NCBI RefSeq assembly: GCF_000372725.1
Contig: NW_005201360.1
Location: forward strand, 208,881-272,880
Source of the DNA: Emiliania huxleyi CCMP1516
Lineage: Eukaryota
Direction: 5' to 3'
Length of the DNA stretch: 64,000 bases
Shown here: positions 1-64,000 of the stretch, piece after piece
How positions within the stretch are numbered: position 1 is the stretch's first letter
Layout of the letters: each line of letters begins with the position of its first letter
The notes under the pieces: model-generated
What the model saw: the letters and a program-made list of their open reading frames with translations, nothing else
Told to the model about the DNA's origin: nothing
The model's database searches: none
Program-made: the position numbers and the translations under genes

Positions 1-82
1 GTGCAGGGGTGTGGTTTGTGAGCACGGGCGGAGAGGGTGGAGGTGGGTGATACAGAGACGACGCTGGTCAGTGGAGAGGCGC

Positions 83-232
83 CTGCAGATGCGCAGCCTC
101 GTTGATCCGGCACTCCAGGTGCGCGAGGCCTTGGGCGGGACCGCAGCCGCAGCCACCGTGAATGGGAGGGTAAGAGTTGGAGTTGCAGATCGTGCAGACC
201 CCGGCGGTGACGGAGTCGCTCCGACCTGACAT
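83..232 (-). CDS. First exon of a RING-variant (C4HC3-like) zinc-finger protein; gene runs off the window start
   Basis: Minus-strand translation from ATG at 232: MSGRSDSVTAGVCTICNSNSYPPIHGGCGCGPAQGLAHLECRINEAAHLQ (CxxC...CxC...HxxC), followed by a CAG|GC donor. Not in the ORF track; translated by hand. Confidence 0.55.
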
Positions 233-577
233 GGCGACTCACGGGGCGACTGATCGTCCGTCCCCTTCGCGACGCGGGGGGGGCACTCTAGAACGGAGAA
301 CGGACGAATGTTTCCTTCTTTTTCTCGCTGTGCCTTTTGAGGTGCTTTAGGTTTGTTGTTGGCAAATCAGGACACAGAGCTCACGCAAATTCACCGTGGG
401 AGGAAAGCGGCGAGTCGCTTTGTGGTGCTAGTCCGTGCCAGTCTGCTAAAAGAAAGAAAGAAAAACAGACCACCCAAGCATCGGTCTTCATGTCGCGCGT
501 TACTCGCGCTCACACGCACGCCCACAGTATCGCGACTTTAGCATCGGCGATCTGCCGCTCGAAGCCGTGCACCGCAT

Positions 578-1831
578 TTGCGAGGAGCTCACGCGTGCCG
601 CGAGGTTTGCTCGACGATACTCGGTCTCGGCAAGCGTGGCGCGCTGTTTCCCTTTGTCAATTTGGTCGCGGTGCTGCGCCGCTCCACCCTGGGAGTGTGC
701 GTCGCCAAGCGTCCGGACCTCGGGATCGACCCGGATTTGCTCGAGTACTGCGTCACGCCTCCTTACGACGAGGATGGCCGCTTGGACGTGCTGTGCGCCC
801 GTGCCTGGCTGGACGTGCCGGGGCCGATGGTCGGTGCGCTCCTCACCGCCCCCACCTGGCTGCAGTACAGCGCGCTGCGCGGAGCGGCGTTTCTCGGCCT
901 GCTGTCGCTGGCACGGCTGCACGCGCGCGCGACGGAGCACGGGGCGCAAGTCTCGGAGCGTCACGTGTCGGCGGCGGAAGAGCGGGGCCGCAAGGAGAGT
1001 ATCAGCATCACTCGGAAGCTCGTGCAGAAGACGGGAATGGACGCGGGAATGGGTACCCACCTCAATGCCGTGTTCACCCAGAGTTTCGCTGATGCCGAGT
1101 CGCGCTTCACGCCGGTCTTCTCCTCTTTGTTTGGAGATCTCGAGCTGCGGCGCCAGTTGGGCGAGCCCTCCTTGACGTCGACGAAGAGCAGCCTGTTCCG
1201 CTTCATCGACCAGCATCAAGCTGTCGAATCCGGCTTGTCCGTGGGCGAGATGGTGAATTTGCGGATGACGTCTCGACTGTCGTTCCTCGCCGGCATGTTG
1301 CTGAGGGCCGGTTCTGAACCTGAGGACCTCAGGCAGGACATCCTTTCAGCGGCCTTTCGACGTTTCGTGCGCCCGCTCTCGAAGCTCCGCAGCAGCTCTG
1401 GCCGTGCTGTCTGCAACCTTTGCCATGATAAAATACATGGCGGGCACGTGGGATGCCGTGAGTGCCAGTTCTACTGCTGCACGCAATGCATCCCCGCCAA
1501 GGACAGCTGCGTCTCCCGCGATCCCATCAAGCTCGTCGATACTGCTCCGACACTGTTGACTGACACCCTGTCAGAGGCAGGTTACCTGAAGGACGCGACG
1601 CCACGAGCAGTGGCGGCGTTTGAGAAGGAGCTCGCTGCCATCAAGAAGTACCAGGGCTTCCTCGGATCGCTCCGCGACGACGACATGACGCTGATTCGAC
1701 TCACAAAGGCGGGCGAAGCGCCGGTGCTGCGCGCGTGGCTGGAGGATCGGTACCGCTGCCCCGCGGACGATGACGACATGGCGATCGAGTTTCCCTGCCT
1801 CGCGGCACACGCGCGCTGGGGGGTCGTGTGA
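578..1831 (+). CDS. Intronless hypothetical protein with Cys-rich zinc-finger-like motif; start uncertain
   Basis: 417-aa ORF with protein-like composition and CNLCHDKIHGGHVGCRECQFYCCTQC (ZZ/C1-like spacing). Confidence 0.55.
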   Translation: MRGAHACREVCSTILGLGKRGALFPFVNLVAVLRRSTLGVCVAKRPDLGIDPDLLEYCVTPPYDEDGRLDVLCARAWLDVPGPMVGALLTAPTWLQYSALRGAAFLGLLSLARLHARATEHGAQVSERHVSAAEERGRKESISITRKLVQKTGMDAGMGTHLNAVFTQSFADAESRFTPVFSSLFGDLELRRQLGEPSLTSTKSSLFRFIDQHQAVESGLSVGEMVNLRMTSRLSFLAGMLLRAGSEPEDLRQDILSAAFRRFVRPLSKLRSSSGRAVCNLCHDKIHGGHVGCRECQFYCCTQCIPAKDSCVSRDPIKLVDTAPTLLTDTLSEAGYLKDATPRAVAAFEKELAAIKKYQGFLGSLRDDDMTLIRLTKAGEAPVLRAWLEDRYRCPADDDDMAIEFPCLAAHARWGVV

Positions 1832-2173
1832 TCACGGCGGCGGAGATCGGATAGGCTGACGAATATTGAGGCACGGCCCAGACGAGCGCGCTCTCTTTAC
1901 TCTGCCGCCCCCTGGCCCTGCGGCCCTACATGAACGCCGAAAGGCGAAACGTACTCTTTCGGCGAAAGGCAGGGCCCCCGAGCCCCGTTCTCAGTCCTCA
2001 GGCCGGGATCGCGGTTTTTTCAGCAGAGCCTCTGTCGAAATTACTCTGCGGACTGCTCTATTCTATATAAGTGCTTACACACGGACTCGCTTTTAATCCT
2101 GGTGCGTTTGCGCAAACCAAGTGTGGTACGTCATCGCGTGCCGGCATGGGCGGGCGGTCCAGTCTGGCAGTCA

Positions 2174-3022
2174 TCACACCAAGCAAAACTCGTCGCCATA
2201 CGCATCCGCGTCGGCGGCCGAGCAGAGCGCCGACTTCGACGCGGCCACTGCCTTGGCCGCCTTGGCTTTGTACTTGTCTCCGATCGCCTTGAAGAAGACC
2301 CGGCCCACCTGCGGCGAGGGACGGCAAGGTAAGCGGCGCACATCACGGCAAGCAGAGTGCAGAGAGTGCATGAGCTCCTCGCTGGTGAGCAGCCGGTACG
2401 CCGCGAAGAGCTGGACTGGGCTGGCGCAGAGCGCCTAAGGCATGGTCCGCTGCCTCGGATCCTACGCCGAGTGCAAGGCCCGGTGCGCCGTGGGCGAGCG
2501 GACCTCATCGATGACGCCTAGGATCTGCTTTGCCGAGAGGGGCGCGTCGGCCTCGCTCGCCAGCTCCCACGCAACCTCGAGCATCTCTGGCTCGACGCCC
2601 AGCTCGGTCGGCGCCTTCTCCGCCACCCTCACGTAGTCTGCCAGCACGAGTGGCGCGTCGAGCGGGTCTTTCAGCTTCTTGGACGCAGCGAAGGTCGCGC
2701 GCACCTGGGCCGCCTTGATCGGGTGAGTGCGTCCGTCCGCGTCGAGCACCTCGTAACGCGCCCCGCCCTTGGCTTTCGATTCGGCTTTGATTATGACTCC
2801 AAGCAGTCCGCGGGCGTGTCCCTGCTTCCCTTCGTCGAACTCGCAGATGCTGCCCACGCCGTGCAGTGACGGCGGCTCGGCTTCGTCGCTGGCCTCCTTC
2901 AGGAAGACCGCCGAGCGACGCAGCGAGTATTCTACCGCCGAGCGATGCAGCGAGTAGGACGACGTCCTTGTCGAAATGGACACGAGAGGCGCGAACCCGA
3001 GCGGCGCGCCGACAAAGAACAT
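2174..3022 (-). CDS. Spliced gene, probably plastid-targeted, resembling the N-terminal region of cyanobacterial/plastid RNase II (no catalytic RNB domain)
   Basis: Exons in ORFs 2462..3052 (GSICEFDEGK...LEVAWELASE) and 2174..2371 (GRVFFKAIGDKYKAKAAKAV); Ser/Arg-rich N-terminus. Confidence 0.5.
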
Positions 3023-3293
3023 CGATTTCGGCACTGTGCACCCAGCTCCCATCTGTCATCACTGAACGAGCGAGATGTAGATGTAGGAGTTTCCCGGCAA
3101 TTTCCTGAAATAAAAAGAAATTATCGCACCGTAGTTTAAGGGGACGGTCGGAACTTAACGGGGACGATCGGACGACCGACCTGCTTTCATCGACGCTTAG
3201 ACATCGCTGCCCAGTCCTGGCTGGAGAGGGCGGTTGCGACCGCACTCTTACTTGCTCCAGGAGAGGCCTCACCGGTTGCGCAGCGCCGCTGTC

Positions 3294-4614
3294 ATGTCGC
3301 ACCAACACGAGAGCGCCTTTGTGCACTTTGTCGAGAAGCTCAAAGAGCGACTGCCTGCGGCCCGTCCCGCACTCGACGCACTGCTCGCCGACTTCTCCTC
3401 TGGCCAGCTGTCGAAAGAGGCACTGCAGGCTCGCCACACGCGCACGAACCGGCTCGTCCCCCACCATCGCCCGCCGAGCCTTCCCTGTGACGTGCGTAGG
3501 AGAGGCTGCCGCACATTGTGCCACGCGAGATCCAGGAGCGTGCGCTCCTGGAGGTCAGGGCTGAGCGTGAGCCGCCTTCACTTCAAGCAATCGACAGTGT
3601 GGTGAACGAGGATTTGGAGCTTAGCCGCGTCGCGCGAGCACGAGCTCGTGCTCAGGGCCAATCCGCAAGCCGCAACTTTGCAGTGCGATCGGCATCTGAG
3701 ATGGAGGCGGTCGTCGCCCTCGACACCCTCAGCTCTTTGTTTGGATCGGGATCCGCCGCAGTCACCACGCCGCGACCGCAGGGGTCGAGCTCCTGCGCCG
3801 TCGCGGTGGGTGGTGGATCGGCGGCGGGCCCGAGCACCTCCTCTGGGCAGGTGATTCAGCTCTCCGATGCTGACCTCCGGCGCTTTGCGAGCTCGCCTGA
3901 CGTTGAGAGGTGGGCACCTATTTAGACCCAGATACGCCAGGAGGCTGGAGAGGTCCGCAAGCGCGTGAAAGTGAGATTATCTCCCCTGCCTCGAGCAGGT
4001 GGGAGCGGATTGACGCGAGCGGCGAGCGGCCGGCACAACGGCGGCGGCTGTTGGAGGAGAACGCTCACGGAGCATTGGTGGCGATGTCCCGTGGCACATC
4101 GACTTTGGAACCGCAGACGCAGGCAGCGCAGCGCCAGCGAGTCGCGCGGCGCCCTCCCTCCGGGCGTGGGCGTGGCGAGGCGCGAGGCTATGGGCGCACG
4201 GCGGACCCCAGGCCGCAGCCGTGGAACGTGCCGGTCCACATCGACATGGCCCTTGGGATGGGCCACGGCGCAGGCAGTCCGACGCGAGATAGTGCCGTGT
4301 CTGGAACCCACCCCTCCTCCATCCTCCTTTCGCCCCGCCCTCCACGCTCACCGCGCGTGATCGCTTCTTGCATAACAGGACTGCGCGGCCGCCACGAGCC
4401 GCCCTTCCTCTCCATGGGCCCCGTGCCGAGCTTCTTCGGCATGTTCGGGCGCGGCTTCCTGTGGGATGAGCCGCGATCCGCGCCTCCTCCCGGGGTCGAA
4501 AGCGAGGAGGGCGAGGAGGAGCTGGACGTGCTCGAGCGGCTCGCGGAGCTCGAGGAAGGCAGGGGTCGCGGGGGTGGGGGCGGGGGCGGTCGGGCCGCTA
4601 GTAGGGGCAACTGA
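3294..4614 (+). CDS. Spliced hypothetical protein
   Basis: Helical exon MSHQHESAFVHFVEKLKERL...LSKEALQ, GC..AG intron, then ORFs 3518..3925 and 3910..4614. Confidence 0.45.
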
Positions 4615-4930
4615 GCAGGGCAGCTGGGTTCAGATTTGGACGAGCGACCCCGCCGAAGCGCGAAGGGCGAAGCCGAAGGCCGAAGCCGCGCCGCCGCGAC
4701 CGGGGCGGAGACGCGCGAGAACGCTCGGGGCCCAGCGGGGACGGCGGTACGCGACGCGTCGAATGAAAAATGTATTACATTTACAGAAATACCGCGGCGA
4801 CACCGACAGACCACTATACACCACTCTCTCAATAGACAACATGTGCATGCTCATGTTCATGTGTGATGTGACAACGGACAAGCTACCTGTGGGAGGGCGA
4901 AAAGCCGCACCGCCGAAACCGCCAGCTCGC

Positions 4931-6625
4931 TCAGCCGATCATCGCGAGCACCTCCGACACCGAGATGCTGGTCGTGTCGCCACCCGAGAGGGCCTCGGCA
5001 GCCACTTCACCATCGAGCAGAGCGAATAGCTCCTCTTCGGCCACAGTCGACGAGTCGCTGCCGAGCGAGGCGGAGGAAGAGTCGAACGACCTCGCAGGCG
5101 ACACCAAGGAGGCGACGCAGCTATCGCCGCCGTCGCCACCGCCGCCGCCGCCGCCGCCGCCGCCAGCAGCCCATTGTTCGACCTTCATCGCCTTGCCGCT
5201 CGCCTGAGCCGAGTGGGCCTCGCCAGGCGCCCGCCAGTGGCAGATGCCGCCAAAGGCGCTCTCCAGCGGCCGCTTGAGCTGATGGAGACCAAAGTCGAAG
5301 AGCCCCGACACGCACGGCGAGAGCGCGGTACAGAAGAAGTTGACGACGAGGCCGCTGGCAGCGTCCGTGACGCACACGCGCCGCACAAAGAGCGTGTGCG
5401 GGACGACCACCCTCGAGTGGATGTCCTCCGCCTCTGGTGCCAGCGGGACGCCCAGCCTCGAGAGCTGCTGGACGTAGTTGCTGTCCCGCCTCATGCACAG
5501 CAAGAAGGCGCCATCCGCCTGCACCTGGGCAGCCGACTGCAGCCGACCGACTGGCGACAGCGGCGCGCTCAGCGCCCGGCAGAAGGCGATCGCGAAGCGC
5601 TCGCGCTCTTCGTCTGCGTCGACGAGCCTCGGCGGCGAGCCGCTTGCCATGGACTGGACCGGCGTGGTGAAGTCCATGGAGCACGGCGAAGAGAGGTGCT
5701 CGGCGAAGTGCGGGTTCGGCAGCCAGCCGGGGTAGACGCCCAGCGAGGAGGTGCTTTCTCCGTTGAGGCTCCAGTACCTGCCCGCTGCGACGCTGCGCAC
5801 GCTGACCAGGCAGGGCGAGTTGAAGAGGCCGGAGACGGCTTCCGGGACGGCAATCGGAAGCGGACACCGACTGCGCCAGTGCCCCTCCGCCGCGCTCGTC
5901 TTGACGTCGGAGAGGGGGAAACGGAGCTGGTGCGCCGACTGCAGCGCAAAGGCGGCCAGGCCGCAGCAGTCCCGCGCTGCTGCGAGGTGGAGCAAGACGT
6001 GAAGCGCATACAGCAGCGCTGGGCGGTCGGTGAGCTTCCCACTGCACCCCAGGACGACGAGCTTGGTCATCTCCGCCGCAGCGGCACCGGTCGCTTTGCC
6101 GAGGTACACGGCTGCGTCGGCGGAAACTGGCATGGGGACGGGAAGCGGTGCGGGCGGCACTCTGGCCAGAGCTGTCGGCACCGCTCTGCCCAGAGCTGCC
6201 GCCGGCACGCAGCTGCTCGACGCCAGAGCTGTCGGTACCGCTCTGGCCACTGCCGCCGGCACGCAGCTGCTCGAGGCAAGGGCAGATAGGGGCCCGGGCA
6301 GGAAGAGGGGCTTGGTGGCAGCCTTGAGGGTGGCGGCCTCGTTGGCGGCCTTCTTGGGGTTCGAGTCGGAGAACAGCCAGGCCTGTTGCGCGCGCCGGGT
6401 CAGCTCCTTCTCCGACAGCCCTGGCTCCTCCCCCCGAAGTCGCATCTTGAAGCCATTCTTGAAGACGGTGCTTGCCTTGACGGTTTTCCGATGGTCCTGC
6501 TCGGGAACGCACTGGATGCCGAGGCGTTTGCAACGCGAGCAAGTGCGCACCGCGCCGTCCGGAGCGATCATGTCGCACTGCGTGCGAGCGCTGCGGCAGG
6601 ACCGGCAGAGCTTGTTGATGGTCAT
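4931..6625 (-). CDS. Zn(II)2Cys6 binuclear-cluster transcription factor with adjacent HMG/YABBY/CCDC124-like helical motif
   Basis: 564-aa ORF; N-terminal CRSCRSARTQC-x11-CSRCKRLGIQC fits Zn2Cys6 spacing; then FKMRLRGEEPGLSEKELTRRAQQAWLFSDSNPKK; internal duplication ALASSSCVPAA...RAVPT x2. Confidence 0.8.
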   Translation of the reverse strand: MTINKLCRSCRSARTQCDMIAPDGAVRTCSRCKRLGIQCVPEQDHRKTVKASTVFKNGFKMRLRGEEPGLSEKELTRRAQQAWLFSDSNPKKAANEAATLKAATKPLFLPGPLSALASSSCVPAAVARAVPTALASSSCVPAAALGRAVPTALARVPPAPLPVPMPVSADAAVYLGKATGAAAAEMTKLVVLGCSGKLTDRPALLYALHVLLHLAAARDCCGLAAFALQSAHQLRFPLSDVKTSAAEGHWRSRCPLPIAVPEAVSGLFNSPCLVSVRSVAAGRYWSLNGESTSSLGVYPGWLPNPHFAEHLSSPCSMDFTTPVQSMASGSPPRLVDADEERERFAIAFCRALSAPLSPVGRLQSAAQVQADGAFLLCMRRDSNYVQQLSRLGVPLAPEAEDIHSRVVVPHTLFVRRVCVTDAASGLVVNFFCTALSPCVSGLFDFGLHQLKRPLESAFGGICHWRAPGEAHSAQASGKAMKVEQWAAGGGGGGGGGGDGGDSCVASLVSPARSFDSSSASLGSDSSTVAEEELFALLDGEVAAEALSGGDTTSISVSEVLAMIG

Positions 6626-7011
6626 GAGATTGGAAGCAGCGACCGGGACAAGGATGTCGAAAGACTGAAGCAGCTAACCCGGACGACAAGGATTGTGGTG
6701 TGTCCCGAGACCTCGATAGAGAAACACAAAGTCCATAATACGTGGCTCGCGGCAACGCGAGACTTTACTTTCCGTGCAATATATTTTGAATTTCGTGTGC
6801 GTGATCTGGTCCGGGTTGCCTTCGTGTGCGACGCCCATTCCCCTCTCCTCGCCAACCAACGGTCTGCTATAGCCGCAGCCGCTCCTCGCTGCTCGGTGTG
6901 AACAGAGTTCGTACACCGAGCAGCGGAGCTCCGCAACTCGAGATCCCTCGAGAGTTCACGCGGAGTCGGCTGGGGCATCATACCAGCCAGCGTGTCCCCC
7001 CCCCCCCCCCC

Positions 7012-7019
7012 ACACGTGT
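7012..7019. promoter_or_regulatory. ACACGTGT palindrome (E-box/G-box core) between divergent TF and iron-uptake genes
   Basis: Seen ~320 bp upstream of the ISIP2A-like ATG; function inferred only. Confidence 0.3.
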
Positions 7020-7335
7020 ATATCTACACTCCCTCTTTCCCGCTCCTCCCCGAAAAAGACAAACGTGAGTGCTTCCCGCGCGGCTCATGCACGAGGCCTT
7101 CCTTCAATCCGTCCGTCCCGTCCGCGGCTCAGCCCGCACCTCTCAGTGATGAGTGAGGGCGGCTCGTGCGGGTACATTCCGAGACTCCTTGGCGGCACCG
7201 AAACCCCAAGTCTACCTCGACGACACTGTAGGGTATAGAAAACTGGGCGAAACGCGGCGCTGCACTATTCCGGCACGGACCCACACACCCTCTCGGCACC
7301 CTGAACTTCCCGAAATTGCTACCGACGGGCACAAA

Positions 7336-9297
7336 ATGCGCCTCCTTCTCGCGCTCGCCATTGCCACCGGCGCCCAGGCATCGTACGAGCGTGTCGTGGG
7401 CTACCAGCCGGGCTCTCAGGTGCGGTGGGCGCCCCTCACTGGCCGCCTCCCAACCACGCTGCCGCCCGAGCCTCGGTCGCTCGCCCCCTCGCCAACCCAC
7501 ACGTGAGAGAGAGAGAGAGAGAGCAATTTAGCAATACCAAAAATTCTAACACTCACACATCATTTGGGGCCGTGCTCCGCCCCTCGTCAGGTGACGGACC
7601 ATTGCGCCGTCGACCTCGACCAGGCGGCCATGGAGGCCGCTCTTGGCCTCGCCACTCCCGACTATGACGCGGCCCTGGCAGTCTACACTGGAGGGGGGCA
7701 CTCCAAGTCATACGCAGCGCTCACGCTGCAGTCGGGACTCCCCGCCGCCCTCTCGAAGGGCGACCCTCTGAGTGGAACTGACCAGGACGGATTGCCTGTG
7801 GCCGGCAAGGCCTACGCCGCCTACGCCGCTGGTGCAACAGAGATTCGCTTCCAGTACATCACCTCCGACTTCACCACTTCGAGCGGAGGTACGTCGGATG
7901 CCAACAGGCACGTCGGATGCTTCGTGGGAGGCCTTTCGTCGCAGACCTCGCCGTATGTGCCCGTGACCGGCGGGTGCCTGGGCACCCCTCCCTTCAGCAT
8001 CACGTCCCCGACGCTCGGCCCTCTGGCTGTTTCGGCCATCGAGCACAAGAACGGCCGCGACATCGAGGGTTTCTCGACTGCGGCGCAGGCCAAGATGTAC
8101 GATTCCTGCCCCGGCTGCCCGTACGACGAGTACAAGAAGTTCTACGACTACTACGGCGACTATATGTACGCCGACACCTGGGTCAAGGCGGCGCTCCAAG
8201 GGAGTGCGACCAGCTTCACCAACGGCAACGTCGACTTCTCCACGTCGGGCGCCAACGACGACGCGTCTCGCATTCAGGGGGCGAAGAAGGGCTCCGCCTA
8301 CATGAACGTGTGGATGTACGTCATTCGCGAGTTCGAGGACGCAATCGACGACTGCCAGAAGGACTGCATTCATTGCAACGACGACCCTGTCCATGCGTGG
8401 GACGAGGCGCAGCCGTGCTGAATTCGCACAGCCCCCCCCCAATCCTGACCGCGCCGCGCCCGAGCGTGACTCAGGGTGTCTGCTTCTACACCGGCGGTAT
8501 GGTGCAGCCCGACACGTCCGCGGACCAAGTCACGAGCGGCAAGCTACTCTGGACGCTCGCCGACAAGCGGTGCATGGACTACAAGACCTGCGGGTCGGCG
8601 GGCAACGAGGCGTGGCCCACCTCATTGGCAGAGGGGAGGCCGAGGCGCGGACCCCGACCCCGCCACCCCGCCCCGTGCGCAGGCCTCTGGCCAGTCCAAG
8701 GTGAACCAGGACCTTGCGAGGGAGTTCGCCCTCGGCCAGCTCGAGCTGCAGCTCGGCCAGTGCGACAACGTGCGGCCGATTGTCGAGAGGACGACGAACC
8801 TGATGCGCATCCCGCTCATCCAGGGCACCATGCGCTACGCCTACAAGGTCGACAAGCTCGGCGGCCTCGAGAAGGAGAAGGCTGAGGGCTACACCTTCGC
8901 CGCTGCGGTGCTCCCGGCTCTCCATTTCTGCTCCGCCGCCGACGCGACCATCGTGTATGACAACATGAAGCAGGGCGCCACGTCCACCAGCCACGCGGCG
9001 GTCAAAACGGCCTTTGAGCGTAACTACGCGTGCCTCGGCATCACATGCGCTGACGTCGGTGGCCTGTGGAACTCCGGTCTGATCGACTACTACGACGGCG
9101 CGACTCCATGTGTCGACTCGAGCACGTCGGACGACGACGACGACAGCCTCTCGTCGGGCGCCATCGCAGGCATCGCCGTTGGCGCAGGCATCGCCGCGCT
9201 CCTCCTCGGCGTCGTCACCTACATGGCCATTCGCGAGAAGAATGGCAAGCCGGTCTTCACGCCCTACATCGAGTCCAAGGACGCACCGGGCGCGTGA
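7336..9297 (+). CDS. ISIP2A: Low-iron-inducible periplasmic protein / phytotransferrin (FEA1/ISIP2A family), signal peptide and C-terminal TM anchor, 4 exons
   Basis: MRLLLALAIATGAQA signal; GYQPGSQ|VTDHCAVDLDQAAM; CPGCPYDEYKKFYDYYG; YMNVWMYVIREFEDAIDDC; VHAWDE|GVCFYTG; IPLIQGTMRYAY; TM GAIAGIAVGAGIAALLLGVVTYMAI. Introns ~7420-7590, 8407-8474, 8610-8682. Confidence 0.85.
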
Positions 9298-9737
9298 CCA
9301 ACATGGGATCAAGTCACAAGTGGGGCCGTAAAATCGCTGACATGTGCGGATTGGAGATGTCCCCAAACGTTACGTCGTCGTTGACAACTTCTGTGTGCTC
9401 TAATCCGTTGCTTTGAAGATCGCTTCAGCACGCTTGTTCGTATATTTTGAGTTGATCTCGTCTAAAAACAAGAATTTGCTTTCACGGCGCGTTCGCAAGG
9501 CAACAGCTTTGGCCGCTCTTTGGCCGCTCGACAAGAGCGGGCCGGCAAGCAAGAGCCACGACGAGGACGCGAACAACGCGCTCGAGGCGCGCTGCGGGAG
9601 CAGTGCGAGAAGCAGATTCATGGAGGGTGTGAGGGCTGAGAGGGCGGCGGCACCGCGGCTGCGACGTAGGGATCCCTATCCCGCCGTGTGACGGTGCATG
9701 GCCGGCAAGACAGAGAGAGGCCGGCCCCCCCCAGAAC

Positions 9738-12700
9738 TTAGGCGGCGGCGGCGCGCGGGAAGCGCTGGCGGATGTGTCCCTCGAACTTCTTGCAGGCGGC
9801 GAGGAAGTCGCCCTCCTCGGTCGTGTCGGCGATGACCTCGTCGCCGTCCACGAGCGTGACGCGCATGTCGAGGTCGACGGCCGCCTTTGCGGCGGCGCCA
9901 TTCGCCGCCTTTGCGGCGGCGGCGTACGCGGCGCGCTCCTCCTCGAGGAGCTCGTCGACCGGCTGCTGCAGCGTGGCCACCTGTAGCCGAGGGGCGGCCA
10001 AAGTGCAGCCGAGGGGCGGCCGAGGTGCAGTCGAGGGGCGGCCGAGGGGCAGCCGAGGGGCGGCCGAGGGGAAGGAGAGGTGTGGTCCTCGGAATATTGC
10101 GGCTGCATCTCGGCTGCATCTCGGCTGCATCTCGGCTGCATCTCGCCCAAGAGTCGCCGGTGAGTGGCTTGCCAGTCAGTCGCTCGACGAGGCCCAGAAA
10201 TGGCTCAGAGTTGCCGGGCCGCCAGTACGCGTCCCGCAGCGTGGGGCCCACCTGTAGCGAGGCTCCGAGAGGGTCTCTGGGCTTAGGCCGCCAGCGGACG
10301 CCTCTCGCAGTGTGTGTGTGGGGGGGGGCACCCGAGGGTTGTCGACGATGACTCCGTCGCGCGCGGCGAAGAAGGCGCGCGTCTGGTGCACGGCCATCTC
10401 TGCGAGCACGTACCTGAGACGGAGCGAGATCGGCCGAGATCAGCCGAGATACGGCGGGCGGCCACCTCTCGGCGAGAGCACACACACCCGTGGTAGTAGC
10501 AGGAGGCCTCGTCCGAGAGCAAGTGCGGCACCGACAGCAGCGGCCGCCCGCCCGGGCCGCCCTGGATGCGCGTCTCCACCTCGTCGGCGAGCGCCTGGAG
10601 GAGGGGCCGGGCGTACCTCGTGCGCCGAGATGCGCCGAGATGCGCCGAGATGCGCCGAGATCCCCCCCTCTCCCTCCCACCTCGCCGGCGATCGCCTGGA
10701 TGGCGGCGGGGAATCTCGGGTGATCTCCGGGCAATCTCCGTGCGATCTCGCCTGGATGGCGGCGGCGCTCAGCTCTCCGTCGGGGAGCTCGTATAGCGCC
10801 TTCTCGAAGTAGGGCACCTACAGAGGGAGAGGGTCCGAGGCGGGTCGACGAGTGTGCCGCGCTCGTGCAGCGCCCCTCCCTCGAGGCGAGGTCACCGCCA
10901 GCATCGCGCGGAGCGAGAAGACCTCGTAAGGGTGCTTGGCGCGCACCTGCGGCAGAGGGCGCAGAGAAGGGCTTCGAGGAGTGCGCGACACGATTCGGCG
11001 GCGGCGGCTGCGGCTCTCGCGGCGCACGTCCTCCTCGTGCAGCGCAAAGGGGAGGGGCGACCCCTCGCGGTCGCGCGCGTACTGGAAGCGCCACGCCGCG
11101 TCGCCCACGAGCGAGTCGAGGAACATTGACTGCAGCTCGGCGTATGCGACTGAGGTTGGGGCGCGCTCCTGCGAGAGGCGTTGGCAGTGAGGAGGAGAGG
11201 AGAGGGGGGAGGGGAGGGGAGGGGAGGGAAGGGGAGTGAGAGGGGAGGGGAGGAGAGGAGAGGGAGAGGAGAGGAGAGGAGAGGAGGGGAGAGGAGAGGA
11301 GAGGCGAGGAGGAGAAGAGAAGAGAGGGAGAGGAGAGGAGAGGAGGGGAGAGGAGAGGCGAGGCGAGGAGGAGAAGAGAAGAGAGGCGCACGCCTGCGAG
11401 AAGAGCGGCGACGGCATCTTGATGTTGGCAAAGTGCGCCGCGTGTCCCGCCTCGTGCATGAGGGTCGTGAGAGCGGTGTGCCCCGACCCGACGGCGCTCG
11501 GATCGGCGAGCGAGGTGAAGTGCCTGTGCGAGCAAGTCACGAGAATCAGCGCGCAAGCTCCGCACGGCGCGGGGGTCGGCGAGCGGCGTGGGGTGCGTCA
11601 CGGTCGGCTGGAAGGAGCCGTCGGCCTTGACCCAAGCTGGCTGGGGCCAGTGGCAGAACCCGTTGCTGTACTTGCCTGCAGCACGAGGCGAGGACGTGAC
11701 ACAAGACAGTGCCGTGCCGTGGCAGCAGCCTGCAAGGAGGAGCAGTCTCCCTTGCGGTCGAGCAAGTCGAGCCGCATGCTCGCCCCCTCGTACGAGATGC
11801 CCAGCGCGGCGAAGGAGCGGCCCCACTGCTCGACGGCACGCTCGAAGGGGAAGTACGGGTCGAGCTTCTGCGTGACCTGAGCAGCGAGGACGGCGCAGCC
11901 GCGGCTCTCACCACCAGTGAGCCCGACAAAGGGGGAGCACCTCGAGTCTGCGCGTGACCGAGCCAGCCATCATATACGCAGAGTTGTACGCCAGCAGCGC
12001 CGCCTCGCCCTTGGCGGCGGCGAGGTTGGCGCGCGCCTCCTCCATCAGCGGGCGGGTGCCTGAACGAGAGGCTCCGGCGAGAGCAGGCTCACGGAAAGGC
12101 TGCGTGCTGCTCGACATCGCCGCATACCCCCCCCCCCCCCCACACACACACACACCACCACCACCACCACCACCGCCGCCGCCGCCACAACCACCACACA
12201 CTGTGGCGCGTGTGCCTCGCTCGCGCTCGAGGGGGCGCGTAGCGGAGGCTGCATCTCGGCCCCATCTCGGCTCTCCCTCGCCTTGCTCGAGCGTGTCGAG
12301 CATCCCGAAGAGGGCGCCTGTGGCACGGAGCAAGACTGGCACGTCACCGGACCGCTGCTGGCGGACCTCTGGGCACCTCGAGGCAGGCGCGCCCTTGCCG
12401 AACCCCTCCGCCTGCGTCACCTTGTAGTCGTAAAAGTCCTCGTAGCCGAGCTCGCGCGCCTGCAGAACGACGTCCCGACTCTTCTCTCGGAGTCTTCTCG
12501 CCCCGACTGCAGAAGGACATCCCGCCTGCAGCAGAAGGACTCTTCTCGCGAGTCCGAGAGAGGGGCGAGAAGGACGTCCCGCCCGAGTACTCGCGCGCCA
12601 TCGCGTTGCGGGCGCGGACGAGCTCGACGAAGCCGTTCGCCGTCACGAACTCGCCAATCGAGCGCAGCCCCTCCCAGCAGGCCTTGCGCGTCGCCTCGCT

Positions 12701-13729
12701 CCCGTCGACGCGCATCTTCGAGCGCAGGCCGACCGACGACAGCTCGACGAAGGCGCCTGAGAGAAGGGCTCAGGGACGGGTCCGAGAAGGCCCTGGCGCC
12801 GGCCGACCAGGCGTGACTCCGACCGAGGCGCCGTCGAGCACCGCGCCGAGCCGCATCTTGTTGCGCGCGTCCTCGAGCGTGCCCTCGATCGCGGTGCACT
12901 TTTCGCGCAGGGCGAGCGCAGCCTCGGACTCCATGATGTAGCAGCCTGCTCGCACGCGCAGCGCGTGAAGGGACGCGCGAAGCCATGCGTCTCGCTGACC
13001 CGAGGCGTACCGAAGGTGCGCTCAAAGATGGCGAGGGTGGCCCTCTCCGCCTCGGAGAGGTCGGAGCGGGCGAGGTACCCCCGCGTCTGCGCCAGCTTCT
13101 CCTTGGAGGCGAGGAAGGCCTCCATCTCGCCCTTGGCCTGCGTGGGTGCGCGGACGGCGGTCTGGGGCGGCGGTGGCGGTCTGGGGCGGCGGTGGCGGTC
13201 TGGGGCGGGCGCGGCGGTGGCCGTGGCACAGCGGCGCAGGAGCGGCCACAGGGACTGGCGAGGGCGGTGGTGGCGAGGGCGGCGGCGGCGTGGCTGGCGG
13301 CGACGCGGACGGCGGTGCGGCCGGTGGCGACGCAGGCGGCGGTGGATAGACGCCTTCGTCAAAGCGTCGACTGTATACGAGCCGTCTTTGAGTGCCATCT
13401 TTGTGCCCCAAAACTGCGGGTGGCGAGGTGATCATGAGCTTGACACAGAGACTCAGAGAAAGTGCGAAAGCGCAGAGGCTCAGGGCAAGGGCGAGCGCAG
13501 CAATGCTGTCGGGCTCTCGTATTGGCGGGCTCTCGTATTGGCGAGCCTGCTCCTCGAACGCCCGGTGCAAACCCTCGTACTGGGTGTTCACTTCTTCGAT
13601 GAAGGACGAGGGAGGAGTCGACATGCTAATGCGCTGTCTCGAGACTTCTGCGGCGAGCGTGCGCTGTCTCGAGACTACTGCGGCGAGCGTGCAGCAGCGC
13701 TCGGCAAATGTTAGTGTGACCAGGCGCAT
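9738..13729 (-). CDS. M3-family metallo-oligopeptidase, multi-exon
   Basis: HExxH in TLMHEAGHAAHF; downstream AYAELQSMFLDSL; YEGLHRAFEEQ; PYFEKALYELP; YWRPGNSEPFL. Start at 13729 or 13624. Confidence 0.85.
11188..11385. repeat. Purine-rich (GAGGA/GAGAG)n low-complexity tract inside an M3 peptidase intron
   Basis: Directly visible. Confidence 0.9.
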
Positions 13730-15535
13730 GCGCAAACAAGAATAACGCACGACAGCGGAGCTGGGAAGAGGACCGCCGCAAGCGGCGTGGCGTGGAGCGG
13801 TTGTGCATCCCTCCGGGGGCCCCTCTGCGCCGGGGAGGCGTTGTTGGAGGCTAGGACGCAAGCGTTCGTCGCCCTTTTCAAACTCGGGGCCCACTCCGCT
13901 ACGCTCCGACCCGAATTTGGAGGGCCTAAAAGTTTAAGGTGTTGCTGCGCAAAAGGGGTCGGACACCGGGCGCAGCTCATGCTAAGAGCTAGAAGAGGAG
14001 ATAGAGAGAACAACCACCCTGTCCCGTTATTGCGTACACCAACACCACAAAACGCTCTCTCTCTCCTGTCCTCACTCAGGGGGGTCACAACTACCAAGTC
14101 CCTCGACTAGCTGCCACAGGGCGCAGCTGCCACAGGGCGCAGCTGGAGACGCTCCCCCTCAATCGGCATCCACCCCCACCCGCTCCAGCCCCACTTCTGC
14201 TGCCGAGAGAGCTGAATCGAAGCAAGCGAGCCATTGCATCTTGGCGTGCTCCTGGAGCGCGGCTTTCTGCGGCCACGAGCACGGCGGAGTCGGCGTCGTA
14301 GCGCGCATCGTTCCCGCTCATCGCCCATTCCTCCCGTGACGTGTGTCGGCCGCGATTCGATGTCGCCACCTTCATCGCCAACGAGGACTCTCCCTCGACT
14401 GCAGGGGGGCTCCGGCGCGGGGAGGGACTCCGCCTGCTGCGCTGGCCGACTGCGCCCTCCTCCTCCATGGGCTCGATCCGATTCCGCAGCGGCGGTGCTG
14501 CGCGGGAGGCGGCCGCGGGCACGCTGGGCTCGATCAGCGGCTTTCCCCTCAGGTAGCGCGAAAGCACGGATTTGGCGGATTCTTGGCTTCAATTTTACGA
14601 ATGTCTTGGCACCAGCTGAAGGCTTGCACGGCGCACATCGCCGGATTCGTGCACGGTATTCGGATTTTGGCTATTTGCTCGTGTGGGGGTATATCGCAGA
14701 TTTGTCAATGGTACCGCGTCTGCGACGCGGGCGCCTTGCGAGCAGAGCCCTTAGGACACCCTTTATATCTTGCGCGGTCAAAACGTGCGGGGCTTCGTGT
14801 GAGAGCGTTTTGCGGCCCGCCGGGTGAGAGAACATGTGTCGTCTGATGTGTCACTCACTGTGTACGTCATATCAGTCTTGATAACAAGTACGGTCGATCC
14901 GTCAGCAAAGCGATACACTCGTCACGATCACGTTGGACGGCTTGCACGGAGCTCTGTGCCGGCACACAGGAAGAGCCGTCCGGCAAGAAGAGCTCGATAG
15001 GGAGCGAGAACCGTCAAAGGTGCTCGCGCAGGTTTCGGACGTCCGTCATGGTGCGGTCAGTTCCCCCCAGGTTTGACCGCGCAGGTCTCAAAACTCGTCG
15101 AGCACTCGTAGCCTTTCTGCGACTCTCTGCGTGCTGTGCCGGCTCGCGGGAAGAGCAGATTGAAGATATCTCAACGAGATCCGACATCTGCGCGGTCATT
15201 GTTGGGGTGATCTTACCGCGTCATGACGGAGTCTTGATACCTCTCGGAGCACCTCTAACGGTTCTCGCTCCCTATCCGAGATCTTCTTGCCGGACGGCTC
15301 TTCCTGTTTGGGCGCGCTGAGCTCGAAGGGCAACGGAAACGAGTGCATCGCTTCGATAGACCCGGACCGTGTGCTTGTTACCAAGACCGATCTCACGTAC
15401 ACAGTTACACTGCGCAGACGTCCTACTCTCCCATCCGACAACCGGCAAGACGCTGTCGTGAGCCCTAGCGTGAGCCAGCCGCTCTTGCGGCAGCCGTCAG
15501 CAGAGACCGAGCGCGTCGGGCGAGTGGAAATCGAG

Positions 15536-17733
15536 ATGGCGAGCCGGCCGTGGGCCCGGACGACGGCGCTGGCGAGCCGGACCGAGGCCGCGGCATCACG
15601 GCGGCGAGAAGGAGGGGCTTTGGCTGTATTCACGTGGAAGCGTAAGGGAGCCGAAAGCACTCCTGCGAACTGGGAAAATTCTTCTTTCTCGGCGCCCACC
15701 TCGCCGACGGCTCGGGGCGACCTGGCCTGGCTGCGCGCCTTCCTCTCCAGGCAGGGGACGAGCGGCACGTCGCTCGCGGCCCAGCTCGACGCGCGGCACG
15801 ACACCGAGAAGCAGGACACGCTGCTCACCTGGGCCGCTCGGCACGGGCAGGCCGAGGCGGCGCGGCTGCTGCTCGAAGGCGGCGCGAGCGTCGGGGGAAC
15901 GACTGGCGGCGGCGCGACCGCGCTGCACATCGCGTGCGGGAGAGGCCACCTCGAGGTCGCCCGGCTGCTCCGCGACGCTGGCGCGGCGGTCAACCAAGCG
16001 GATTCTGAAGGCCGCACGCCGCTGTACATCGCGAGCCTGCAGGGCCATGACCAGTGCGTCCGGCTGCTGCTCGAGGCGAGCGCGGCGGTCAACCAAGCCG
16101 CGGCGGATGGCGCCACGCCGCTGCTCCTCGCGTGCCATTACGGCCACGTCGAAATCGCCCGGCTGCTCCTCGAGGCTGGCGCAACGGTAAGCCAAGCCCG
16201 CCACGACGGCTCCACGCCGCTGTACGTCGCGTGCCAGAAGGGCCGCCTCGAGATCGCCCGGCTGCTTCTCGAGTCGAGCGCGGCGGTCAACAAAGCCCGC
16301 ATCAGCGGCTCCACGCCGCTGTACATCGCGTGCGAGAGAGGCCAGCTTGAGTGCGTGCAGCTGCTTCTCGAGGCTGGCGCGGCGGTCAACCAAGCCAAGG
16401 ACGGCGGCGCCGCGCCGCTGCCAGAGCGGCCAGCTCGAGTGCGTCCGGCTGCTGCGCGACGCTGGCGCTGACATCAACCAAGCGATTGATGATGGCACCA
16501 CGCCGCTGTACATCGCGTGCCAGAACGGCCACCTCGAGTGCGCCCAGCTGCTGCGCGACGCTGGCGCTGACATCAACCAGGCCGAGGAGAGCGGCGCCAC
16601 GCCGCTGTTCATTGCGTGCCAGAAGGGCCGCCTCGAGTGCGTTCAGCTGCTTCTCGAGGCCAGCGCGGCGGTCAACCGAGCCAAGCGGGATGGCGCCACG
16701 CCGCTGCTCATGGCTTGCAAGAACGGCCACCTCGAGTGCGCCCAGCTGCTGCGCGACGCTGGCGCTGACATCGACCAAGGGATAAACGATGGTCCCACGC
16801 CGCTGTTCATGGCGTGCCAGGAGGGCCAGCTCGAGTGCGTTCGGCTGCTTCTCGAGGCCGGCGCAGCGGTCGACCAAGCCAAGCAGGATGGCGCCACACC
16901 GCTGTTCGTTGCGTGCGCGCAGGGCCACCTCGAGGTCGCCAAGCTCCTCTCCTCCTTCGGCGCCTCCCGCGCCGCTACGCGCTACGGCACGCCCGAGGAG
17001 GTTGCAACCGAAGAAGTCCACGACGACCTCGCCGCTTGGCTGGTCGCCAGCCGCGGCTGGACGCCGCTCCAGCACCTCGAGGCGTGCCCCGAGACTAGCG
17101 GCCGAAGGCGCGCGCGCTGTCCTCACGCCCATTGCCCCTCTTCCGCAGGCGCTCACCTTCGAGCGGGCGCGGGCGCTGCTGCGCGGCGGCGCTGACCCGC
17201 TCGCCGGCGAGCCTTCTGCCCTCGAGCGGGCGCGCGTCCTCTGCTCGTGGAGCGAGTCGGGTCCGACCGCTGCGGCAGTCGGTTCCACAGTCGAGATCCG
17301 CTCTCTCGTCTCGCGGCCCTCGATGAACGGCAAGGTCGGCGTCGTCGTCTCCGCAAGCGCTTCGACGGCCCGCTTCGGCGTGCGCGTGGCGGACGAGGCC
17401 AAGGCACTCGCACTGAGGCGCGCTATGCAATGGTCTCTCCCCGACTCGCCGGAGCCTCCTTTTGACACACCTCTGCCCTCCCTCAGGCCGGCCAACCTGC
17501 AGCCAGCGGCCGAGGCGGTGGAGGTGGGCAGGCTCATCCTCAAGGCGGCGGAGTGGTCGCCGCAGTCTCACGAGCTCTTCTCAACGGCAGCTCGCAAGCG
17601 GGCGGTCGAGGTGATGCTGCTGGGCTACCTGATCGCTTGGGACGAGGATCGCTTCGACAGCCGCGAGGGAGCGGCCCCAGAGCTGGCGGATATCTGGCGC
17701 GGCTTTGTGCTGCCAAGGGTGGTGGCGCGATGA
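15536..17733 (+). pseudogene. Ankyrin-repeat protein (~12 repeats) with frameshift at 16420/16421; two 3' introns
   Basis: Repeated TPLxxAC..G.LE...LLL.AGA in ORFs 15287..16471 and 16347..17195; repeat 7 lacks ~11 nt; C-terminal exons end ...GFVLPRVVAR*. An assembly error cannot be excluded. Confidence 0.8.
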
Positions 17734-18477
17734 CATGGGGTCTTGCCATTGCCCGCCTGTCCGCTGTCGCCGTGCTCGCGTCTATGATTAGTCTATGTCT
17801 ATGAGGAGTGCTAACGTTGAAACGATTCTCAAACGGGCTGTGAGACAGAGTTGGTTTTTTCGGCGTTGTTTTCTTTTGTGGAAGGCGGCAACGACCAACG
17901 TCCGGCGCCCGCAACACTGCTGCTTTTGCAGCGGCCGCGCCGGCGTCGGTCTCGGCGCCGCCTGACAGGCCGCCGGCCGCCGGCGAGGGGCGAGAGAGGG
18001 CCACCTGAATGGCCCCTAGGTCCGGCGAGACAGAAAGAAAGAAATAAAACATAAAACCCACTGCTCGGAGCGAGCACCCTCTTGAAGGCTTCGCCGCCAG
18101 CCGCGGCTTTTTCCTGAAGATACAACACACGTCGACAGGGCGGGCGGACGTCGTCGCAGGGACATCCTCCCTCGCATGCAGCAGTCCGTCGGTCAGATTG
18201 ACAACACTGCCATCACTACGGCATCGGCTTCGCCTGCTGCCACCGCCGCTGCTGCTGCCTCGACTCGTGGCGCTCCTGGCCATCTTAAGCTAGGCGCCGC
18301 GGTGTGCTGCTCTTCTCTTAAGAAGGAGCTCTTGCGTCTTAAGCTTGGCATGCTCCTGCCGTAGGCGCCAATCAGTCGCCGAGTCAGCAACAGCGGCAAA
18401 ATCACGAGTACGACGCATTTGCCACAGAGTGCCAGCAACTTCAACAGCAACTTCAACAGGCGCCAGCGGGGAGGTCG

Positions 18478-18527
18478 ATGGAGGAGATTGTACGATTGCA
18501 GCAGCAGCAGTTGCAGCAGCAGCAGTT

Positions 18528-18560
<33 letters not shown>

Positions 18561-18683
18561 GCAGCAGCAGGCCAAGCGGCAGCGACAGGAGACTCCGCCG
18601 CCGCCGCCGTCGCCGCAGCAGCCGCAGCAGCCGCAGCAGCCGCAGCAGCCGCAGCAGCCGCAGCCGCAGCCGCAGCCGCAGCC

Positions 18684-18722
<39 letters not shown>

Positions 18723-18739
18723 GCAGCAGCAGCAGCAGC

Positions 18740-18809
<70 letters not shown>

Positions 18810-21800
18810 AGAGCAGCGACAGGAGACGCCGCAGCAGCACGCCGTGTACACGATTCGCGTCCCGCCCGGCGTGCGTCCGGGTGGAGCCTTTGTGGTGGAG
18901 CACCTCGGCAACCGCCGCCAGCCTCCCGCTCTCAGACCGCCACCCACCCACAGCTTTGCCGGAAGCTTCTCGGAAGCTTCCTCCTAGGCGGGCCACTGCT
19001 CGACCGCGACCCGAGCCTTGCCGGAACCTTCTCGGAGCCCTCTCGGAGACTCCCGTAGGCGTCCACTACCAGATCACCGCATCCGACCCGCCGAGGGAAG
19101 ACGGGGCGGTGGAGTGCTGGCCGCCGTCCCCCGCCGCAGACCGACCCCCGCGCCTTTCTCCGGAGCCTTGCTGGACCCTTCCTTCGCGTAGGTTGCCTGC
19201 TCCGCCAGGGCACCAGCCGGCACAGCCCGAGGTCGAGATCCAGGCGCCCGAGATCCAGCCGAGACCTAGCCGAGATCTAGCCGAGATGTAGGTGAGGTCT
19301 AGCCGAGATGTAGGTGAGGTCTAGCCGAGATGTAGGTGAGGTCTAGCCGAGGTCTAGCCGAGGTCTAGGTAGAGATGTAGCCGAGGTCTAGGTAGAGATG
19401 TAGCCCGAGGTTGAGATCCAGGTGCGTGCTGTGTGCCGAGCCCTGTCCGGGCTCCCGCCGGCGGACCGGAGAGGCTGACGCTTCTCGGAACTTTCCTCGC
19501 GGCAGGTGTGCCAGGCGGGCGCCTGCCGTCGGGCTGGCTCCGAGGAGCCGCCTCCTCGGATCGGGGAGGTGGGGGTGGGGGCCCTCCGAGGCGCAGCCTC
19601 TCGCCCACCCCTCTAGGCGGTCCTTCTCGAGATAGAGGAGCTGGGCGCCGGCTTGCTGTGCCTCTCCGTCAGCGCGGCAGACGGCCACCTCGGCCGTCGC
19701 CTCTGCGCGACCTGTCCATGACATGTCCGTGACATGTCCCGCAGGCGGACGGCTGCCTCGGCGCGTGCGACGAGGCGCCAAACGCTATCGTGGTCAGGCG
19801 CGAGATGAGCCGGGATGAGCCGAGCTGAGCCGGGATGTGCCGAGATGTGCCGAGGTGTGCCGAGGTGTGAGCCCGACGTCGCCACCGTCGCCAGGCGAGG
19901 GACGGAGGTGCTGCAATCGCGACTCGACAAGGTCGAAAAGCGGGCGGCGCTCGCCCACGACACGTCTGCGACATGTCCACGACGCGTCCACGACGTCCCC
20001 CGCAGGTCGAAAAGACGGCGGCGCTCGTCGCGGCCGCCACGGGCGCCACGCCCAACCTGGACGACCCGGCGCTGCGGCAGCGGCTCAAGGAGGCGCGGCA
20101 GGTGCGGGCGAGGCAGCAGGCGCGCGACGAGACGCGTGGGCGGCCCGTACCGACCGTTCGGAGCCTTGCCCCCACCCTCGCCCGGGTCCTCTTCTCTCTG
20201 CTCAGGCGCGCGAAGAGAAGAGGTGGAACGGCGCGATGCAGGGCTTGGCGGAGCAGGTCGCGGCGAGCGCGGACGAGTCGAAGCGGTTCGAGCCGCTGTT
20301 CGAGCGGCCGCGGAGTTGGAGGAGATCACTCGAGATTGGTCGAGATCGGCCGAGAATAGGCTCGACTTGCTGCTCGAGCTCGCGGAGCTGGAGGAGGCGG
20401 CAGGACAGTGGGAGGCTGCCCTCGAGCACCGGAGGGAGCTGCAGGCGACCCGCACCGAGATCAACCGAGATCGACCGAGATCGACCGAGGCCACCCGAGG
20501 TCACGTGAGGTCAACAAAGGTCGCGAGAGGTGACACGAGGGCCCACGGGGTGCAGGCCGCTTCGCCCGACGAGCCGCACGAGATCATGGACCTCGCTACC
20601 ACTCTCGGCAAGATGGGCAGGGTGCGCGAGATCGACGAGCTGCAGCGGCTCGCCGGAATTGCGGCCGCTCCCCGCGCCTGGCGGGACCCGTCCATCACTG
20701 AGCCGACGGCCGGGCGAGGTGTAGGCTCGCGGAGCGCGCTCTCTCCGACCCGGAAGACAAGGAGCTGCTCGAGCACGCCAGCAGACACATTGCCGACTGC
20801 CGGGTGGACGCGGCGAGGAGTGCGTCTGTCGGCGCCGCGCAGGAGGCGTGGGCGAGGGGCACGCGCTGCGGAGGCGTGCTCGGAGCCTCCTCCGGAGCCC
20901 CTCCCGGAGCCTGTACCTCTAGGTCGAGCGGCCCATCGACGGGTACGCGCTGTGGAGGCTCGCCAGCGCGACACCCGTCTCGAGGCACAGCGCGCTGTAC
21001 CGCTTCTCGTCCTCGGACCGCACGCGCGGCACGCCGCTCGGCAAGAGCGCCGGCGCCGAGGCGCTGCACCAGCGGCGGCGTGCACCCGGACGGTGCCTCC
21101 CCTCCCCTGAGCCTTCTCGGACCTCTCCCCGCAGTTGCGGCACGTGACGTGGCACGTGACGATGCTGGCGCGGGTGGGGCCGAACGCGGAGGGGCCGCTG
21201 CCGTGGGTGGAGAGGGACTACACGCCGGTCAGCACCTGGATGGACTGGGAGAAGGGGCGGTGCGACCTCTCCCCTCCTCCTCAAGCACCTCCCGCCCGGC
21301 CGGCCCAGGGCGACAGCTCCTGGGTGGGTGGTGATCTGGACCCCCCTCCCCCCCCCCTCCCTCCCCACCACAGGTGCGACATCCTCATCAAGACGTACCG
21401 GCCGGGCGTCGCGACGGGCTGGCTGCGCGAGTTGCCGCTCGGCAGTGCGGTGCACCTCTCGCAGCCGATGCAGACGCTCGACGTCCCTTCGCTGGCGCTC
21501 GACCGACGCCGCACCTGAACGAGCCGTCGCGAGAGGACCCTTCTCTGACACTTCCCTGGCCGCCCCCACCCCACCCCCCCGCAGGTGCCGGACAGCAGCG
21601 CGCTCGACGAGGCGTCGCTCGGACACAGCGGCGTCCTCCTCCTCCTCGCCGGCACCGGCATCGCCGTCGCGGCGAGCGCGCTGCCGTGTCACTCCGACCC
21701 GTCCAGGACACGTCCCCCACGACAGGTCCGGGACATGTCCCTCGGTAGGCGAGCGTGCTGCGCCATGCAGACCCTGCGAGCTGCTTCCGGCCGCCGGGCC

Positions 21801-22346
21801 GCTCCCGCCGCCCCGCCGCCCCGCCGCTCAAGTCGCCCGTCCGCCTCATCTACGCGTGCCGGCGCGACGACGTGCTGATGGCGCCCGAGATCGCAAAGTG
21901 GTGCTCCGCGGGCGTCGGCCGCGCGCGGCTGCAGCGCTGCGTGCTCGCAGTCTCGCCGCCGGCGGAGGGCCAGCCGGAGCCGCCGTTCACGGCGGCCGAG
22001 GCGGCGGCGGGGGGCGAGCCGGCCGCCGGGCTCGTGGAGCTGGCGGCGCTCGACAAGGTGAGGCTTGTCGAGGGCCGCGTGACGCAGGAGCTGCTGCGTG
22101 CAGAGCTGGCGCCGCTGCAGGTGCCCCGGCGCAGAGGGTCGGCCGGGGAGGGGGAGGGAAGGGAAGGGGGGGGGGGGGGGGGGTTCGACCGGCGTGCCTC
22201 ACGTGTGCCCGTTGTCTCATGTGTCGCAGGCGCTGGGTCGATGCCGAGTGGTTGTCTCGGGGCCGGCGTCCTTCAACGGCGCCCTCAAGGCGATGCTCAC
22301 TTCGAGCGGGGTGCCGCCGGACTGCATCACGGTCCTCGAGGCGTGA
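18478..22346 (+). CDS. Multi-exon oxidoreductase: polyQ N-terminus, thioredoxin-like [2Fe-2S] ferredoxin domain, TPR-like helices, cytochrome-b5-reductase/FNR-like FAD/NAD domain
   Basis: Spliced: EVEIQ|VCQAGACRRAGSE|AVLLEIEELG...|ADGCLGACDEAPNAIVV; LAELEEAAGQWEAALEH; ERDYTPVS, DILIKTYRPGVATGWL, LLLAGTGIA, LIYACRRDD, VVVSGPASFN. Confidence 0.7.
18498..18808 (+). repeat. (CAG)n/(CAGCCG)n coding trinucleotide repeat (polyQ/QP)
   Basis: Directly visible. Confidence 0.95.
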
Positions 22347-22771
22347 GGTGGAGCTCGAGGCCGATGGCGATGCGGTATTTTTGGATGAGATGGGCGGGCG
22401 GAAACGGATGGTAATAATTTAGCGGAACGGCGAGATGCGGGAGACGCGTGGAGACAGATCTGGACGCGTAGCGGGGACGAAGTGGACCCAGATCGCAGAG
22501 AAGAGATGTTCATCGTTCATGTTGTCGTGCATGTCGCTCGTCGGGCTCGGGGCGCCGCGTGTGTGTTTTTGTGTATACTAGAATGTGTTAGGCGAGAGGC
22601 GACCCCTTTTTAGGGAGGGTCAAAAAAAGGACTTAGCGAGAAAGAAGCGAGATGCACAGATGGCAGAGGCACTCTCGCGCTGTCCACATAAGACATATTG
22701 GCCTGACTGTGCGCGGATCGATATTTGCGAGAAGAGTGGTCCGTCACGCGCGAGACCCCCGGTACCAAGAG

Positions 22772-26062
<3,291 letters not shown>

Positions 26063-26299
26063 GCTTCACCCTCGACTTCGGCGGTGCAAGATGCAAGAGG
26101 CGGTGTGACACGGACGCTGTCGCTCGATTTTCTTATTCAGCCCTAAGGGAACTTCGTGATATGCTGTTTGTTAGTTATCCCGTTAGTAAGAGAGAGTTAG
26201 AGAGTTAGTATGAATGAGTCGGCTCGATCGAGATGCGCAAATGGATGGGGTGAAAGAAGAACGTGCAAGACTCATCCGTGGCGGCGTGAGTAAGTATGT

Positions 26300-26425
26300 A
26301 GGCAGATAGAGAGAGTGTAGAGCGACGCTGTATAGAGCTGTACAGATGTACTCGCTCGAGTAGAGCGGCTCTCTAATGAGCTGTGTGTATGAGGATAGAG
26401 GCTGTAGAGCTCTACAGAGACGATC
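26300..26425. repeat. CTGTAGAG/CTCTACAG motif-rich dispersed repeat remnant
   Basis: gctgtagagctctacag and variants; same motifs at 52530-52715. Confidence 0.55.
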
Positions 26426-26572
26426 GAGGGGTCCCGTACCATGCGGAATCGACCCTATCAAGTGCTCAAGTGCTCAAGGGCGGGAAGCGCTGCCAACTGA
26501 GCGATAGGAAAAAGTTGAAGGACGTACGACTGCCAAGCGGCACGCCTCCTTCGGCAGGACATTCGGCAGGAC

Positions 26573-29500
26573 ATGCTGCTCGCTCTGATTGCCGGCCCGG
26601 TGAGCGCCGTTCCACCGCTGCCTCCTTCCCCAGTCCCGCAAGCCCGGCCCACCTACAGGGACCGGAACGGCGTTGCTTGGTCCGGACTCGGGCAAGAGCA
26701 CCTCACTCTCGAGGCGCCTCCGTCTCCTGGGGTGTCGACGGGCCCCCGGGGGCGACGGGGGTGCTCTCGCGGGGGGTCCCCCCAGTCAAGGGGGTCTGGG
26801 GCGGCGCCCCAGGTAGCCCGCCGCAGGCGCCGATTTTTTCGGGCTTTTTTGACTGATTTTCATGAGGTGTTGCTACTATTTTGGGACCAGTTGAAGCCTA
26901 AAAATGGCTACAAATACAGCCACAACAGCGGCTAGTCGTGAGCTGCTACTGTGTGGCAGAGCCCATAGAGAGGGCTTTCAGGAGCACTATTCAGTTTGAT
27001 CCAGCTCAACGTTGCGGAGTAGTAAGACTGTTCCGTTACCGTGAGCGGCCGGCGGCCGGCGGCGGCCGGTGCGGCACGCGGAGCACTCCGTGAGCTGTGA
27101 CGGGTGCGGACGAGCGAATGAGAGGTCCCTTTCAGTGAGAGATAGGCAGCCCTAGTCTCTAATAACACATCTCCCACAGATAGCGACCTCTCATTCGCTC
27201 GTCCGCGCCCGCCACTGCTAGTCGGGGCACTCCCGGCGTGCGGCCCGGTCCCGGTCGTCACTCCGGTTGCTCGTGTTCACACCGTCAGAACTCAGCTCTG
27301 CTAAGGATCCAGCGTCTGAGACTTGGGCATCTTACACAACTTTTGTAGTAGAGCACAATGGCACCCTTGGATCAAGTGGATCACTTCATTAATACCGTAT
27401 ATACCGACCCCCGTTTTCGGCCGCCGCGGCCGGAGAGCACCCCCGTCGCCCCCGGGGGCCCGTCGACACCCCAGGCTCCGTCTCCGCCACCGGCGCCGCG
27501 CCAGCAAGTCAAGGAGGTTCTCTCCATGTGCATCGTCCTGGCCAGGGAGAGGTACAGCAAACATGGCGAGATCGATGCTGCAGCCATCCGAAGCACGATC
27601 GCTGGTGACCTTTTGGCAACATTCCCCCCCTTTGTACGCGTGACCTCAAGCACGGGCTGCGACCTGCACAACGAGAAGCGCCAGACCAGCAAAGACGACC
27701 TTGTGACGGCGCCTCTGGGAACTGAGCTGGTTGGCGACAACATCTCTGCTAGCCTGGTCGCCACGAATGTCACGACAGCGGTCGTCTCTGTCACGCTCCT
27801 AGACTTTACCAGCTCTCCATCGCTGCTCCACAAAATGTGCGATACCATGATAAAAAGAGCCCTGCCCGGTGAGGTGGAGGGCGACCAATGGTGGAACCTG
27901 TTCTACCTGCTGTGCTACCCTTCAGCTAAAGCGGTGGACTACCTGCTGATTGGGGCAGCGAAGCACCTTGTATCACCCGACTTGGATATGACTGTCGCCG
28001 CGGTCCGGGTGTTGGATGCGGATTGGAGAGTCACATCGCCCCGTTGGCGAACATCCGATTTCGCATGGCTGGTTCTATGGCTGCTGCCGATCTGGGCGGC
28101 AGTGCTCTTGCCTGCGGTCGTTGTCTGTAGAGCAGCATTGGGCCACAGACGTGCAGCGGTGCTGCAGGAGCTGGAACGCGCCTTGGACGCGATCGAGGTG
28201 GACAAGAACCGAAACCGCTTCCACGGAGCGGAGGCGGGCAAGGCCGTTCGCCAGACGAGGTGGCTCGCGCGTACTGTGCTCCTCTTGGCCGTCCCTCTTC
28301 TGCCCTGGCTGCCCGCCTTGGCTGTCCTCCCGGTCGCCCTCCCTCTCTCTCAGCAGGACGTCGCCTGTGCGGCGTGGGTCAAGTCGAGAGCGTTGCGGCG
28401 CGTCTGGCTTCTCTTGGGCTGCGCGAGTGGTGTCATCTACTGCGCCTGGCTCCTTGCGAGCTGGAGTCTGACCTACAGCGGGGAAGAAAAAGACCTGAAC
28501 CCGGTGGGAGAAATTATCGTTTGGCATAAGGTCTTCGTCAGCGAGTGCCACCAGCTCATCGGTCAGAGAGACGAGTACGAATCGTTTCGTCTGGGCGGCA
28601 AGAACGTCTATTATCCATTTCACGGCAAGGTCTGTAGCGCGTACCTGCACGCAATTCGGCCGGAAAACGCGCCCATCTTCGCTTGGATGCTCTTCGGCCA
28701 GGGCTGCGCCAGCCTGCTTCTTGCCTGCGTCTCGGGGGCGCTGCTGCTCAAAAGCGCGGGGTGCAAGGCCGTCCCCGGCGGCCGCTACCTCGCAGCGTTC
28801 GCGCGCTGCGGCGCAACGAGCGTCGACGGGCTGCTGGCTGGCGCTTCAGAGCGAGTCTCCGACAGATTTGCAGGCTCGGCTAAGGAGCTCGTCACCGGCC
28901 AGCCCGAGGAGGCGGCAACGGGGCTCTACGGGATCATCGGCTACGAGGAGGCGTACCTGCGAGAGCGCATGGCTGCGGGCACCGCCGCCATCGTCGCGGA
29001 GGCCGAGGCGCTGGGCGACCCGGAGGTGCTCGAGAACCTGCGCTACATCCTCGACGCGCCGGCCGGCTCAGTAACGCGCAATTCCACAACGGCTGGCGGC
29101 GCGACCGAGCCCCGGACGGCTCCAGCCTCCGCAGCCGTAGGGGCATGCGGCTCGCCGACTTTGTCGCGCTGCCGGTGGCTCGCAGGGCGCGGCTTGAGGA
29201 AGCGCACGTCGTCGCTTTGCGTCTGTATTCGACCGCCGCGTTTCGCGCTCTCAACGGCCCGATGCGCAACCTGAAGCTCAGCCCCTGCCGCAAGGACGAG
29301 GCGGGCAACCCCCTCCCGCTCGAGCCCCCGCAGCTGGCGGCGCCCCACCCGCAGCCCGTGACGATGGCCTTCATCTACGAGGCGTTGAAGCGGATGCGCG
29401 CCGTCGCCGCAGCGACGACGGTCGACCCCGAGTGCAAGAAGATGGAGGAATTGGCGGTGGCTGGCGAGCTCAGCCTGGAGACGCTGCGGCAGGCGTCGCG

Positions 29501-30020
29501 GCAGGCGCGGCGAGACGAGGAGGGAGGTGACGAGGAGAGCCAACAGGAGGGCTCCGGTTTGGAGGAGGGGCGGGCAACTGGTGTCAGCAAGAGCTCGTAC
29601 CTTGGCTCAGTCGACCAGAGCGTGGGCGAGGGGCACGGGGAGCGCACAGGTGCTGGGAGAGGCAGCGCGCCGCTGTCTGCGCTGCAAGCGGTGGCCCGGG
29701 CATTCGGGGACATGATTTGTTCGCCTCGCTTTCTCGCGCTCGGCGGGACTGAGTTTGCCTGCTGCAGCACGACCTCTCGGCTGGAGGTCGCGGCTCGCTA
29801 CGCGTGCGCCGCGGGCGAGAAGGCCTTGCTCTTCCGCATCAAGAGCAGCACATTTATGAACATGGGCGTGGACATCAGCGACTTCTCCGCGTTTCCGCAC
29901 GAGCAGGAGTGCCTATATCCTCCCCTCACGTACCTGCACCCCACCGGCGTCACCCACCGGCTTGTGCGCGACGACGTCCAGTTCGACGTGGTGGAGGTCG
30001 AGCCGTCGTTCCCGAGCTGA
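26573..30020 (+). pseudogene. Signal peptide + multi-TM protein with C-terminal mono-ADP-ribosyltransferase (R-S-E class) domain; disrupted by a transposon (26726-27475) and a 1-nt frameshift (~29068)
   Basis: MLLALIAGPVSA joins ORF 27358 in frame after removing the insertion; ~4 hydrophobic segments; ART motifs ALRLYST, VARAF, CCSTTSRLEVAARY, SAFPHEQECLYPP. Confidence 0.75.
26726..27475. mobile_element. 750-bp non-autonomous DNA transposon with 43-bp perfect TIRs and 8-bp TSD (ctccgtct)
   Basis: TIR cctggggtgtcgacgggcccccgggggcgacgggggtgctctc at 26726-26768, reverse complement at 27433-27475; ctccgtct at 26718-26725 and 27476-27483. Confidence 0.9.
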
Positions 30021-30344
30021 GTGGGGAAAGATCTCCCCCTCTGCAGAGGTAAAAATGAAACGCCGACGTGCAGCAGACCACAGACTGAAGACTGAACCCA
30101 ACCATGTAGGTATTTGTGTCCACACGTTCTCTCTGAGCAACGGTTCTCGACCCGGCACAGGGAGATTGACGTCTTGGCAGCGGAAGCGTCGAGGAAGCCG
30201 TTTTTCTTGTCGAGAGAGTTTCACCACCACGGTCGACTGTACACATAGAGAACACACCACAGCGCACAGGCGCACAGCAGAGACAGGCCTCTCCGCGCTT
30301 CTTGTGAGTCGGATACTGCGTGCCCCCCCGAGCACCGACGCGAG

Positions 30345-32614
30345 TCACACCATCGCCGCCTCGGCGATCTCTGAGGCCAGGCGCGCCGAGAGGCTCTGGC
30401 CGCTCCTCCGCTTCGCCGCGGGCGAGACGTCGCCCAGCGCAAGATTGGCCCCTTCAAACAGCTCGTCGGTGGTGGGCGTTGCGTGCTTGACAAAGGCGGC
30501 GAGGTCGAGGTACGAACTCTCTGCGTGCTGCGAGCGGTCGAGCCCGTCCAGCTCCTCAGCCTAGTAACGAGAGGGCTTTGGGGGCAGCGAGTGCTGGCAA
30601 AGGGGGGGGGGGGGGGGGCTTTGGCTCTGTGCCTCAGTTGTGCGCGCGCTGCCGAGCGTGCGCTCGATGGCGGCCATCACGAGCCACGTGCCCGCGCCGG
30701 ACCACGCAATAGCCACCGCCACGCCGAGCGCCTGCAGCCTTAGCTGGTCGAGCGAGCCGTCCGGGCCAGCCGGATTGACCTGAGGCAAGGGATAAGTCGG
30801 GAGTGTGGGCTCGACTCGGCCGCATCCTACCAAGTGAAGGTGCCCGCGAGTGATCCGTGTGTGAGGAGAGGGGGTCGACCTCGCTCGAGGCGTACACTCC
30901 GAGGAGCAGCGAGCCCACCACGCCCGTCACGCCGTGGATCGAGGTGACGTCGAGCGCATCGTCAATGCGGAGATACTCCTGAGGGAGGAGAGAGGGGAGG
31001 CATGGAGAGGGAGCTGGTGGAGAGGGGAGCAGCTGTGCTGTGTGGAGAGGGAGGCAGCAATGGGCGCCTTGAAGAGCAGCACACCGCCATACGAGGCGGC
31101 GCCGCAGACCAGCCCGACCACGAGCCCCGCCGAGGGCGTCACGTAGCCCGAGGCGGGCGTCACGCCGGCGAGCCCTGAGAGGGCGCCGTTGATGCAGCCG
31201 ACAAAGGTCGGGCGGCCTGCGTGGCCCCAATCGAGGGCGAGCCACACCAGCGCGCCGCCCGCGCCGGCGACGTGCGTGGACAGCAGTGCGCTCGCCGCGA
31301 GGCTGCCCACCGCGAGCGCGCTGCCCCCGTTGAAGGCGAACCAGCCAACCCACAGCAGCCCGGCGCCCGTGGCGGCCATCGGCAAATTGTGAGGAGCGAG
31401 CGAGTGGGAGGCAAGGCCGGCAAAGCCCACGCGCGGACCGAGCCGAAGCGCCGTCACGAGCGAGGCGACTCCGGCGGAGGTGTGTATGACGATGCCGCCC
31501 GCAAAGTCGCACACGCCGAGCCGGGCCAGCCAGCCGCCGCCCCACACCCAGTGGCAGAGCGGGTAGTAGACGAGGAGCGTCCTGCCGGGATGGTGGCGGC
31601 CGTGTGCTGGAGACCAAGGGTGACGGAGAGAGGAGCGCGGATGTGTGCGCGCCAGCCGACGATGAAGCCGAGGAAAGCCTCAAAGCGAAGCCGCTCCGCA
31701 AAGGCGCCCGTGCACAGCAGCGGGGTGATGGCGGCAAACATGCCCTGAAACGCGGCGAAGAGCACTCCAGGGATGGTGGGCGCGTTGGGCAATGAGGCCG
31801 TCCAGCCAACGCCAGCCAGGAACGGGTGGTTGAGCGCGCCTGTAGGAGCCGGGCAGTCAGGGGAGAAAGCGCCATGGGATAGCAAGGGAGGTTAAGAGCG
31901 GTGCGCCAAACAAGCCGCGGTCGACTTGCGAGAAGCAGAGAGAGAATCCGATCACGAACCAGAGCACGGTGAGGACGGCAACGCCAGCAAAGCACTGGAT
32001 CAGCACGGAGACCGAATTCTTGGCGCGGAGCAGGCCCGCCTGAGGTGCAGCGGTGTGCGACAGTGAAGGAAGCGGCGGTGAGGGCGGCGGCGGAGTAGGA
32101 GGCGGAGAATGCAGTGAGGCCGAGCGAGCAAAAGTGAGGCCTACCTCGAAGAGGCCGAGCGCGGGCACCATCAGCAAGACGCCCATCGTGCTCACCTAGG
32201 AACGCCCACTGGTTCAGGGACGCTCAGGGATCTGTTGCGTACCGGTGAAGAGCACACCAACATCCATGTGGTGTCGCCGCTGTCCAGCACACCCGCACTT
32301 GGTGCGACGGGGACCGTCGAGCAGAGGCGTTCCAACACGGCGGCGACCCCGATCGCAGCGGCCACCAGGATGTGCGGAAGCTGTGCAACAAATGCCACCC
32401 ACTGGCTCTTGCTCTCACTTGCGTAAACAGGCCGCTGGCTCTTGCTCGCGCGCTGCGGCGGCGCCAAGATGTGAGCGCCAGGAAGGGCGAATAGAGTCCG
32501 CTGCTGAGCCCGCTGTTCCACTCGCTGCGCAGCCGCGGTTGATGCGCGGTTGCTCTCAGCGGCGTCGCGCTCCGCGGCGGCGATGGCGCGCTCGATCGAA
32601 TTCTCAGTCTCCAT
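30345..32614 (-). CDS. AMT: Ammonium transporter (Amt/Mep/Rh family), multi-exon
   Basis: DSGDTTWML; FQGMFAAITP; DFAGGIVIHTSAG; LLWVGWFAFNGGS; GLAGVTPASG; DDALDVTSIHGVTG (both conserved His present). Confidence 0.95.
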
Positions 32615-32777
32615 TGTACCCTGGGGTGTGGAAGGGGGATTCAGCAGCGAGTTCTCGAGAGTTCGCGGCGGGCACTTCCGGGGGGTTTCTTCCGAAACGA
32701 ATAGCAGAGACCCGGCAAAAAAATATTCCCGCGTTGGCGGTCGAGGGCGAGTGGCCGGGGTGCGACAGGCATGTAAC

Positions 32778-33657
32778 ATGCGGCGTCGCGACACGGCGGC
32801 CCGCGTCGTCTCGGGCCTCTCGCAAGATCAGCTGCTCGACATCGTAACAGGCGTGTCGCCGCGGGCTGCTGCCGGCGGCTCCCCGTCGTGCCTGGAGTCT
32901 GGCTTTAGGTTGTGGACGGCCGATGAGGATGCGCTGCTTGTCGAGCAAAACGCACCAGTGGAGCGTCGTCACCGAGAAGTTGGGCACCGGTCGCTCGCAG
33001 AGCTGCTGCAAGCAACGCTTTTACCACCTATCCGGCACCGGCCGCGCCGCCCCGCCCCAGACGGGGCTCGAGTGGAGCTCGACGCTCCGCGGCCGCGCAG
33101 AGGAGCTCGTCCGGCAGCTCGCCTCGACGCAGACCTCTGCGACCCGTCGGGATCCCGCCGCCAGCGCCCCCGGCGGCGACGACCGCGCCGGCGTCCGCAC
33201 CGACGCCGACGTCTGCGCCCGGGCGGTGGCCCTTTGCGACGCCTTTGGGCGCAGCATGGATGCCCACACGCTCAGGTGCCGCGACATGAGGTGCTGCACG
33301 CGCATCGCGCTCGGACGAGAGTTCAACTTGGACTTGACGACCCTCGCGATCAGCACCGTGATCGTCGCGGACGCGAGCGGCGTGGATGTCAAGAAGGTGG
33401 CGTCGGCGGCGAAGCAGCTGGTGCACGCATTCAGGCCGATGAAGCACCTCCGGCCCGTCCTCAAGCTCACAAAGGGGCTCCTCATCGGAGAGCTGCCCTG
33501 CGGCGAGGTGCAGTTCGCAGATCTCCTCCCGCCGCCGCCCCCCGCCGTCCCGCCGCCGGAGCGGGGGGGCGAGAAGGGCGTGGACACCCCGCCACGTGTT
33601 AGCAAGCAAAAGAGGGAGCACCCACGGAGCACCCACGACCGAGTAAGTAAGAAGTAG
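32778..33657 (+). pseudogene. Myb/SANT-domain protein with a frameshift inside the Myb repeat (~32937)
   Basis: WTADEDALL in one frame continues as LSSKTHQWSVVTEKLGTGRSQSCCKQRFYHL in the next frame (ORF 32923..33657). Confidence 0.6.
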
Positions 33658-33809
33658 GAAGGCAAAGAAGAGCTGAATGTTTTTCTTCCGGGATACAAAA
33701 CCGCGCTGCGGGCAGACCCTCACGATCACAGACACACCCCCGCCCTCGCCCCCACCTGAAGAGGTCGTTACACGTTAGCCACCTCCTTTGGACACACCCA
33801 GTGGGCACC

Positions 33810-33909
33810 NNNNNNNNNNNNNNNNNNNNNNNNNNNNNNNNNNNNNNNNNNNNNNNNNNNNNNNNNNNNNNNNNNNNNNNNNNNNNNNNNNNNNNNNNNN
33901 NNNNNNNNN
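33810..33909. other. Assembly gap (100 N)
   Basis: Directly visible. Confidence 1.
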
Positions 33910-34124
33910 GCGCGATCCGCGTCGGGGACACTAACAGGTGGGGAGTTTGGCTGGGGCGGCACGTCTGTTAAAAAATAACGCAGGCGCCCGATTTTGAGCT
34001 CAATGAGAACAGAAATCTCATGTGGACCGAAAGGGGAAAAGCTCGGTTGATTTTGATTTTCAGTACGAATACAAACCGCGAAAGCGTGGCCTATCGATCC
34101 TCTCGTCTTTGGGAATTTCAAGCT

Positions 34125-34167
<43 letters not shown>

Positions 34168-34190
34168 TGCCAAGCGTTCATAGCGACGTA

Positions 34191-34225
<35 letters not shown>

Positions 34226-34270
34226 CTGCCTCGCAGCGGGGGCCAAATGCAGGATTGTTCACCCACCAAC

Positions 34271-34325
<55 letters not shown>

Positions 34326-34668
34326 CTGTCTGTTTTTCTACGGTAATTTGGTTCAGTACGAGAGGAACCACCAATTCGCATCATCGGTATAGCCGCCGCC
34401 GGAAACGGCGATGCGGCGAAGCTGCCATGCGCCGGATTATAACTGAACGCCTCTAAGTTAGAATCCATGCCGGAAGGAAAGCCACCTACCGGCCCGGGGA
34501 CGCCACGAGCAACGGTAGCACTGCCTGAGCCGCGAGCGACCACAATTCACGGACCCGGGCCGACGAATCCCTTGCAGACGACTTGAATAAGGAACGGGGT
34601 ATTGTACGCGGCAGAGTGGCCTTGTTGCCACGATCCGCTGAGATTCAGCCTTGGTTCTGACGATTTGT
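33910..34668 (+). rRNA. 28S rRNA: 3' ~760 nt of a eukaryotic cytosolic LSU (28S) rRNA gene, divergent
   Basis: ggggagtttggctggggcggcac; aagttaccacagggataactggcttgtgg; gatgtcggctcttcctatca; gagctgggtttagaccgtcgtgagacagg; sarcin-ricin loop agtacgagagga at 34355-34366; 3' end-like gatttgt. Confidence 0.95.
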
Positions 34669-35408
34669 TGCGCGCGCGCAACAACCCTCTCAGGGCCTCT
34701 CCCGTTCCTCAGTCGCTCTCTCGGCGCTCTCCCCCTCTCGCCTCTCCTCGGAGCCTCACTCGCTCGGGGGCGGAGCCGAGGGGGCGAGAGCGCGATTTCT
34801 GCCCAAGGCAGCGCGCAGGCCACTGCGCAGACACACCCGGCTCTCCCCGAGCCGCCTCTGGGCGCTCCCGCGGTCCCCTCCGGGCTGAATGCGGCCTCCG
34901 GAGCGGGCGGCGCGAGCGTCTAAGTCTACTCAGAGCCTTCCACGCTCTTCTTTGCGTTCCAAAGCTAAACTCCTCTGTGGCATCGCCCGGCCAACTCGCT
35001 TGCCACTGTCATTGCCCCCGCCGCCCTCTCACTGTGGCTGCCCTGTACCGTTACCTCCACGGCCCTCGCCACCACCCTCACGGCCCCCCCTCGCCACCGC
35101 CCCCACGCCGCCGCTACCATTCCGGCCACCCTCGCCGCCCCCACCCTCATCCCCACCTTGCCCCCGCCGCCCGCTGCAGCTGCAATCCCCACCGAAGGCG
35201 GACGCCGGTGCCGCCCTCGACGCCCCTTCGCCGCCCGGCGCCGCCCTCGCCTGCCTCCCCGCCGCGCCCCCTCCCCGCCGCAACCCTCGCCCTCGCCGCT
35301 GCTGTCGCCGCCGCCCTTGCCGCCCCCGCTCTTGCTGTCGCCGTCGAGCCCGCCCTCCGACGCTAGCCCCCGCCCTCACCGCCGCCTCTACAACAAACTC
35401 TACATCAT

Positions 35409-35728
35409 AAGCGGCGAACGAGGCACGGTCGCTCTCCGACATGAGGCGCGTTGCACTTGCCAGTGCGGCCCTGGCCTTCTGTCTGCCCGCCCAATGGGTG
35501 GCAGATGCCTCTGCTGCTGTGGCATGCCTCACCGCTGCGACTGGCCGGCGCCTCGGCGCGTCAGCTCGGCTCGGCGTAGTGATAGTGGCCAGCGCAACTC
35601 GCCTGGACTCAACGCTCAGCCAGGAGCTCCCGCACGCGCTGGCGCGAGTCATGGCGCATGCAACGCGTCTGAATGCTCGCCTCGCCTCGCGCAAATGCGA
35701 CCGTCCTCGCAGCCGACAGTCCACCGCC
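35409..35728 (+). repeat. Dispersed ~320-bp repeat, copy 1 (copy 2 at 52736-53069)
   Basis: Near-identical from aagcggcgaacgaggcacgg to gccgacagtccaccgcc; the 3' half is essentially identical. Confidence 0.9.
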
Positions 35729-35791
35729 TGCTGAAGAAGCACAGCGACGAATGCGGCACCGGCGACACATGGCAGGCTGGTCATGACGCAG

Positions 35792-36028
35792 TTATAGGGT
35801 GTTGCTGCCCCTCGCCGCGTCGGTCATCGCGCCGGTCAACTCGCCGACGCTCGTCAGACCAATGCTCGTTGCGCCGTCGCTGCTCACGCAAGCGAGGCGT
35901 GGAAGAGCAGCGAGACGGCTCTGTGTGGGGAGGTCGAGGAGGCTGGCGGGCGGCGGCGTGTCTGGAGAGGGGGCGGCGGTGGAGGCGGCGGCGAGGCCGC
36001 GCGAGCGGCGGCGCGGCGGGGTGGACAT
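35792..36028 (-). pseudogene. Degraded F-box / BspA-type LRR gene 5' remnant
   Basis: MSTPPRRRSRGLAAASTAAPSPDTPPPASLLDLP (F-box-like start) then ATSIGLTSVG (LRR_5-like); short and truncated. Confidence 0.4.
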
Positions 36029-36731
36029 CGCGAGGAAAAGAAAAAACACCTTGCACAGAGATTCTTCTTTTAGAAGGAGGTGGAAGCAATGGCGTTGTGG
36101 CATGTGCAGTGGGCGACGTTCGGTGTGTCTGTCGGTGCCTGACTAACATCTCTGAATCGACGGATGGTCGGGATCGGACTGCGGGCTAGAGTGTGAGTGA
36201 GTGAGTATTCTTGATACGAAACCACGACGACACACACCAAACAAAAATCTCTCTCTCACACACACCAGTCGACTCGCATCGGTTGCCTCCATGAACGGCG
36301 GAGCTATTCTCGCGCGCTGGCGACACTACTAGGTCACGCATGGCAGCAGAAGTTTATCTCTGGGCCCCGAAAGGCATCTCCAGCAGCGTCGTTACGCATG
36401 CGCCCTCCCCTCCTGGGCGCATGCGCCTCACATCTCGCCAGAGCATAAGCTCTTGGTGTGCGACGAGACGAGTTTTTCGCCATCGCCGCGAGCAGCAAGC
36501 CGCCCGCCGCAACAGCCGGAGGCATCGCCGCAGCACCAGCCGCGCCGCGGTCCCGCACCCGTCGACGAAGCTCCCCCCGCGGAAGACCGCGCGTAGCGAC
36601 GCCTTGACGATCGAGATGAGCGCGCTCGAGGCTCGCCCACCTACTGCCCCTGAGAGTTGGTTACGAGTGGGATCGGCTCCCCCCCTTGGGATCAAAGCTT
36701 CCAGACCTCACACCCAACATCACAGGCGGGA

Positions 36732-36949
<218 letters not shown>

Positions 36950-37002
36950 CTGGGCCCTGGCCACCACCATTCCATCGACAGTCTAGTGAGCCGCATATCT
37001 GA

Positions 37003-40000
37003 ATGAAGCAATCGGCATTCCCTCTCGCCCTTCTCTTCGCCGCGAGAGTCCATTCTCTGAGCCCGACGCTGCGGCTGCCGAGTCGCGCCGCGCTCAAAGT
37101 CGGCAGCCAGGTTGCGGCCGGGCAGTACGGCCGTATCCATCTCGCCGAGTGGGATGGTGTGCCTGCGGTCGCAAAGAGACCCTACGCTGCGCTCGCGGCA
37201 GACGCGGCCTTGGCCGGAGAGTACTTTAACGTTGAGCGCGAGGTCAACGAGGCCATTCAGAGGTCCAGCCCCGAGACAGAGCACTTTCCACGCTTCCTCG
37301 GCTGCGCTTCGTCTGGAGGCGACGAGTGGCTCGTGTGGGAGCGGCTAGCGGGCTGCTGCCTGGGCGGCGAGGGCGAGGCGGCGTCGGAGCTCGCCCGGTA
37401 CTCCGGCAGCGGTGCCAAGCTGGAGGCGGACCATGGGCTGTCGCCACGTGCGGCGCTGCGGCAGCTCCTCGAGTGCGCCGCTCCTCCGCACGTGCCTGGC
37501 CTCTGGCACCTTCCCTGCACCTTTCCGGAGTCCTGGCAGGTGCGCCGCCGCGCTGCACCGGCTCGGCTACGTCCACCGCGACATCAAGCTCGAGAACTGC
37601 CTGCTCGCTTCCACCGCCGCCTCCGCCACCTCCTCCTCCGCCCCGCCTTCCTCTGTCAAGCTCATCGACATGGGCTCGGCGGCCTTCGTCGACGGCTGCA
37701 CGCTCACCGTCCCGCGCACACCGCCTAGACCCCTCCCTGAACCTTCGGAGACCCTTCCTCCAGGCTGCACGCTCCTCGACCGCGCGCGCAGCCGCTGCAC
37801 CAGCCTCGACCCGGACCGGTCGCCTTGCTCTCCTCTCTATGCCCCGCCGGAGCAGTTCGCATCGCCCGACTTTCCGTTCGCGTTTGACGTGTACTGCCTC
37901 GGAATCTCGTACCTCCGCCTGAGCCTGAGCTGCCTCAAGTCGGACTCGCAGCTCGAAGCCTTTCGGATCGAGCTCTCTTCCCTCGCCGGCGGCGCGAGCC
38001 CGGCCGCAGCAGCCCCCGAGCCCGTCCCTCAGCCGCCCCCCTGAGCCTTCTCGGAACCTTCCGCCCAGGCGAGCTCGACCGATGGGTCCGCGCCAAGCTC
38101 ACGGGCACCGCACTGCTCCACCCTCTGGACGCGTCCGCGACAAGTCCGCGACAAGTCCGCGACACGTCCACAGGCACCGCCGTCGACCCGACGCTCGCCA
38201 ACGAGCTGAGCGACGCGCTGCCGGCGGACAGCCTGCCGCTCCTCGCCGCCATGCTGAGGGAGGACCCCGCCCGCCGCCCCACCATCGACTCTCTCCTCGA
38301 GCACCCCTTCTTGCGCGCCGGCGCCGGGAGCGACGCGGCCGGCCTGGCCCCACGACCGGCATGGCTGTCGCGCCTCCTCGGTGGCGGCGGCGAGGACGAG
38401 TGCGAGGTGCGGCTTGGCCTCCTCCTGGCCTGCCTCCCTCCCTCCCTCTCCCTCCGCCACCCTCTCCCTCCGCCACCCTCTCCCTCCGCCACCCACCCTC
38501 TCCGCCACCCTCTCCCTCCAGGTCCTGCCCTTCTACGACTCGGTCGAGCGGCCCCTCGCCGTGCGCGTCCGCCTCCGGCCGCCGCTCGGCCTGCTGCTGG
38601 GCGAGGCGTCGAGCGATGGGGAGCGTGCGGCGCTCGGCGCGTCGCTCGGAGATGGAGGGGGCGGCTGCATCTCCCCGGGTCGTCTCGCCTGATCTCGGAC
38701 GATCTTCCCTCAGGCGCGTCGCTCGCGGTGGAGGAGCTGCTCGACGAGGGAGCGGCGGCGGCGAGCGGCAGGGTGCGCGAGGGCGACGGCCTCGTGCGCG
38801 TCGGACGGTCCCTGACCCTCCTCGGAGCCCTCCAATAGGTGCGCGCGGGCGACCGGCTTGTGAGCATCGACGGCGAGACGGTGCGCGACGCGAGATGGCG
38901 TAGGGCTCTCGGCGTCTGGAGCCCTCTCTGAGCCTTGACGTGGTCTCTGAGCCTTGACGAGGTGCGCGACGCGAGCCTGGACGAGGTGATGGGCATGCTC
39001 CGCCGCTCGCCGCGCCGCGCGGGCTTCGAGCTCGGCTTCGAGCGCTCGTGCAGCCAGGAACAGTGCGACATCAGTGGAGCCGACAGCGGCACGGACCCGC
39101 GGCACCGACCACGACACGTCCGCGACATGTCTTGGACATGTCCCACCGCAGGCACCGAACTCGATCCGGACGGGGCGGGCGGCGGGGGGAGCGGCGAGGG
39201 CGAGAGCGTCGTCGCGCCGCCGAGAGCGGGTGCCGACGTGATCGACGGCTTCTGAACGCGTGGGGACTTCTGAGTGGCGAGGCATGACGAGTGGTGTATA
39301 GGCGTCGGCGTGATCGACGCCGGTTCCGCCGACTGGCTCGGCAAGAGAGCCACGCAGGAGGACACGCACGTGCTGACTTCCTTCTCGGCCGCGCCGCGCG
39401 ACAGCGGCGAGCGCCTAGATGCTGCGCACGCACCCGTGTGTCCCTGCACGAGGGCGGGGTGCCGCTTTACTCAGGCCGCACTCGAGCCGCACTCGAGCCG
39501 CACTGGCCACCGGACACCGGACACGTCCTCGAGCGCACGGCCTCGTCGAGGCTGCAGGCTTGCAGCCGCACGCACCGCACACCCCGTCCAATAGGCGGCG
39601 AGGGCGGCGCGTCGACGTACGTGCTCGCGGCGTGCTTCGACGGCCACCGCGGGCCAAGGGCGTCGCTGCACGCCGCGAGCGCTCTGCCCGCCGCCGTGCG
39701 TGATGCGATCCGCGCGGGCGAGCCGTCGCCCCTCGCGGTGGTCGCCTTCCCGTGTCGGAACTTTCCCGGAACCTTCGTGCAGGCGAGCCGTCGCCTCTCG
39801 CGGCAGCGTGGCGGGCGGTGGCGCAGAGCTACGGCGAGGGCGGCGAGCAGGACGGTGCGTGCGCGAGCATGGCGCTGGTGCGGCAGGACGGGCTCTGCGA
39901 GGCTGGCCTTTGGTCGACTGATTGACGTGTCCTGGTGGACAAGCGCCGGACGTGTCGAGTGCGCGTCCCGATAGGTGGTCAATTGTGGCGATTGCCGGAC

Positions 40001-40723
40001 GGTGCTCTGCGCTCGAGGAGAAGGAGGAGGAGAGGGGGGAGAGGAGGCAGGGGGGGACGGCGAGCCGTCGACGTTCGTGGCTTTTGCGACCCGCGACCAC
40101 GCGGCATCGGATCCGGCGGAGGCACAGAAAAGTCGACTCGGCGGGCGAGGTCGAGATCTCGGCGAGATCTCGGCTGCTGCTCGGCGGAAATAGGTGCAGA
40201 GAGTCGACGCGGCGGGCGGGCGCGTGCGCTGCGGGAGCGGCGGGGAGATGCGCGTCGCCGTCAACACGCCAGCCGGCAAGTGGCAGGTGATGATCCCACC
40301 CCCGCCCGGAGCTCCCAGGGTTGCAGCTCCCAAAGCGGGTAGCGCAGCTGCGGCCCCACTCCCACTTGCGGATGGCGGCGCACTTGCGGCGGCCGCATCG
40401 CGCAGGTGGCGGTCGCTCGAGCTCTCGGTGGGAGTGAGTGGCGCGGCGGCGGCATCAGCGACGCCGCGGACGTGACCACACTCCGCCTCGACGAGAGCCA
40501 CACCTTTCTGGTCCTCGCGTCGGACGGCGTCTGGGGCGTCCTCGACCAGCTGGCGGAGGGGTCGGCCGCGCGCTCTCGCGGCGTCGCGTGGCGCGTCGCA
40601 GCGGCGCGCGCCGCAGGCAAGAGCGCGGGGGACATTGCGGACGGGCTCGTGCGCTGCGCCGCGCGCGAGGGAGGCACCGACAACGCGAGCTGCATTGTGC
40701 TGCTCCTGGGGTCGGGAACTTAG
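37003..40723 (+). CDS. Ser/Thr kinase (STN7/STN8-like) - PDZ - PP2C phosphatase fusion with N-terminal signal/transit peptide, multi-exon
   Basis: AGQYGRI, AVAKR, HRDIKLEN, IDMGSAA, YAPPE; PDZ PLGLLLGE...AAASGR|VRAGDRLVSIDGET|VRDASLDEVMGML; PP2C ATQED, FDGHRG, NCGDCR, TRDH, VARALG, ASDGVW, GTDNAS. Confidence 0.8.
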
Positions 40724-41159
40724 ACGTTAGAGCTCCGCGGTAGAGCGACCGCTCCAACACACTCTCTCTTGCGCGTTCTTCACTCTTCTCGAGATCTCGT
40801 CGTCTTTTGCAGATTTTCCTGTACTATGCTTCAAATAGTGTCAGGTACAGTATTCACACAGCTCACAGGGATGTGCGCGTAAAAAGCTCCCTTGTCACCC
40901 TTTAGCCTTTTGACTCTCCCCCACACGGGATCCTGATGCGTATGCCGGGCGATACTACTACCCCCGGGGGGCCCAGTGGCGGTGCAAGGCTAGCCCCAAC
41001 TCGTGCCACGCGCCGCACCCGCTCGATTCGTGCGGGCGCCCAACAGTCTCCGCACCCAGAGGGAGCGACGAGGGCGCTGTCCCGAGCCAGCATGGTGGGC
41101 CCCGCCCGTCGCACAGCCGCCGCGCACACCTCCGTCAAATCACCCCACACAAGCTGCGG

Positions 41160-43203
41160 CTAGTCCTTGAGGCCCATGCCACGCCGCCGGTTCGAGCGCG
41201 CCACCTCCGCCTGCCGCTCGTCGGTGCGCGCGAGGAAGGCCTGCGGAGCGAGAGGGGGCCATCGGACGCGTGAGGGACGCGTCGCGGAACGTGCACGTCT
41301 CAGCAGAAGAGGTCGGAGGTGGGCCGAGACTGGCCGAGGTGTGTTGCGCGATGGAGAGGGGGACTGGCGGCGTCACCGCCTCGCCACTGACTGCCTCGCC
41401 ACAATTGCCCGTGAGAGTGTCTAGTAGTGTCTTTTGAAGTGGCTAGGGTGGTGTCTAGGAAGTGCCTCGCGCCTGCTTGGCGAGGTAGCCGTCCTTCGCG
41501 AACCGGTCCATCTCGTCGCGCGTCGCCTCGTCCTGCTTGCTCTTGAAGTTGCCCCAGTCGTGCCGCGACTTCTCCATCGTCGACATCTTCTTCTTGCCTG
41601 TGGCGCGGGAGGGAGGCGCCGGCGGAGGGTGTGCGCGGGTCGGCGGGCGGGCCGAGGGAGCTGAGGGGGAAACGGCAAAGCCTCGACGCCCGACTGCACC
41701 AATCCCTGCACCTCGGCCGCCCCTCGGCCGCCCCTCGGCTGCATCTCGGCTGCATCTCGGCTGCATCTCGCCGTCGAGCGAGGCGAGCAGCCCCTGCAGC
41801 CCCGTCGGCTTGGCAGCAGGCAGCTTCGGCGCGGGCAGGGCCGGCTTGAACTCGAGGCCTTCCGCCACCTGCAGGAGGGCCCCGAGCAGGCTGGGGGACG
41901 GCTCCTGTGGGCAAGCTCTGAACTCGAGGCCGCCCGCCACCGACGAGGCTGCCCCGCCCTGCTCCGCCATCTGCCTCTGCAGCGCCGACGACGCGTCGAC
42001 CGCCTGCGGGAAGGGTCGCGGAAGGCTCGCGGAAGGCTCGCGGACAGATCCGCCTCGTGCAGCGCCGAGGAGGCGATGGCCGCCTGCTGTAGCGACGGCT
42101 TGGCGGAGGGTGCGGCTGCGGCGGCGGCACCCTTGCCGCGCCCGATGCCGCCCGCCTCGCGCTGCTGGTAAGCGAGGTGCTCCTGGAGGTGGCGCTCCGG
42201 GAAGGTTCAGGGAGGGTTCCGACTCCCTCTGCGCTGCGGGTGGGGGCGGTGGCGGTTTCCTTGCTCCCCGCCTTGACCTGCTTGGTGACCACGAGCTCCT
42301 CGCCGCAAAAGTCGACCGCCTGCGGGACGTGTCATGAAGGCAGGGAGGGGCGAGTCGAGGGCAGCGGCGGAGCGGCGCAGTGGCCAGCCGCCGAGGAGGG
42401 GATGGTGGACACGGCCGCACGCGCCGAGAAGGGAACGTTGAGGGGTGGAGAGGGGGCGGGGACGCGCGGCGTGCCGACACGGCCTTCGCCCAGTCGCACA
42501 GGGGTGGAGGGGAAGCGGCGGAGGGAGAGCAGGCGTGGCGCGCCTGGGTGATGGTCACCATCCCGCTCCCCGCCCCGCCGCCGTCCGAGGGGCGCGACGC
42601 CGCGCCCGCCGTCTTCGCGAGGAGCGCCTTGATGTCGAGCCCGCCGCCCTTGCCCACCGCGCCGCCTCCTCCGCCGCTCCCGCTCCCGCCGCCCGCTTTT
42701 CCCGCCGCCGCGCCGGGCACTGCCCGTGCCGGCTTTGCTGCCGGCGCCCCGCCGTTCATCTCGGCCCACAGGTCGTCCACCTTTGTGTTGCTGCTCGCCG
42801 CCTCCGCCTCCGCCTCGCTCGGACCGCCCGCCTCGCCCGCCGCCTCGTCCGCCGCCTCGTCCGGCTCTCCCGCTGCGGCCGCCTCGGCCGCCTCGTCATC
42901 AGACAGCGCGATGCCGCCGCCGCGCTTCGGAGCACCGCCCGCCTTCTTCTTCTTCTTCGCCGGCTTCTTGGGCTTGGGCGCCTGCCGCTTCGCGCCCCGC
43001 CCCTTGCCCTCGCTGTCCGCCACCGGCCCCACTTCCACCGCCGTCTCGTCATACTCTAGGTCGCCGTCCGAGTCTGAGTCGCCCTCGCCGGCGGAGGGGG
43101 CGTAATCGGCGTCCTCCTCCTCCTCCTCGTCGTCCTCCTCGCCCTGATCCTTGTCCTCCTCCACCTCGTCCTCCTCGACCAGGTCGCGCACGGTAGTCGA
43201 CAT
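41160..43203 (-). CDS. SWC5: BCNT-C domain protein (CFDP1/Swc5, SWR1 complex subunit)
   Basis: Acidic N-terminus with DADYAP; KVDDLWAEM; C-terminal MSTMEKSRHDWGNFK...KDGYLAKQ|AFLARTDERQ. Confidence 0.85.
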
Positions 43204-43359
43204 CGATGACAGAGGTTCTGAGGCCCGTGAGGCGAAAGGCGAGTCGATGACACCCTCGAGTTGTTCGCGCCGTCGCAGTCGCAAAAACAAAAGCGAAATG
43301 ACCGGTGCGCGCTGGTGCGCGGGAACGAGACATCGGCGCCAGGCAACTCCACCAGTGGC

Positions 43360-44331
43360 ATGGCAACAGCGGGCGAGGAGCAGCCCGCGCATGCCGCTCC
43401 GACCGCAGACGAGTCCACGCTGCCCGCGCCCGACGCTCCGCCTCCGTCTCTGTCGGACCTTGGCCTCGCGGTTGGCGCGGAGGTTGAGGTGAGCTGGGAG
43501 GTGGAGCTGACCGACGGATCGTCGGGGAGCGTCTGGTGGTCGGGGCTCCTCGAGGCGGGCGTCGAGCCTGGCAGCCTGCAGTTGAAGTACGCGGCGGCGC
43601 ATGGCTTCGAGGAGGAGACACGAGCCGTCCGCTTCGTCGACTCAACGCTGCTCATGGATACGGCGCTGCAGGAGACGCTCTCGTGGCGCATGCCGGGAGA
43701 GGAGGAGGGGGAGGAGGAGGAGGAGGAGGGGGACGTTGCGGCGGGCGAGGCGGTCGGCGCCAAGCGTCCGCGCGAGGGGGAGGAGGAGGACGTGGCGGAC
43801 GGCTCGCTCCGCGTGGGCGCGCTCGTCAAGGCGCGGCTCGACGCGAGCGGGCGCTCCTTCTCGGCGTCGGTGCACGCGCGCAACGAGGACGGCACCTTCG
43901 ACCTGTCCTGCGACGGCTCGCTTGTGGAGGGCGTCCCTGCGGCGCTCGTCGAGCCGGTCGCGGTGGGCGCGGCGGTGGCGGACTCGCTGCTGCGCGACGA
44001 GCCGGGCGGACACATCGAGGGCACCTCCGCCTTCTTCGACGCCTTCACCGCCGCGCTCACCAGCGGGCCAAAGTTCCGCACGCTGACGGCGGCCCCGCAT
44101 CCGGCGGGCGGCGGACGATGCGCGCACCCGGCCTGAGCCTCCTCGGAATGTCCTCCGTAGGCGGCCCAGCAGGCGGTGGCGAGCGAGAAGGTGCAGTCGC
44201 TCCGGCCAGCGTTCGAGGAGGAGCTCGCCGCCCTCCGCGCCACGCGCGGCGAGGGCGCCACCGTCACCGACGTCGACATCCGGGAGATGATGCCGCGTGT
44301 GATGGCGCGAGCGGCCCGCGCAGCCACCTAG
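43360..44331 (+). CDS. Hypothetical protein with Tudor/SH3-like beta domains, 2 exons
   Basis: LAVGAEVEVSWEV...VWWSG; LRVGALVKARL...NEDGTFDL; intron ~44090-44160. Confidence 0.6.
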
Positions 44332-44768
44332 GCGGACCTTGCCTTTCTGCTTTCATTTGCCTGCCTCGCTCGGCGACTCGGGTTCGAGGGCGGCGCGGGG
44401 CCCGGGCAAGAGGCGCCAGACCCGACGCGCAAGGCGCCCTGTAGTCCGCGAGCGTCTGTGCGACACTTTCGTGCGACAGTGTGACGGACGATTTGGGAGC
44501 GAGAGCGGTGGCCACGGTGCCGGCGGGGGGTTCGGGCCGTGTGTCTGTGTGCGCCGGTCCTGGGCGGGCTCCTGCTCCTGGCACGGACTGCTGGCCGACC
44601 CTTCCCCCACGGGGCGAGCTGCGGAGGCGCTGGACCAGCGTTTGTGAGTATTATCTTATCTGAACAGCCGTATTGAATCGGAGAAAAAACAGAGCGAAGC
44701 GACAAAAGAAAATACACGCAGCGTCGTGGCTCGTGCTCGTCACAGCACATAAGCGATAACGGATAAGG

Positions 44769-45530
44769 TCATACTGACTCCGTCTTGTTCGCATCCTTCT
44801 TCCTCTTCTTCTTCTTGACGCCCTCTGGCCGCGCCTCTCCGGCGCTGGCCCCCTCCCCCTTCTCTCTCCGCTTCTCCTTCCGCTCCTTCTTCTCCTTCCT
44901 CAGCCGCTTCTCCTCTCTGCTCCGCTTCGCCTTGCAGCCGTCCGTCCCGCCAACCTCCGGCCCGGCGGCGGCCGCCTCTTTCGCAGCACTGCCGCCGCTC
45001 GCGCCACTGCCTCCGCCGCCGTACTTCGCCATGAACTCCGCGTCCGCGTCGCTCACTCGCTTCTCCTTGCCCACCTGCAGCCCCGGATGCGCGCGGCGGC
45101 CGAGTCGGGCACCGCCGCAGAGCTCAAAGAGGGCGGCGTCGTCGAGGCCGGGGATGATGCCGCTGCCGGCCGGCTTGACGCCAAACAGGTTGACGGCCGC
45201 GTCGCCGGCCGCCTCGCGCTCGCGCTTCTTCTTCTTGCTCTTGGGAGGCTTGACCTTGTCGACCGGCGGGCGCGGGAGGTCGGCCGGAGGCGCCCAGCTG
45301 GTGGACGCCGCCTCGGTCTTCGCGCCCAGCCCGAGCAGGTCCGCGCGCTGCTTCACACTGATGTGCGACTTCATGCCGTCCTCGTTCTTGCCGAGCCCCT
45401 TGCCCTCCGCCCACCCAAACTTGGCCAGCATCTTGCGTCCAAAATCGCACGACATGTCGGCCGCCGACTCGTTGACCACCGCGCCGAGCGAGCCGCGCGT
45501 CTTGCGAGAGAGGAGGCTCTGGTCGAGCAT
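44769..45530 (-). CDS. G-patch domain protein (PINX1/GPATCH4-like), intronless
   Basis: FGRKMLAKFGWAEGKGLGKNEDGMKSHISVKQRADLLGLG; Lys-rich C-terminus. Confidence 0.9.
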   Translation of the reverse strand: MLDQSLLSRKTRGSLGAVVNESAADMSCDFGRKMLAKFGWAEGKGLGKNEDGMKSHISVKQRADLLGLGAKTEAASTSWAPPADLPRPPVDKVKPPKSKKKKREREAAGDAAVNLFGVKPAGSGIIPGLDDAALFELCGGARLGRRAHPGLQVGKEKRVSDADAEFMAKYGGGGSGASGGSAAKEAAAAGPEVGGTDGCKAKRSREEKRLRKEKKERKEKRREKGEGASAGEARPEGVKKKKRKKDANKTESV

Positions 45531-45856
45531 GATGAGAGCCGGGCAGCCACGAGTCCGTTGCAGCTGCTGCAACCTTGTACTGTGGAGCTGGCACGTGGGG
45601 TGAGCGAGGAGAGCGCACAGGCTCTCGAGGTCTCTTGGAATCCTCGTACTCAATTCTCGCAAATGGCGCCCAGCTAGCTTTGTTTTCTCCGTTTCCTTGT
45701 ACAGGGTACAGCGAGAAAACAAAACGGTCAACACGAAACAAAACGCACCTCTGCCTCCCTCTTGCAGCCCGGCACACGACTAATCTCGATGCTCGCGGTC
45801 CTCAACACCTCCCAACAACAACTCCAAACACCCACTCACGCCCTGGCCCTCACGCC

Positions 45857-46675
45857 TCAGCCGGCGAGCAGCTGAAAGGCCAGCACAAAGTTGACCGTCA
45901 CGAGCACGCAAGCGCCTAGGGTCCGGTCCGAAGATGAAGGTGAGGGGGTGCGGTGCGCGCAGGTTGCCCCGCACGAGCACAGCGAGCGCGCCGGCCACCA
46001 GCCCGCGCCCCGAGGACGGCTCCTCGCGCTTGCCGCTGCGCAGCCGTTCCTGCACGTTCACCACCGGCGTGTTCCAGGAAGTGGCGCGGAACCTCTGCGC
46101 CGCCTTGCGCCGCTCGGCCGCGTCAGCTGCCGCCTCGAGCTCCGCGTCGTACAGCTTGCGCGCCTAGGGAGGGCGGAGCGAGCGGGTCGTAAAAGACTGC
46201 AACTACCCCGTGAGTGCAAGAGGCGGCTGCCCCGTGAGTGCAAGCTGCTGCTCGGAGAGAGAGAATCCACGCGTGCCGGCGCATGCGGGCCGCCCGAACC
46301 GACGCAGAGCCCTGCCACCCACGCCCTCTCAGCCCTGCACGCCTCTGGGTCCGAGAGGAGTTGGAACGCCTCGGCCACCTCCTGGAAGCGACGCTCCGCC
46401 GCCTCGCGGCCGGAGCCCTGGTGCCGGTCCGGGTGCCACTCCTTGGCGAGCGCCTTGTACGCCGCGCGCAGCTCTCCCTCCCGCACGCGCCGCGTCACGC
46501 CGAGCACCTGGTACGCGTCGCGATCGTCCTCGTCGCCTGCCGGAGAGGGCGCGGCGCCGCTGCTGCGGTGGCGCGCAAGCCGCGCCGCTGTCGCCCGCGG
46601 GAGCTGGGCTGGTCGACACCGCAGCAGCGAGGAGGCGGCAGCGCCGCCGCGGAGCATATATCGCAGCTTGCCCAT
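45857..46675 (-). CDS. DnaJ (J-domain) protein with transit-like N-terminus and C-terminal TM helix, 3 exons
   Basis: DAYQVLGV...AYKALAKEWHPDR...FQEVAEAFQLLSDPE|ARKLYD; last exon ACVLVTVNFVLAFQLLAG*. Confidence 0.85.
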
Positions 46676-46944
46676 GGAGCAGACAGGCCAGGCTGCAGGC
46701 CACAGTGTGTGGTGTGTGTGTGCAGGCCACAGAGCGAAAAAGAATTGGCGCGATACCAATCAAAAAGAACTGTGTTTCGGTGTGAGCTCTGTGTCTTGAT
46801 TTGCTACAATATACCAATCAAAAAGAAGAAAAGAAAACGTCGAACAGACGGGACGCACACACGACCCACCGACCGCTGCCGAAGAAACGCGGCACAAATC
46901 ACGACACACAAAATCTCGCCCTCCGTACGACAGCACCCACCGCC

Positions 46945-47961
46945 ATGTCCTCCGACTACCAGAGGCTAGGCGGCGGATCGTGGAGCAGTGCGACTGTCGC
47001 CGCCTTCATCGTCATGAATGCCGCGTTTGCTGCCTACCTCTGGTTGGGCATCCCCCGACTGTGCGCGCCGAACCCGGGGCTGGCCCACGCGCTCATGGGC
47101 TACATCTCGCTGCTCGGTGCCAGCCAGCTCTTCGAGTGCCTCATGACGGGCCAGGGAACCAATTACGGCAAGTTTGGCGCGGAGGGCGGCGGCGGCGCGG
47201 GCAGCTGGTATCAGCGCATTATGGACGCCGCAGCCAAGCCAACACTGCCGATTGGGCTCGCCTGGTGGACGATGGAGCAGCCCTCCCTGCTCGTCCCGCT
47301 CGTCTTCCTCGCCATCACAGCCTCGGCCGGCCCGCTCGACGCGGGCGCCGTCTTCCTCGGCCTCGCCCGCAGATGCCGAGAGACATTTCCACACGACTCA
47401 TCCGCCGCCAGAGCCCTTGACGCTCACTTGCGTCTTGCAATAGGCTTGTTCTGCCTGCACTACTTGCAGCGTGCGTTTGTTTACCCGTGGCTCACGCGCG
47501 GGCGGCCGTACCCCACCCTGTACTGGGCGCTGGCACTCGTCTTCACAAGCGTCAACGGAACGCTGCAGTCACTCGAGCTCCTGTTCGGCGGCTACTACTC
47601 GGGTATGCAGGATGCGTTGAGCCCTTGCGCCCTCGCCGGCTCGGCTCTGTTCGCATTTGGCATGGCCACCAACGTCCACTCGGACTACATCTTGCGCAAC
47701 CTGCGCCGACCGGGCGAGACAGGCTACAAGATTCCGCAAGGCGGCATGTTTGAGTACATATCCGGCGCAAACTTGTGGGGCGAGGTGGTGGAGTGGCTCG
47801 GCTTTGCCATCGCGACGCAGACGCCCGGCGCGGCGGTGTTCTCGCTCTTCTGCCTCGTCGGGATTGGCGGCCGCTGCGTGGCCACTCACGGCTGGTACCT
47901 CCGAAAATTTGGCGATGCGTACCCGCAGCAGCGCCGACGCATGATCCCTTTTGTCTGGTGA
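46945..47961 (+). CDS. 3-oxo-5-alpha-steroid 4-dehydrogenase (SRD5A/DET2 family); probable in-frame 84-nt GC-AG intron 47360-47443
   Basis: YGKF, AWWTMEQPS, HYLQRAFVYP, NVHSDYILRNLRRPGETGYKIPQGGMFEYISGANLWGEVVEW, HGWYLRKF. Confidence 0.92.
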   Translation: MSSDYQRLGGGSWSSATVAAFIVMNAAFAAYLWLGIPRLCAPNPGLAHALMGYISLLGASQLFECLMTGQGTNYGKFGAEGGGGAGSWYQRIMDAAAKPTLPIGLAWWTMEQPSLLVPLVFLAITASAGPLDAGAVFLGLARRCRETFPHDSSAARALDAHLRLAIGLFCLHYLQRAFVYPWLTRGRPYPTLYWALALVFTSVNGTLQSLELLFGGYYSGMQDALSPCALAGSALFAFGMATNVHSDYILRNLRRPGETGYKIPQGGMFEYISGANLWGEVVEWLGFAIATQTPGAAVFSLFCLVGIGGRCVATHGWYLRKFGDAYPQQRRRMIPFVW

Positions 47962-48125
47962 GAGGGCGGCTGCAACAGCAGTCGGCAGGCCCAGCGGCAC
48001 GCACCGCCGCGCTCGCGAGTTCGAGAGAGTTTTTTTGCGTTTGGAAAGAGTGTCAGGACGCGAGCTCGCAGGTCGCCCAATCACTTGCCCAATCGGCAAT
48101 CGCCCATCAACACTCTACATATATC

Positions 48126-48501
48126 CAGTGTGCAATCTTTACCGGTATGGGAGTTTTTGGCTAATCAAACCCAAGGCCTGCACTAATCAAAAAGTGGTAC
48201 GGGATACCAGTTGCCTCACGGAAATCAAAGCGAGTCGGAGTGCCTTCTTGGTGGCAAAATCGGCAAAATCGGCAAAATACCGGGTATTTTGCGGGTATAC
48301 CTGCAAAAACCCGGGTATACCCGGGTAATACCCGCACTTTTGCATGGTTTCGCCCCCGGGACCACACCGACAGCCGCTACAACTACTGAAAACCCCGCAT
48401 AAGCCCGCATACCACTTTCGCATACCACTATACCATACCACTCCAAAACTAATCAAAATATCGCCAAATACCAGTCTCATACCGGTAAAGATTGCACACT
48501 G
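48126..48501. mobile_element. 376-bp hAT-like MITE with 24-bp TIRs and 8-bp TSD (catatatc)
   Basis: TIR cagtgtgcaatctttaccggtatg at 48126 and its reverse complement ending 48501; catatatc at 48118-48125 and 48502-48509; internal ggcaaaat x3 and cgggta repeats. Confidence 0.92.
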
Positions 48502-48764
48502 CATATATCCTCACACAACTGGTTGGCCCAACCAAGCAACCATGATGCATGAACGATGAAGCCATACACAGACCGAGGAGTACAATATCTACAAACAACA
48601 AAGCTCAGCACGTGTTGCACCGCTGACTTCCGCGGATCCGCGCAAGCCAAGGGGTCGGGCCGCACACAACACCGAAAACGCGCTCGGCTCTCCCCTGCGA
48701 CCCGACGAGCCGACGACACCACACCCGCACCACATCGCTCCGCAGAGAACTCTGAATATAAGCG

Positions 48765-50004
48765 CTAGTCCTCGGCCGCGACAAAGTCGAGTTGCTCCTC
48801 TGCCGAGTAGCCGAATCGCTGCTTGTGCCGCTCGAAGAGGTCGAGCACCGCCGCCATGTACTGCTCGTGCACCTGCTGCACGTACTGGTCGTCGCAATCT
48901 GGGTCGTGCCGGATCGACATCGGCGCACCCCACACGTAGCCGAGAGATATGGGCGTGCCATCCGCCTGTGCGACCTTGCCAACGAAGCTCCACCATCGGC
49001 CAGCGAGGGCGCACCCCGCCAACTTGAAGCGCCGGTGCAGAAAGGCGCGCAGCGACGCCGGCAGCAGGACGATGTCGTGCACCCACTTCTCGCCTACCGG
49101 CACGCTCCAGGAAGGCTGCGCGGGAGCGTTCCCTTCAGGGCGATGCGCCCAGCATCTCGCCAAAGCAGAAGCCCGGCACTAGCTGCAAGCCGTGACGGAT
49201 GGCGAGCTTGACGAAACCCTTGCGCCCGAGCAGCACCAGCTTCGTGGTGGTGGAGTGGCCGTCGGTGAGCATGAGCTCTCGCGTACCGCCGGGGATGAGC
49301 ATGACGCTCTCGCCTGCGGGAGGGCTCGAAGACGGCTCGGGGAGCGGCTCACTGCTGCCGCGGCTACTCGCTAAGTGCTCGCCACGCGCGATCGCCCGCT
49401 CGAGGACGGGGCGCGACGCGTCGAGGCATCCTAAAGCGGCGGAGGCGGCCGTGAGAAACAACGCGGCGGGCCTGCCCGTGCCACGCGAGGCAAGACCGGA
49501 GCAGAGGCTGAACTCGCGCACGCCGGGAATAAAGAAGGCGCCGCCGAACGACCCCCAACGCGGCCGAATATCTCCGTACATCTGCCTCCAAAGAGAGCCG
49601 CCCGAGAAGGCGCGGCAGACGCCGAAGATGCCGTGCGGAGACATGGCGAACAGGTACCGCCCCTTTGGGTCGAGCGGCGGCCCCTCTCGTATGCACGTTG
49701 CGTTGTAGTAGCCGAGCACGAGGTCGACAACGCCGCTGTAGAGGAACCACGCAAATGGCCATCCCGTGGAGTTTTGTGGCCGATAAACGACAATTTGACC
49801 GAGGTATGCGAGCACGAGCACAGCCGCCGAAGAAGCTGAGAGCGCCCCGAGCTGCACGAGGCTCCAAACAGCCAACAGCGCCACGAGCCAGAAGCAAAAG
49901 TAGCTGGAGAACCAGAGTGCCGCAATGATCTGCAGCACGCCCACAGGATGCCAGATCGGCCTTCGGCGGCGATGGAGCACCAGATTTTTGGCGTCGGCCG
50001 CCAT
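48765..50004 (-). CDS. DGAT2: Diacylglycerol O-acyltransferase type 2 / MOGAT family, multi-exon
   Basis: YLFAMSPHGIF, FFIPGVREF, ESVMLIPGGTRE, RKGFVKLAIRHGLQLVPGFCFGE, VHEQYMAAVLDLFERHK. Confidence 0.9.
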
Positions 50005-50284
50005 ATCAGATATGCCACTTTCGCAAGTTGTTTGTCGATATTAGGCGGATCCGGTGGTGAGCCGGTGTGTGTGCCAGTCCGCGCCAGTCTGCGCCCTTAT
50101 CGTTCGTGCAGTGTGCTGTGAGACCGGCGAAGATTCAGAATCTGACTGGCCCGCGTTCGATGAAAATAAAAATTATTGGAAAACGAAGAGAGCAAAGGAC
50201 GAGGACGGTGAAAGGTGCCCGCCGCGGCTCACCGCGCGCGTGGGTCGCTTTTGCAGCCACCCACCGCTTTCCCCTGCCGCAAGG

Positions 50285-52147
50285 ATGGCAGTCGACCAGC
50301 CCGTGCGCCTTGCTCTTCTCGCGCTGCACCTTGCCGTCGCGGGCGGCATGCAGCTGGTCGCCGACCGGACGACGGGCGGTCGGCGGCGGCCCGCCCATGT
50401 GCTGCCTCTGAACCTCTCGTCCTCACTTCCGGCTGCGCTGCAGATTGCGAGTGGTGGAAGGAGAAGGGACGTGATCGTCCTCTTCACAGCCGTGTTCCCG
50501 GACAAGCAGTCCACAACGCAGGTCAGCATGGGCGGTGACACCATCTCCTTCCTCCGCGCCGCCATGAGCTCCATGAGGCGCTTTGGGCACAGCGGGCAGT
50601 TGGTGCTCACCGAGCAGGAGCACGCCTCGCGGCTCTGCGGCCTGGCTGCGGCGCCGGTGTGCGGCTTTCTGTCGCCCGTCACGCCAGACGCCGCGTGGGG
50701 CCGGTACAAGGTCTCGCGCAGCCATTACTACGTGCTCTTCCTGCAGCGATGGCGCCCGCCACTTCCGCCGGCGCCTTCGTCCAGCGCGGCGTGTGCGAAG
50801 TGGACAATTCTGATCGTAGGCGGCTGCTCAGCAGGGCGCTGCACCTCGGCTACGACATGCTCTCGGTCGACACCGACATCATCTGGACCGGCGACCCGTA
50901 CCCTAGCGCCGCCTCGCTACCCCTGGACGCGGCCTTTGCCACTGACGTGGCGCCGCCAATGGGCAAGGCGAACGACCGGGACCGGGCGGTGATCGGCGAG
51001 TCGACGACGTCGCACCTGCCGCTCAACTCGGGCTTCATGCTCGCGCGGCCCGAGGCGCAGCGCCTCTTTGCAGAGGTTGCTCGCCGGCTGCGCCACCGCC
51101 TCTTGCAGCCACCGAACAGGACGGTGACAGACGCTCCCCTGCCGCCCCTCTGCCCACCTCTCCTCTCCTCACCGCTCCCTCTCGCTTTCCCCACCTCTTC
51201 CGCTTTCCCCGGCTCTGCCGCGCTCTCCCCCGCTGCCGCTCTCTCTCTCTCTCTTCTCTCTCTCTCCACCTCTCCACTGCTCCACTCGCTTGCCGCCTCG
51301 CTCACCACTGACCTCACCGCCGCCTCTCCCTTCCTCCCCTCCGTGTGGCAGGTCGCGTCGGGCCGGGCTCGCGAGGAGCCTGTGCTGCACCAGGTCTTCC
51401 CGCAGATGGTGCTCAACGAGGTGAGCCCCGGACAGCGCACCCTCTGCGCACCCTCCTCTGCGCGCCCATGCCGTCGCGCGGGCGGGCAAGGGGAAAGGCC
51501 CAGCGCGGACTCCTTCGCATTCGAGACCCCGCGTCCCTCGTGCCAACCGCAGGTAGTGAAGCAGTGGAGGAGCACGCCCTGGAGCATTCACAGCGGGGCG
51601 GGCAGTGTCGGCGACGCCGCTGCTGTAGCCGGCACGGCAAGCGCCAGCGCGAAGCTCGGCACGCTCCGGATCGGCGTGCTGCCTCACAGCACGGTTGGGC
51701 GGCTGTGTGGCAAGAGGCGGCTGCCTGTCGTCTCTCCCACGCCCTGGCGGCGCCCTCCTCACCGTGGCACCCCGCCCGCGTAGGCTGTCGCGAGCCGAGG
51801 CGGACCTCATGTGGCAGAGCGCCGCGGTCGGGAACTGCTCGCTCGCAGCCTCCCAGCTGGGCCTCCACGCGCAGATGGTCAACCCGCTGACCCGGCGCGC
51901 TCTGTGGCCGCTCCTGCATCCGGTGGTGCGAGCTCAGGCGCGCGACTCGGGCCAGGAGGCTTTGGGCGGCGCGCATGGCGCCGCTGCCTCGCCGTCGGTG
52001 GTGGTCAGCTCCGCGCTCACGCCGCACGTCTGCTTGTGCCGCGACCCCGAGCAAGGGATGGGCAGCGGCTGCCGCACGCTCATGCCGCAGCACTCGTACC
52101 GCACCGGGGTGAAGAGGTGCAAGGGGTTCGCGCCGGGCTTCCGGTAA
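50285..52147 (+). CDS. Nucleotide-diphospho-sugar transferase (GT77-like), multi-exon
   Basis: N-terminal anchor LALLALHLAVAGG; RALHLGYDMLSVDTDIIWTGDPY (DxD); LNSGFML. 3' end uncertain. Confidence 0.65.
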
Positions 52148-52529
52148 ATTGCTTCGACGCCAAGCGTGTGCGGGTCGCAGCGTTGATTTTTTTTGAAGAA
52201 ACAGACACCTGGGGGAAAAGGCACACAGGCCGCCACCATACACGCGTTTTCACACTGGAATTTAATTAGTTTTTCTCGCGACCTTGATCCTTTGTGTGGC
52301 GGCGGCACGGCGGCATCGCTCTCACCTAAAACGCGCAAACGATCGTCTCCGCTCTCTCAGACGACGCGGCACACTCTGTGCTCCTGGGGCATCGATGGTA
52401 TAAAAGAGTGTGACGGCGGATGTGATGTAAGGACCTGGTCCAGTAGTAGGGCGTGGGAGGGGCTGGTGAGTAGCCACCCTAAACTTACTAGCAGGCCAAA
52501 AGTCTGAGGGAGGGTCGGTATAGGGTCGG

Positions 52530-52715
52530 CGTAGAGCGGGATGTAGACGGTGTGTACCGTGTAGAGAGCCTCTCTAGAGCGCTGTCGAGAGCTGTAGAGC
52601 TGTAGAGCGCTGTAGACGGCGCTGTAGAGCTCTACATCCGGCGCGTGGCGGACCGCCATAGATCTGATGTAGGAGCGCTGTAGAGGCCCTCTTACAGCGT
52701 GAAACCTCTACAGCA
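52530..52715. repeat. CTGTAGAG/CTCTACAG motif-rich repeat with convergent motif arrays
   Basis: gctgtagagctgtagagcgctgtagac...gctgtagagctctaca...ctctacagc. Confidence 0.65.
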
Positions 52716-52735
52716 AACCGCTCTCGACATAAACG

Positions 52736-53069
52736 AAGCGGCGAACGAGGCACGGTCGCTCTCCCAAATGAGGCGCCTTGCGCTTTGTTTCCAGTGCTGC
52801 CCTGGCCTTCTCGTTGCCCGCCCAATGGGTGGCAGGTGCCTCTGCTGCAGTGGCATGCCTCACGCGTCACGGCTGCGACTGGCCGGCGCCCGCTCGGCGC
52901 GTCAGCTCGGCTCGGCGTAGTGATAGTGGCCAGCGCAACTCGCCTGGACTCAACGCTCAGCCAGGAGCTCCCGCACGCGCTGGCGCGAGTCATGGCGCAT
53001 GCAACGCGTCTGAATGCTCGCCTCGCCTCGCGCAAATGCGACCGTCCTCGCAGCCGACAGTCCACCGCC
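52736..53069 (+). repeat. Dispersed ~330-bp repeat, copy 2
   Basis: Matches 35409-35728. Confidence 0.9.
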
Positions 53070-53392
53070 CGCCGGCCTCACCTCCATCGGCGACGGCGCC
53101 TTCCGCGGCTGCTCTGCCCTCGCCCGCGTCACCGTGCCAACCACTACCACCGTCGGCAACAACGCCTTCCCCTCCACCGACGCCGTTCTCCGCCTCCCGC
53201 CCGCAAAGCATGCGCTGGTACGAGGCGGTGGATGGGGCTCTGGCCTGCAAGCGCTGCTGCCCCCTCCTCTACGGCTGGCTGGAGCGGGCCCAGATCAGGC
53301 TCGGCTCGTACGGCCCGGACGGTGCGGCGCGCCAGCGCGACCGCGAGGAGTTCGAGGGCGACTTTGCAGACCCTACGCTCCATGCAGACTGA
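53070..53392 (+). pseudogene. 5'-truncated BspA-type (LRR_5) leucine-rich-repeat gene remnant with frameshift
   Basis: PAGLTSIGDGAFRGCSALARVTVPTTTTVGNNAFP then, in another frame, RWYEAVDGALACKRCCPLLYGWLERAQ...; no start codon. Confidence 0.75.
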
Positions 53393-53562
53393 CGTGATTG
53401 AAATCGCTGTGAGTAGCTGAGTGGTGTGAGAGTGCACTCTCCGTTTGTGTCGTTGTCGTTCTGTCGCCTGACTGATCAATTATGAAAGAAACGGAGGATG
53501 GGGCTCCTGTGTCGTCCAGGCCACGAATTCTTTTTACGTGGCTCTGGCCCTGTCGCGCTGCC

Positions 53563-56500
53563 ATGCCCATCACTGCCAGCTCGGGCTCCGCCGCCTTCGC
53601 CAAAGCGCGTCCCGACCTGGACGGCCTCATCAAGCGCCGCTTCTTTTACCGGCAGGCCTTCGAGATCTACGGCGGCGTCGCCGGCTTCTACACGTACGGC
53701 CCGCCCGGTGCGGCGGTCAAGCAGAACCTGCTCGCGCTGTGGCGGAAGCACTTTGTGATCGAGGAGAACCTGATGGAGGTGGACGACACCAACATCATGC
53801 CGCACGACGTCCTCTTCGCCTCGGGCCACGTCGAGCGCTTCAATGACTTTATCGTCAAGGACTCGTCCGACGCCAACCGCTTCTGGCGTGCTGACAAGCT
53901 GCTCGAGGAGGTGATGGAGGCGAAGATGGCAGACAAGGCGTGCACGCCGGAGCAGAAGGTGGAGTATCAAAAGGTGCACGCCCAGGCCGACGCCTACTCC
54001 GCCGAGCAGCTCTCTCAAGTCTTTGCCCAGTACGGCATCAAGGCGCGAGGCACCGCCGCCCGCTCTCCTCCACCGCCGCACCCTCTGCCCGCACAGTCAC
54101 ACCGCCACGTCTTCGCACCCTCTGCCCTCCACTGTCGCCGCGCCCATCCTCACTGCCACCGCCCTCGCCGCCGCCCTCGCCGCCGCCGCCCTCGCCGCCG
54201 CCTCCCACGCCGCCGCCCTCCCTCGCCGCCGCCTCTGCAGGCGCCCGAGAGCGGCGCCGAGCTGACGCCGCCCGAGGAGTTCAACTTGATGTTCGCGACG
54301 CCCATCGGCCCGTCGGGGATGATCCAGGGCTACCTCCGCCCAGAGACGGCGCAGGGCATCTTTCTCAACTTCAAGTTTTGCCTCGAGCAAAACAACTACG
54401 CGATGCCGTTCGGGATCGCGCAGGTCGGCAAGGCGTTCCGCAACGAGATCGCGCCGCGCTCGGGCCTCATCCGGCAGCGCGAGTTCACGCAGGCCGAGAT
54501 CGAGTACTTTGTCCACCCGCAAAAGAAGGCGCACCCAAAGTTCGCCGCCGTCGGCTCCCTCCAGCTCGAGCTGCTCCCGTCGCCCCAGCAGCTCGCAGCG
54601 CAGCCGGCGGTGCGCATGAGCCTCGCCGAAGCCGTCGCCGCCGGCACCGTCGCCAACGAGACGCTCGGCTTCTTCATCGGGCGCACGTACCAGTTCCTGG
54701 TCCGCGCGGGGTGCAAGGCGGAGCACATACGCTTCCGGCAGCACCTCCCAGACGAGATGGCGCACTACGCGTGCGACTGCTGGGACGCCGAGATCGAGAT
54801 GTCCCTCGGCTGGGTCGAGTGCGTCGGTGGTTGAGACCCGAGATTAGCCGAGATTAGCCGAGATTAGCCGAGATCGAGATGTCCGTCGGCTGGGTCGAGT
54901 GCGTCGGCACTCGTGCCCGACTGGTCCGCGTGCGTGCGCGCGCCGTGGTCAGCCGAGATGAGCCGAGGTGCGGCGAGACTAGGCATCGCCGACCGGTCGG
55001 CGTACGACCTGACCGTGCACGCCAAGGCGACGAACACCCCGCTCATCGCCGAGGAACCTTTCGAGGTGCCGGTCAAGGTTGAGCGGTACGGGCTGAGCAA
55101 GAAGGCTGCGGCCGCTAGATGCGGGACCTCTCCCCAGATCCTCCCCAGATGCTCCCCAGATGCTCCCCAGATGCTCCCCAGATGCTCCCCAGATGCTCCC
55201 CAGATGCTCCCCAGATGCTCCCCAGATCCTCCCCAGATGCTCCCCAGATGCTCCCCAGATCTCCCCAGATGCTCCCCAGATGCTCCCCAGATGCTCCCCA
55301 GATGCTCCCCAGATGCTCCCCAGATGCTCCCCAGATGCTCCCCAGATGCTCCCCAGATCTCCCCAGATCTCCCCGTATCTCGAGGCCTAGATGCGGGGAT
55401 GCAGAGGCCTGTACCTGCACTCCGACTAGCGCTCGAGAAGAAAGACACACCGTCCGTGTGCAGCTGTCTTCGTAGCCCTCGCGGTGACGCGGTGCTCCGA
55501 AGACACACTGCTCGACTCCGCCTCCTCCCCTACCCCTGGCGCACTCCTGACGCAGGCGGCGGCAGCACTCGGCAAGTCCTTCAAGAAAGACGCCAAGCGG
55601 GTGACGGGCAAGCTGGATGAGATGTCAGCCGAGGAGCTCAAGGCGCTCAAGGCGACGGCGGAGGCGGAGGGCAAGGCGCCGCGCGCACGCTCACACACAG
55701 ACCCAGCAGCGGAGCCCCCCCCCCCCCCCCCTCAACACACACGGCCGACGGCGGGGGGGGAGAGGCGCGTGGTCGGCGACGGTGGAGAGTCTCCCCACTG
55801 CGCGGCCTCCCTCGCCTGCAGGCGTCGCTGACGGTGAGCGACTGCGGCGGCAGCGACACTTTCGAGATCGCCAACGAGCTGCTCGTCTTCGAGGCGACGA
55901 GCGGAATTGCCCGACAGCCGAGAGGACAGCCGAGAGGACAGCCGAGACCAGCCCCGGGCCCTCGCCCCCCTCGGGCGTGTGGAGTAGCCCAGCTCCCTTC
56001 CCCCTCCCGCCAGGCGACAACCACGATCATGCACGTCGAGAAGTACACGCCCAACGTGATCGAGCCCTCCTTCGGCATCGACCGCATCCTGACCGCCATC
56101 TACGAGCACACCTACTCGGTGCGCGCAAAGGAGGGCGACGCGCCCGAGGAGCCGCCGCCCAAGAAGGGCGACAAGAAGGACAGCGCGACAGACGCCAAGC
56201 CGGGCGTGCTCGCGTTCCCGCCCGAGGTTGCTAACCCTACACCTTAGCCCCCGCCCCAACCCTAACCCTAACCGTGCTCGCCTTCCGCCCGAGTTTGCGC
56301 CGTACAAGTGCAAATCTCCCCCGATCTCCCCCTACCTCCCCCTATCTCCCTCCCTTAGGTTGCGCCGTACAAGTGCGTCGTGCTGCCGCTCGACATGCGG
56401 ATTGTCCGCGAGTGCGAGTACGCCGGTATGCGCGACGCGCTGCGCGCCACCCTGTCCGAGCAGGGGCTGCAGTACAAGGCTGGACGGGCCGGCGCGCCTC

Positions 56501-57080
56501 TTCCTTCCTGAGTGAGCGGGTGACTACCTTGTGCTCATGTGCAATAGGTGGACGAGTCGGGCGCGTCAATCGGCAAGCGGTACGCGCGCTCCGACGAGCT
56601 CGGCATCCCGTTTGCAATCACGATCGACGAGGACTGCCTCAAGCAGTTTAAAGCGGACGCCGCGAGCGCCACGGCCACGCTGCGCGAGCGCGACTCGACG
56701 CGGCAGGTTGGCGGGTAGCACTCTTCTCAACGCCGCTCCCGCCCGTCTCACCGGGCGTGGATGGAGATGCGAGGGGAGTGCGCCCCTGTCCCTCTTTAGC
56801 GCGCGGCCGGGGGGGGGGGGTTGCCTGACGCTGCCCGGCACCCCAGGTGCGGCTGCCGCTCTCGACGATCGCGCAGACGGTCGCCCAGCTCTGCTCGGCC
56901 AGCACGCTCACGTGGGACGAGCTCGATGCGGACTTTGCCGGCACGGGCGCGGACCCGAAGGTCGCGTACCTGAAACAGATGGGCGTGGAGGAGGCGCTCA
57001 GCGCCGCCGTGACTGCGCTCGCCAAGGAGAAGCCGGCCGACCCGATGAAGTGGCTGTCGGCACGGTTCGCCGCTCTGTGA
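53563..57080 (+). CDS. GARS: Glycyl-tRNA synthetase (eukaryotic homodimeric type) with C-terminal Dpy-30/RIIa-like motif, multi-exon
   Basis: [91 protein letters not shown]; tail [31 protein letters not shown]. Confidence 0.95.
55130..55375. repeat. 11-bp tandem repeat (ccccagatgct)n in GlyRS intron
   Basis: Directly visible, ~20 units. Confidence 0.95.
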
Positions 57081-59247
57081 GTGAGTGGGGGCACAGAGAG
57101 CGGAGAGAGGAGCGCGCGTCAGGCGCGGGTCGCGGGACGTGCCCCCGAACTTTGAGGGCGCGCCCATTGTGCGCGGCAGCGCGAGCGAGGTTGTGGCTTG
57201 TGCGGCTGGGCGGCGGGCGGGGGCCGCCTGGGGAGAGGCGATCGCGAGGGTACCTTTACGTCAGACGTCACGTCCTCACGTCCTCACGTGCGCACAGTGC
57301 GTCTTGCTCTCTTGCTAAGTTTAAACTTTCTTATTATTCCCGCATCGGGGGTGGGGGTGGGGGGCGAAGTGTGTGCGCGTCCCTCGTTCCACGGCGGCCT
57401 CCGGCTTCCCCCCCCCCGCCCGCTGCTGAGCAGGTGTGTGTGGAGGCGCATAAACTGGTTGCCGCACAGTAAGACCCGATGCGCTTCCAGCAGCGACGGC
57501 ATCAGCCGCTCTGCCACGTCGATGCCGATGTTGAGCTCACGATCCCTCTGCCTGGTGGTGTGCTGGGCAGCGGATTCTCGACCGAGACGGTGCGCCTGAG
57601 CTCTGCGCGATGGGTGGGCTGGCTTCCACGAACAGCGCCGCTCCCCAAACATGACGTCGGACGAGCCTTGCGAGCGGGTCATGCCGTCTGCGGCGAAGTA
57701 GTGAGCGCCGATGACGACCAGCAGGCCTGCTGCAGCAGTGCGCTGTGGTCCATGCTTCCAGAATGCGAGTCACGCTGGGCCGCTCGAGGAGATTCGAGGT
57801 CGAGATTCGAGGCCGCCTGCTGGTCCGTCGCCTGCCTCGCCCGGACGTACTCGCTCACGCGGGGTTCGAGCCGCCGCCGTCACCGACGCCGCTGCTGCCA
57901 CCGACGGGTGGCGGCGCTGTCGCATCCGTTCCAGTGGCGCCGCCCTGCTGCTGCTGCTGCTGCTCCTCCCGCGCGATGCGCTCTCGCTGCTTGCGCTCCT
58001 TCTGTCGAAGCCGCTTGCGCGCCTTCTTCTCCTCGAGCCGCAGCTCGTCCGCGAGCGTCTCGAGAGAAAGCTCGCCTGCGACAAGGCTCCAGGAACGCTC
58101 TGAGAGGCCATGACAGGGTGAGCGTGTGCGAGTGGCGTGGCATGGTGATGGGATGGGAACAGCTCACCGCTGCCGCCGGCACCCATCTCCTCGAGCGCCG
58201 CTCGCCGCTCCGACTCGAGGTACGCCGCCCGTGCCTCGGCCTCGGCCTCCGCCGTCCTCTCCGCCTCTGCCTGCAGCCGCGTCTTCCCCGTCGGCACGAT
58301 CCCTCCGACGCCGCCCAGCTTCTCCGTCATGTCCCTGATGTGTTGCTGCGCCTCCTCGCGCATCCGGTCGGCGCGCTCGCCGCCGATTGCGGCGCCCGCA
58401 GCCACATGCCGGTCGGCGAGCTCGGTCGCGCGCGTGATCCGCCGTATCTCCTCCATCAGCTTTGGCACGTAAGTCGGCTGCACAGGGCCGCCGATACGCT
58501 CGAGCGAGCCAAAGGTGGGCTCGCAGCCGTCCGCCGTTGTGCGCATCGAGAAGCAGAAACGCGGCAGCGGGCCGCGCGCCTTCCTGATGCTCACAATCTC
58601 TCCGACGTCGCTCAGCTCGAGACGCCACAACCCTGGCCGGCTGAGGAACGGCGCGACCAGCCGCAGGTTCGCCATATGAATCCTTTCGCCAAGCTCTTGC
58701 TCGGCCGTGCGGCCGCTCATCGCTGCAGGAAGCGCGCGGTGGGAAGGGGTCAGCGCCGAGCCGCAGCGGACGTGTGTTTCTTTTTCTCGAAAGCTTGCGA
58801 AAGCGCTCGAAGGTCTCCTGACTCAGTCTGTAAAGTACCACAACCCATGGCTCTGTGCCCCGCTCGTCCCACCGTGTCCACCACGGCGCACGGGGTGATA
58901 TGGGCGGAGTCTGTTCCAAGCGCGTGTGCGCACACACACTCTCTCTCTCGCTCGCTCGCTCGCACGCGCGGCGTGCGCGAGCGGCCCTCCACGTGGGTGA
59001 GGCGGCGAGAATAGTCTCCTCTCCAGCGCTTGCCCTGCAACTGGCCGGGCGTGGGTGCTCCATCCTTCATGCCTTCGCCTTGGTTGGCCTCCTTCTTCTT
59101 CTCAAGGTCGAGGAGGATGCCGACGACTCTCTGCACAAGGCCCAACTCCTGGGCACGGGCAGTGGTTGTCAGTGCAATAAGGGTAGAACACCAGGCTAGG
59201 CGCGCGGTGCTGTCGCCTGCTCGCGAGAGTCGGGTCGGCTGCCAGCG

Positions 59248-60631
59248 GAGCGGCCGCTCACTGCTCGGTACCCCCCCTTGCACATCTAAAGCCATCCCTG
59301 CTGCTAGGGGGGGGTCTGACCCCCCCAGCAGCAGAGCGCTGCTGCTGGGGGGGGGGGTCCGGACCCCCCCAGCAGCAGAGCGCTGCTGCCGGGGGGGGGG
59401 GTCCCGACCCCCCCAGCAGCAGAGCGCACGGACCCAGCTCTCCCGCCTCTTCGCCGCCGCCCCACCCTCCACCCTCGGCTCGTGTTTGAGCGGTACGCTC
59501 GAGGCGGTTGTGTTCACCGCGCCTTCGAGCCCAATACACCTAGCAGCCCGACCGCCGCGAAGCGTGATGATAGCGAGAGGTGTACTCCGCGAGGTTGAGC
59601 GCTGCACGCGGTACTTGGCGGTGTCGCAGCGTCGAGCAACACTCGGTGTCAGAGCGTCGCGCCAAATCAGTAGTCTCATCACCGAGTGATTGCTGGCCTG
59701 TGGCGTATGACCTCACGCGGATATCACCAACGATGAGCATGCGAAGATAGGGAACAATATCTTGTACAGGCTGTGCTCCCAGGGCTGTGCCACGGCGTAT
59801 GCCGATGGGCTGCGAGAGCCGTATCTTCCCTCCTTGAGGCAGAGGCGCCGCGATGCACGAGAGGCGTAGAAGAGAGGCTGGCGTGCCCCGCACCTCCCGG
59901 TTGGCAGTAGGAGGGCCCGCCGGTGAGACCACTGATTTTGGTGCCGACCATAAATTATCGCCACTGGAACGCATGGGCATGCTACTTTTACAGCTGCTGT
60001 CTGTAGACTGTACAGAGATGCCAGCACCCCCCACAGGCAGAGCGCTCCTGCTGGGGGGGGGGGGTCCGGACCCCCCCAGCAGCAGAGTGCTGCTGCTGGG
60101 GGGGTAAGGATGTGTATAAATATTGAATATATTGCTCCAATACTTAGAGGCGCAGTCAATCTCCAATATATTGTCAATACTTAGAGGGGGTTGGCCCTGG
60201 TCTGGTCGGGGTGGACTCCGTTTCCAGCGATGGGAGGTCCATCCCGGGCTTGAGGACGCTCGAAAATCGCCTTAAATGGGCCAAAATCGCTTGAAAATCG
60301 CGATTCGCATCAAAATCGCTTTCTGCCATGCTTTCTACTCGCAAATCTTTCGATTTCAAGCCACCACATAGGCGATGTTTGGGTCAAATTTCAACATTTT
60401 ATGCTTTTTGAGGTAAAAATCAGCGATCAATACGTCAATATATTGTCAATACTTAGAGGGAAGGCTGTCAATATTCAATATCAATACTTAGAGGGGCGAG
60501 AATCAATATTTATACACATCCTTAGGGGGGGGGGGTCCCGACCCCCCCAGCAGCAGAGCGCTGCTGCTGGGGGGGGGGTCGGCCATGGCTTTAGATGTGC
60601 AGGGGGGGTACCGAGCAGTGAGCGGCCGCTC
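59248..60631. mobile_element. Foldback-like TIR element (~1.38 kb) with ~48-bp outer TIR plus arrays of ~40-bp double-palindrome units
   Basis: gagcggccgctcactgctcggtacccccccttgcacatctaaagccat (59248) vs reverse complement ending 60631; units ggggtccggacccccccagcagcagagcgctgctgctgg at 59300-59430, 60030-60104, 60525-60580. Confidence 0.85.
60105..60524. mobile_element. Nested AT-rich 420-bp MITE with 22-bp perfect inverted ends (TA-terminated)
   Basis: taaggatgtgtataaatattga (60105-60126) / tcaatatttatacacatcctta (60503-60524); four direct caatacttagagg motifs; sits in a G-run of the host element. Confidence 0.88.
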
Positions 60632-60959
60632 AGGAGCTTGGCCGCGGAGAAAGGCAAGCTGTTCGCCCTGCGCTCAGCACGCAGCCGCAGAACACGCTTG
60701 CGTGGCGTGTCATCCGTGCCTGGAATGACCGTGTCGTACTGGTATCGACGGCCATTCCAGAAGGCGGGGCAGTTTTCGATTGCCGAAGCTGCTGTCTGCA
60801 CGACCCGAGCCCCCGCGAGGTTCACAGCCTTGTTATTGAGAAGAAAGTACCTCCTATGGCGCTGTGCGCTGGTCTGTGAGAGGTTGAGGTGCGAGCCCTG
60901 GAGGCCCTGGGGATGGGGTGAGACTACCCGCGGGCCTAGAAGGCCCGCGCGCAGGGGGG

Positions 60960-61385
60960 GTGGGACATTGAGACCGGTCATGAATGAGTGCGCGACACGC
61001 ATGTTGCGAGCAGCGTTGTTGATGTTCTGCGCGTCGCCACAGACGGCGGCGCGCGAGAGCTGTTGCGAGTGGTGCTGGACGAAGCCCCGGGCGCTGCCGG
61101 AGGCTGTGCCGTAGTCGGTGCGGTCGACGGCGCTCGGGCTGCCGACCTCTTTGGCGAAGTTGAAGATGATTCTCTTGGTCGGCGGCGCAATGCCGCCCTG
61201 GCTTTCGACGAGACCAATTTTGACGATTCCGTTCATGCATCATGGCATGGAGCGCGTCGTAGTACTGTCCCTTGTGCTCTTTGACCCAGCCTTTGCCGGT
61301 CGCATGGACGAGCGGCCCCTGTGACTTGTGGCCGCGCTCTTTGCACCCAAGAACCTTGAGCAAGGTTTGGTCGAGGGTGCCGCCT
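60960..61385 (-). mobile_element. 3' remnant of an RLE-type (CRE-like) non-LTR retrotransposon ORF, frameshifted
   Basis: LGCKERG...HATGKGWVKEHKGQYYDAL / IGLVESQGG...DRTDYG...GFVQHHSQQLSRAAVCGDAQNI resembles the C-terminal end of restriction-like endonuclease domains (recognised from memory). Confidence 0.55.
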
Positions 61386-61492
61386 AAAAAATTGTGGTAA
61401 GCCCCCCAAAAAGAAAGAAAAAAACTGTTTTTCCGCGCGAGGACTTTTCGAGACTTTCCGAGAGTTGGCCTTTTTGCCATCGCCCAGCCAGC

Positions 61493-62913
61493 ATGGTGGC
61501 TGACCTGCTGCTGGCTAAGCTGCGCGAGCTACAGGCAACAGTCGAGTCGACAGAGCCGGAGGCGTCCATCCTTCCGACATGCCTCTCCCTCCTCGATCAG
61601 CTCGGCACGGTGCTCGGCGGCGGCGGCCCTCCCCCTTTAACGACCAGGGAGGACCGGTACGGCGGCGTCGAGATTGAGGTACCGATTTCTGCCGCGGACA
61701 CGCCGCACGCGCTCGGCGTTGAGCTCAGCCGCCGGATTGAGCAGTGGGCCGCCGCGGGCAAGCGAGGGCTCTGGCTCAAGATCCCGCTGGAGTGCGCCGC
61801 CTTTGCGGGCTCGGCGGCGGCGCAGGGCTTCCAGTTCCACCACGCAAAGCCGGAGTACGTCGAGATGACCCGCTGGCTGCCTACCGACCAGCCGAGCCCG
61901 CTTCCCGCCTACGCCTTCACCCAGGTACCCACCACCGCTCACCCGAGCCGTCACCAAAGTGTCTACTGCCGCCTTTCGCCCACGCCACCGCCTGCGCCTT
62001 TAGGTCGGCGTCGGCGGCGTCGTCGTCAACTCCGCGGGCCATGTGCTGATGGTGCAGGAGCGCGGCTCGGCAACACCTCGGCCGACTTCAGACCACTTCG
62101 GCTGCCTCGGCCAACCTCGGGCCACCTCGGCTGCACCTCGGCCCAGCTCCAGGCATCCGCCGTGCAGGAGCGCGTCTCTCCGACGGCGAAGATGCAGGGC
62201 AGCTGGAAACTGCCGGGCGGGCGTCGCGCGCGCACCGGAGGGCGAGGCTCTTTGGAGGGCCCTTCTCTGACGCTTCTCGGAGCCTTCCACCAGGCGGGCT
62301 CGCCGATCCGGGTGAGGACTTTGCCGACACGGTCGCGCGCGAGGCGCGCGAGGAGGCCGCCCTGGCCGCCGCCTCCGGCGGACGCCTCTGAGGCTCTCGG
62401 AAGCTTCCCGCAAGGTGCGCGAGGAGACGGGGATCGCCGCCTCGCTGTCCAACGGCGGCGGCGTCGTCTCGCTGCGCCACTCGCACGGTTTCCGGTTCGG
62501 CGTGGGCGACTTGTACGTGGTCTGGCGTGGGAGAGATGCTGAGGCTCGGTCGGGAGGGGGCCGAGAGGCGCGCCGTCGAGAGTAGGCGGCGAGTCTGTGC
62601 GCGAGGGCAGCGCACGCCGCCAAACGGTGACCATGCAACCATTAGTTAGGTGGTCAAGCTCGTGTGCGAGGGCAGCGAGGAGATCCAGATGAACGAGCGC
62701 GAGCTCGCCGGCGCGCGGTGGGTGCCGTGGGAGGAGGTCCGGGCGATGGTGGCGCCTGCGAGCGCAGAGAGCTTTGACGGAAAGGTGAGCCAGACCAACC
62801 TCGATTTCATCTCCAGCGCGCTCAGCGGAGCGCTCATCGCCGGCACGCCCACGCCAAGCAGCCGGCCGGGCGTAAGCTCGATGGTCTACACGGCGCGCGC
62901 AGCGGAGACTTAG
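61493..62913 (+). CDS. Nudix hydrolase (NUDT6 / plant NUDX8-like), multi-exon
   Basis: EDRYGGV, GKRGLWLKIP, GFQFHHAKPEYV, SPLPAYAFTQ|VGVGGVVVN, WKLPG|GLADPGEDFADTVARE|VREETGI (Nudix box). Confidence 0.92.
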
Positions 62914-63933
62914 GCGCCTCTGCTCTACCGTACGCTTGGTTCGGAAATTCGCCCAGACAACCAAACGCAATCCCGCAGCGCGCAAAGCGTGTAAGATTCG
63001 GACTCGTTTATCCATCGCGGTGGACGGATAGCCGCACATGAGTGGGGAGCGGCGTCTTCCCTCTGCACGCCCGCTCCACGATTGCCAGCGCCAGGCGTAG
63101 TGCAGCGGGCGGGTGGGAACCGGATTGGGCGGGGAAGAGACGGGCGGTACTCGTTGTGAAAGACGAGCACGTACGGGGGAAGGACCGAGGGTTGAGGAAA
63201 TCGGGGGACGCGACCCACCTCGCCAGGCAGGACGGTCCCGCGATCCCGCGCGCCTCTCGCGTCCACTGCGCACGGCACTGGTTGCTGTACATATCCTCTC
63301 CGCGCGGCGCGCACCGCCCACCGGGGTCTCTCTGCTCTCCCTCCTCTGCCGACGGGGCGGCTCTAGGTCTAGCTACTCCGCGGAAAAATGCGAAATAAAA
63401 TCCGTCTCCGCACTCCGGAGGTCCGGACTCTCCCGTCTCCGCACTCCGGTCTCTCCGCACCGAAAAAAAGAAAAAGCGGCCGCGAAAAGCACCTCAATCC
63501 TCATCTCGGAGACATCAGATGGGAAAATCATTACCCGTTGGTTACTCTATTCTCGGCATCTCGGTACTCGGACTCGGTCCTCTTTCTTTACATGCGGCTC
63601 TGAGCGGGGGGTTTGAGCGCGGCGGGACACACACCTAAACCAAGCGGCACGTGTGTGTGTGACTGTGCGCGCGCCCCCCGGTGTGCGTGAGGATACCCGC
63701 AAAGATCTCGTCCGCTGCTTGAATCCCCCCCGCAGCGTCGCAGTGTCGCCTGCCTAGTCCTATAAAGTACACCGGCCGCCGACGCAAGAGGCTACCTCCT
63801 GCCGCGCCGGCCGCTTCATCGTCGCCACATGCATCGAACGGCACATCATCTCGACGGCACGTCCCAAAAGGCCCCTGGTCGCAACCCCACGCCCGGCCAG
63901 ACGGCGCGCACACCCTCGGTCCCTCGCTGCGCC

Positions 63934-64000
63934 TCATAGCCGCTTGATGGACTTCTTCTTCTCCTGCCTCCTCTTCTCCGCCTCCTTGGTCTCGATTGGC
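63934..64000 (-). CDS. Probable 3' end of a gene entering from beyond the window
   Basis: Minus-strand frame PIETKEAEKRRQEKKKSIKRL*. Confidence 0.35.
   Translation of the reverse strand, partial: PIETKEAEKRRQEKKKSIKRL

What the first reader, a model, noticed from the sequence alone, without database searches (positions are those of the whole stretch)
12430..62670. Introns begin with a degenerate copy of the start of the NEXT exon (systematic exon mimicry)
Seen (intron start vs downstream exon start): 19677 gcagacggccacctcggc / 19745 gcggacggctgcctcggc; 19932 gtcgaaaagcgggcggcgctcg / 20006 gtcgaaaagacggcggcgctcg; 20120 gcgcgcgacgagacgcgtgg / 20206 gcgcgcgaagagaagaggtgg; 21672 gcgagcgcgctgc / 21749 gcgagcgtgctgc; 37473 / 37540 gtgcgccgc; 37695 / 37764 gctgcacgctc; 38773 gtgcgcgagggcgacggcctcgtgcgcgtcgg / 38839 gtgcgcgcgggcgaccggcttgtgagcatcg; 38881 / 38962 gtgcgcgacgcgag; 39718 gcgagccgtcgcccctcgcgg / 39783 gcgagccgtcgcctctcgcgg; ~40121 / ~40194; ~56479 gctggacgggccggcgcg / ~56548 gtggacgagtcgggcgcg; ~62344 / ~62415; minus strand in BCNT (gtggcgggcggcctcgagttca / gtggcggaaggcctcgagttca), DnaJ and M3. 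It occurs in at least seven unrelated genes, 9-35 nt long and mostly on the donor side. Inference: either mass intron birth by staggered-break or tandem duplication (long TSD-like copies), or ongoing overwriting of intron 5' ends from spliced mRNA/cDNA. Either would explain why donors read GC/GA/GT like the next exon's first bases, and suggests a splicing system relying little on U1 donor consensus. I do not recall this being described as a system.
Basis: partly seen in the sequence, partly recalled or inferred. Interest (0 to 1): 0.9.

Follow-up and report, generated by a model that had tools for sequence, protein, structure and literature searches.

The report
Introns born from copied exon starts
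In the bloom-forming alga Emiliania huxleyi, over a third of the introns examined here begin with a worn copy of the first letters of the next exon, likely the scar of how they were born (a short stretch of gene was duplicated and filler DNA was put between the two copies), which would make this genome a large natural record of intron creation without jumping genes.

Summary
Real. The window is Emiliania (Gephyrocapsa) huxleyi DNA. All 12 quoted pairs are present; six are spliced as inferred in RNA-like contigs of three studies. In 65 introns defined without regard to the mimicry, intron starts match their own downstream exon above permuted pairs out to about nt 30. 24/65 exceed the 95th percentile (23/39 short introns, 1/26 long); the acceptor side is near null. 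All 65 downstream exons start with G. No terminal inverted repeats or single shared element were found. Three introns hold internal copies spanning the spliced junction. A related haptophyte locus shows perfect 14-17 nt copies separated by telomere repeats. GlyRS intron positions are mostly lineage-specific. Best reading (0.6): repeated 'X-filler-X' duplications, likely from break repair, create introns. The tolerant GC/GT/GA donor is taken from X and the AG from the filler, which explains the one-sided copy. Ongoing overwriting from mRNA is less likely: two strain differences are not mirrored and one copy keeps a probably ancestral codon. It is not excluded, because differences show no synonymous excess. 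New variant of break-repair or target-site-duplication intron gain; not found described for this species in my searches.

The parts
9981..13353 (-). Peptidase M3 gene region, 16 introns; donor-side copies above the 95th percentile at 12831, 12598, 12392, 11958, 11596, 10895
   Evidence: P0126 aligns 598/598; Pfam PF01432; scores
10595..10751 (-). M3 intron holding an internal copy that spans the spliced junction (-14..+19), flanked by CCGAGAT-type repeats
19677..20205 (+).
   Evidence: sequence; open frame on joining; no RNA test
21672..21748 (+).
   Evidence: no RNA test
23079..25714 (-). AI-2E transporter gene region, 16 introns; copies at 25714, 25577, 25442 (GA donor), 24805; intron 25123-24980 is two stacked ~70-nt units each starting like the exon
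   Evidence: P0186 aligns 491/492; PF01594
37003..40724 (+). Kinase-like / PDZ-like / PP2C fusion gene, 15 introns, 811-aa ORF; copies at 37473, 37695, 38105, 38637, 38773, 38881, 39230, 39718, 40122
   Evidence: RNA-like joints in X7, X10, X11; ORF; PP2C PF00481; kinase and PDZ labels from motifs, recalled
41241..42543 (-). BCNT gene, 6 introns; strong copies at 41940-41869 and 42083-42004
   Evidence: joints, snapped; PF07572
45916..45991 (-). DnaJ-like gene intron with donor-side copy
49094..49496 (-). DGAT2-like gene, 3 introns; copy at 49160
   Evidence: weak PF03982 hit below cut-off
54043..56846 (+). Glycyl-tRNA synthetase gene region, 8 introns; donor copy at 56479
   Evidence: donor of intron 4 (55670 or 55676) uncertain
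54827..54982 (+). GlyRS intron with internal junction-spanning copy: upstream half 40/41 identical, downstream half decayed; CCGAGATTAG filler
   Evidence: joint in 4 of 4 runs
56227..56358 (+). GlyRS intron with junction-spanning copy (-22..+18) behind a telomere-like filler; holds the only tandem CCCTAA pair in the window (56260)
62058..62167 (+). Nudix intron candidate in which the 13-nt duplicated segment contains AG|GA, so both splice sites may come from the duplicate
   Evidence: tested one base to the right, which gives the same joined sequence; no RNA test
62344..62414 (+). Nudix intron with donor-side copy and AAG acceptor
   Evidence: PF18290
46753..46827 (.). Intergenic X-filler-X: 17/17-nt direct repeat around a 41-nt spacer, same geometry outside a gene

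Best explanation
Many short introns of this alga start with a worn copy of the next exon's first 9-35 bases, likely because each arose when a short stretch of coding DNA (X) was duplicated with filler DNA put between the copies (X-filler-X), probably during repair of a DNA break. Shown: the copies, their donor-side polarity, their splicing, the lack of a shared element or terminal inverted repeats, and fresh X-telomere repeat-X cases in a related haptophyte. Inferred: where X begins with GC, GT or GA and the filler ends in AG, this tolerant spliceosome removes X plus filler and restores the mRNA exactly. Events without these ends would be purged, which would give the one-sided copy and the invariant G at exon +1. 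The intronic X then decays toward G/C. Later events across an existing donor would leave junction-spanning copies and lengthen the intron, so long introns lose the 5' match. Which enzyme makes the filler (telomerase in some haptophytes; an unknown template for the CCGAGAT-type repeats here) is untested.
For: Donor-side excess to ~nt 30, acceptor side near null; 24/65 above the 95th percentile. Exon +1 is G in 65/65 vs 12/23 in non-haptophyte GlyRS introns. Upstream exon ends in AG in only 5/24 mimic vs 20/41 other introns (p=0.035) and 7/39 short vs 18/26 long (p=6e-5), so the AG is not from X. No terminal inverted repeats: 0/39 above the 95th percentile. L055, in the haptophyte clade, has perfect 17- and 14-nt copies at intron start and exon start separated by fillers with 2 and 10 telomere hexamers, plus an 18/19-nt exon-end duplicate with telomeric filler. 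L053 has four stacked copies of acceptor plus exon start. 0/23 non-haptophyte introns score above the window's 95th percentile. GlyRS: 1 of 8 window positions is shared with the full-length intron-bearing haptophyte L003; the closest locus L054 lacks the one position it covers; L004-L007, L016, L017 and L057 show no credible introns. An intergenic X-filler-X exists at 46753. Halves of the 54827 internal copy differ in decay. Unmirrored strain differences at 38887 (copy only) and 39314 (exon only). The M3 12392 copy reads Glu like 11/14 homologs where the exon has Gly. Precedents: Daphnia neo-introns with 4-12 bp repeats from staggered breaks (PMC4202315); telomere insertion at breaks, with target duplication in a minority (PMC2246262).
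Against: No intron presence/absence allele was seen, so birth itself was not caught in this species. Intron age was tested on one gene only, and 5 of its 6 unshared positions are not individually significant mimics. Copy-exon differences show no excess at third codon positions: 34 observed, 31.5 expected if only the copy changes, 57.6 if exon third positions changed equally, P=0.0005. Yet strain differences are about as dense at third positions (12 in 812) as in introns (13 in at most 1285 nt). This needs constrained synonymous sites, error-prone copying at birth, or some homogenisation. Telomere-like motifs occur in only 3/65 window introns. Intron 3' ends resemble each other more than shuffles (25/65 vs 5%), which decayed mobile elements could also give. 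Only 2 of 14 haptophyte-locus introns pass the threshold, both in L055.
Confidence: 0.6

Rival explanations
1. The introns are decayed introner or retro-element insertions; the copy is a long, variable target-site duplication from which the donor is co-opted, and the element supplies the AG.
For: Same geometry as Symbiodinium and Polarella introners that carry the 3' site and take the 5' site from a GHNN or GHN6 duplication (10.1101/2020.10.14.339549). Intron 3' ends share motifs above shuffles. Chrysochromulina introners exist (10.1101/2022.06.06.494994).
Against: Copy length is variable and reaches ~35 nt, against fixed 4-8 nt. No inverted ends. Introns with near-perfect copies (41940, 39718, 38881, 25442) have unlike 3' parts. 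Fresh cases in L055 are filled with telomere repeats, not an element.
Confidence: 0.16
2. Older introns are repeatedly overwritten at their 5' end from spliced mRNA/cDNA or by DNA conversion from the nearby exon. Overwriting of the acceptor side is purged, so only donor-side copies persist.
For: No synonymous excess among copy-exon differences. Three introns contain copies that span the spliced junction; one of them lies at a position shared with three distant AT-rich loci (356, phase 1). At 3 of 6 sites where E. huxleyi differs from most homologs the copy has the E. huxleyi residue.
Against: 0 of 2 informative strain differences are mirrored. One copy keeps a homolog-like codon. Junction-spanning copies are also explained by two successive X-filler-X events, and in 54827 the halves differ in age. 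The two positions shared with other lineages (356, 625) have no donor-anchored copy (scores 2 and 10). It does not explain the telomeric filler that starts exactly where the copy stops in L055.
Confidence: 0.13
3. Plain tandem duplication of an AG|G-containing 65-80 nt segment (Rogers model); the 3' part decayed faster under splicing selection.
For: Accepted mechanism (PMC3443670). Plain tandem repeats are common in the window. The Nudix 62058 candidate has AG|GA inside the duplicate. Slight acceptor-side excess at nt 11-15.
Against: 19/24 mimic introns lack AG at the upstream exon end. Identity ends abruptly after 14-21 nt in the best-kept cases (38881, 39718; L055) and is null at nt 31-40.
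Confidence: 0.06
4. The match is kept by selection because this spliceosome uses it, for example one guide pairing with both intron start and next exon start.
For: Exon +1 is G in 65/65; donor and exon dinucleotides agree in 46/65.
Against: 41/65 introns lack a significant copy yet are spliced. Differences are biased A/T to G/C like neutral drift. No internal complement of the intron start was found in the last 35 nt.
Confidence: 0.04

Closest known systems
Intron gain during staggered double-strand-break repair (Daphnia pulex; PMC4202315 passages, PMC3443670 passages)
   Same: Insert flanked by a direct repeat of adjacent exon sequence; no common element; later internal events add repeats and length.
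   Different: Daphnia repeats are 4-12 bp (33 cases); here alignments reach ~35 nt, lie almost only on the donor side, and are seen in 24/65 of all introns sampled, not only in polymorphic new ones. The filler is GC-rich repeat DNA here and telomeric in L055.
Introners co-opting the 5' splice site from a target-site duplication (Symbiodinium, Polarella, Aureococcus; 10.1101/2020.10.14.339549 part 1 of 4, 10.1101/2022.06.06.494994 passages)
   Same: Intron start equals next exon start; GC/GA/GT donors; AG supplied by the insert.
   Different: Fixed 4-8 nt duplication, sequence families and often inverted ends there; variable long copies, no inverted ends and no end-to-end family seen here.
Telomere-repeat insertion at repaired breaks (mammalian interstitial telomeric sequences; PMC2246262 passages)
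   Same: L055 geometry: duplicated target with telomere repeats between the copies. Haptophytes use TTAGGG (10.1101/2024.05.26.595999) and Calcidiscus has pervasive interstitial tracts (PMC13518057).
   Different: Not linked to intron creation in the passages read; target duplication is a minority class there; window fillers are mostly not telomeric.
Identical repeated intron boundary (IRIB) of dinoflagellates (PMC5032977 passages) and direct repeats near splice sites (PMC11782384 abstract and passages)
   Same: Sequence repeated at both intron borders and present once in the mRNA.
   Different: IRIB is 2-11 bp, exact, and described as exon end matching intron end. The survey of 213 introns has no donor-side polarity test and no mention of huxleyi.
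Tandem genomic duplication (Rogers model; PMC3443670 passages)
   Same: Intron 5' end derived from downstream exon sequence.
   Different: Needs AG|GT inside the duplicate and no filler; not met in 19/24.

Membership tests
Spliceosomal (U2-type, GC-rich donor) introns of E. huxleyi | Removed from transcripts, G[CTA]...AG ends | tested here: met
   26 introns from RNA-like joints, 32 from near-identical proteins; donors GC 39, GT 22, GA 4
Introner (transposon-derived) introns | Families of introns similar end to end | tested here: inconclusive
   3' 40 nt share motifs above shuffles (25/65 vs 5%), but only low-complexity local matches; 65 introns only
Introner (transposon-derived) introns | Terminal inverted repeats | tested here: not met
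   0/39 short introns above the 95th percentile, mean 10.33 vs 10.32; note that many introner families lack them
Introner (transposon-derived) introns | Target-site duplication of fixed short length | tested here: not met
   anchored alignments of 19-38 nt among the 24 significant introns, excess identity to nt 30
Break-repair (staggered DSB) intron gain | Direct repeat of adjacent exon sequence at the far end of the insert | tested here: met
Break-repair (staggered DSB) intron gain | Intron absent in orthologs or alleles (recent gain) | tested here: inconclusive
   GlyRS positions mostly unshared among haptophyte loci; one gene only; no presence/absence allele seen
Break-repair (staggered DSB) intron gain | Dependence on end-joining or telomerase activity | not testable with these tools
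   inferred from geometry and from telomeric filler in L055
Rogers tandem duplication | AG at the upstream exon end, copied to the intron end | tested here: not met
   5/24; acceptor-side identity near null
Dinoflagellate IRIB | Exact 2-11 bp repeat, exon end matching intron end | tested here: not met
   copies are longer, degenerate and on the donor side

The most novel reading that the evidence does not exclude
Haptophytes mass-produce introns without transposons through a repair pathway that duplicates 10-40 bases and writes repeat filler between the copies. In some lineages telomerase is the writer: its C-rich strand supplies a pyrimidine tract and a CTAAC branch-point-like motif, its G-rich strand a TAG acceptor. 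A relaxed GC/GA donor rule turns the duplicate into the donor, so most short E. huxleyi introns are datable scars of this one process.
Probability: 0.35. Interest if true: 0.88.

Novelty: new variant of a known kind. Interest (0 to 1): 0.72.

Why it matters
How introns arise when no transposon is involved is a long-standing open question; break-repair gain rests on few cases with very short repeats. Here a large share of the introns in a sequenced, cultured alga with several strain genomes carry a long, polarised footprint whose decay could date each birth, so the model can be tested genome-wide with public data. It offers a cause for this species' GC/GA donors and invariant exon-start G. It also has a practical side: the copies mislead aligners (one search merged two introns) and gene prediction.

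Tried and rejected
No whole genome is held, so no genome-wide count and no U1/U5/U6 check; Rfam found no snRNA in the window. No listed holder is on record as RNA; runs were treated as RNA-like because their contigs skip G..AG stretches into an 811-aa ORF. Joints left out: one search listed 15 of 76 and I used 11 (dropped 39022/42798, 40036/40433, 41770/41737, 53208/53324: short sides, no G..AG ends); one search listed 15 of 16, I used 12 directly, resolved 2 compound joints and dropped 37597/38263 (one run). Viral-contig scans gave nothing useful: GlyRS none, telomere-plus-acceptor pattern none, the CCGAGAT repeat only five low-GC viral-collection contigs that look unrelated. An unfiltered AG-anchored scan was swamped by microsatellites and not used for statistics. 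Assembly artefact rejected. Hairpin or inverted-end pairing rejected. The first GlyRS model had off-by-one coordinates, replaced by spliced alignment. The 40-45 nt 'introns' near the C-terminus of L004-L007, L017 and L057 are treated as alignment artefacts in a divergent linker. PMC6726248 proved irrelevant. The E. huxleyi genome paper (Read et al. 2013) is not held; its remark on 10-11 bp intronic repeats is recalled only.


Full report
Identity of the window. GC is 66% with one 100-N gap. A 52-aa exon of the M3 peptidase is 100% identical to EMIHUDRAFT_454829 of Emiliania huxleyi CCMP1516, and the GlyRS groups with Prymnesium parvum. No whole genome is held. This species is already known for majority GC-AG and some GA-AG introns and for intron retention (PMC4028052, passages); those passages do not mention exon-like intron starts.

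The observation. All 12 pairs are present. To avoid circularity I built an intron set without regard to mimicry: 16 M3 and 16 AI-2E introns from proteins that align 598/598 and 491/492; 23 from joints in RNA-like contigs and 3 more implied by intervening letters; 7 GlyRS introns from an 84% homolog (one donor chosen by hand). The 15 introns of the kinase-like/PP2C gene give one 811-aa ORF. Rows dropped are listed under Tried and rejected. Donors are GC 39, GT 22, GA 4, and the next exon starts with G in 65/65.

Statistics. Identity of intron start to own next exon exceeds permuted pairs from nt 2 to about nt 30 and is null at 31-40. The result holds to nt 15 in the 32 protein-defined and the 23 RNA-defined introns separately. 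The acceptor side is at null except one bin of eight. With an anchored gapped score, 24/65 exceed the 95th and 20/65 the 99th percentile of foreign pairs, and the own exon is the best of 65 in 18 cases (acceptor side 6, 0 and 3). The signal sits in short introns: 23/39 of <=91 nt, 1/26 longer. Unspliced contigs of run X2 carry intron starts of the same gene, so this is not an assembly error.

Anatomy. A typical mimic intron is 65-82 nt: a decayed copy, then a filler with pyrimidine-rich or 10-11-nt CCGAGAT/TCTCGG-type repeats (15/65 and 12/65 introns), then AG. The upstream exon ends in AG in only 5/24 mimic introns, so the acceptor is not part of the duplicate. There are no inverted ends, and the 3' parts share only short motifs. 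Three introns hold internal copies across the spliced junction (10751, 54827, 56227); a fourth, weaker match at 55676 may be low-complexity noise. In 54827 the upstream half is 40/41 identical and the downstream half is decayed, as expected from two successive events. In 56227 the first filler is telomere-like. One intergenic 17/17-nt X-filler-X is present.

Relatives. One metagenome scan gave 58 GlyRS loci; 25 were spliced-aligned and 12 placed in a tree, where L003, L004, L005, L016, L017, L036, L053, L054 and L055 fall with the window and P. parvum (FastTree support 1.0; several are partial). The window's eight positions are mostly unshared: L003 shares one (625); L054 and L036 lack those they cover; L004-L007, L016, L017 and L057 show no credible introns. 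Position 356 is shared with three AT-rich loci that look like ciliates (my inference from in-frame TAA). L055 is the key case: perfect 17- and 14-nt copies separated from the true exon start by CCCTAA-rich filler, and an 18/19-nt exon-end duplicate around TTAGGG-rich filler. L053 stacks four copies of acceptor plus exon start. Of 14 haptophyte-locus introns, 2 pass the window's threshold and one equals it; of 23 non-haptophyte introns none does. No RNA was checked for these loci.

Birth or overwriting. Against overwriting: an X2 variant in the copy (38887) is not in the exon, an exon variant (39314) is not in the X2 copy, and none is mirrored (n=2); the M3 12392 copy encodes Glu like 11/14 homologs where the exon has Gly. 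For overwriting, or for error-prone copying, or for constrained synonymous sites: differences show no third-position excess (34 observed; 31.5 expected if only the copy changes; 57.6 if both change), and 3 of 6 lineage-specific residues are shared by the copy. Differences run mainly T>C and A>G toward the intron, like neutral drift. This result stays partly unexplained.

Mechanism. Shown: copies, polarity, splicing, missing upstream AG, no inverted ends, telomeric filler in L055. Inferred: a duplication-with-filler event, probably break repair, that becomes a clean intron when X starts with GC, GT or GA and the filler ends in AG; selection removes the rest; the copy decays; later events nearby stack copies and lengthen the intron. 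Untested: the enzymes, the source of the CCGAGAT-type filler, and the snRNAs.

Comparison with print. Closest are Daphnia break-repair introns with 4-12 bp repeats (PMC4202315, passages; PMC3443670, passages), introners that take the donor from a 4-8 nt duplication (10.1101/2020.10.14.339549, part 1 of 4; 10.1101/2022.06.06.494994, passages), dinoflagellate IRIB (PMC5032977, passages), a general survey of repeats near splice sites (PMC11782384, abstract and passages) and telomere insertion at breaks (PMC2246262, passages). The word 'huxleyi' does not occur in the main text of the two introner surveys. Ten library searches showed no paper describing this pattern in E. huxleyi or telomere-seeded introns in haptophytes, judged mostly from listings. 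The library lacks most subscription journals and the genome paper itself, and no supplements were read, so a prior description cannot be excluded. Two earlier AI notes of this scan describe single exon-duplication-plus-telomere inserts in unidentified marine microbes; they are leads, not support.

Verdict. A real and statistically strong feature. It works like break-repair or target-site-duplication intron gain but differs in length, polarity, scale and filler. New variant of a known kind; interest 0.72.

Noticed in passing
window 37003-40724 (+): One 811-aa ORF fuses a kinase-like region, a PDZ-like segment and a PP2C phosphatase; single RNA-like contigs of three studies span it.
   Followed up: partly
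window 33910-34666 (+): 3' part of a eukaryotic LSU rRNA directly after the 100-N gap, matched in three pieces; could be an rDNA end, a pseudogene or a mis-join.
   Followed up: no
window 39078: Donor polymorphism: GA in the window, GT in run X2, at an intron spliced in all four runs.
   Followed up: partly
window 24980-25123 (-), 12460-12598 (-), 10595-10751 (-): Compound introns made of stacked units that end in AG, candidates for recursive splicing.
   Followed up: no
window 59307-60575: Repeated GC-rich units with G-runs flanking an AT-rich stretch, with a related unit in opposite orientation; looks like the ends of a transposon-like element.
   Followed up: no
window 35403-35725 and 52735-53070: Two similar copies of a ~320-nt non-coding stretch, seen by eye.
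   Followed up: no
window 15921-16949 (+): Ankyrin-like 99-nt repeat array, apparently with a frame-shifting deletion near 16410.
   Followed up: no
L053:1950-2740 and L052: Haptophyte GlyRS intron of over 2 kb with four stacked acceptor-plus-exon-start copies and telomere-like runs; identical over 1399 nt in two metagenomes.
   Followed up: partly
L055:1-1083: Every intron in this 1-kb haptophyte contig is built from telomere repeats, in both orientations.
   Followed up: yes

Follow-up and report, generated by a model that had tools for sequence, protein, structure and literature searches.

What does the gene-like stretch at positions 26573–30020 of this Emiliania huxleyi DNA encode, and can this copy still deliver its product? 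The segment analysed, hereafter the window, comprises 64,000 nucleotides of the CCMP1516 genome, and the gene lies on its forward strand. The initial annotation read two open reading frames (ORFs) as a single gene for a receptor-like membrane protein with a toxin-type ADP-ribosyltransferase (ART) domain, switched off by two lesions. Comparison with independent versions of the gene confirms the inactivation, but the lesions number three, namely an inserted element, a 1-nt frameshift and a 54-nt deletion, the last of which had been missed. The locus is a broken copy of a real membrane-protein gene and a null allele: the window copy is a pseudogene, and the interest sits in the family rather than in this copy.

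An intact version, L001, encodes ∼950 amino acids in DNA 94% identical to that of the window copy. It carries both window ORFs as one uninterrupted frame, which excludes two separate genes, and reads straight through both the frameshift site and the acidic insert, which excludes an intron at either position. The gene is intronless, as had been proposed: L001 and the paralogues L002 and L004 are all single ORFs. RNA contigs from marine metatranscriptomes span the gene and lack the inserted element; they derive from mixed communities and carry no information on level, strand or transcript ends. These contigs are unlikely to reflect DNA carry-over, because the ratio of element to gene depth is 0.12–0.25 in four RNA runs as against 16–296 in four DNA-like runs.

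The coding sequence of the window copy opens with an ATG at 26573, followed by a short hydrophobic stretch and a proline-rich stalk (51 codons, 26573–26725). Judged by hydropathy rather than by a signal-peptide predictor, this is the signal-peptide-like start previously noticed, and hydrophobic N-termini are found in most full-length relatives. The end of the stalk and a conserved alpha/beta ectodomain, which begins at 27508, occupy 27484–28059; the stalk is 33 nt shorter (27502–27505), in frame, than in versions X1, X6, X11 and X12. With the inserted element excluded, about 243 codons (51 + 192) precede the first membrane segment, in agreement with the suggested ectodomain of ∼250 residues. 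The membrane module (28060–28749) consists of a first transmembrane (TM) segment, TM1, at 28060, charged helices, a putative proline-kinked hydrophobic hairpin at 28273, a TM segment at 28402, an outer loop with a cysteine pair and a last TM segment at 28675; the hydropathy peaks at 28069, 28273, 28402 and 28675 correspond to the roughly four hydrophobic segments originally described. The ARTC-type (R-S-ExE) ART domain extends from 28864 to 30020, is split between two frames in the window copy and ends with a stop at 30018–30020. Within it lie a low-complexity insert predicted to be disordered (29403–29705), with the VARAF motif (29691) at its end, the serine motif STT on the second catalytic strand (29766–29774) and the E-x-E motif EQE (GAGCAGGAG, 29901–29909), which comprises the arginine-acceptor signature and the catalytic glutamate. 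No second ART gene is present within the 64-kb window. The claim of flanking repeats was right for a very high-copy 60-bp repeat upstream (26417–26478), but the main repeat sits within the gene.

The first lesion is a 750-bp inverted-repeat element (26726–27475, no strand assigned) that introduces a stop after codon 120 of the window ORF. It is MITE-like in being short, non-coding and multi-copy, bounded by 43-bp perfect terminal inverted repeats, flanked by an 8-bp target duplication (26718–26725 and 27476–27483) and inserted at a site that is empty in X1, X5, X6 (as a skip of 758), X11, X12 and L001. A duplication of 8 bp is presumably that of the hAT-like MITE class; in contrast to hAT-like MITEs, no partner transposase has been identified for this element, and its superfamily is left unnamed. 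The terminal repeat is absent from all nine loci checked, and the 64-kb window holds no second copy.

At 29066–29070 (∼29069) the window copy has one base fewer than X1, X5, X12 and L001, which shifts the frame within the ART domain, in its helical half. Since the ART fold begins at ∼28864, upstream of this point, it is the enzyme domain that the frameshift interrupts. The third lesion, at the junction 29705–29706, is an in-frame deletion of 54 nt that eliminates the strand bearing the catalytic arginine, as seen against X1 (record 6), X5 (record 13), X12 (record 13) and L001; the junction displays 2-nt microhomology. The enzyme cannot be produced by the window copy: translation stops 120 codons in, and even with the element set aside a frameshift breaks the ART domain, whose arginine strand is also gone. 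That the copy nevertheless functions in vivo, as a catalytically crippled or decoy receptor, is the least probable of the readings weighed here. It requires two further assumptions, namely that the single-base gap, known from the assembly alone, is an assembly error, as it could be, and that the element is spliced out, in the manner of an introner. A GT at 26732 and an AG at 27473–27474, inside the inverted repeats, would allow excision of 743 nt, leaving 15 and preserving the frame, and the 54-nt deletion is itself in frame and leaves an arginine in register. However, no RNA joint fits such an excision, the joints seen being those of the empty site, and the remaining arginine lacks its aromatic and glycine neighbours.

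The enzyme domain matches the Pfam family ART (PF01129; E 7e-5, 22.6 bits, cut-off 22.3), and in sequence-profile comparison with the PDB it matches ExoT best (E 1.6e-6). The intact L001 domain was modelled in place of the broken window sequence (pLDDT 82, pTM 0.78) and adopts the predicted ART fold with its split beta-sheet, at Foldseek probability 1.0 to Vis, HopU1, VIP2 and C3. In the structural ranking of this domain (VIA), rat ART2.2 comes first (Z 17.4, rmsd 3.3, 211/223 residues), followed by HopU1 (15.1) and ExoS (14.9). The label 'toxin-type' holds insofar as bacterial effectors match the fold, but it is a loose one, as the vertebrate enzyme scores above them. A separate 'pre-ART' domain was rejected, the region in question forming the ART fold's helical half. 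Window copy and L001 differ in this N-terminal half by one non-synonymous and 11 synonymous changes (pN/pS 0.03), a ratio indicating that it is under purifying selection between the two.

Both STT and EQE had been correctly recognized in the window, and the arginine of VARAF had been taken for the catalytic one. This last assignment does not stand: the window ORF contains no [WYFH]RG motif, and the model of the intact version places VARAF in a low-confidence helix (285–295) and LWRG on a strand (308–315). The [WYFH]RG motif is found in 120/120 relatives with Ser-strand and ExE-region motifs, ExE itself in 118 of them; the missing strand and this shared motif rule out VARAF as the native catalytic motif. 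The misreading arose because the 54-nt deletion shifts VARAF into the register of LWRG: the catalytic-arginine strand is present in intact versions and deleted in the window copy, whose VARAF arginine derives from a helix of the insert. R312, on strand 308–315 of the intact versions, is invariant across 75 aligned sequences; S335 on strand 2 is likewise invariant and E382, the catalytic glutamate on strand 5, occurs in at least 90% of aligned sequences, the motifs of both these residues being kept in the window. EQE, with a glutamate two positions before the catalytic one, is shared by the window copy and L001, and this ExE suggests arginine specificity. The insert has pLDDT under 50 at model residues 244–300, and long inserts are typical of the clade.

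The ectodomain and membrane module contain no Pfam domain; a model of these parts gave no significant match in Foldseek, and a search of the ESM Atlas no usable one. The order of elements in the ectodomain model resembles the beta-alpha-beta-beta-alpha-beta arrangement of SEA/ferredoxin-like folds, the Foldseek rows being non-significant (E above 0.6). A word-based search with the same parts against proteins of 925–2640 aa retrieved none among 7,990 candidates, an uninformative outcome because P0017, a clear relative, also went undetected. Between versions, pN/pS is 0.78 in the outer parts as against 0.22 in the core (Fisher p 0.02, or p 0.055 with the insert counted inside), for regions drawn after the clustering had been seen. 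In nine near-full-length versions of a paralogue, variation amounts to 0.047 in the ectodomain versus 0.045 in the disordered insert, and the outer loop (0.022) is not raised. Positive selection was rejected as an established result, since no region has a pN/pS above 1 and the paralogue repeats the pattern only in part; relaxed constraint would account for the outer-part variation as well as an arms race.

On which side of the membrane does the enzyme lie? The predicted topology has five helices (TM1, the hairpin, a TM segment and, after the outer loop, a last TM segment), with the N-terminus outside and the enzyme inside. In the model the second hydrophobic segment is a proline-kinked helix pair (336–359, 363–376) with basic flanks. 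Lysine and arginine number 17.7 per 100 residues after TM1 versus 6.7 in the outer loop, and those after the hairpin (11.2) and the last TM segment (9.5) just modestly exceed the outer segments. In 13 members, 40 sequons occur in the 4,456 residues before TM1 (23.0 expected from composition) and 11 in the 5,738 residues of the ART part (16.1 expected). Eight of ten chosen single-pass relatives with LRR, ANF-receptor or kelch ectodomains display one TM segment and, between it and the ART, 3–7 Lys/Arg. The C-terminus of the intact protein reads PSFPS, without a hydrophobic tail. For an MS4A/tetraspanin-like four-helix bundle the membrane part reaches a best Z of 9.9 (8k7t_B, rmsd 3.3, 130 aligned), short of the ∼13 at which the tool regards helical bundles as meaningful, and a wide structural query with the model of ectodomain plus membrane module yielded generic helical bundles only.

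Two observations run counter to an inward-facing enzyme: hydropathy gives four peaks, and four true passes would leave the enzyme outside; ART2.2, which ranks first in structure, is an ecto-enzyme. Both favour an ART2.2-like protein whose external ART would use NAD+ from lysing neighbours to modify surface proteins, and the known cell death by released NAD+ through mouse ARTC2/P2X7 also speaks for it. Yet the second segment is modelled as a kinked, basic-flanked pair, sequons are few in the ART part, and single-pass relatives and soluble kinase/TIR fusions place the same domain inside, so that an ecto-enzyme appears quite improbable. The variable ectodomain and the constant enzyme are predicted to lie on opposite sides of the membrane, with five passes as the putative number.

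The family is variable, as proposed, and its N-terminal domains are diverse. One clade keeps the membrane module and the C-terminal R-S-ExE ART while the outer domains change: none, CUB-like (by eye), cysteine-rich, beta-helix or ephrin-receptor-like repeats. In a tree of 117 ART cores, 18 clade members and one further protein group together with support 0.97. The wider family displays the same ART fused to LRR, ANF-receptor, kelch, TIR, kinase, ankyrin, PH/FHA, EF-hand and A20 zinc-finger domains; it occurs in at least 109 long proteins, in many of them behind receptor-type ectodomains, and broken versions recur. Named clade paralogues belong to Emiliania huxleyi. The ART family includes UniRef entries of E. 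huxleyi (EMIHUDRAFT_114014, _101896 and _99931) and Chrysochromulina tobinii (Ctob_000080), whose name 'Mono(ADP-ribosyl)transferase' is an automatic database label; EMIHUDRAFT_114014 and _101896 also match the gene analysed here in ectodomain, membrane module and ART layout. Close relatives were confirmed for none of 21 pattern matches in viral contigs and none of six in prokaryotic genomes, and viral ART folds match at just 10–21% identity. No literature on this receptor-ART architecture or its function was found, one key ART review (Aravind 2015) lying beyond reach of the search.

Receptor-like kinases and receptor cyclases combine a variable ectodomain, a membrane anchor and a constant cytoplasmic enzyme. 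By analogy, the LRR-TM-ART and ANF-TM-ART relatives would share this layout, with the difference that the output enzyme is an ART. The vertebrate ecto-ARTs (ARTC; rat ART2.2, PDB 1gxy; PF01129) resemble the present domain in the whole fold, including the helical N-half, in R-S-ExE and in being membrane-bound; here, in contrast, a multi-pass module precedes the enzyme, which is predicted to face inward, has a ∼100-residue disordered insert and shows 15% identity. ARTCs are GPI-anchored or secreted and outward-facing, according to a table in PMC7955679. HopU1, ExoS/ExoT, XopAI, Vis and the 6dre/6drh toxin share the fold (Z 13–15) and ExE, but these arginine-specific bacterial effectors and toxins act by being introduced into other cells, whereas the present protein is membrane-resident and begins with a signal-like stretch; L001, L002, L004 and P0017 contain no binding, translocation or secretion-system Pfam domains and have an integral membrane module instead. 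A 2010 review describes arginine-specific ARTs as seemingly missing from unicellular eukaryotes (PMC3102197), and a 2012 paper describes eukaryotic mono-ARTs of bacterial-toxin origin, algae being unnamed in the part seen (PMC3417536).

The intact versions encode a multi-pass membrane protein with a C-terminal R-S-ExE domain of predicted ART fold; this protein is rather likely to be a receptor-coupled arginine mono-ADP-ribosyltransferase whose enzyme is predicted inside the cell and would act on cytoplasmic targets upon engagement of the outer part. Ectodomain and outer loop would bind a ligand, and activation would be relayed through the conserved helix-hairpin module; the switch may be clustering, or the disordered insert, which is long and sits beside the NAD+ cleft, may be released, after which the ART would transfer ADP-ribose to arginines on cytoplasmic targets. 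The receptor might sense viruses or other organisms and respond through signalling or cell death; immunity or cell death is a plausible candidate role.

Might the activated domain mainly drain NAD+ rather than modify proteins? Some ARTC enzymes hydrolyse NAD+, and the family includes one TIR fusion (P0171). This reading is nonetheless very improbable, given ExE in nearly all relatives and its link with arginine transfer in PMC3102197. It is unlikely, rather than remote, that the protein, in the topology proposed above, is a cytoplasmic mono-ART held at the membrane for routine regulation: its outer domain would be an anchor, spacer or adhesion part, with neither switch nor defence link. The outer-domain variation is consistent with relaxed constraint, RNA contigs in four field metatranscriptomes give no sign that induction is needed, and eukaryotes mostly recruit such domains for protein modification, as stated in PMC3417536. 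Against it stand the ectodomains swapped throughout the clade, the LRR, ANF-receptor and TIR partners in the wider family and the recurrence of broken versions.

More tentatively, for the receptor-coupled enzyme, it is possible, if somewhat doubtful, that haptophytes run a large undescribed receptor-ART class (LRR, ANF-receptor, kelch, ephrin-like and multi-pass sensors, with receptor-kinase-like wiring) as polymorphic surveillance against viruses, bacteria or grazers, with null alleles segregating between strains. With null and intact versions of the same gene occurring naturally, association across strains could be tested without genetic tools. If ligand control is true, the family would represent a new output enzyme for receptor signalling; it would also be a candidate system for sensing or defence in bloom-forming algae, which giant viruses kill.

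The open reading frame that begins at 26573 encodes a short hydrophobic stretch and a proline-rich stalk, and stops after 120 codons because of a 750-bp inverted-repeat element at 26726–27475. The element is bounded by perfect terminal inverted repeats of 43 bp, and an exact 8-bp duplication flanks it. Beyond the second 8-bp copy the sequence continues the frame of the 51 codons preceding the element. Four hydrophobic peaks follow (28069, 28273, 28402 and 28675); near 29070 the frame switches, with third-position GC shifting between frames, and the final frame, to 30020, matches the Pfam ADP-ribosyltransferase (ART) domain at E 7e-5, barely over the cut-off. The element belongs to a high-copy family and contains an internal 51-bp inverted repeat (27093–27219). 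A GT (26732) and an AG (27473–27474) lie within its inverted repeats: splicing there would excise 743 nt and keep the frame, a splice-site placement like that of introner elements.

An intact version is found in the metagenome contig L001, where the gene is a single open reading frame of ∼950 codons counted from its Met. L001 is 93.7% identical to the window across 3,051 columns and matches its downstream flank as far as 30525; it lacks the element and carries one additional base at 29069 and 54 at 29705. Contigs from eight of 20 listed sequencing runs were also compared, four RNA and four DNA-like (X5 and X6 guessed to be DNA, X1 and X7 of a kind without record): the comparison rests on the displayed contigs, a minority of the pieces, and the window's version may occur among the rest. 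The element site is empty in X1, X5 and X6 (758 skipped) and in the RNA runs X11 and X12, and in X7 a joint, either empty or filled, spans it. One extra base relative to the window is present near 29068–29069 in X1, X5 and X12; a net gain of one base occurs amid other differences in an X13 contig that may be a paralogue, and the remaining four runs have no listed contig spanning the gap. At 29705/6, 54 extra bases are seen in X1 (record 6), X5 (record 13) and X12 (record 13); among the contigs listed, none from X6, X7, X11, X13 or X14 spans this position. The element and the deletion, which displays 2-nt microhomology, look like real mutations, and an assembly error could account for the single-base gap. 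In the N-terminal half of the ART, window and L001 differ by 1 non-synonymous and 11 synonymous changes over 187 codons (pN/pS 0.03), which argues that the loss of the window copy is recent; the intact gene is under selection. The window copy is very probably a recent null allele. The initial annotation had the gene switched off by two lesions: that the copy is disabled holds, and a third lesion, the 54-nt deletion evident against X1, X5, X12 and L001, had been missed.

The 54 deleted bases code for the first catalytic strand of the family. Ser-strand and ExE-region motifs were found by pattern match in 120 of 174 proteins, some of them near-duplicates; an upstream [WYFH]RG is present in all 120 and ExE in 118. 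A motif search of the window reading frame revealed no [WYFH]RG, and the catalytic Arg is missing from this copy. The Arg of a VARAF segment had previously been taken as catalytic, a misassignment in an otherwise largely correct observation that also overlooked one lesion: the deletion shifts VARAF into the register of the catalytic-Arg motif, and in the L001 model this segment is a low-confidence helix ending a disordered insert, whereas LWRG forms a strand (308–315). Two other near-identical products break a few codons past VARAFG. P0001 changes frame there, in a single contig that may be in error, and P0002, P0010 and P0011 (a pair of MMETSP transcripts plus one JGI record, from three contigs) continue into unrelated sequence. 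Together with the window deletion these are three different breaks, all falling in a span of ∼15 codons immediately upstream of the Arg strand. Their recurrence could reflect a fragile site, an insertion that was excised imprecisely, or selection favouring a dead enzyme. Three members of the P0021 cluster (P0176, P0182 and P0185) have a proline-rich tail ending at ∼590 residues without an ART, which suggests broken or rearranged paralogue versions. The catalytic Ser is immediately preceded by Cys-Cys in the window (29757–29774), L001, the paralogues L002 and L004, and the relatives P0017 and P0021, in place of the Pro-Met of most of the family; speculatively, this pair might confer redox sensitivity.

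A model of the final 417 submitted residues of L001, built on a 75-row alignment (pLDDT 82, pTM 0.78), bears out the ART fold proposed initially. Foldseek returned ART toxins at probability 1.0, and in structural realignment the top match was rat ART2.2 (Z 17.4, rmsd 3.3, 211 of 223 residues), ahead of HopU1 (15.1), ExoS (14.9) and XopAI (14.4). The match starts at model residue 22; the domain therefore begins near window position 28864 and is cut by the frameshift. The remainder, modelled from 24 rows (pLDDT 70.8), consists of an alpha/beta ectodomain, with elements ordered much as in a ferredoxin or SEA fold but structural matches short of significance, and a membrane helical bundle with generic matches only (best Z 9.9). 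As modelled, the intact protein would combine variable ectodomains and a conserved multi-pass module with an ARTC-fold R-S-ExE enzyme.

Four plain passes would place the enzyme outside, as in ART2.2. The second membrane segment, which has a conserved PW.P kink and basic flanks, is modelled as two helices; it is read as a hairpin, and the pass count would therefore be odd, with the C-terminus inside. Across 16 proteins, Lys/Arg per 100 residues is 17.7 after the first membrane segment, 11.2 after the hairpin and 9.5 after the last segment, against 7.0 before the first and 6.7 in the Cys-containing loop. Sequons in 13 proteins number 40 before the first segment and 11 in the ART part, although the latter is longer. 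Eight of ten hand-picked single-pass candidates place the ART behind an ectodomain, one membrane segment and a basic cluster, in that order (of the other two, one is an artefact and one ambiguous), and soluble ART fusions have cytoplasmic partner domains. This indirect evidence points to an enzyme on the cytoplasmic side, in contrast to the outward-facing ART2.2. P0017 and P0023 have additional helices past the module, apparently in even number, which would leave the enzyme side unchanged.

RNA contigs span 21–27 of 30 gene bins in four metatranscriptomes. As a control, the element/gene depth ratio is 16–296 in DNA-like runs and 0.12–0.25 in RNA runs, contig depth being neither copy number nor expression level; this reversal makes DNA carry-over an unlikely source of the RNA contigs. 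Upstream, at 26417–26478, lies a 60-bp sequence with a depth of 305,891 in X1 versus 68 for the gene, and it exceeds gene depth in the RNA runs X11 and X13 too; its loose ends, with common sequence before and diverse sequence after, look like those expected where a highly abundant repeat ends.

An intron-containing ammonium transporter gene (30500–32300, minus; PF00909, E 2e-49) lies downstream, with no sign of a functional link to the ART gene. Upstream, a divergent membrane-protein gene (25070–26065, minus) has introns rich in ATCTCGGC-type repeats and no Pfam match for the pieces tested. A stretch at 32508–33657 (plus), Myb-like by eye in two frames and without a Pfam match, is possibly a dispersed repeat; the foreign tail of P0010 resembles 32746–32832 (minus; 62% across 29 residues, within-window E 5e-5). 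Other genes encode a Zn2Cys6 protein (4934–6673, minus), an ankyrin-repeat protein (15227–16468, plus), a BCNT protein (41458–43641, minus), a G-patch protein (44772–45779, minus) and a class II tRNA synthetase (53476–54831, plus).

A cluster-representative search gave 47 matches. The membrane-module profile, built from nine members, matches 30 of 174 proteins: 14 include a complete ART and terminate with it, and the remaining 16 are either incomplete gene calls or miss part of the motif set. In a midpoint-rooted FastTree tree of 117 ART cores (214 columns), 18 module-bearing members, four of them fragments of already-counted genes, form one clade with P0127 (support 0.97). The variable family initially envisaged is recognizable in this clade, whose N-termini extend from <100 to ∼1,390 residues and are of stalk-only, CUB-like (by eye), Cys-rich, tandem-repeat, beta-helix or ephrin-receptor-like repeat type. 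ART-internal inserts measure 91–270 residues in 13 of 14 clade members, the remaining value of 7 being a likely pattern artefact; elsewhere in the family the median is 30. The wider family (109 of 7,993 candidates, 735–2,095 residues long, match at E 1e-10) joins the ART to LRR, ANF-receptor, kelch, WD40, ankyrin, kinase, TIR, PH/FHA, EF-hand with GTPase, A20 zinc finger, RCC1 and ion-transport domains. Unusual architectures occur in P0042, P0123, P0125 and P0171: two ART-like stretches, an ion-transport or TRP-like membrane domain plus ART, and TIR plus ART. Named members come from E. huxleyi CCMP1516, Chrysochromulina tobinii, Phaeocystis cordata and the cryptophyte Hemiselmis, the closest named paralogues being E. 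huxleyi proteins, which makes E. (Gephyrocapsa) huxleyi or a close relative the likely source of the window. UniRef already names paralogues mono-ARTs. A 2015 review by Aravind reportedly covers expansions of R-S-E ARTs in eukaryotes; the family may therefore have been recognized already. A literature search combining ADP-ribosyltransferase, Emiliania and expansion found no paper; supplementary domain tables of genome papers could list such an expansion. Algal membrane ARTs are not described in excerpts of PMC3417536, PMC3482391, PMC7955679, PMC8125044, PMC12480563 and PMC3102197.

A defence function for this putative receptor family is possible, if somewhat doubtful. Swapped ectodomains, LRR and TIR partners, the greater variation of outer parts and the recurrence of broken versions favour it. 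Neutral or unfavourable are the outer-part pN/pS of 0.78, below 1 and in regions picked post hoc, and the finding that in a paralogue the ectodomain excess only equals that of its disordered insert, the loop showing none.

In the most likely mechanism, a ligand or surface would be bound by the ectodomain and outer loop, the conserved helix-hairpin module would relay the change across the membrane, and the ART would move ADP-ribose from NAD+ onto arginines of cytoplasmic proteins. ExE is given as a mark of arginine specificity in an excerpt of PMC3102197. The disordered insert, located directly before the Arg strand, could act in autoinhibition or self-modification. The intact protein would, more likely than not, couple a receptor to cytoplasmic arginine ADP-ribosylation.

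Follow-up and report, generated by a model that had tools for sequence, protein, structure and literature searches.

The thylakoid kinases STN7 and Stt7 carry a single transmembrane helix and conserved lumenal cysteines, according to the accessible portion of PMC12661317. A kinase joined to a PP2C phosphatase in one chain is known from Arabidopsis VTC3 (At2g40860), which the available excerpts of two reports (10.1101/2025.04.03.647133, PMC10069634) describe as chloroplastic, as conserved in plants and algae and as affecting light-induced ascorbate accumulation. For diatoms, the sections at hand of a 2023 paper state that STT7/STN7 homologues are missing (PMC10089185), and the extracts of another study that no state-transition-like mechanism was found (PMC9237682).

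Within the window, by which we mean the whole 64,000-nt stretch of Emiliania huxleyi CCMP1516 DNA analysed, positions 37003-40723 are, to near certainty, one spliced gene encoding a single polypeptide with a signal peptide, a Ser/Thr kinase, a PDZ domain and a PP2C phosphatase (Table 1). The spliced model joins 16 exons across 15 introns into 2436 nt that encode 811 amino acids with no internal stop; an in-frame TGA lies immediately 5' of the ATG, and the region is GC-rich with short introns throughout (6 GT-AG, 8 GC-AG and 1 GA-AG). All 15 intron joints were found in public spliced contigs, those of introns 3/4 and 7/8 as one joint per pair with the mini-exon letters in between, the exact borders there being set by splice dinucleotides and length arithmetic. 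Spliced joints were present in 6 of the 7 distinct public runs compared (out of 12 listed; no run is recorded as RNA, and contigs are not molecules), X1 being mostly unspliced. A real stop near 39255, where the initial annotation had considered that kinase and phosphatase might part into separate transcripts, is rejected, as far as contigs can tell: the TGA (39253-39255) is intronic and is skipped in six of the seven runs. The absence of a break between the domains, which the same annotation had noticed, is borne out, with all the motifs it had named present in one frame. A 2148-nt contig (X12) spans 36976-40289, which takes in the start codon and the greater part of the PP2C, and fits the model at 11/11 checkpoints, and a 4184-nt contig (X11) follows the same path at 7/7 checkpoints in the part compared, from the PDZ past the stop.

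Table 1. Features of the kinase-PDZ-PP2C gene and its upstream flank, in positions of the window.
Feature	Position	Strand	Basis or remark
(CA)n microsatellite, 214 bp, ending 56 nt upstream of the ATG	36733..36946	.	sequence
Whole gene, ATG to TAG	37003..40723	+	spliced public contigs and model
Exons 1-8	37003-37472, 37540-37694, 37764-37991, 38069-38104, 38174-38406, 38522-38636, 38714-38772, 38839-38880	+	
Exons 9-16	38962-39076, 39152-39229, 39302-39406, 39595-39717, 39783-39901, 39975-40121, 40194-40286, 40406-40723	+	
Predicted signal peptide, aa 1-18, Leu at +1	37003..37056	+	hydrophobicity/cleavage heuristic made for this analysis
Short basic acid-free stretch, aa 19-29, putative transit peptide	37057..37089	+	sequence; inference
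Stt7-related Ser/Thr kinase, aa 30-344	37090..38316	+	Pfam/motifs; nearest solved structure 4ix3 (via relatives)
Kinase residues: Gly loop G40, K58, E78, HRD D171, N176, DMG D200, S231, E238, D250, R331			
Cys373 in the kinase-PDZ linker, which is otherwise variable	38401..38403	+	present in 102/104 members
PDZ domain, aa 383-477, binding loop P-L-G-L	38546..39054	+	Pfam PF00595, 35.1 bits (cut-off 23.2) on the public model
Intron 9, GA-AG, 75 nt, in frame, stop-free	39077..39151	+	retained in X5, X6 and X8 contigs; spliced in X10, X11 and X12
Intron 10, GT-AG, containing the apparent stop TGA 39253-39255	39230..39301	+	removed in 6/7 runs; X1 is the seventh
PP2C (PPM) phosphatase, aa 512-808	39304..40711	+	Pfam PF00481, 34.5 bits on the last exon
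PP2C residues: R526, E530, D531, DGH D561, D632, C688, R711, DG D746, D798			

Exon 1 is a 99% match to the public model EMIHUDRAFT_225232 of E. huxleyi CCMP1516, its sole match in a protein search. That model, of 501 aa, omits the exon with the HRD and DMG catalytic motifs of the kinase and most of the PP2C, which is probably why it is labelled a PDZ protein; its PDZ is that of the spliced model except for a 4-aa gap. The spliced model thus corrects a public gene model in which both catalytic centres are hidden.

The introns and the flanks show some features of their own. Retention of intron 9 (depth 96 retained versus 28 spliced in X5) gives a 25-aa in-frame insertion in the PDZ-PP2C linker, and X1 contigs break at 39077/39079, which hints at a strain difference in the intron 9 donor. 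Short contigs with intron 15 (40287-40405) unspliced occur in X6, X10 and X12, and its retention would cause a frameshift and loss of the last PP2C metal ligands. Seven of the 15 introns (37473-39782) open with 7-14 nt that repeat the beginning of the next exon, which suggests that such introns may have originated by duplication or insertion. The length of the X11 contig implies that it ends at the edge of the (CA)n repeat; further upstream, a eukaryotic large-subunit rRNA fragment (33650-34666) is split by a 100-N gap (33810-33909), and on the other side lie a convergently oriented neighbour that encodes a BCNT (Bucentaur/craniofacial) domain (41455-43641, minus strand) and an open reading frame with a G-patch domain (44769-45779, minus strand).

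The kinase carries every Ser/Thr kinase hallmark (Gly loop, VAIK Lys, helix-C Glu, HRD, DFG-type Asp, APE-type Glu, subdomain IX Asp and subdomain XI Arg), and among 104 non-redundant family members K58 is kept in 96/96, D171 and D200 in 104/104 each and E238 in 103/104. It is of the RD type (R170 in 103/104) and has Ser or Thr at position 231, in the P+1 loop, in 104/104; conservation is poor for the activation-loop Ser/Thr that precede S231. The Micromonas Stt7 homologue MsStt7d (4ix3) was the best solved match in three profiles of relatives (90 versus 71, 111 versus 93 and 166 versus 114 bits, the second score of each pair being that of the next kinase), and with a model of the relative P0062 it ranked first in Foldseek and reached Z 28.9 in VIA-align (rmsd 5.1, 293 aligned) versus Z 22.5. 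The kinship to Stt7/STN7 thus holds on three approaches applied to relatives, 4ix3 being the one Stt7-family reference and the kinase tree having been built without plant or green-algal STN sequences. The likeness covers kinase sequence and structure, including the C-lobe stretch after subdomain IX, at about 22-26% identity, and extends to the plastid destination, which for the present fusion is predicted. Equivalence with STN7/STN8, in contrast, was not supported: no transmembrane helix was found after the leader (beyond residue 25, hydropathy over 19 aa peaks at 1.26, and the Gly loop already lies at residue 40), and no lumenal Cys pair, there being no cysteine before the kinase, so that the window protein misses both features that the part of PMC12661317 at hand gives for Stt7/STN7. 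Membership of STN7 was rejected on these grounds, and because the kinase moreover has Ser/Thr (position 231, 104/104) where MsStt7d has Asp, we describe it as Stt7-related rather than as an STN7 or STN8; unlike those kinases, it is also fused to a PDZ and a PP2C. Atlas searches returned generic kinase or VTC3-like clusters, among which no STN label was found.

The phosphatase likewise retains all hallmarks of its class (the motif 1 Arg and Glu-Asp, DGH, the late DG and DN metal ligands and the PP2C fold), with D531, D561 and D632 in 104/104 members, D746 in 102/102 and D798 in 101/101. Judged from the alignment, the catalytic motifs that the initial annotation had listed for both enzymes therefore appear intact, the residues being invariant or nearly so in the family. 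No conserved Asp was found three residues before G611, in a region that aligns poorly; the third-metal Asp we take to be the equivalent of PPM1A D146. PP2Cs usually carry R-x-x-G-D, whereas the family reads R-x-L-[GE]-G, and the Toxoplasma PP2C 2i44 shares the Gly-Gly variant with the window PP2C. In profile scores, PPM1B, ABI1 and PPM1K lay at 141-151 bits, with human PPM1B at 150.9, compared to 94.7 for PP2C 57 (4yzg), which we take to be PPH1/TAP38; membership of TAP38 was accordingly rejected, and equivalence with it is not supported. PBCP was absent among the 60 matches listed. TAP38/PPH1 and PBCP resemble the present phosphatase in the PP2C fold and the metal-binding Asp motifs, but they are stand-alone proteins, whereas it is fused to a kinase and a PDZ.

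In the PDZ, G397 is invariant across the family and position 452 is hydrophobic in 104/104 members, by the residues listed; a hydrophobic residue at this specificity position presumably assigns the PDZ to its class. The Pfam PDZ was not detected in single exons of the window gene. A Glu-Cys motif similar to the Cys373 site also occurs in kinase-only sister proteins, C688 of the PP2C is present in 101/103 members, and the window clade has two extra Cys pairs, C210/C220 and C476/C481 (10/10 checked). In the fold model of the relative P0002 (51% identical) the three domains fold separately and the linkers have low confidence (mean pLDDT 73.7, pTM 0.45); confident packing between domains was not seen in it, which at this pTM is uninformative either way.

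Stromal proteins of complex plastids carry a signal peptide followed by a transit peptide, with Phe, Trp, Tyr or Leu at +1. By a crude heuristic, which is not a dedicated predictor, 56 of the 79 members scored had a signal-like leader (23/79 failed) and 29/79 had Phe at +1, whereas shuffled leaders gave 2.6% and internal segments 0.1%; the other 25 of the 104 members had been excluded for want of a Met start, for an incomplete N-lobe or for a leader shorter than 15 aa. By the same crude measure, 47/79 leaders show the F/W/Y/L pattern. The leader pattern of the family is thus, at the level of sequence, that of complex-plastid stromal proteins. For the window protein a plastid location is probable from its sequence, the case being weaker than for the family because of the Leu at +1 and the very short transit peptide. 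The signal-like leader and the S/R-rich stretch noted earlier are both there, but the latter covers only about 11 residues; the plastid targeting deduced from them stands at the level of the family and less firmly for this leader.

All three domains occur in this order in 173 of the 339 proteins gathered, a search-selected set from which 104 members remain after filtering at <85% identity. The fusion is found in at least eight named diatom genera, diatoms being a group whose members the initial annotation had proposed to survey: Fistulifera, Seminavis, Mayamaea, Amphora, Cylindrotheca, Nitzschia, Skeletonema and Thalassiosira, along with a JGI Psemu1 model, and it is also found in the dictyochophyte Rhizochromulina marina. 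The clade of 14 rows around the window protein we infer to be haptophyte. Kinase and PP2C trees of 35 chosen proteins were congruent, having 19/32 splits in common versus at most 3 in 1000 label shuffles and no conflict among splits with support ≥0.95, which is consistent with one old fusion whose kinase and PP2C were inherited together. A separate kinase tree was computed by a fast method and includes a distant outgroup, its deep branching order being tentative. In it, 21 rows form a sister clade whose proteins have the kinase, some together with a PDZ, but lack a PP2C (some rows may be fragments), so the kinase does not need the fusion. P0080, P0100, P0102, P0107 and their clade, among these sister proteins, have a signal peptide, a kinase(-PDZ) and no PP2C, and keep the Glu-Cys tail motif. 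Kinase-only relatives (P0142, P0191) also occur in the glaucophytes Gloeochaete and Cyanophora; these single relatives, which match exon 1 weakly, had no PDB match at E 1e-22, and they may hint that the kinase originated in a primary-plastid lineage. A PDZ-less kinase-PP2C protein was not found among the 339 proteins, a set that contains the top 150 out of 1.84 billion.

VTC3 resembles the present protein in having an N-terminal kinase and then a C-terminal PP2C in one chain, and it is, as far as the excerpts of its reports go, chloroplastic, as the present protein is predicted to be, so that a writer and eraser in one chloroplast polypeptide, as the initial annotation had put it, has precedent in VTC3. 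The domain listings set the two apart, VTC3-like Atlas clusters having no PDZ and the present family having one, and because no VTC3-like protein is among the best profile matches they are probably independent fusions. Bacterial bifunctional Ser/Thr kinase/PP2C proteins in Atlas clusters also hold both activities in one chain but differ, by domain listing, in having no PDZ listed and no targeting leader; the plant, green-algal and bacterial kinase-phosphatase clusters of the Atlas are all without PDZ. No description of an Stt7-like kinase-PDZ-PP2C was found in the full-text literature, covered by titles and abstract starts, with subscription papers mostly outside and supplements excluded; tables of diatom plastid proteomes or phosphoproteomes could already include a member. 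What we have is a real, conserved fusion, apparently undescribed in this Stt7-like, PDZ-containing form.

How might such a protein work? We lean, at a little better than even confidence, towards a soluble protein, predicted to be imported into the plastid, that would work in both directions as a phosphorylation switch for targets common to kinase and phosphatase. The single reading frame, the three domains, the intact catalytic motifs, the ancient co-inheritance and the lack of a membrane helix form its basis. The signal peptide and the short transit peptide would in all likelihood deliver the protein to the stroma, and kinase and phosphatase are, on their residues, very likely both active. 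The PDZ would probably dock on the hydrophobic C-terminus of a plastid protein, so that a single set of substrates, or else the protein itself, would be offered to kinase and phosphatase alike. A light-driven stromal signal may then tip the balance between kinase and phosphatase, with photosynthetic proteins as targets, a step that we put forward tentatively and at somewhat less than even confidence. The most plausible signal would be thiol redox at C373, in the variable linker, and C688, both candidate thiol sensors, or else Mg2+/pH, and it would replace the input through cytochrome b6f and a lumenal disulfide that STN7 uses. Several observations stand against the switch: diatoms are reported, in the passages available, to be without state transitions (PMC10089185, PMC9237682), the PP2C is without a conserved third-metal Asp (the region aligns poorly), there is neither an STN7-type membrane anchor nor a lumenal Cys pair, the sister clade has the kinase without PP2C, the single glaucophyte relatives have no PDB match at E 1e-22, and to the leader's Leu at +1 and its transit peptide of about 11 residues is added the failure of 23/79 leaders in the crude test.

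An alternative, to which we give a smaller though appreciable chance, is a regulator of plastid metabolism or of retrograde signalling, rather than of light harvesting, as proposed for VTC3. Such a role would suit a soluble protein with no thylakoid anchor, as well as the effect of the VTC3 fusion on light-induced ascorbate accumulation and the lack of state transitions in diatoms, both as given in the extracts cited above; it sits poorly with the grouping of the kinase with Stt7, whose characterised members, according to the portion of PMC12661317 available, act on thylakoid proteins, and with the failure to find any PDZ-less kinase-PP2C among the 339 proteins, including the best 150 of 1.84 billion. 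Rather unlikely, in our judgement, is a self-resetting kinase, in which the PP2C would act mainly on the activation segment of its attached kinase and only the kinase would have outside substrates. The RD-type catalytic loop (R170 in 103/104) agrees with it, the sister proteins without PP2C are what one expects of an add-on regulator, and the same possibility is raised for VTC3 in the excerpts of its reports (10.1101/2025.04.03.647133, PMC10069634), but the activation-loop Ser/Thr that such a phosphatase would serve, upstream of S231, are poorly conserved. Still less likely, for this lineage, is a final location in the ER or the periplastid compartment, short of the stroma: the Gly loop lies at residue 29-40 in 7/9 close relatives checked, which leaves a very short transit peptide, and the window protein has Leu at +1, whereas Phe at +1 is enriched across the family, including P0002 and P0007 of the window protein's own clade, and no acidic residue occurs among the first 30 aa. 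Two adjacent genes or a chimeric model, with the stop near 39255 real, would accord with a public model of only 501 aa and with the chaining of overlapping transcripts that contigs allow, but can be set aside as highly improbable given an intronic stop in 6/7 runs, one contig that covers all three domains in frame, and a domain order kept down to about 27% identity.

Returning to the two-way switch, its boldest form would see in this family the thylakoid phosphorylation system that chlorophyll-c algae have seemed to lack: a soluble kinase of the Stt7 lineage and its own counter-phosphatase, which a single PDZ would direct to antenna or photosystem proteins and stromal redox would switch over; we regard this as speculative and more probably wrong than right. 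If it were true, one chain would do the work of STN7/TAP38 and STN8/PBCP in lineages said to be without such kinases. Set against the statement on diatoms in the available sections of PMC10089185, the finding is that many diatoms, along with a coccolithophore and a dictyochophyte, keep an Stt7-related kinase, not an orthologue by its anatomy, joined to an intact phosphatase. A single gene could give access to what writes and erases plastid phosphorylation in major marine producers.
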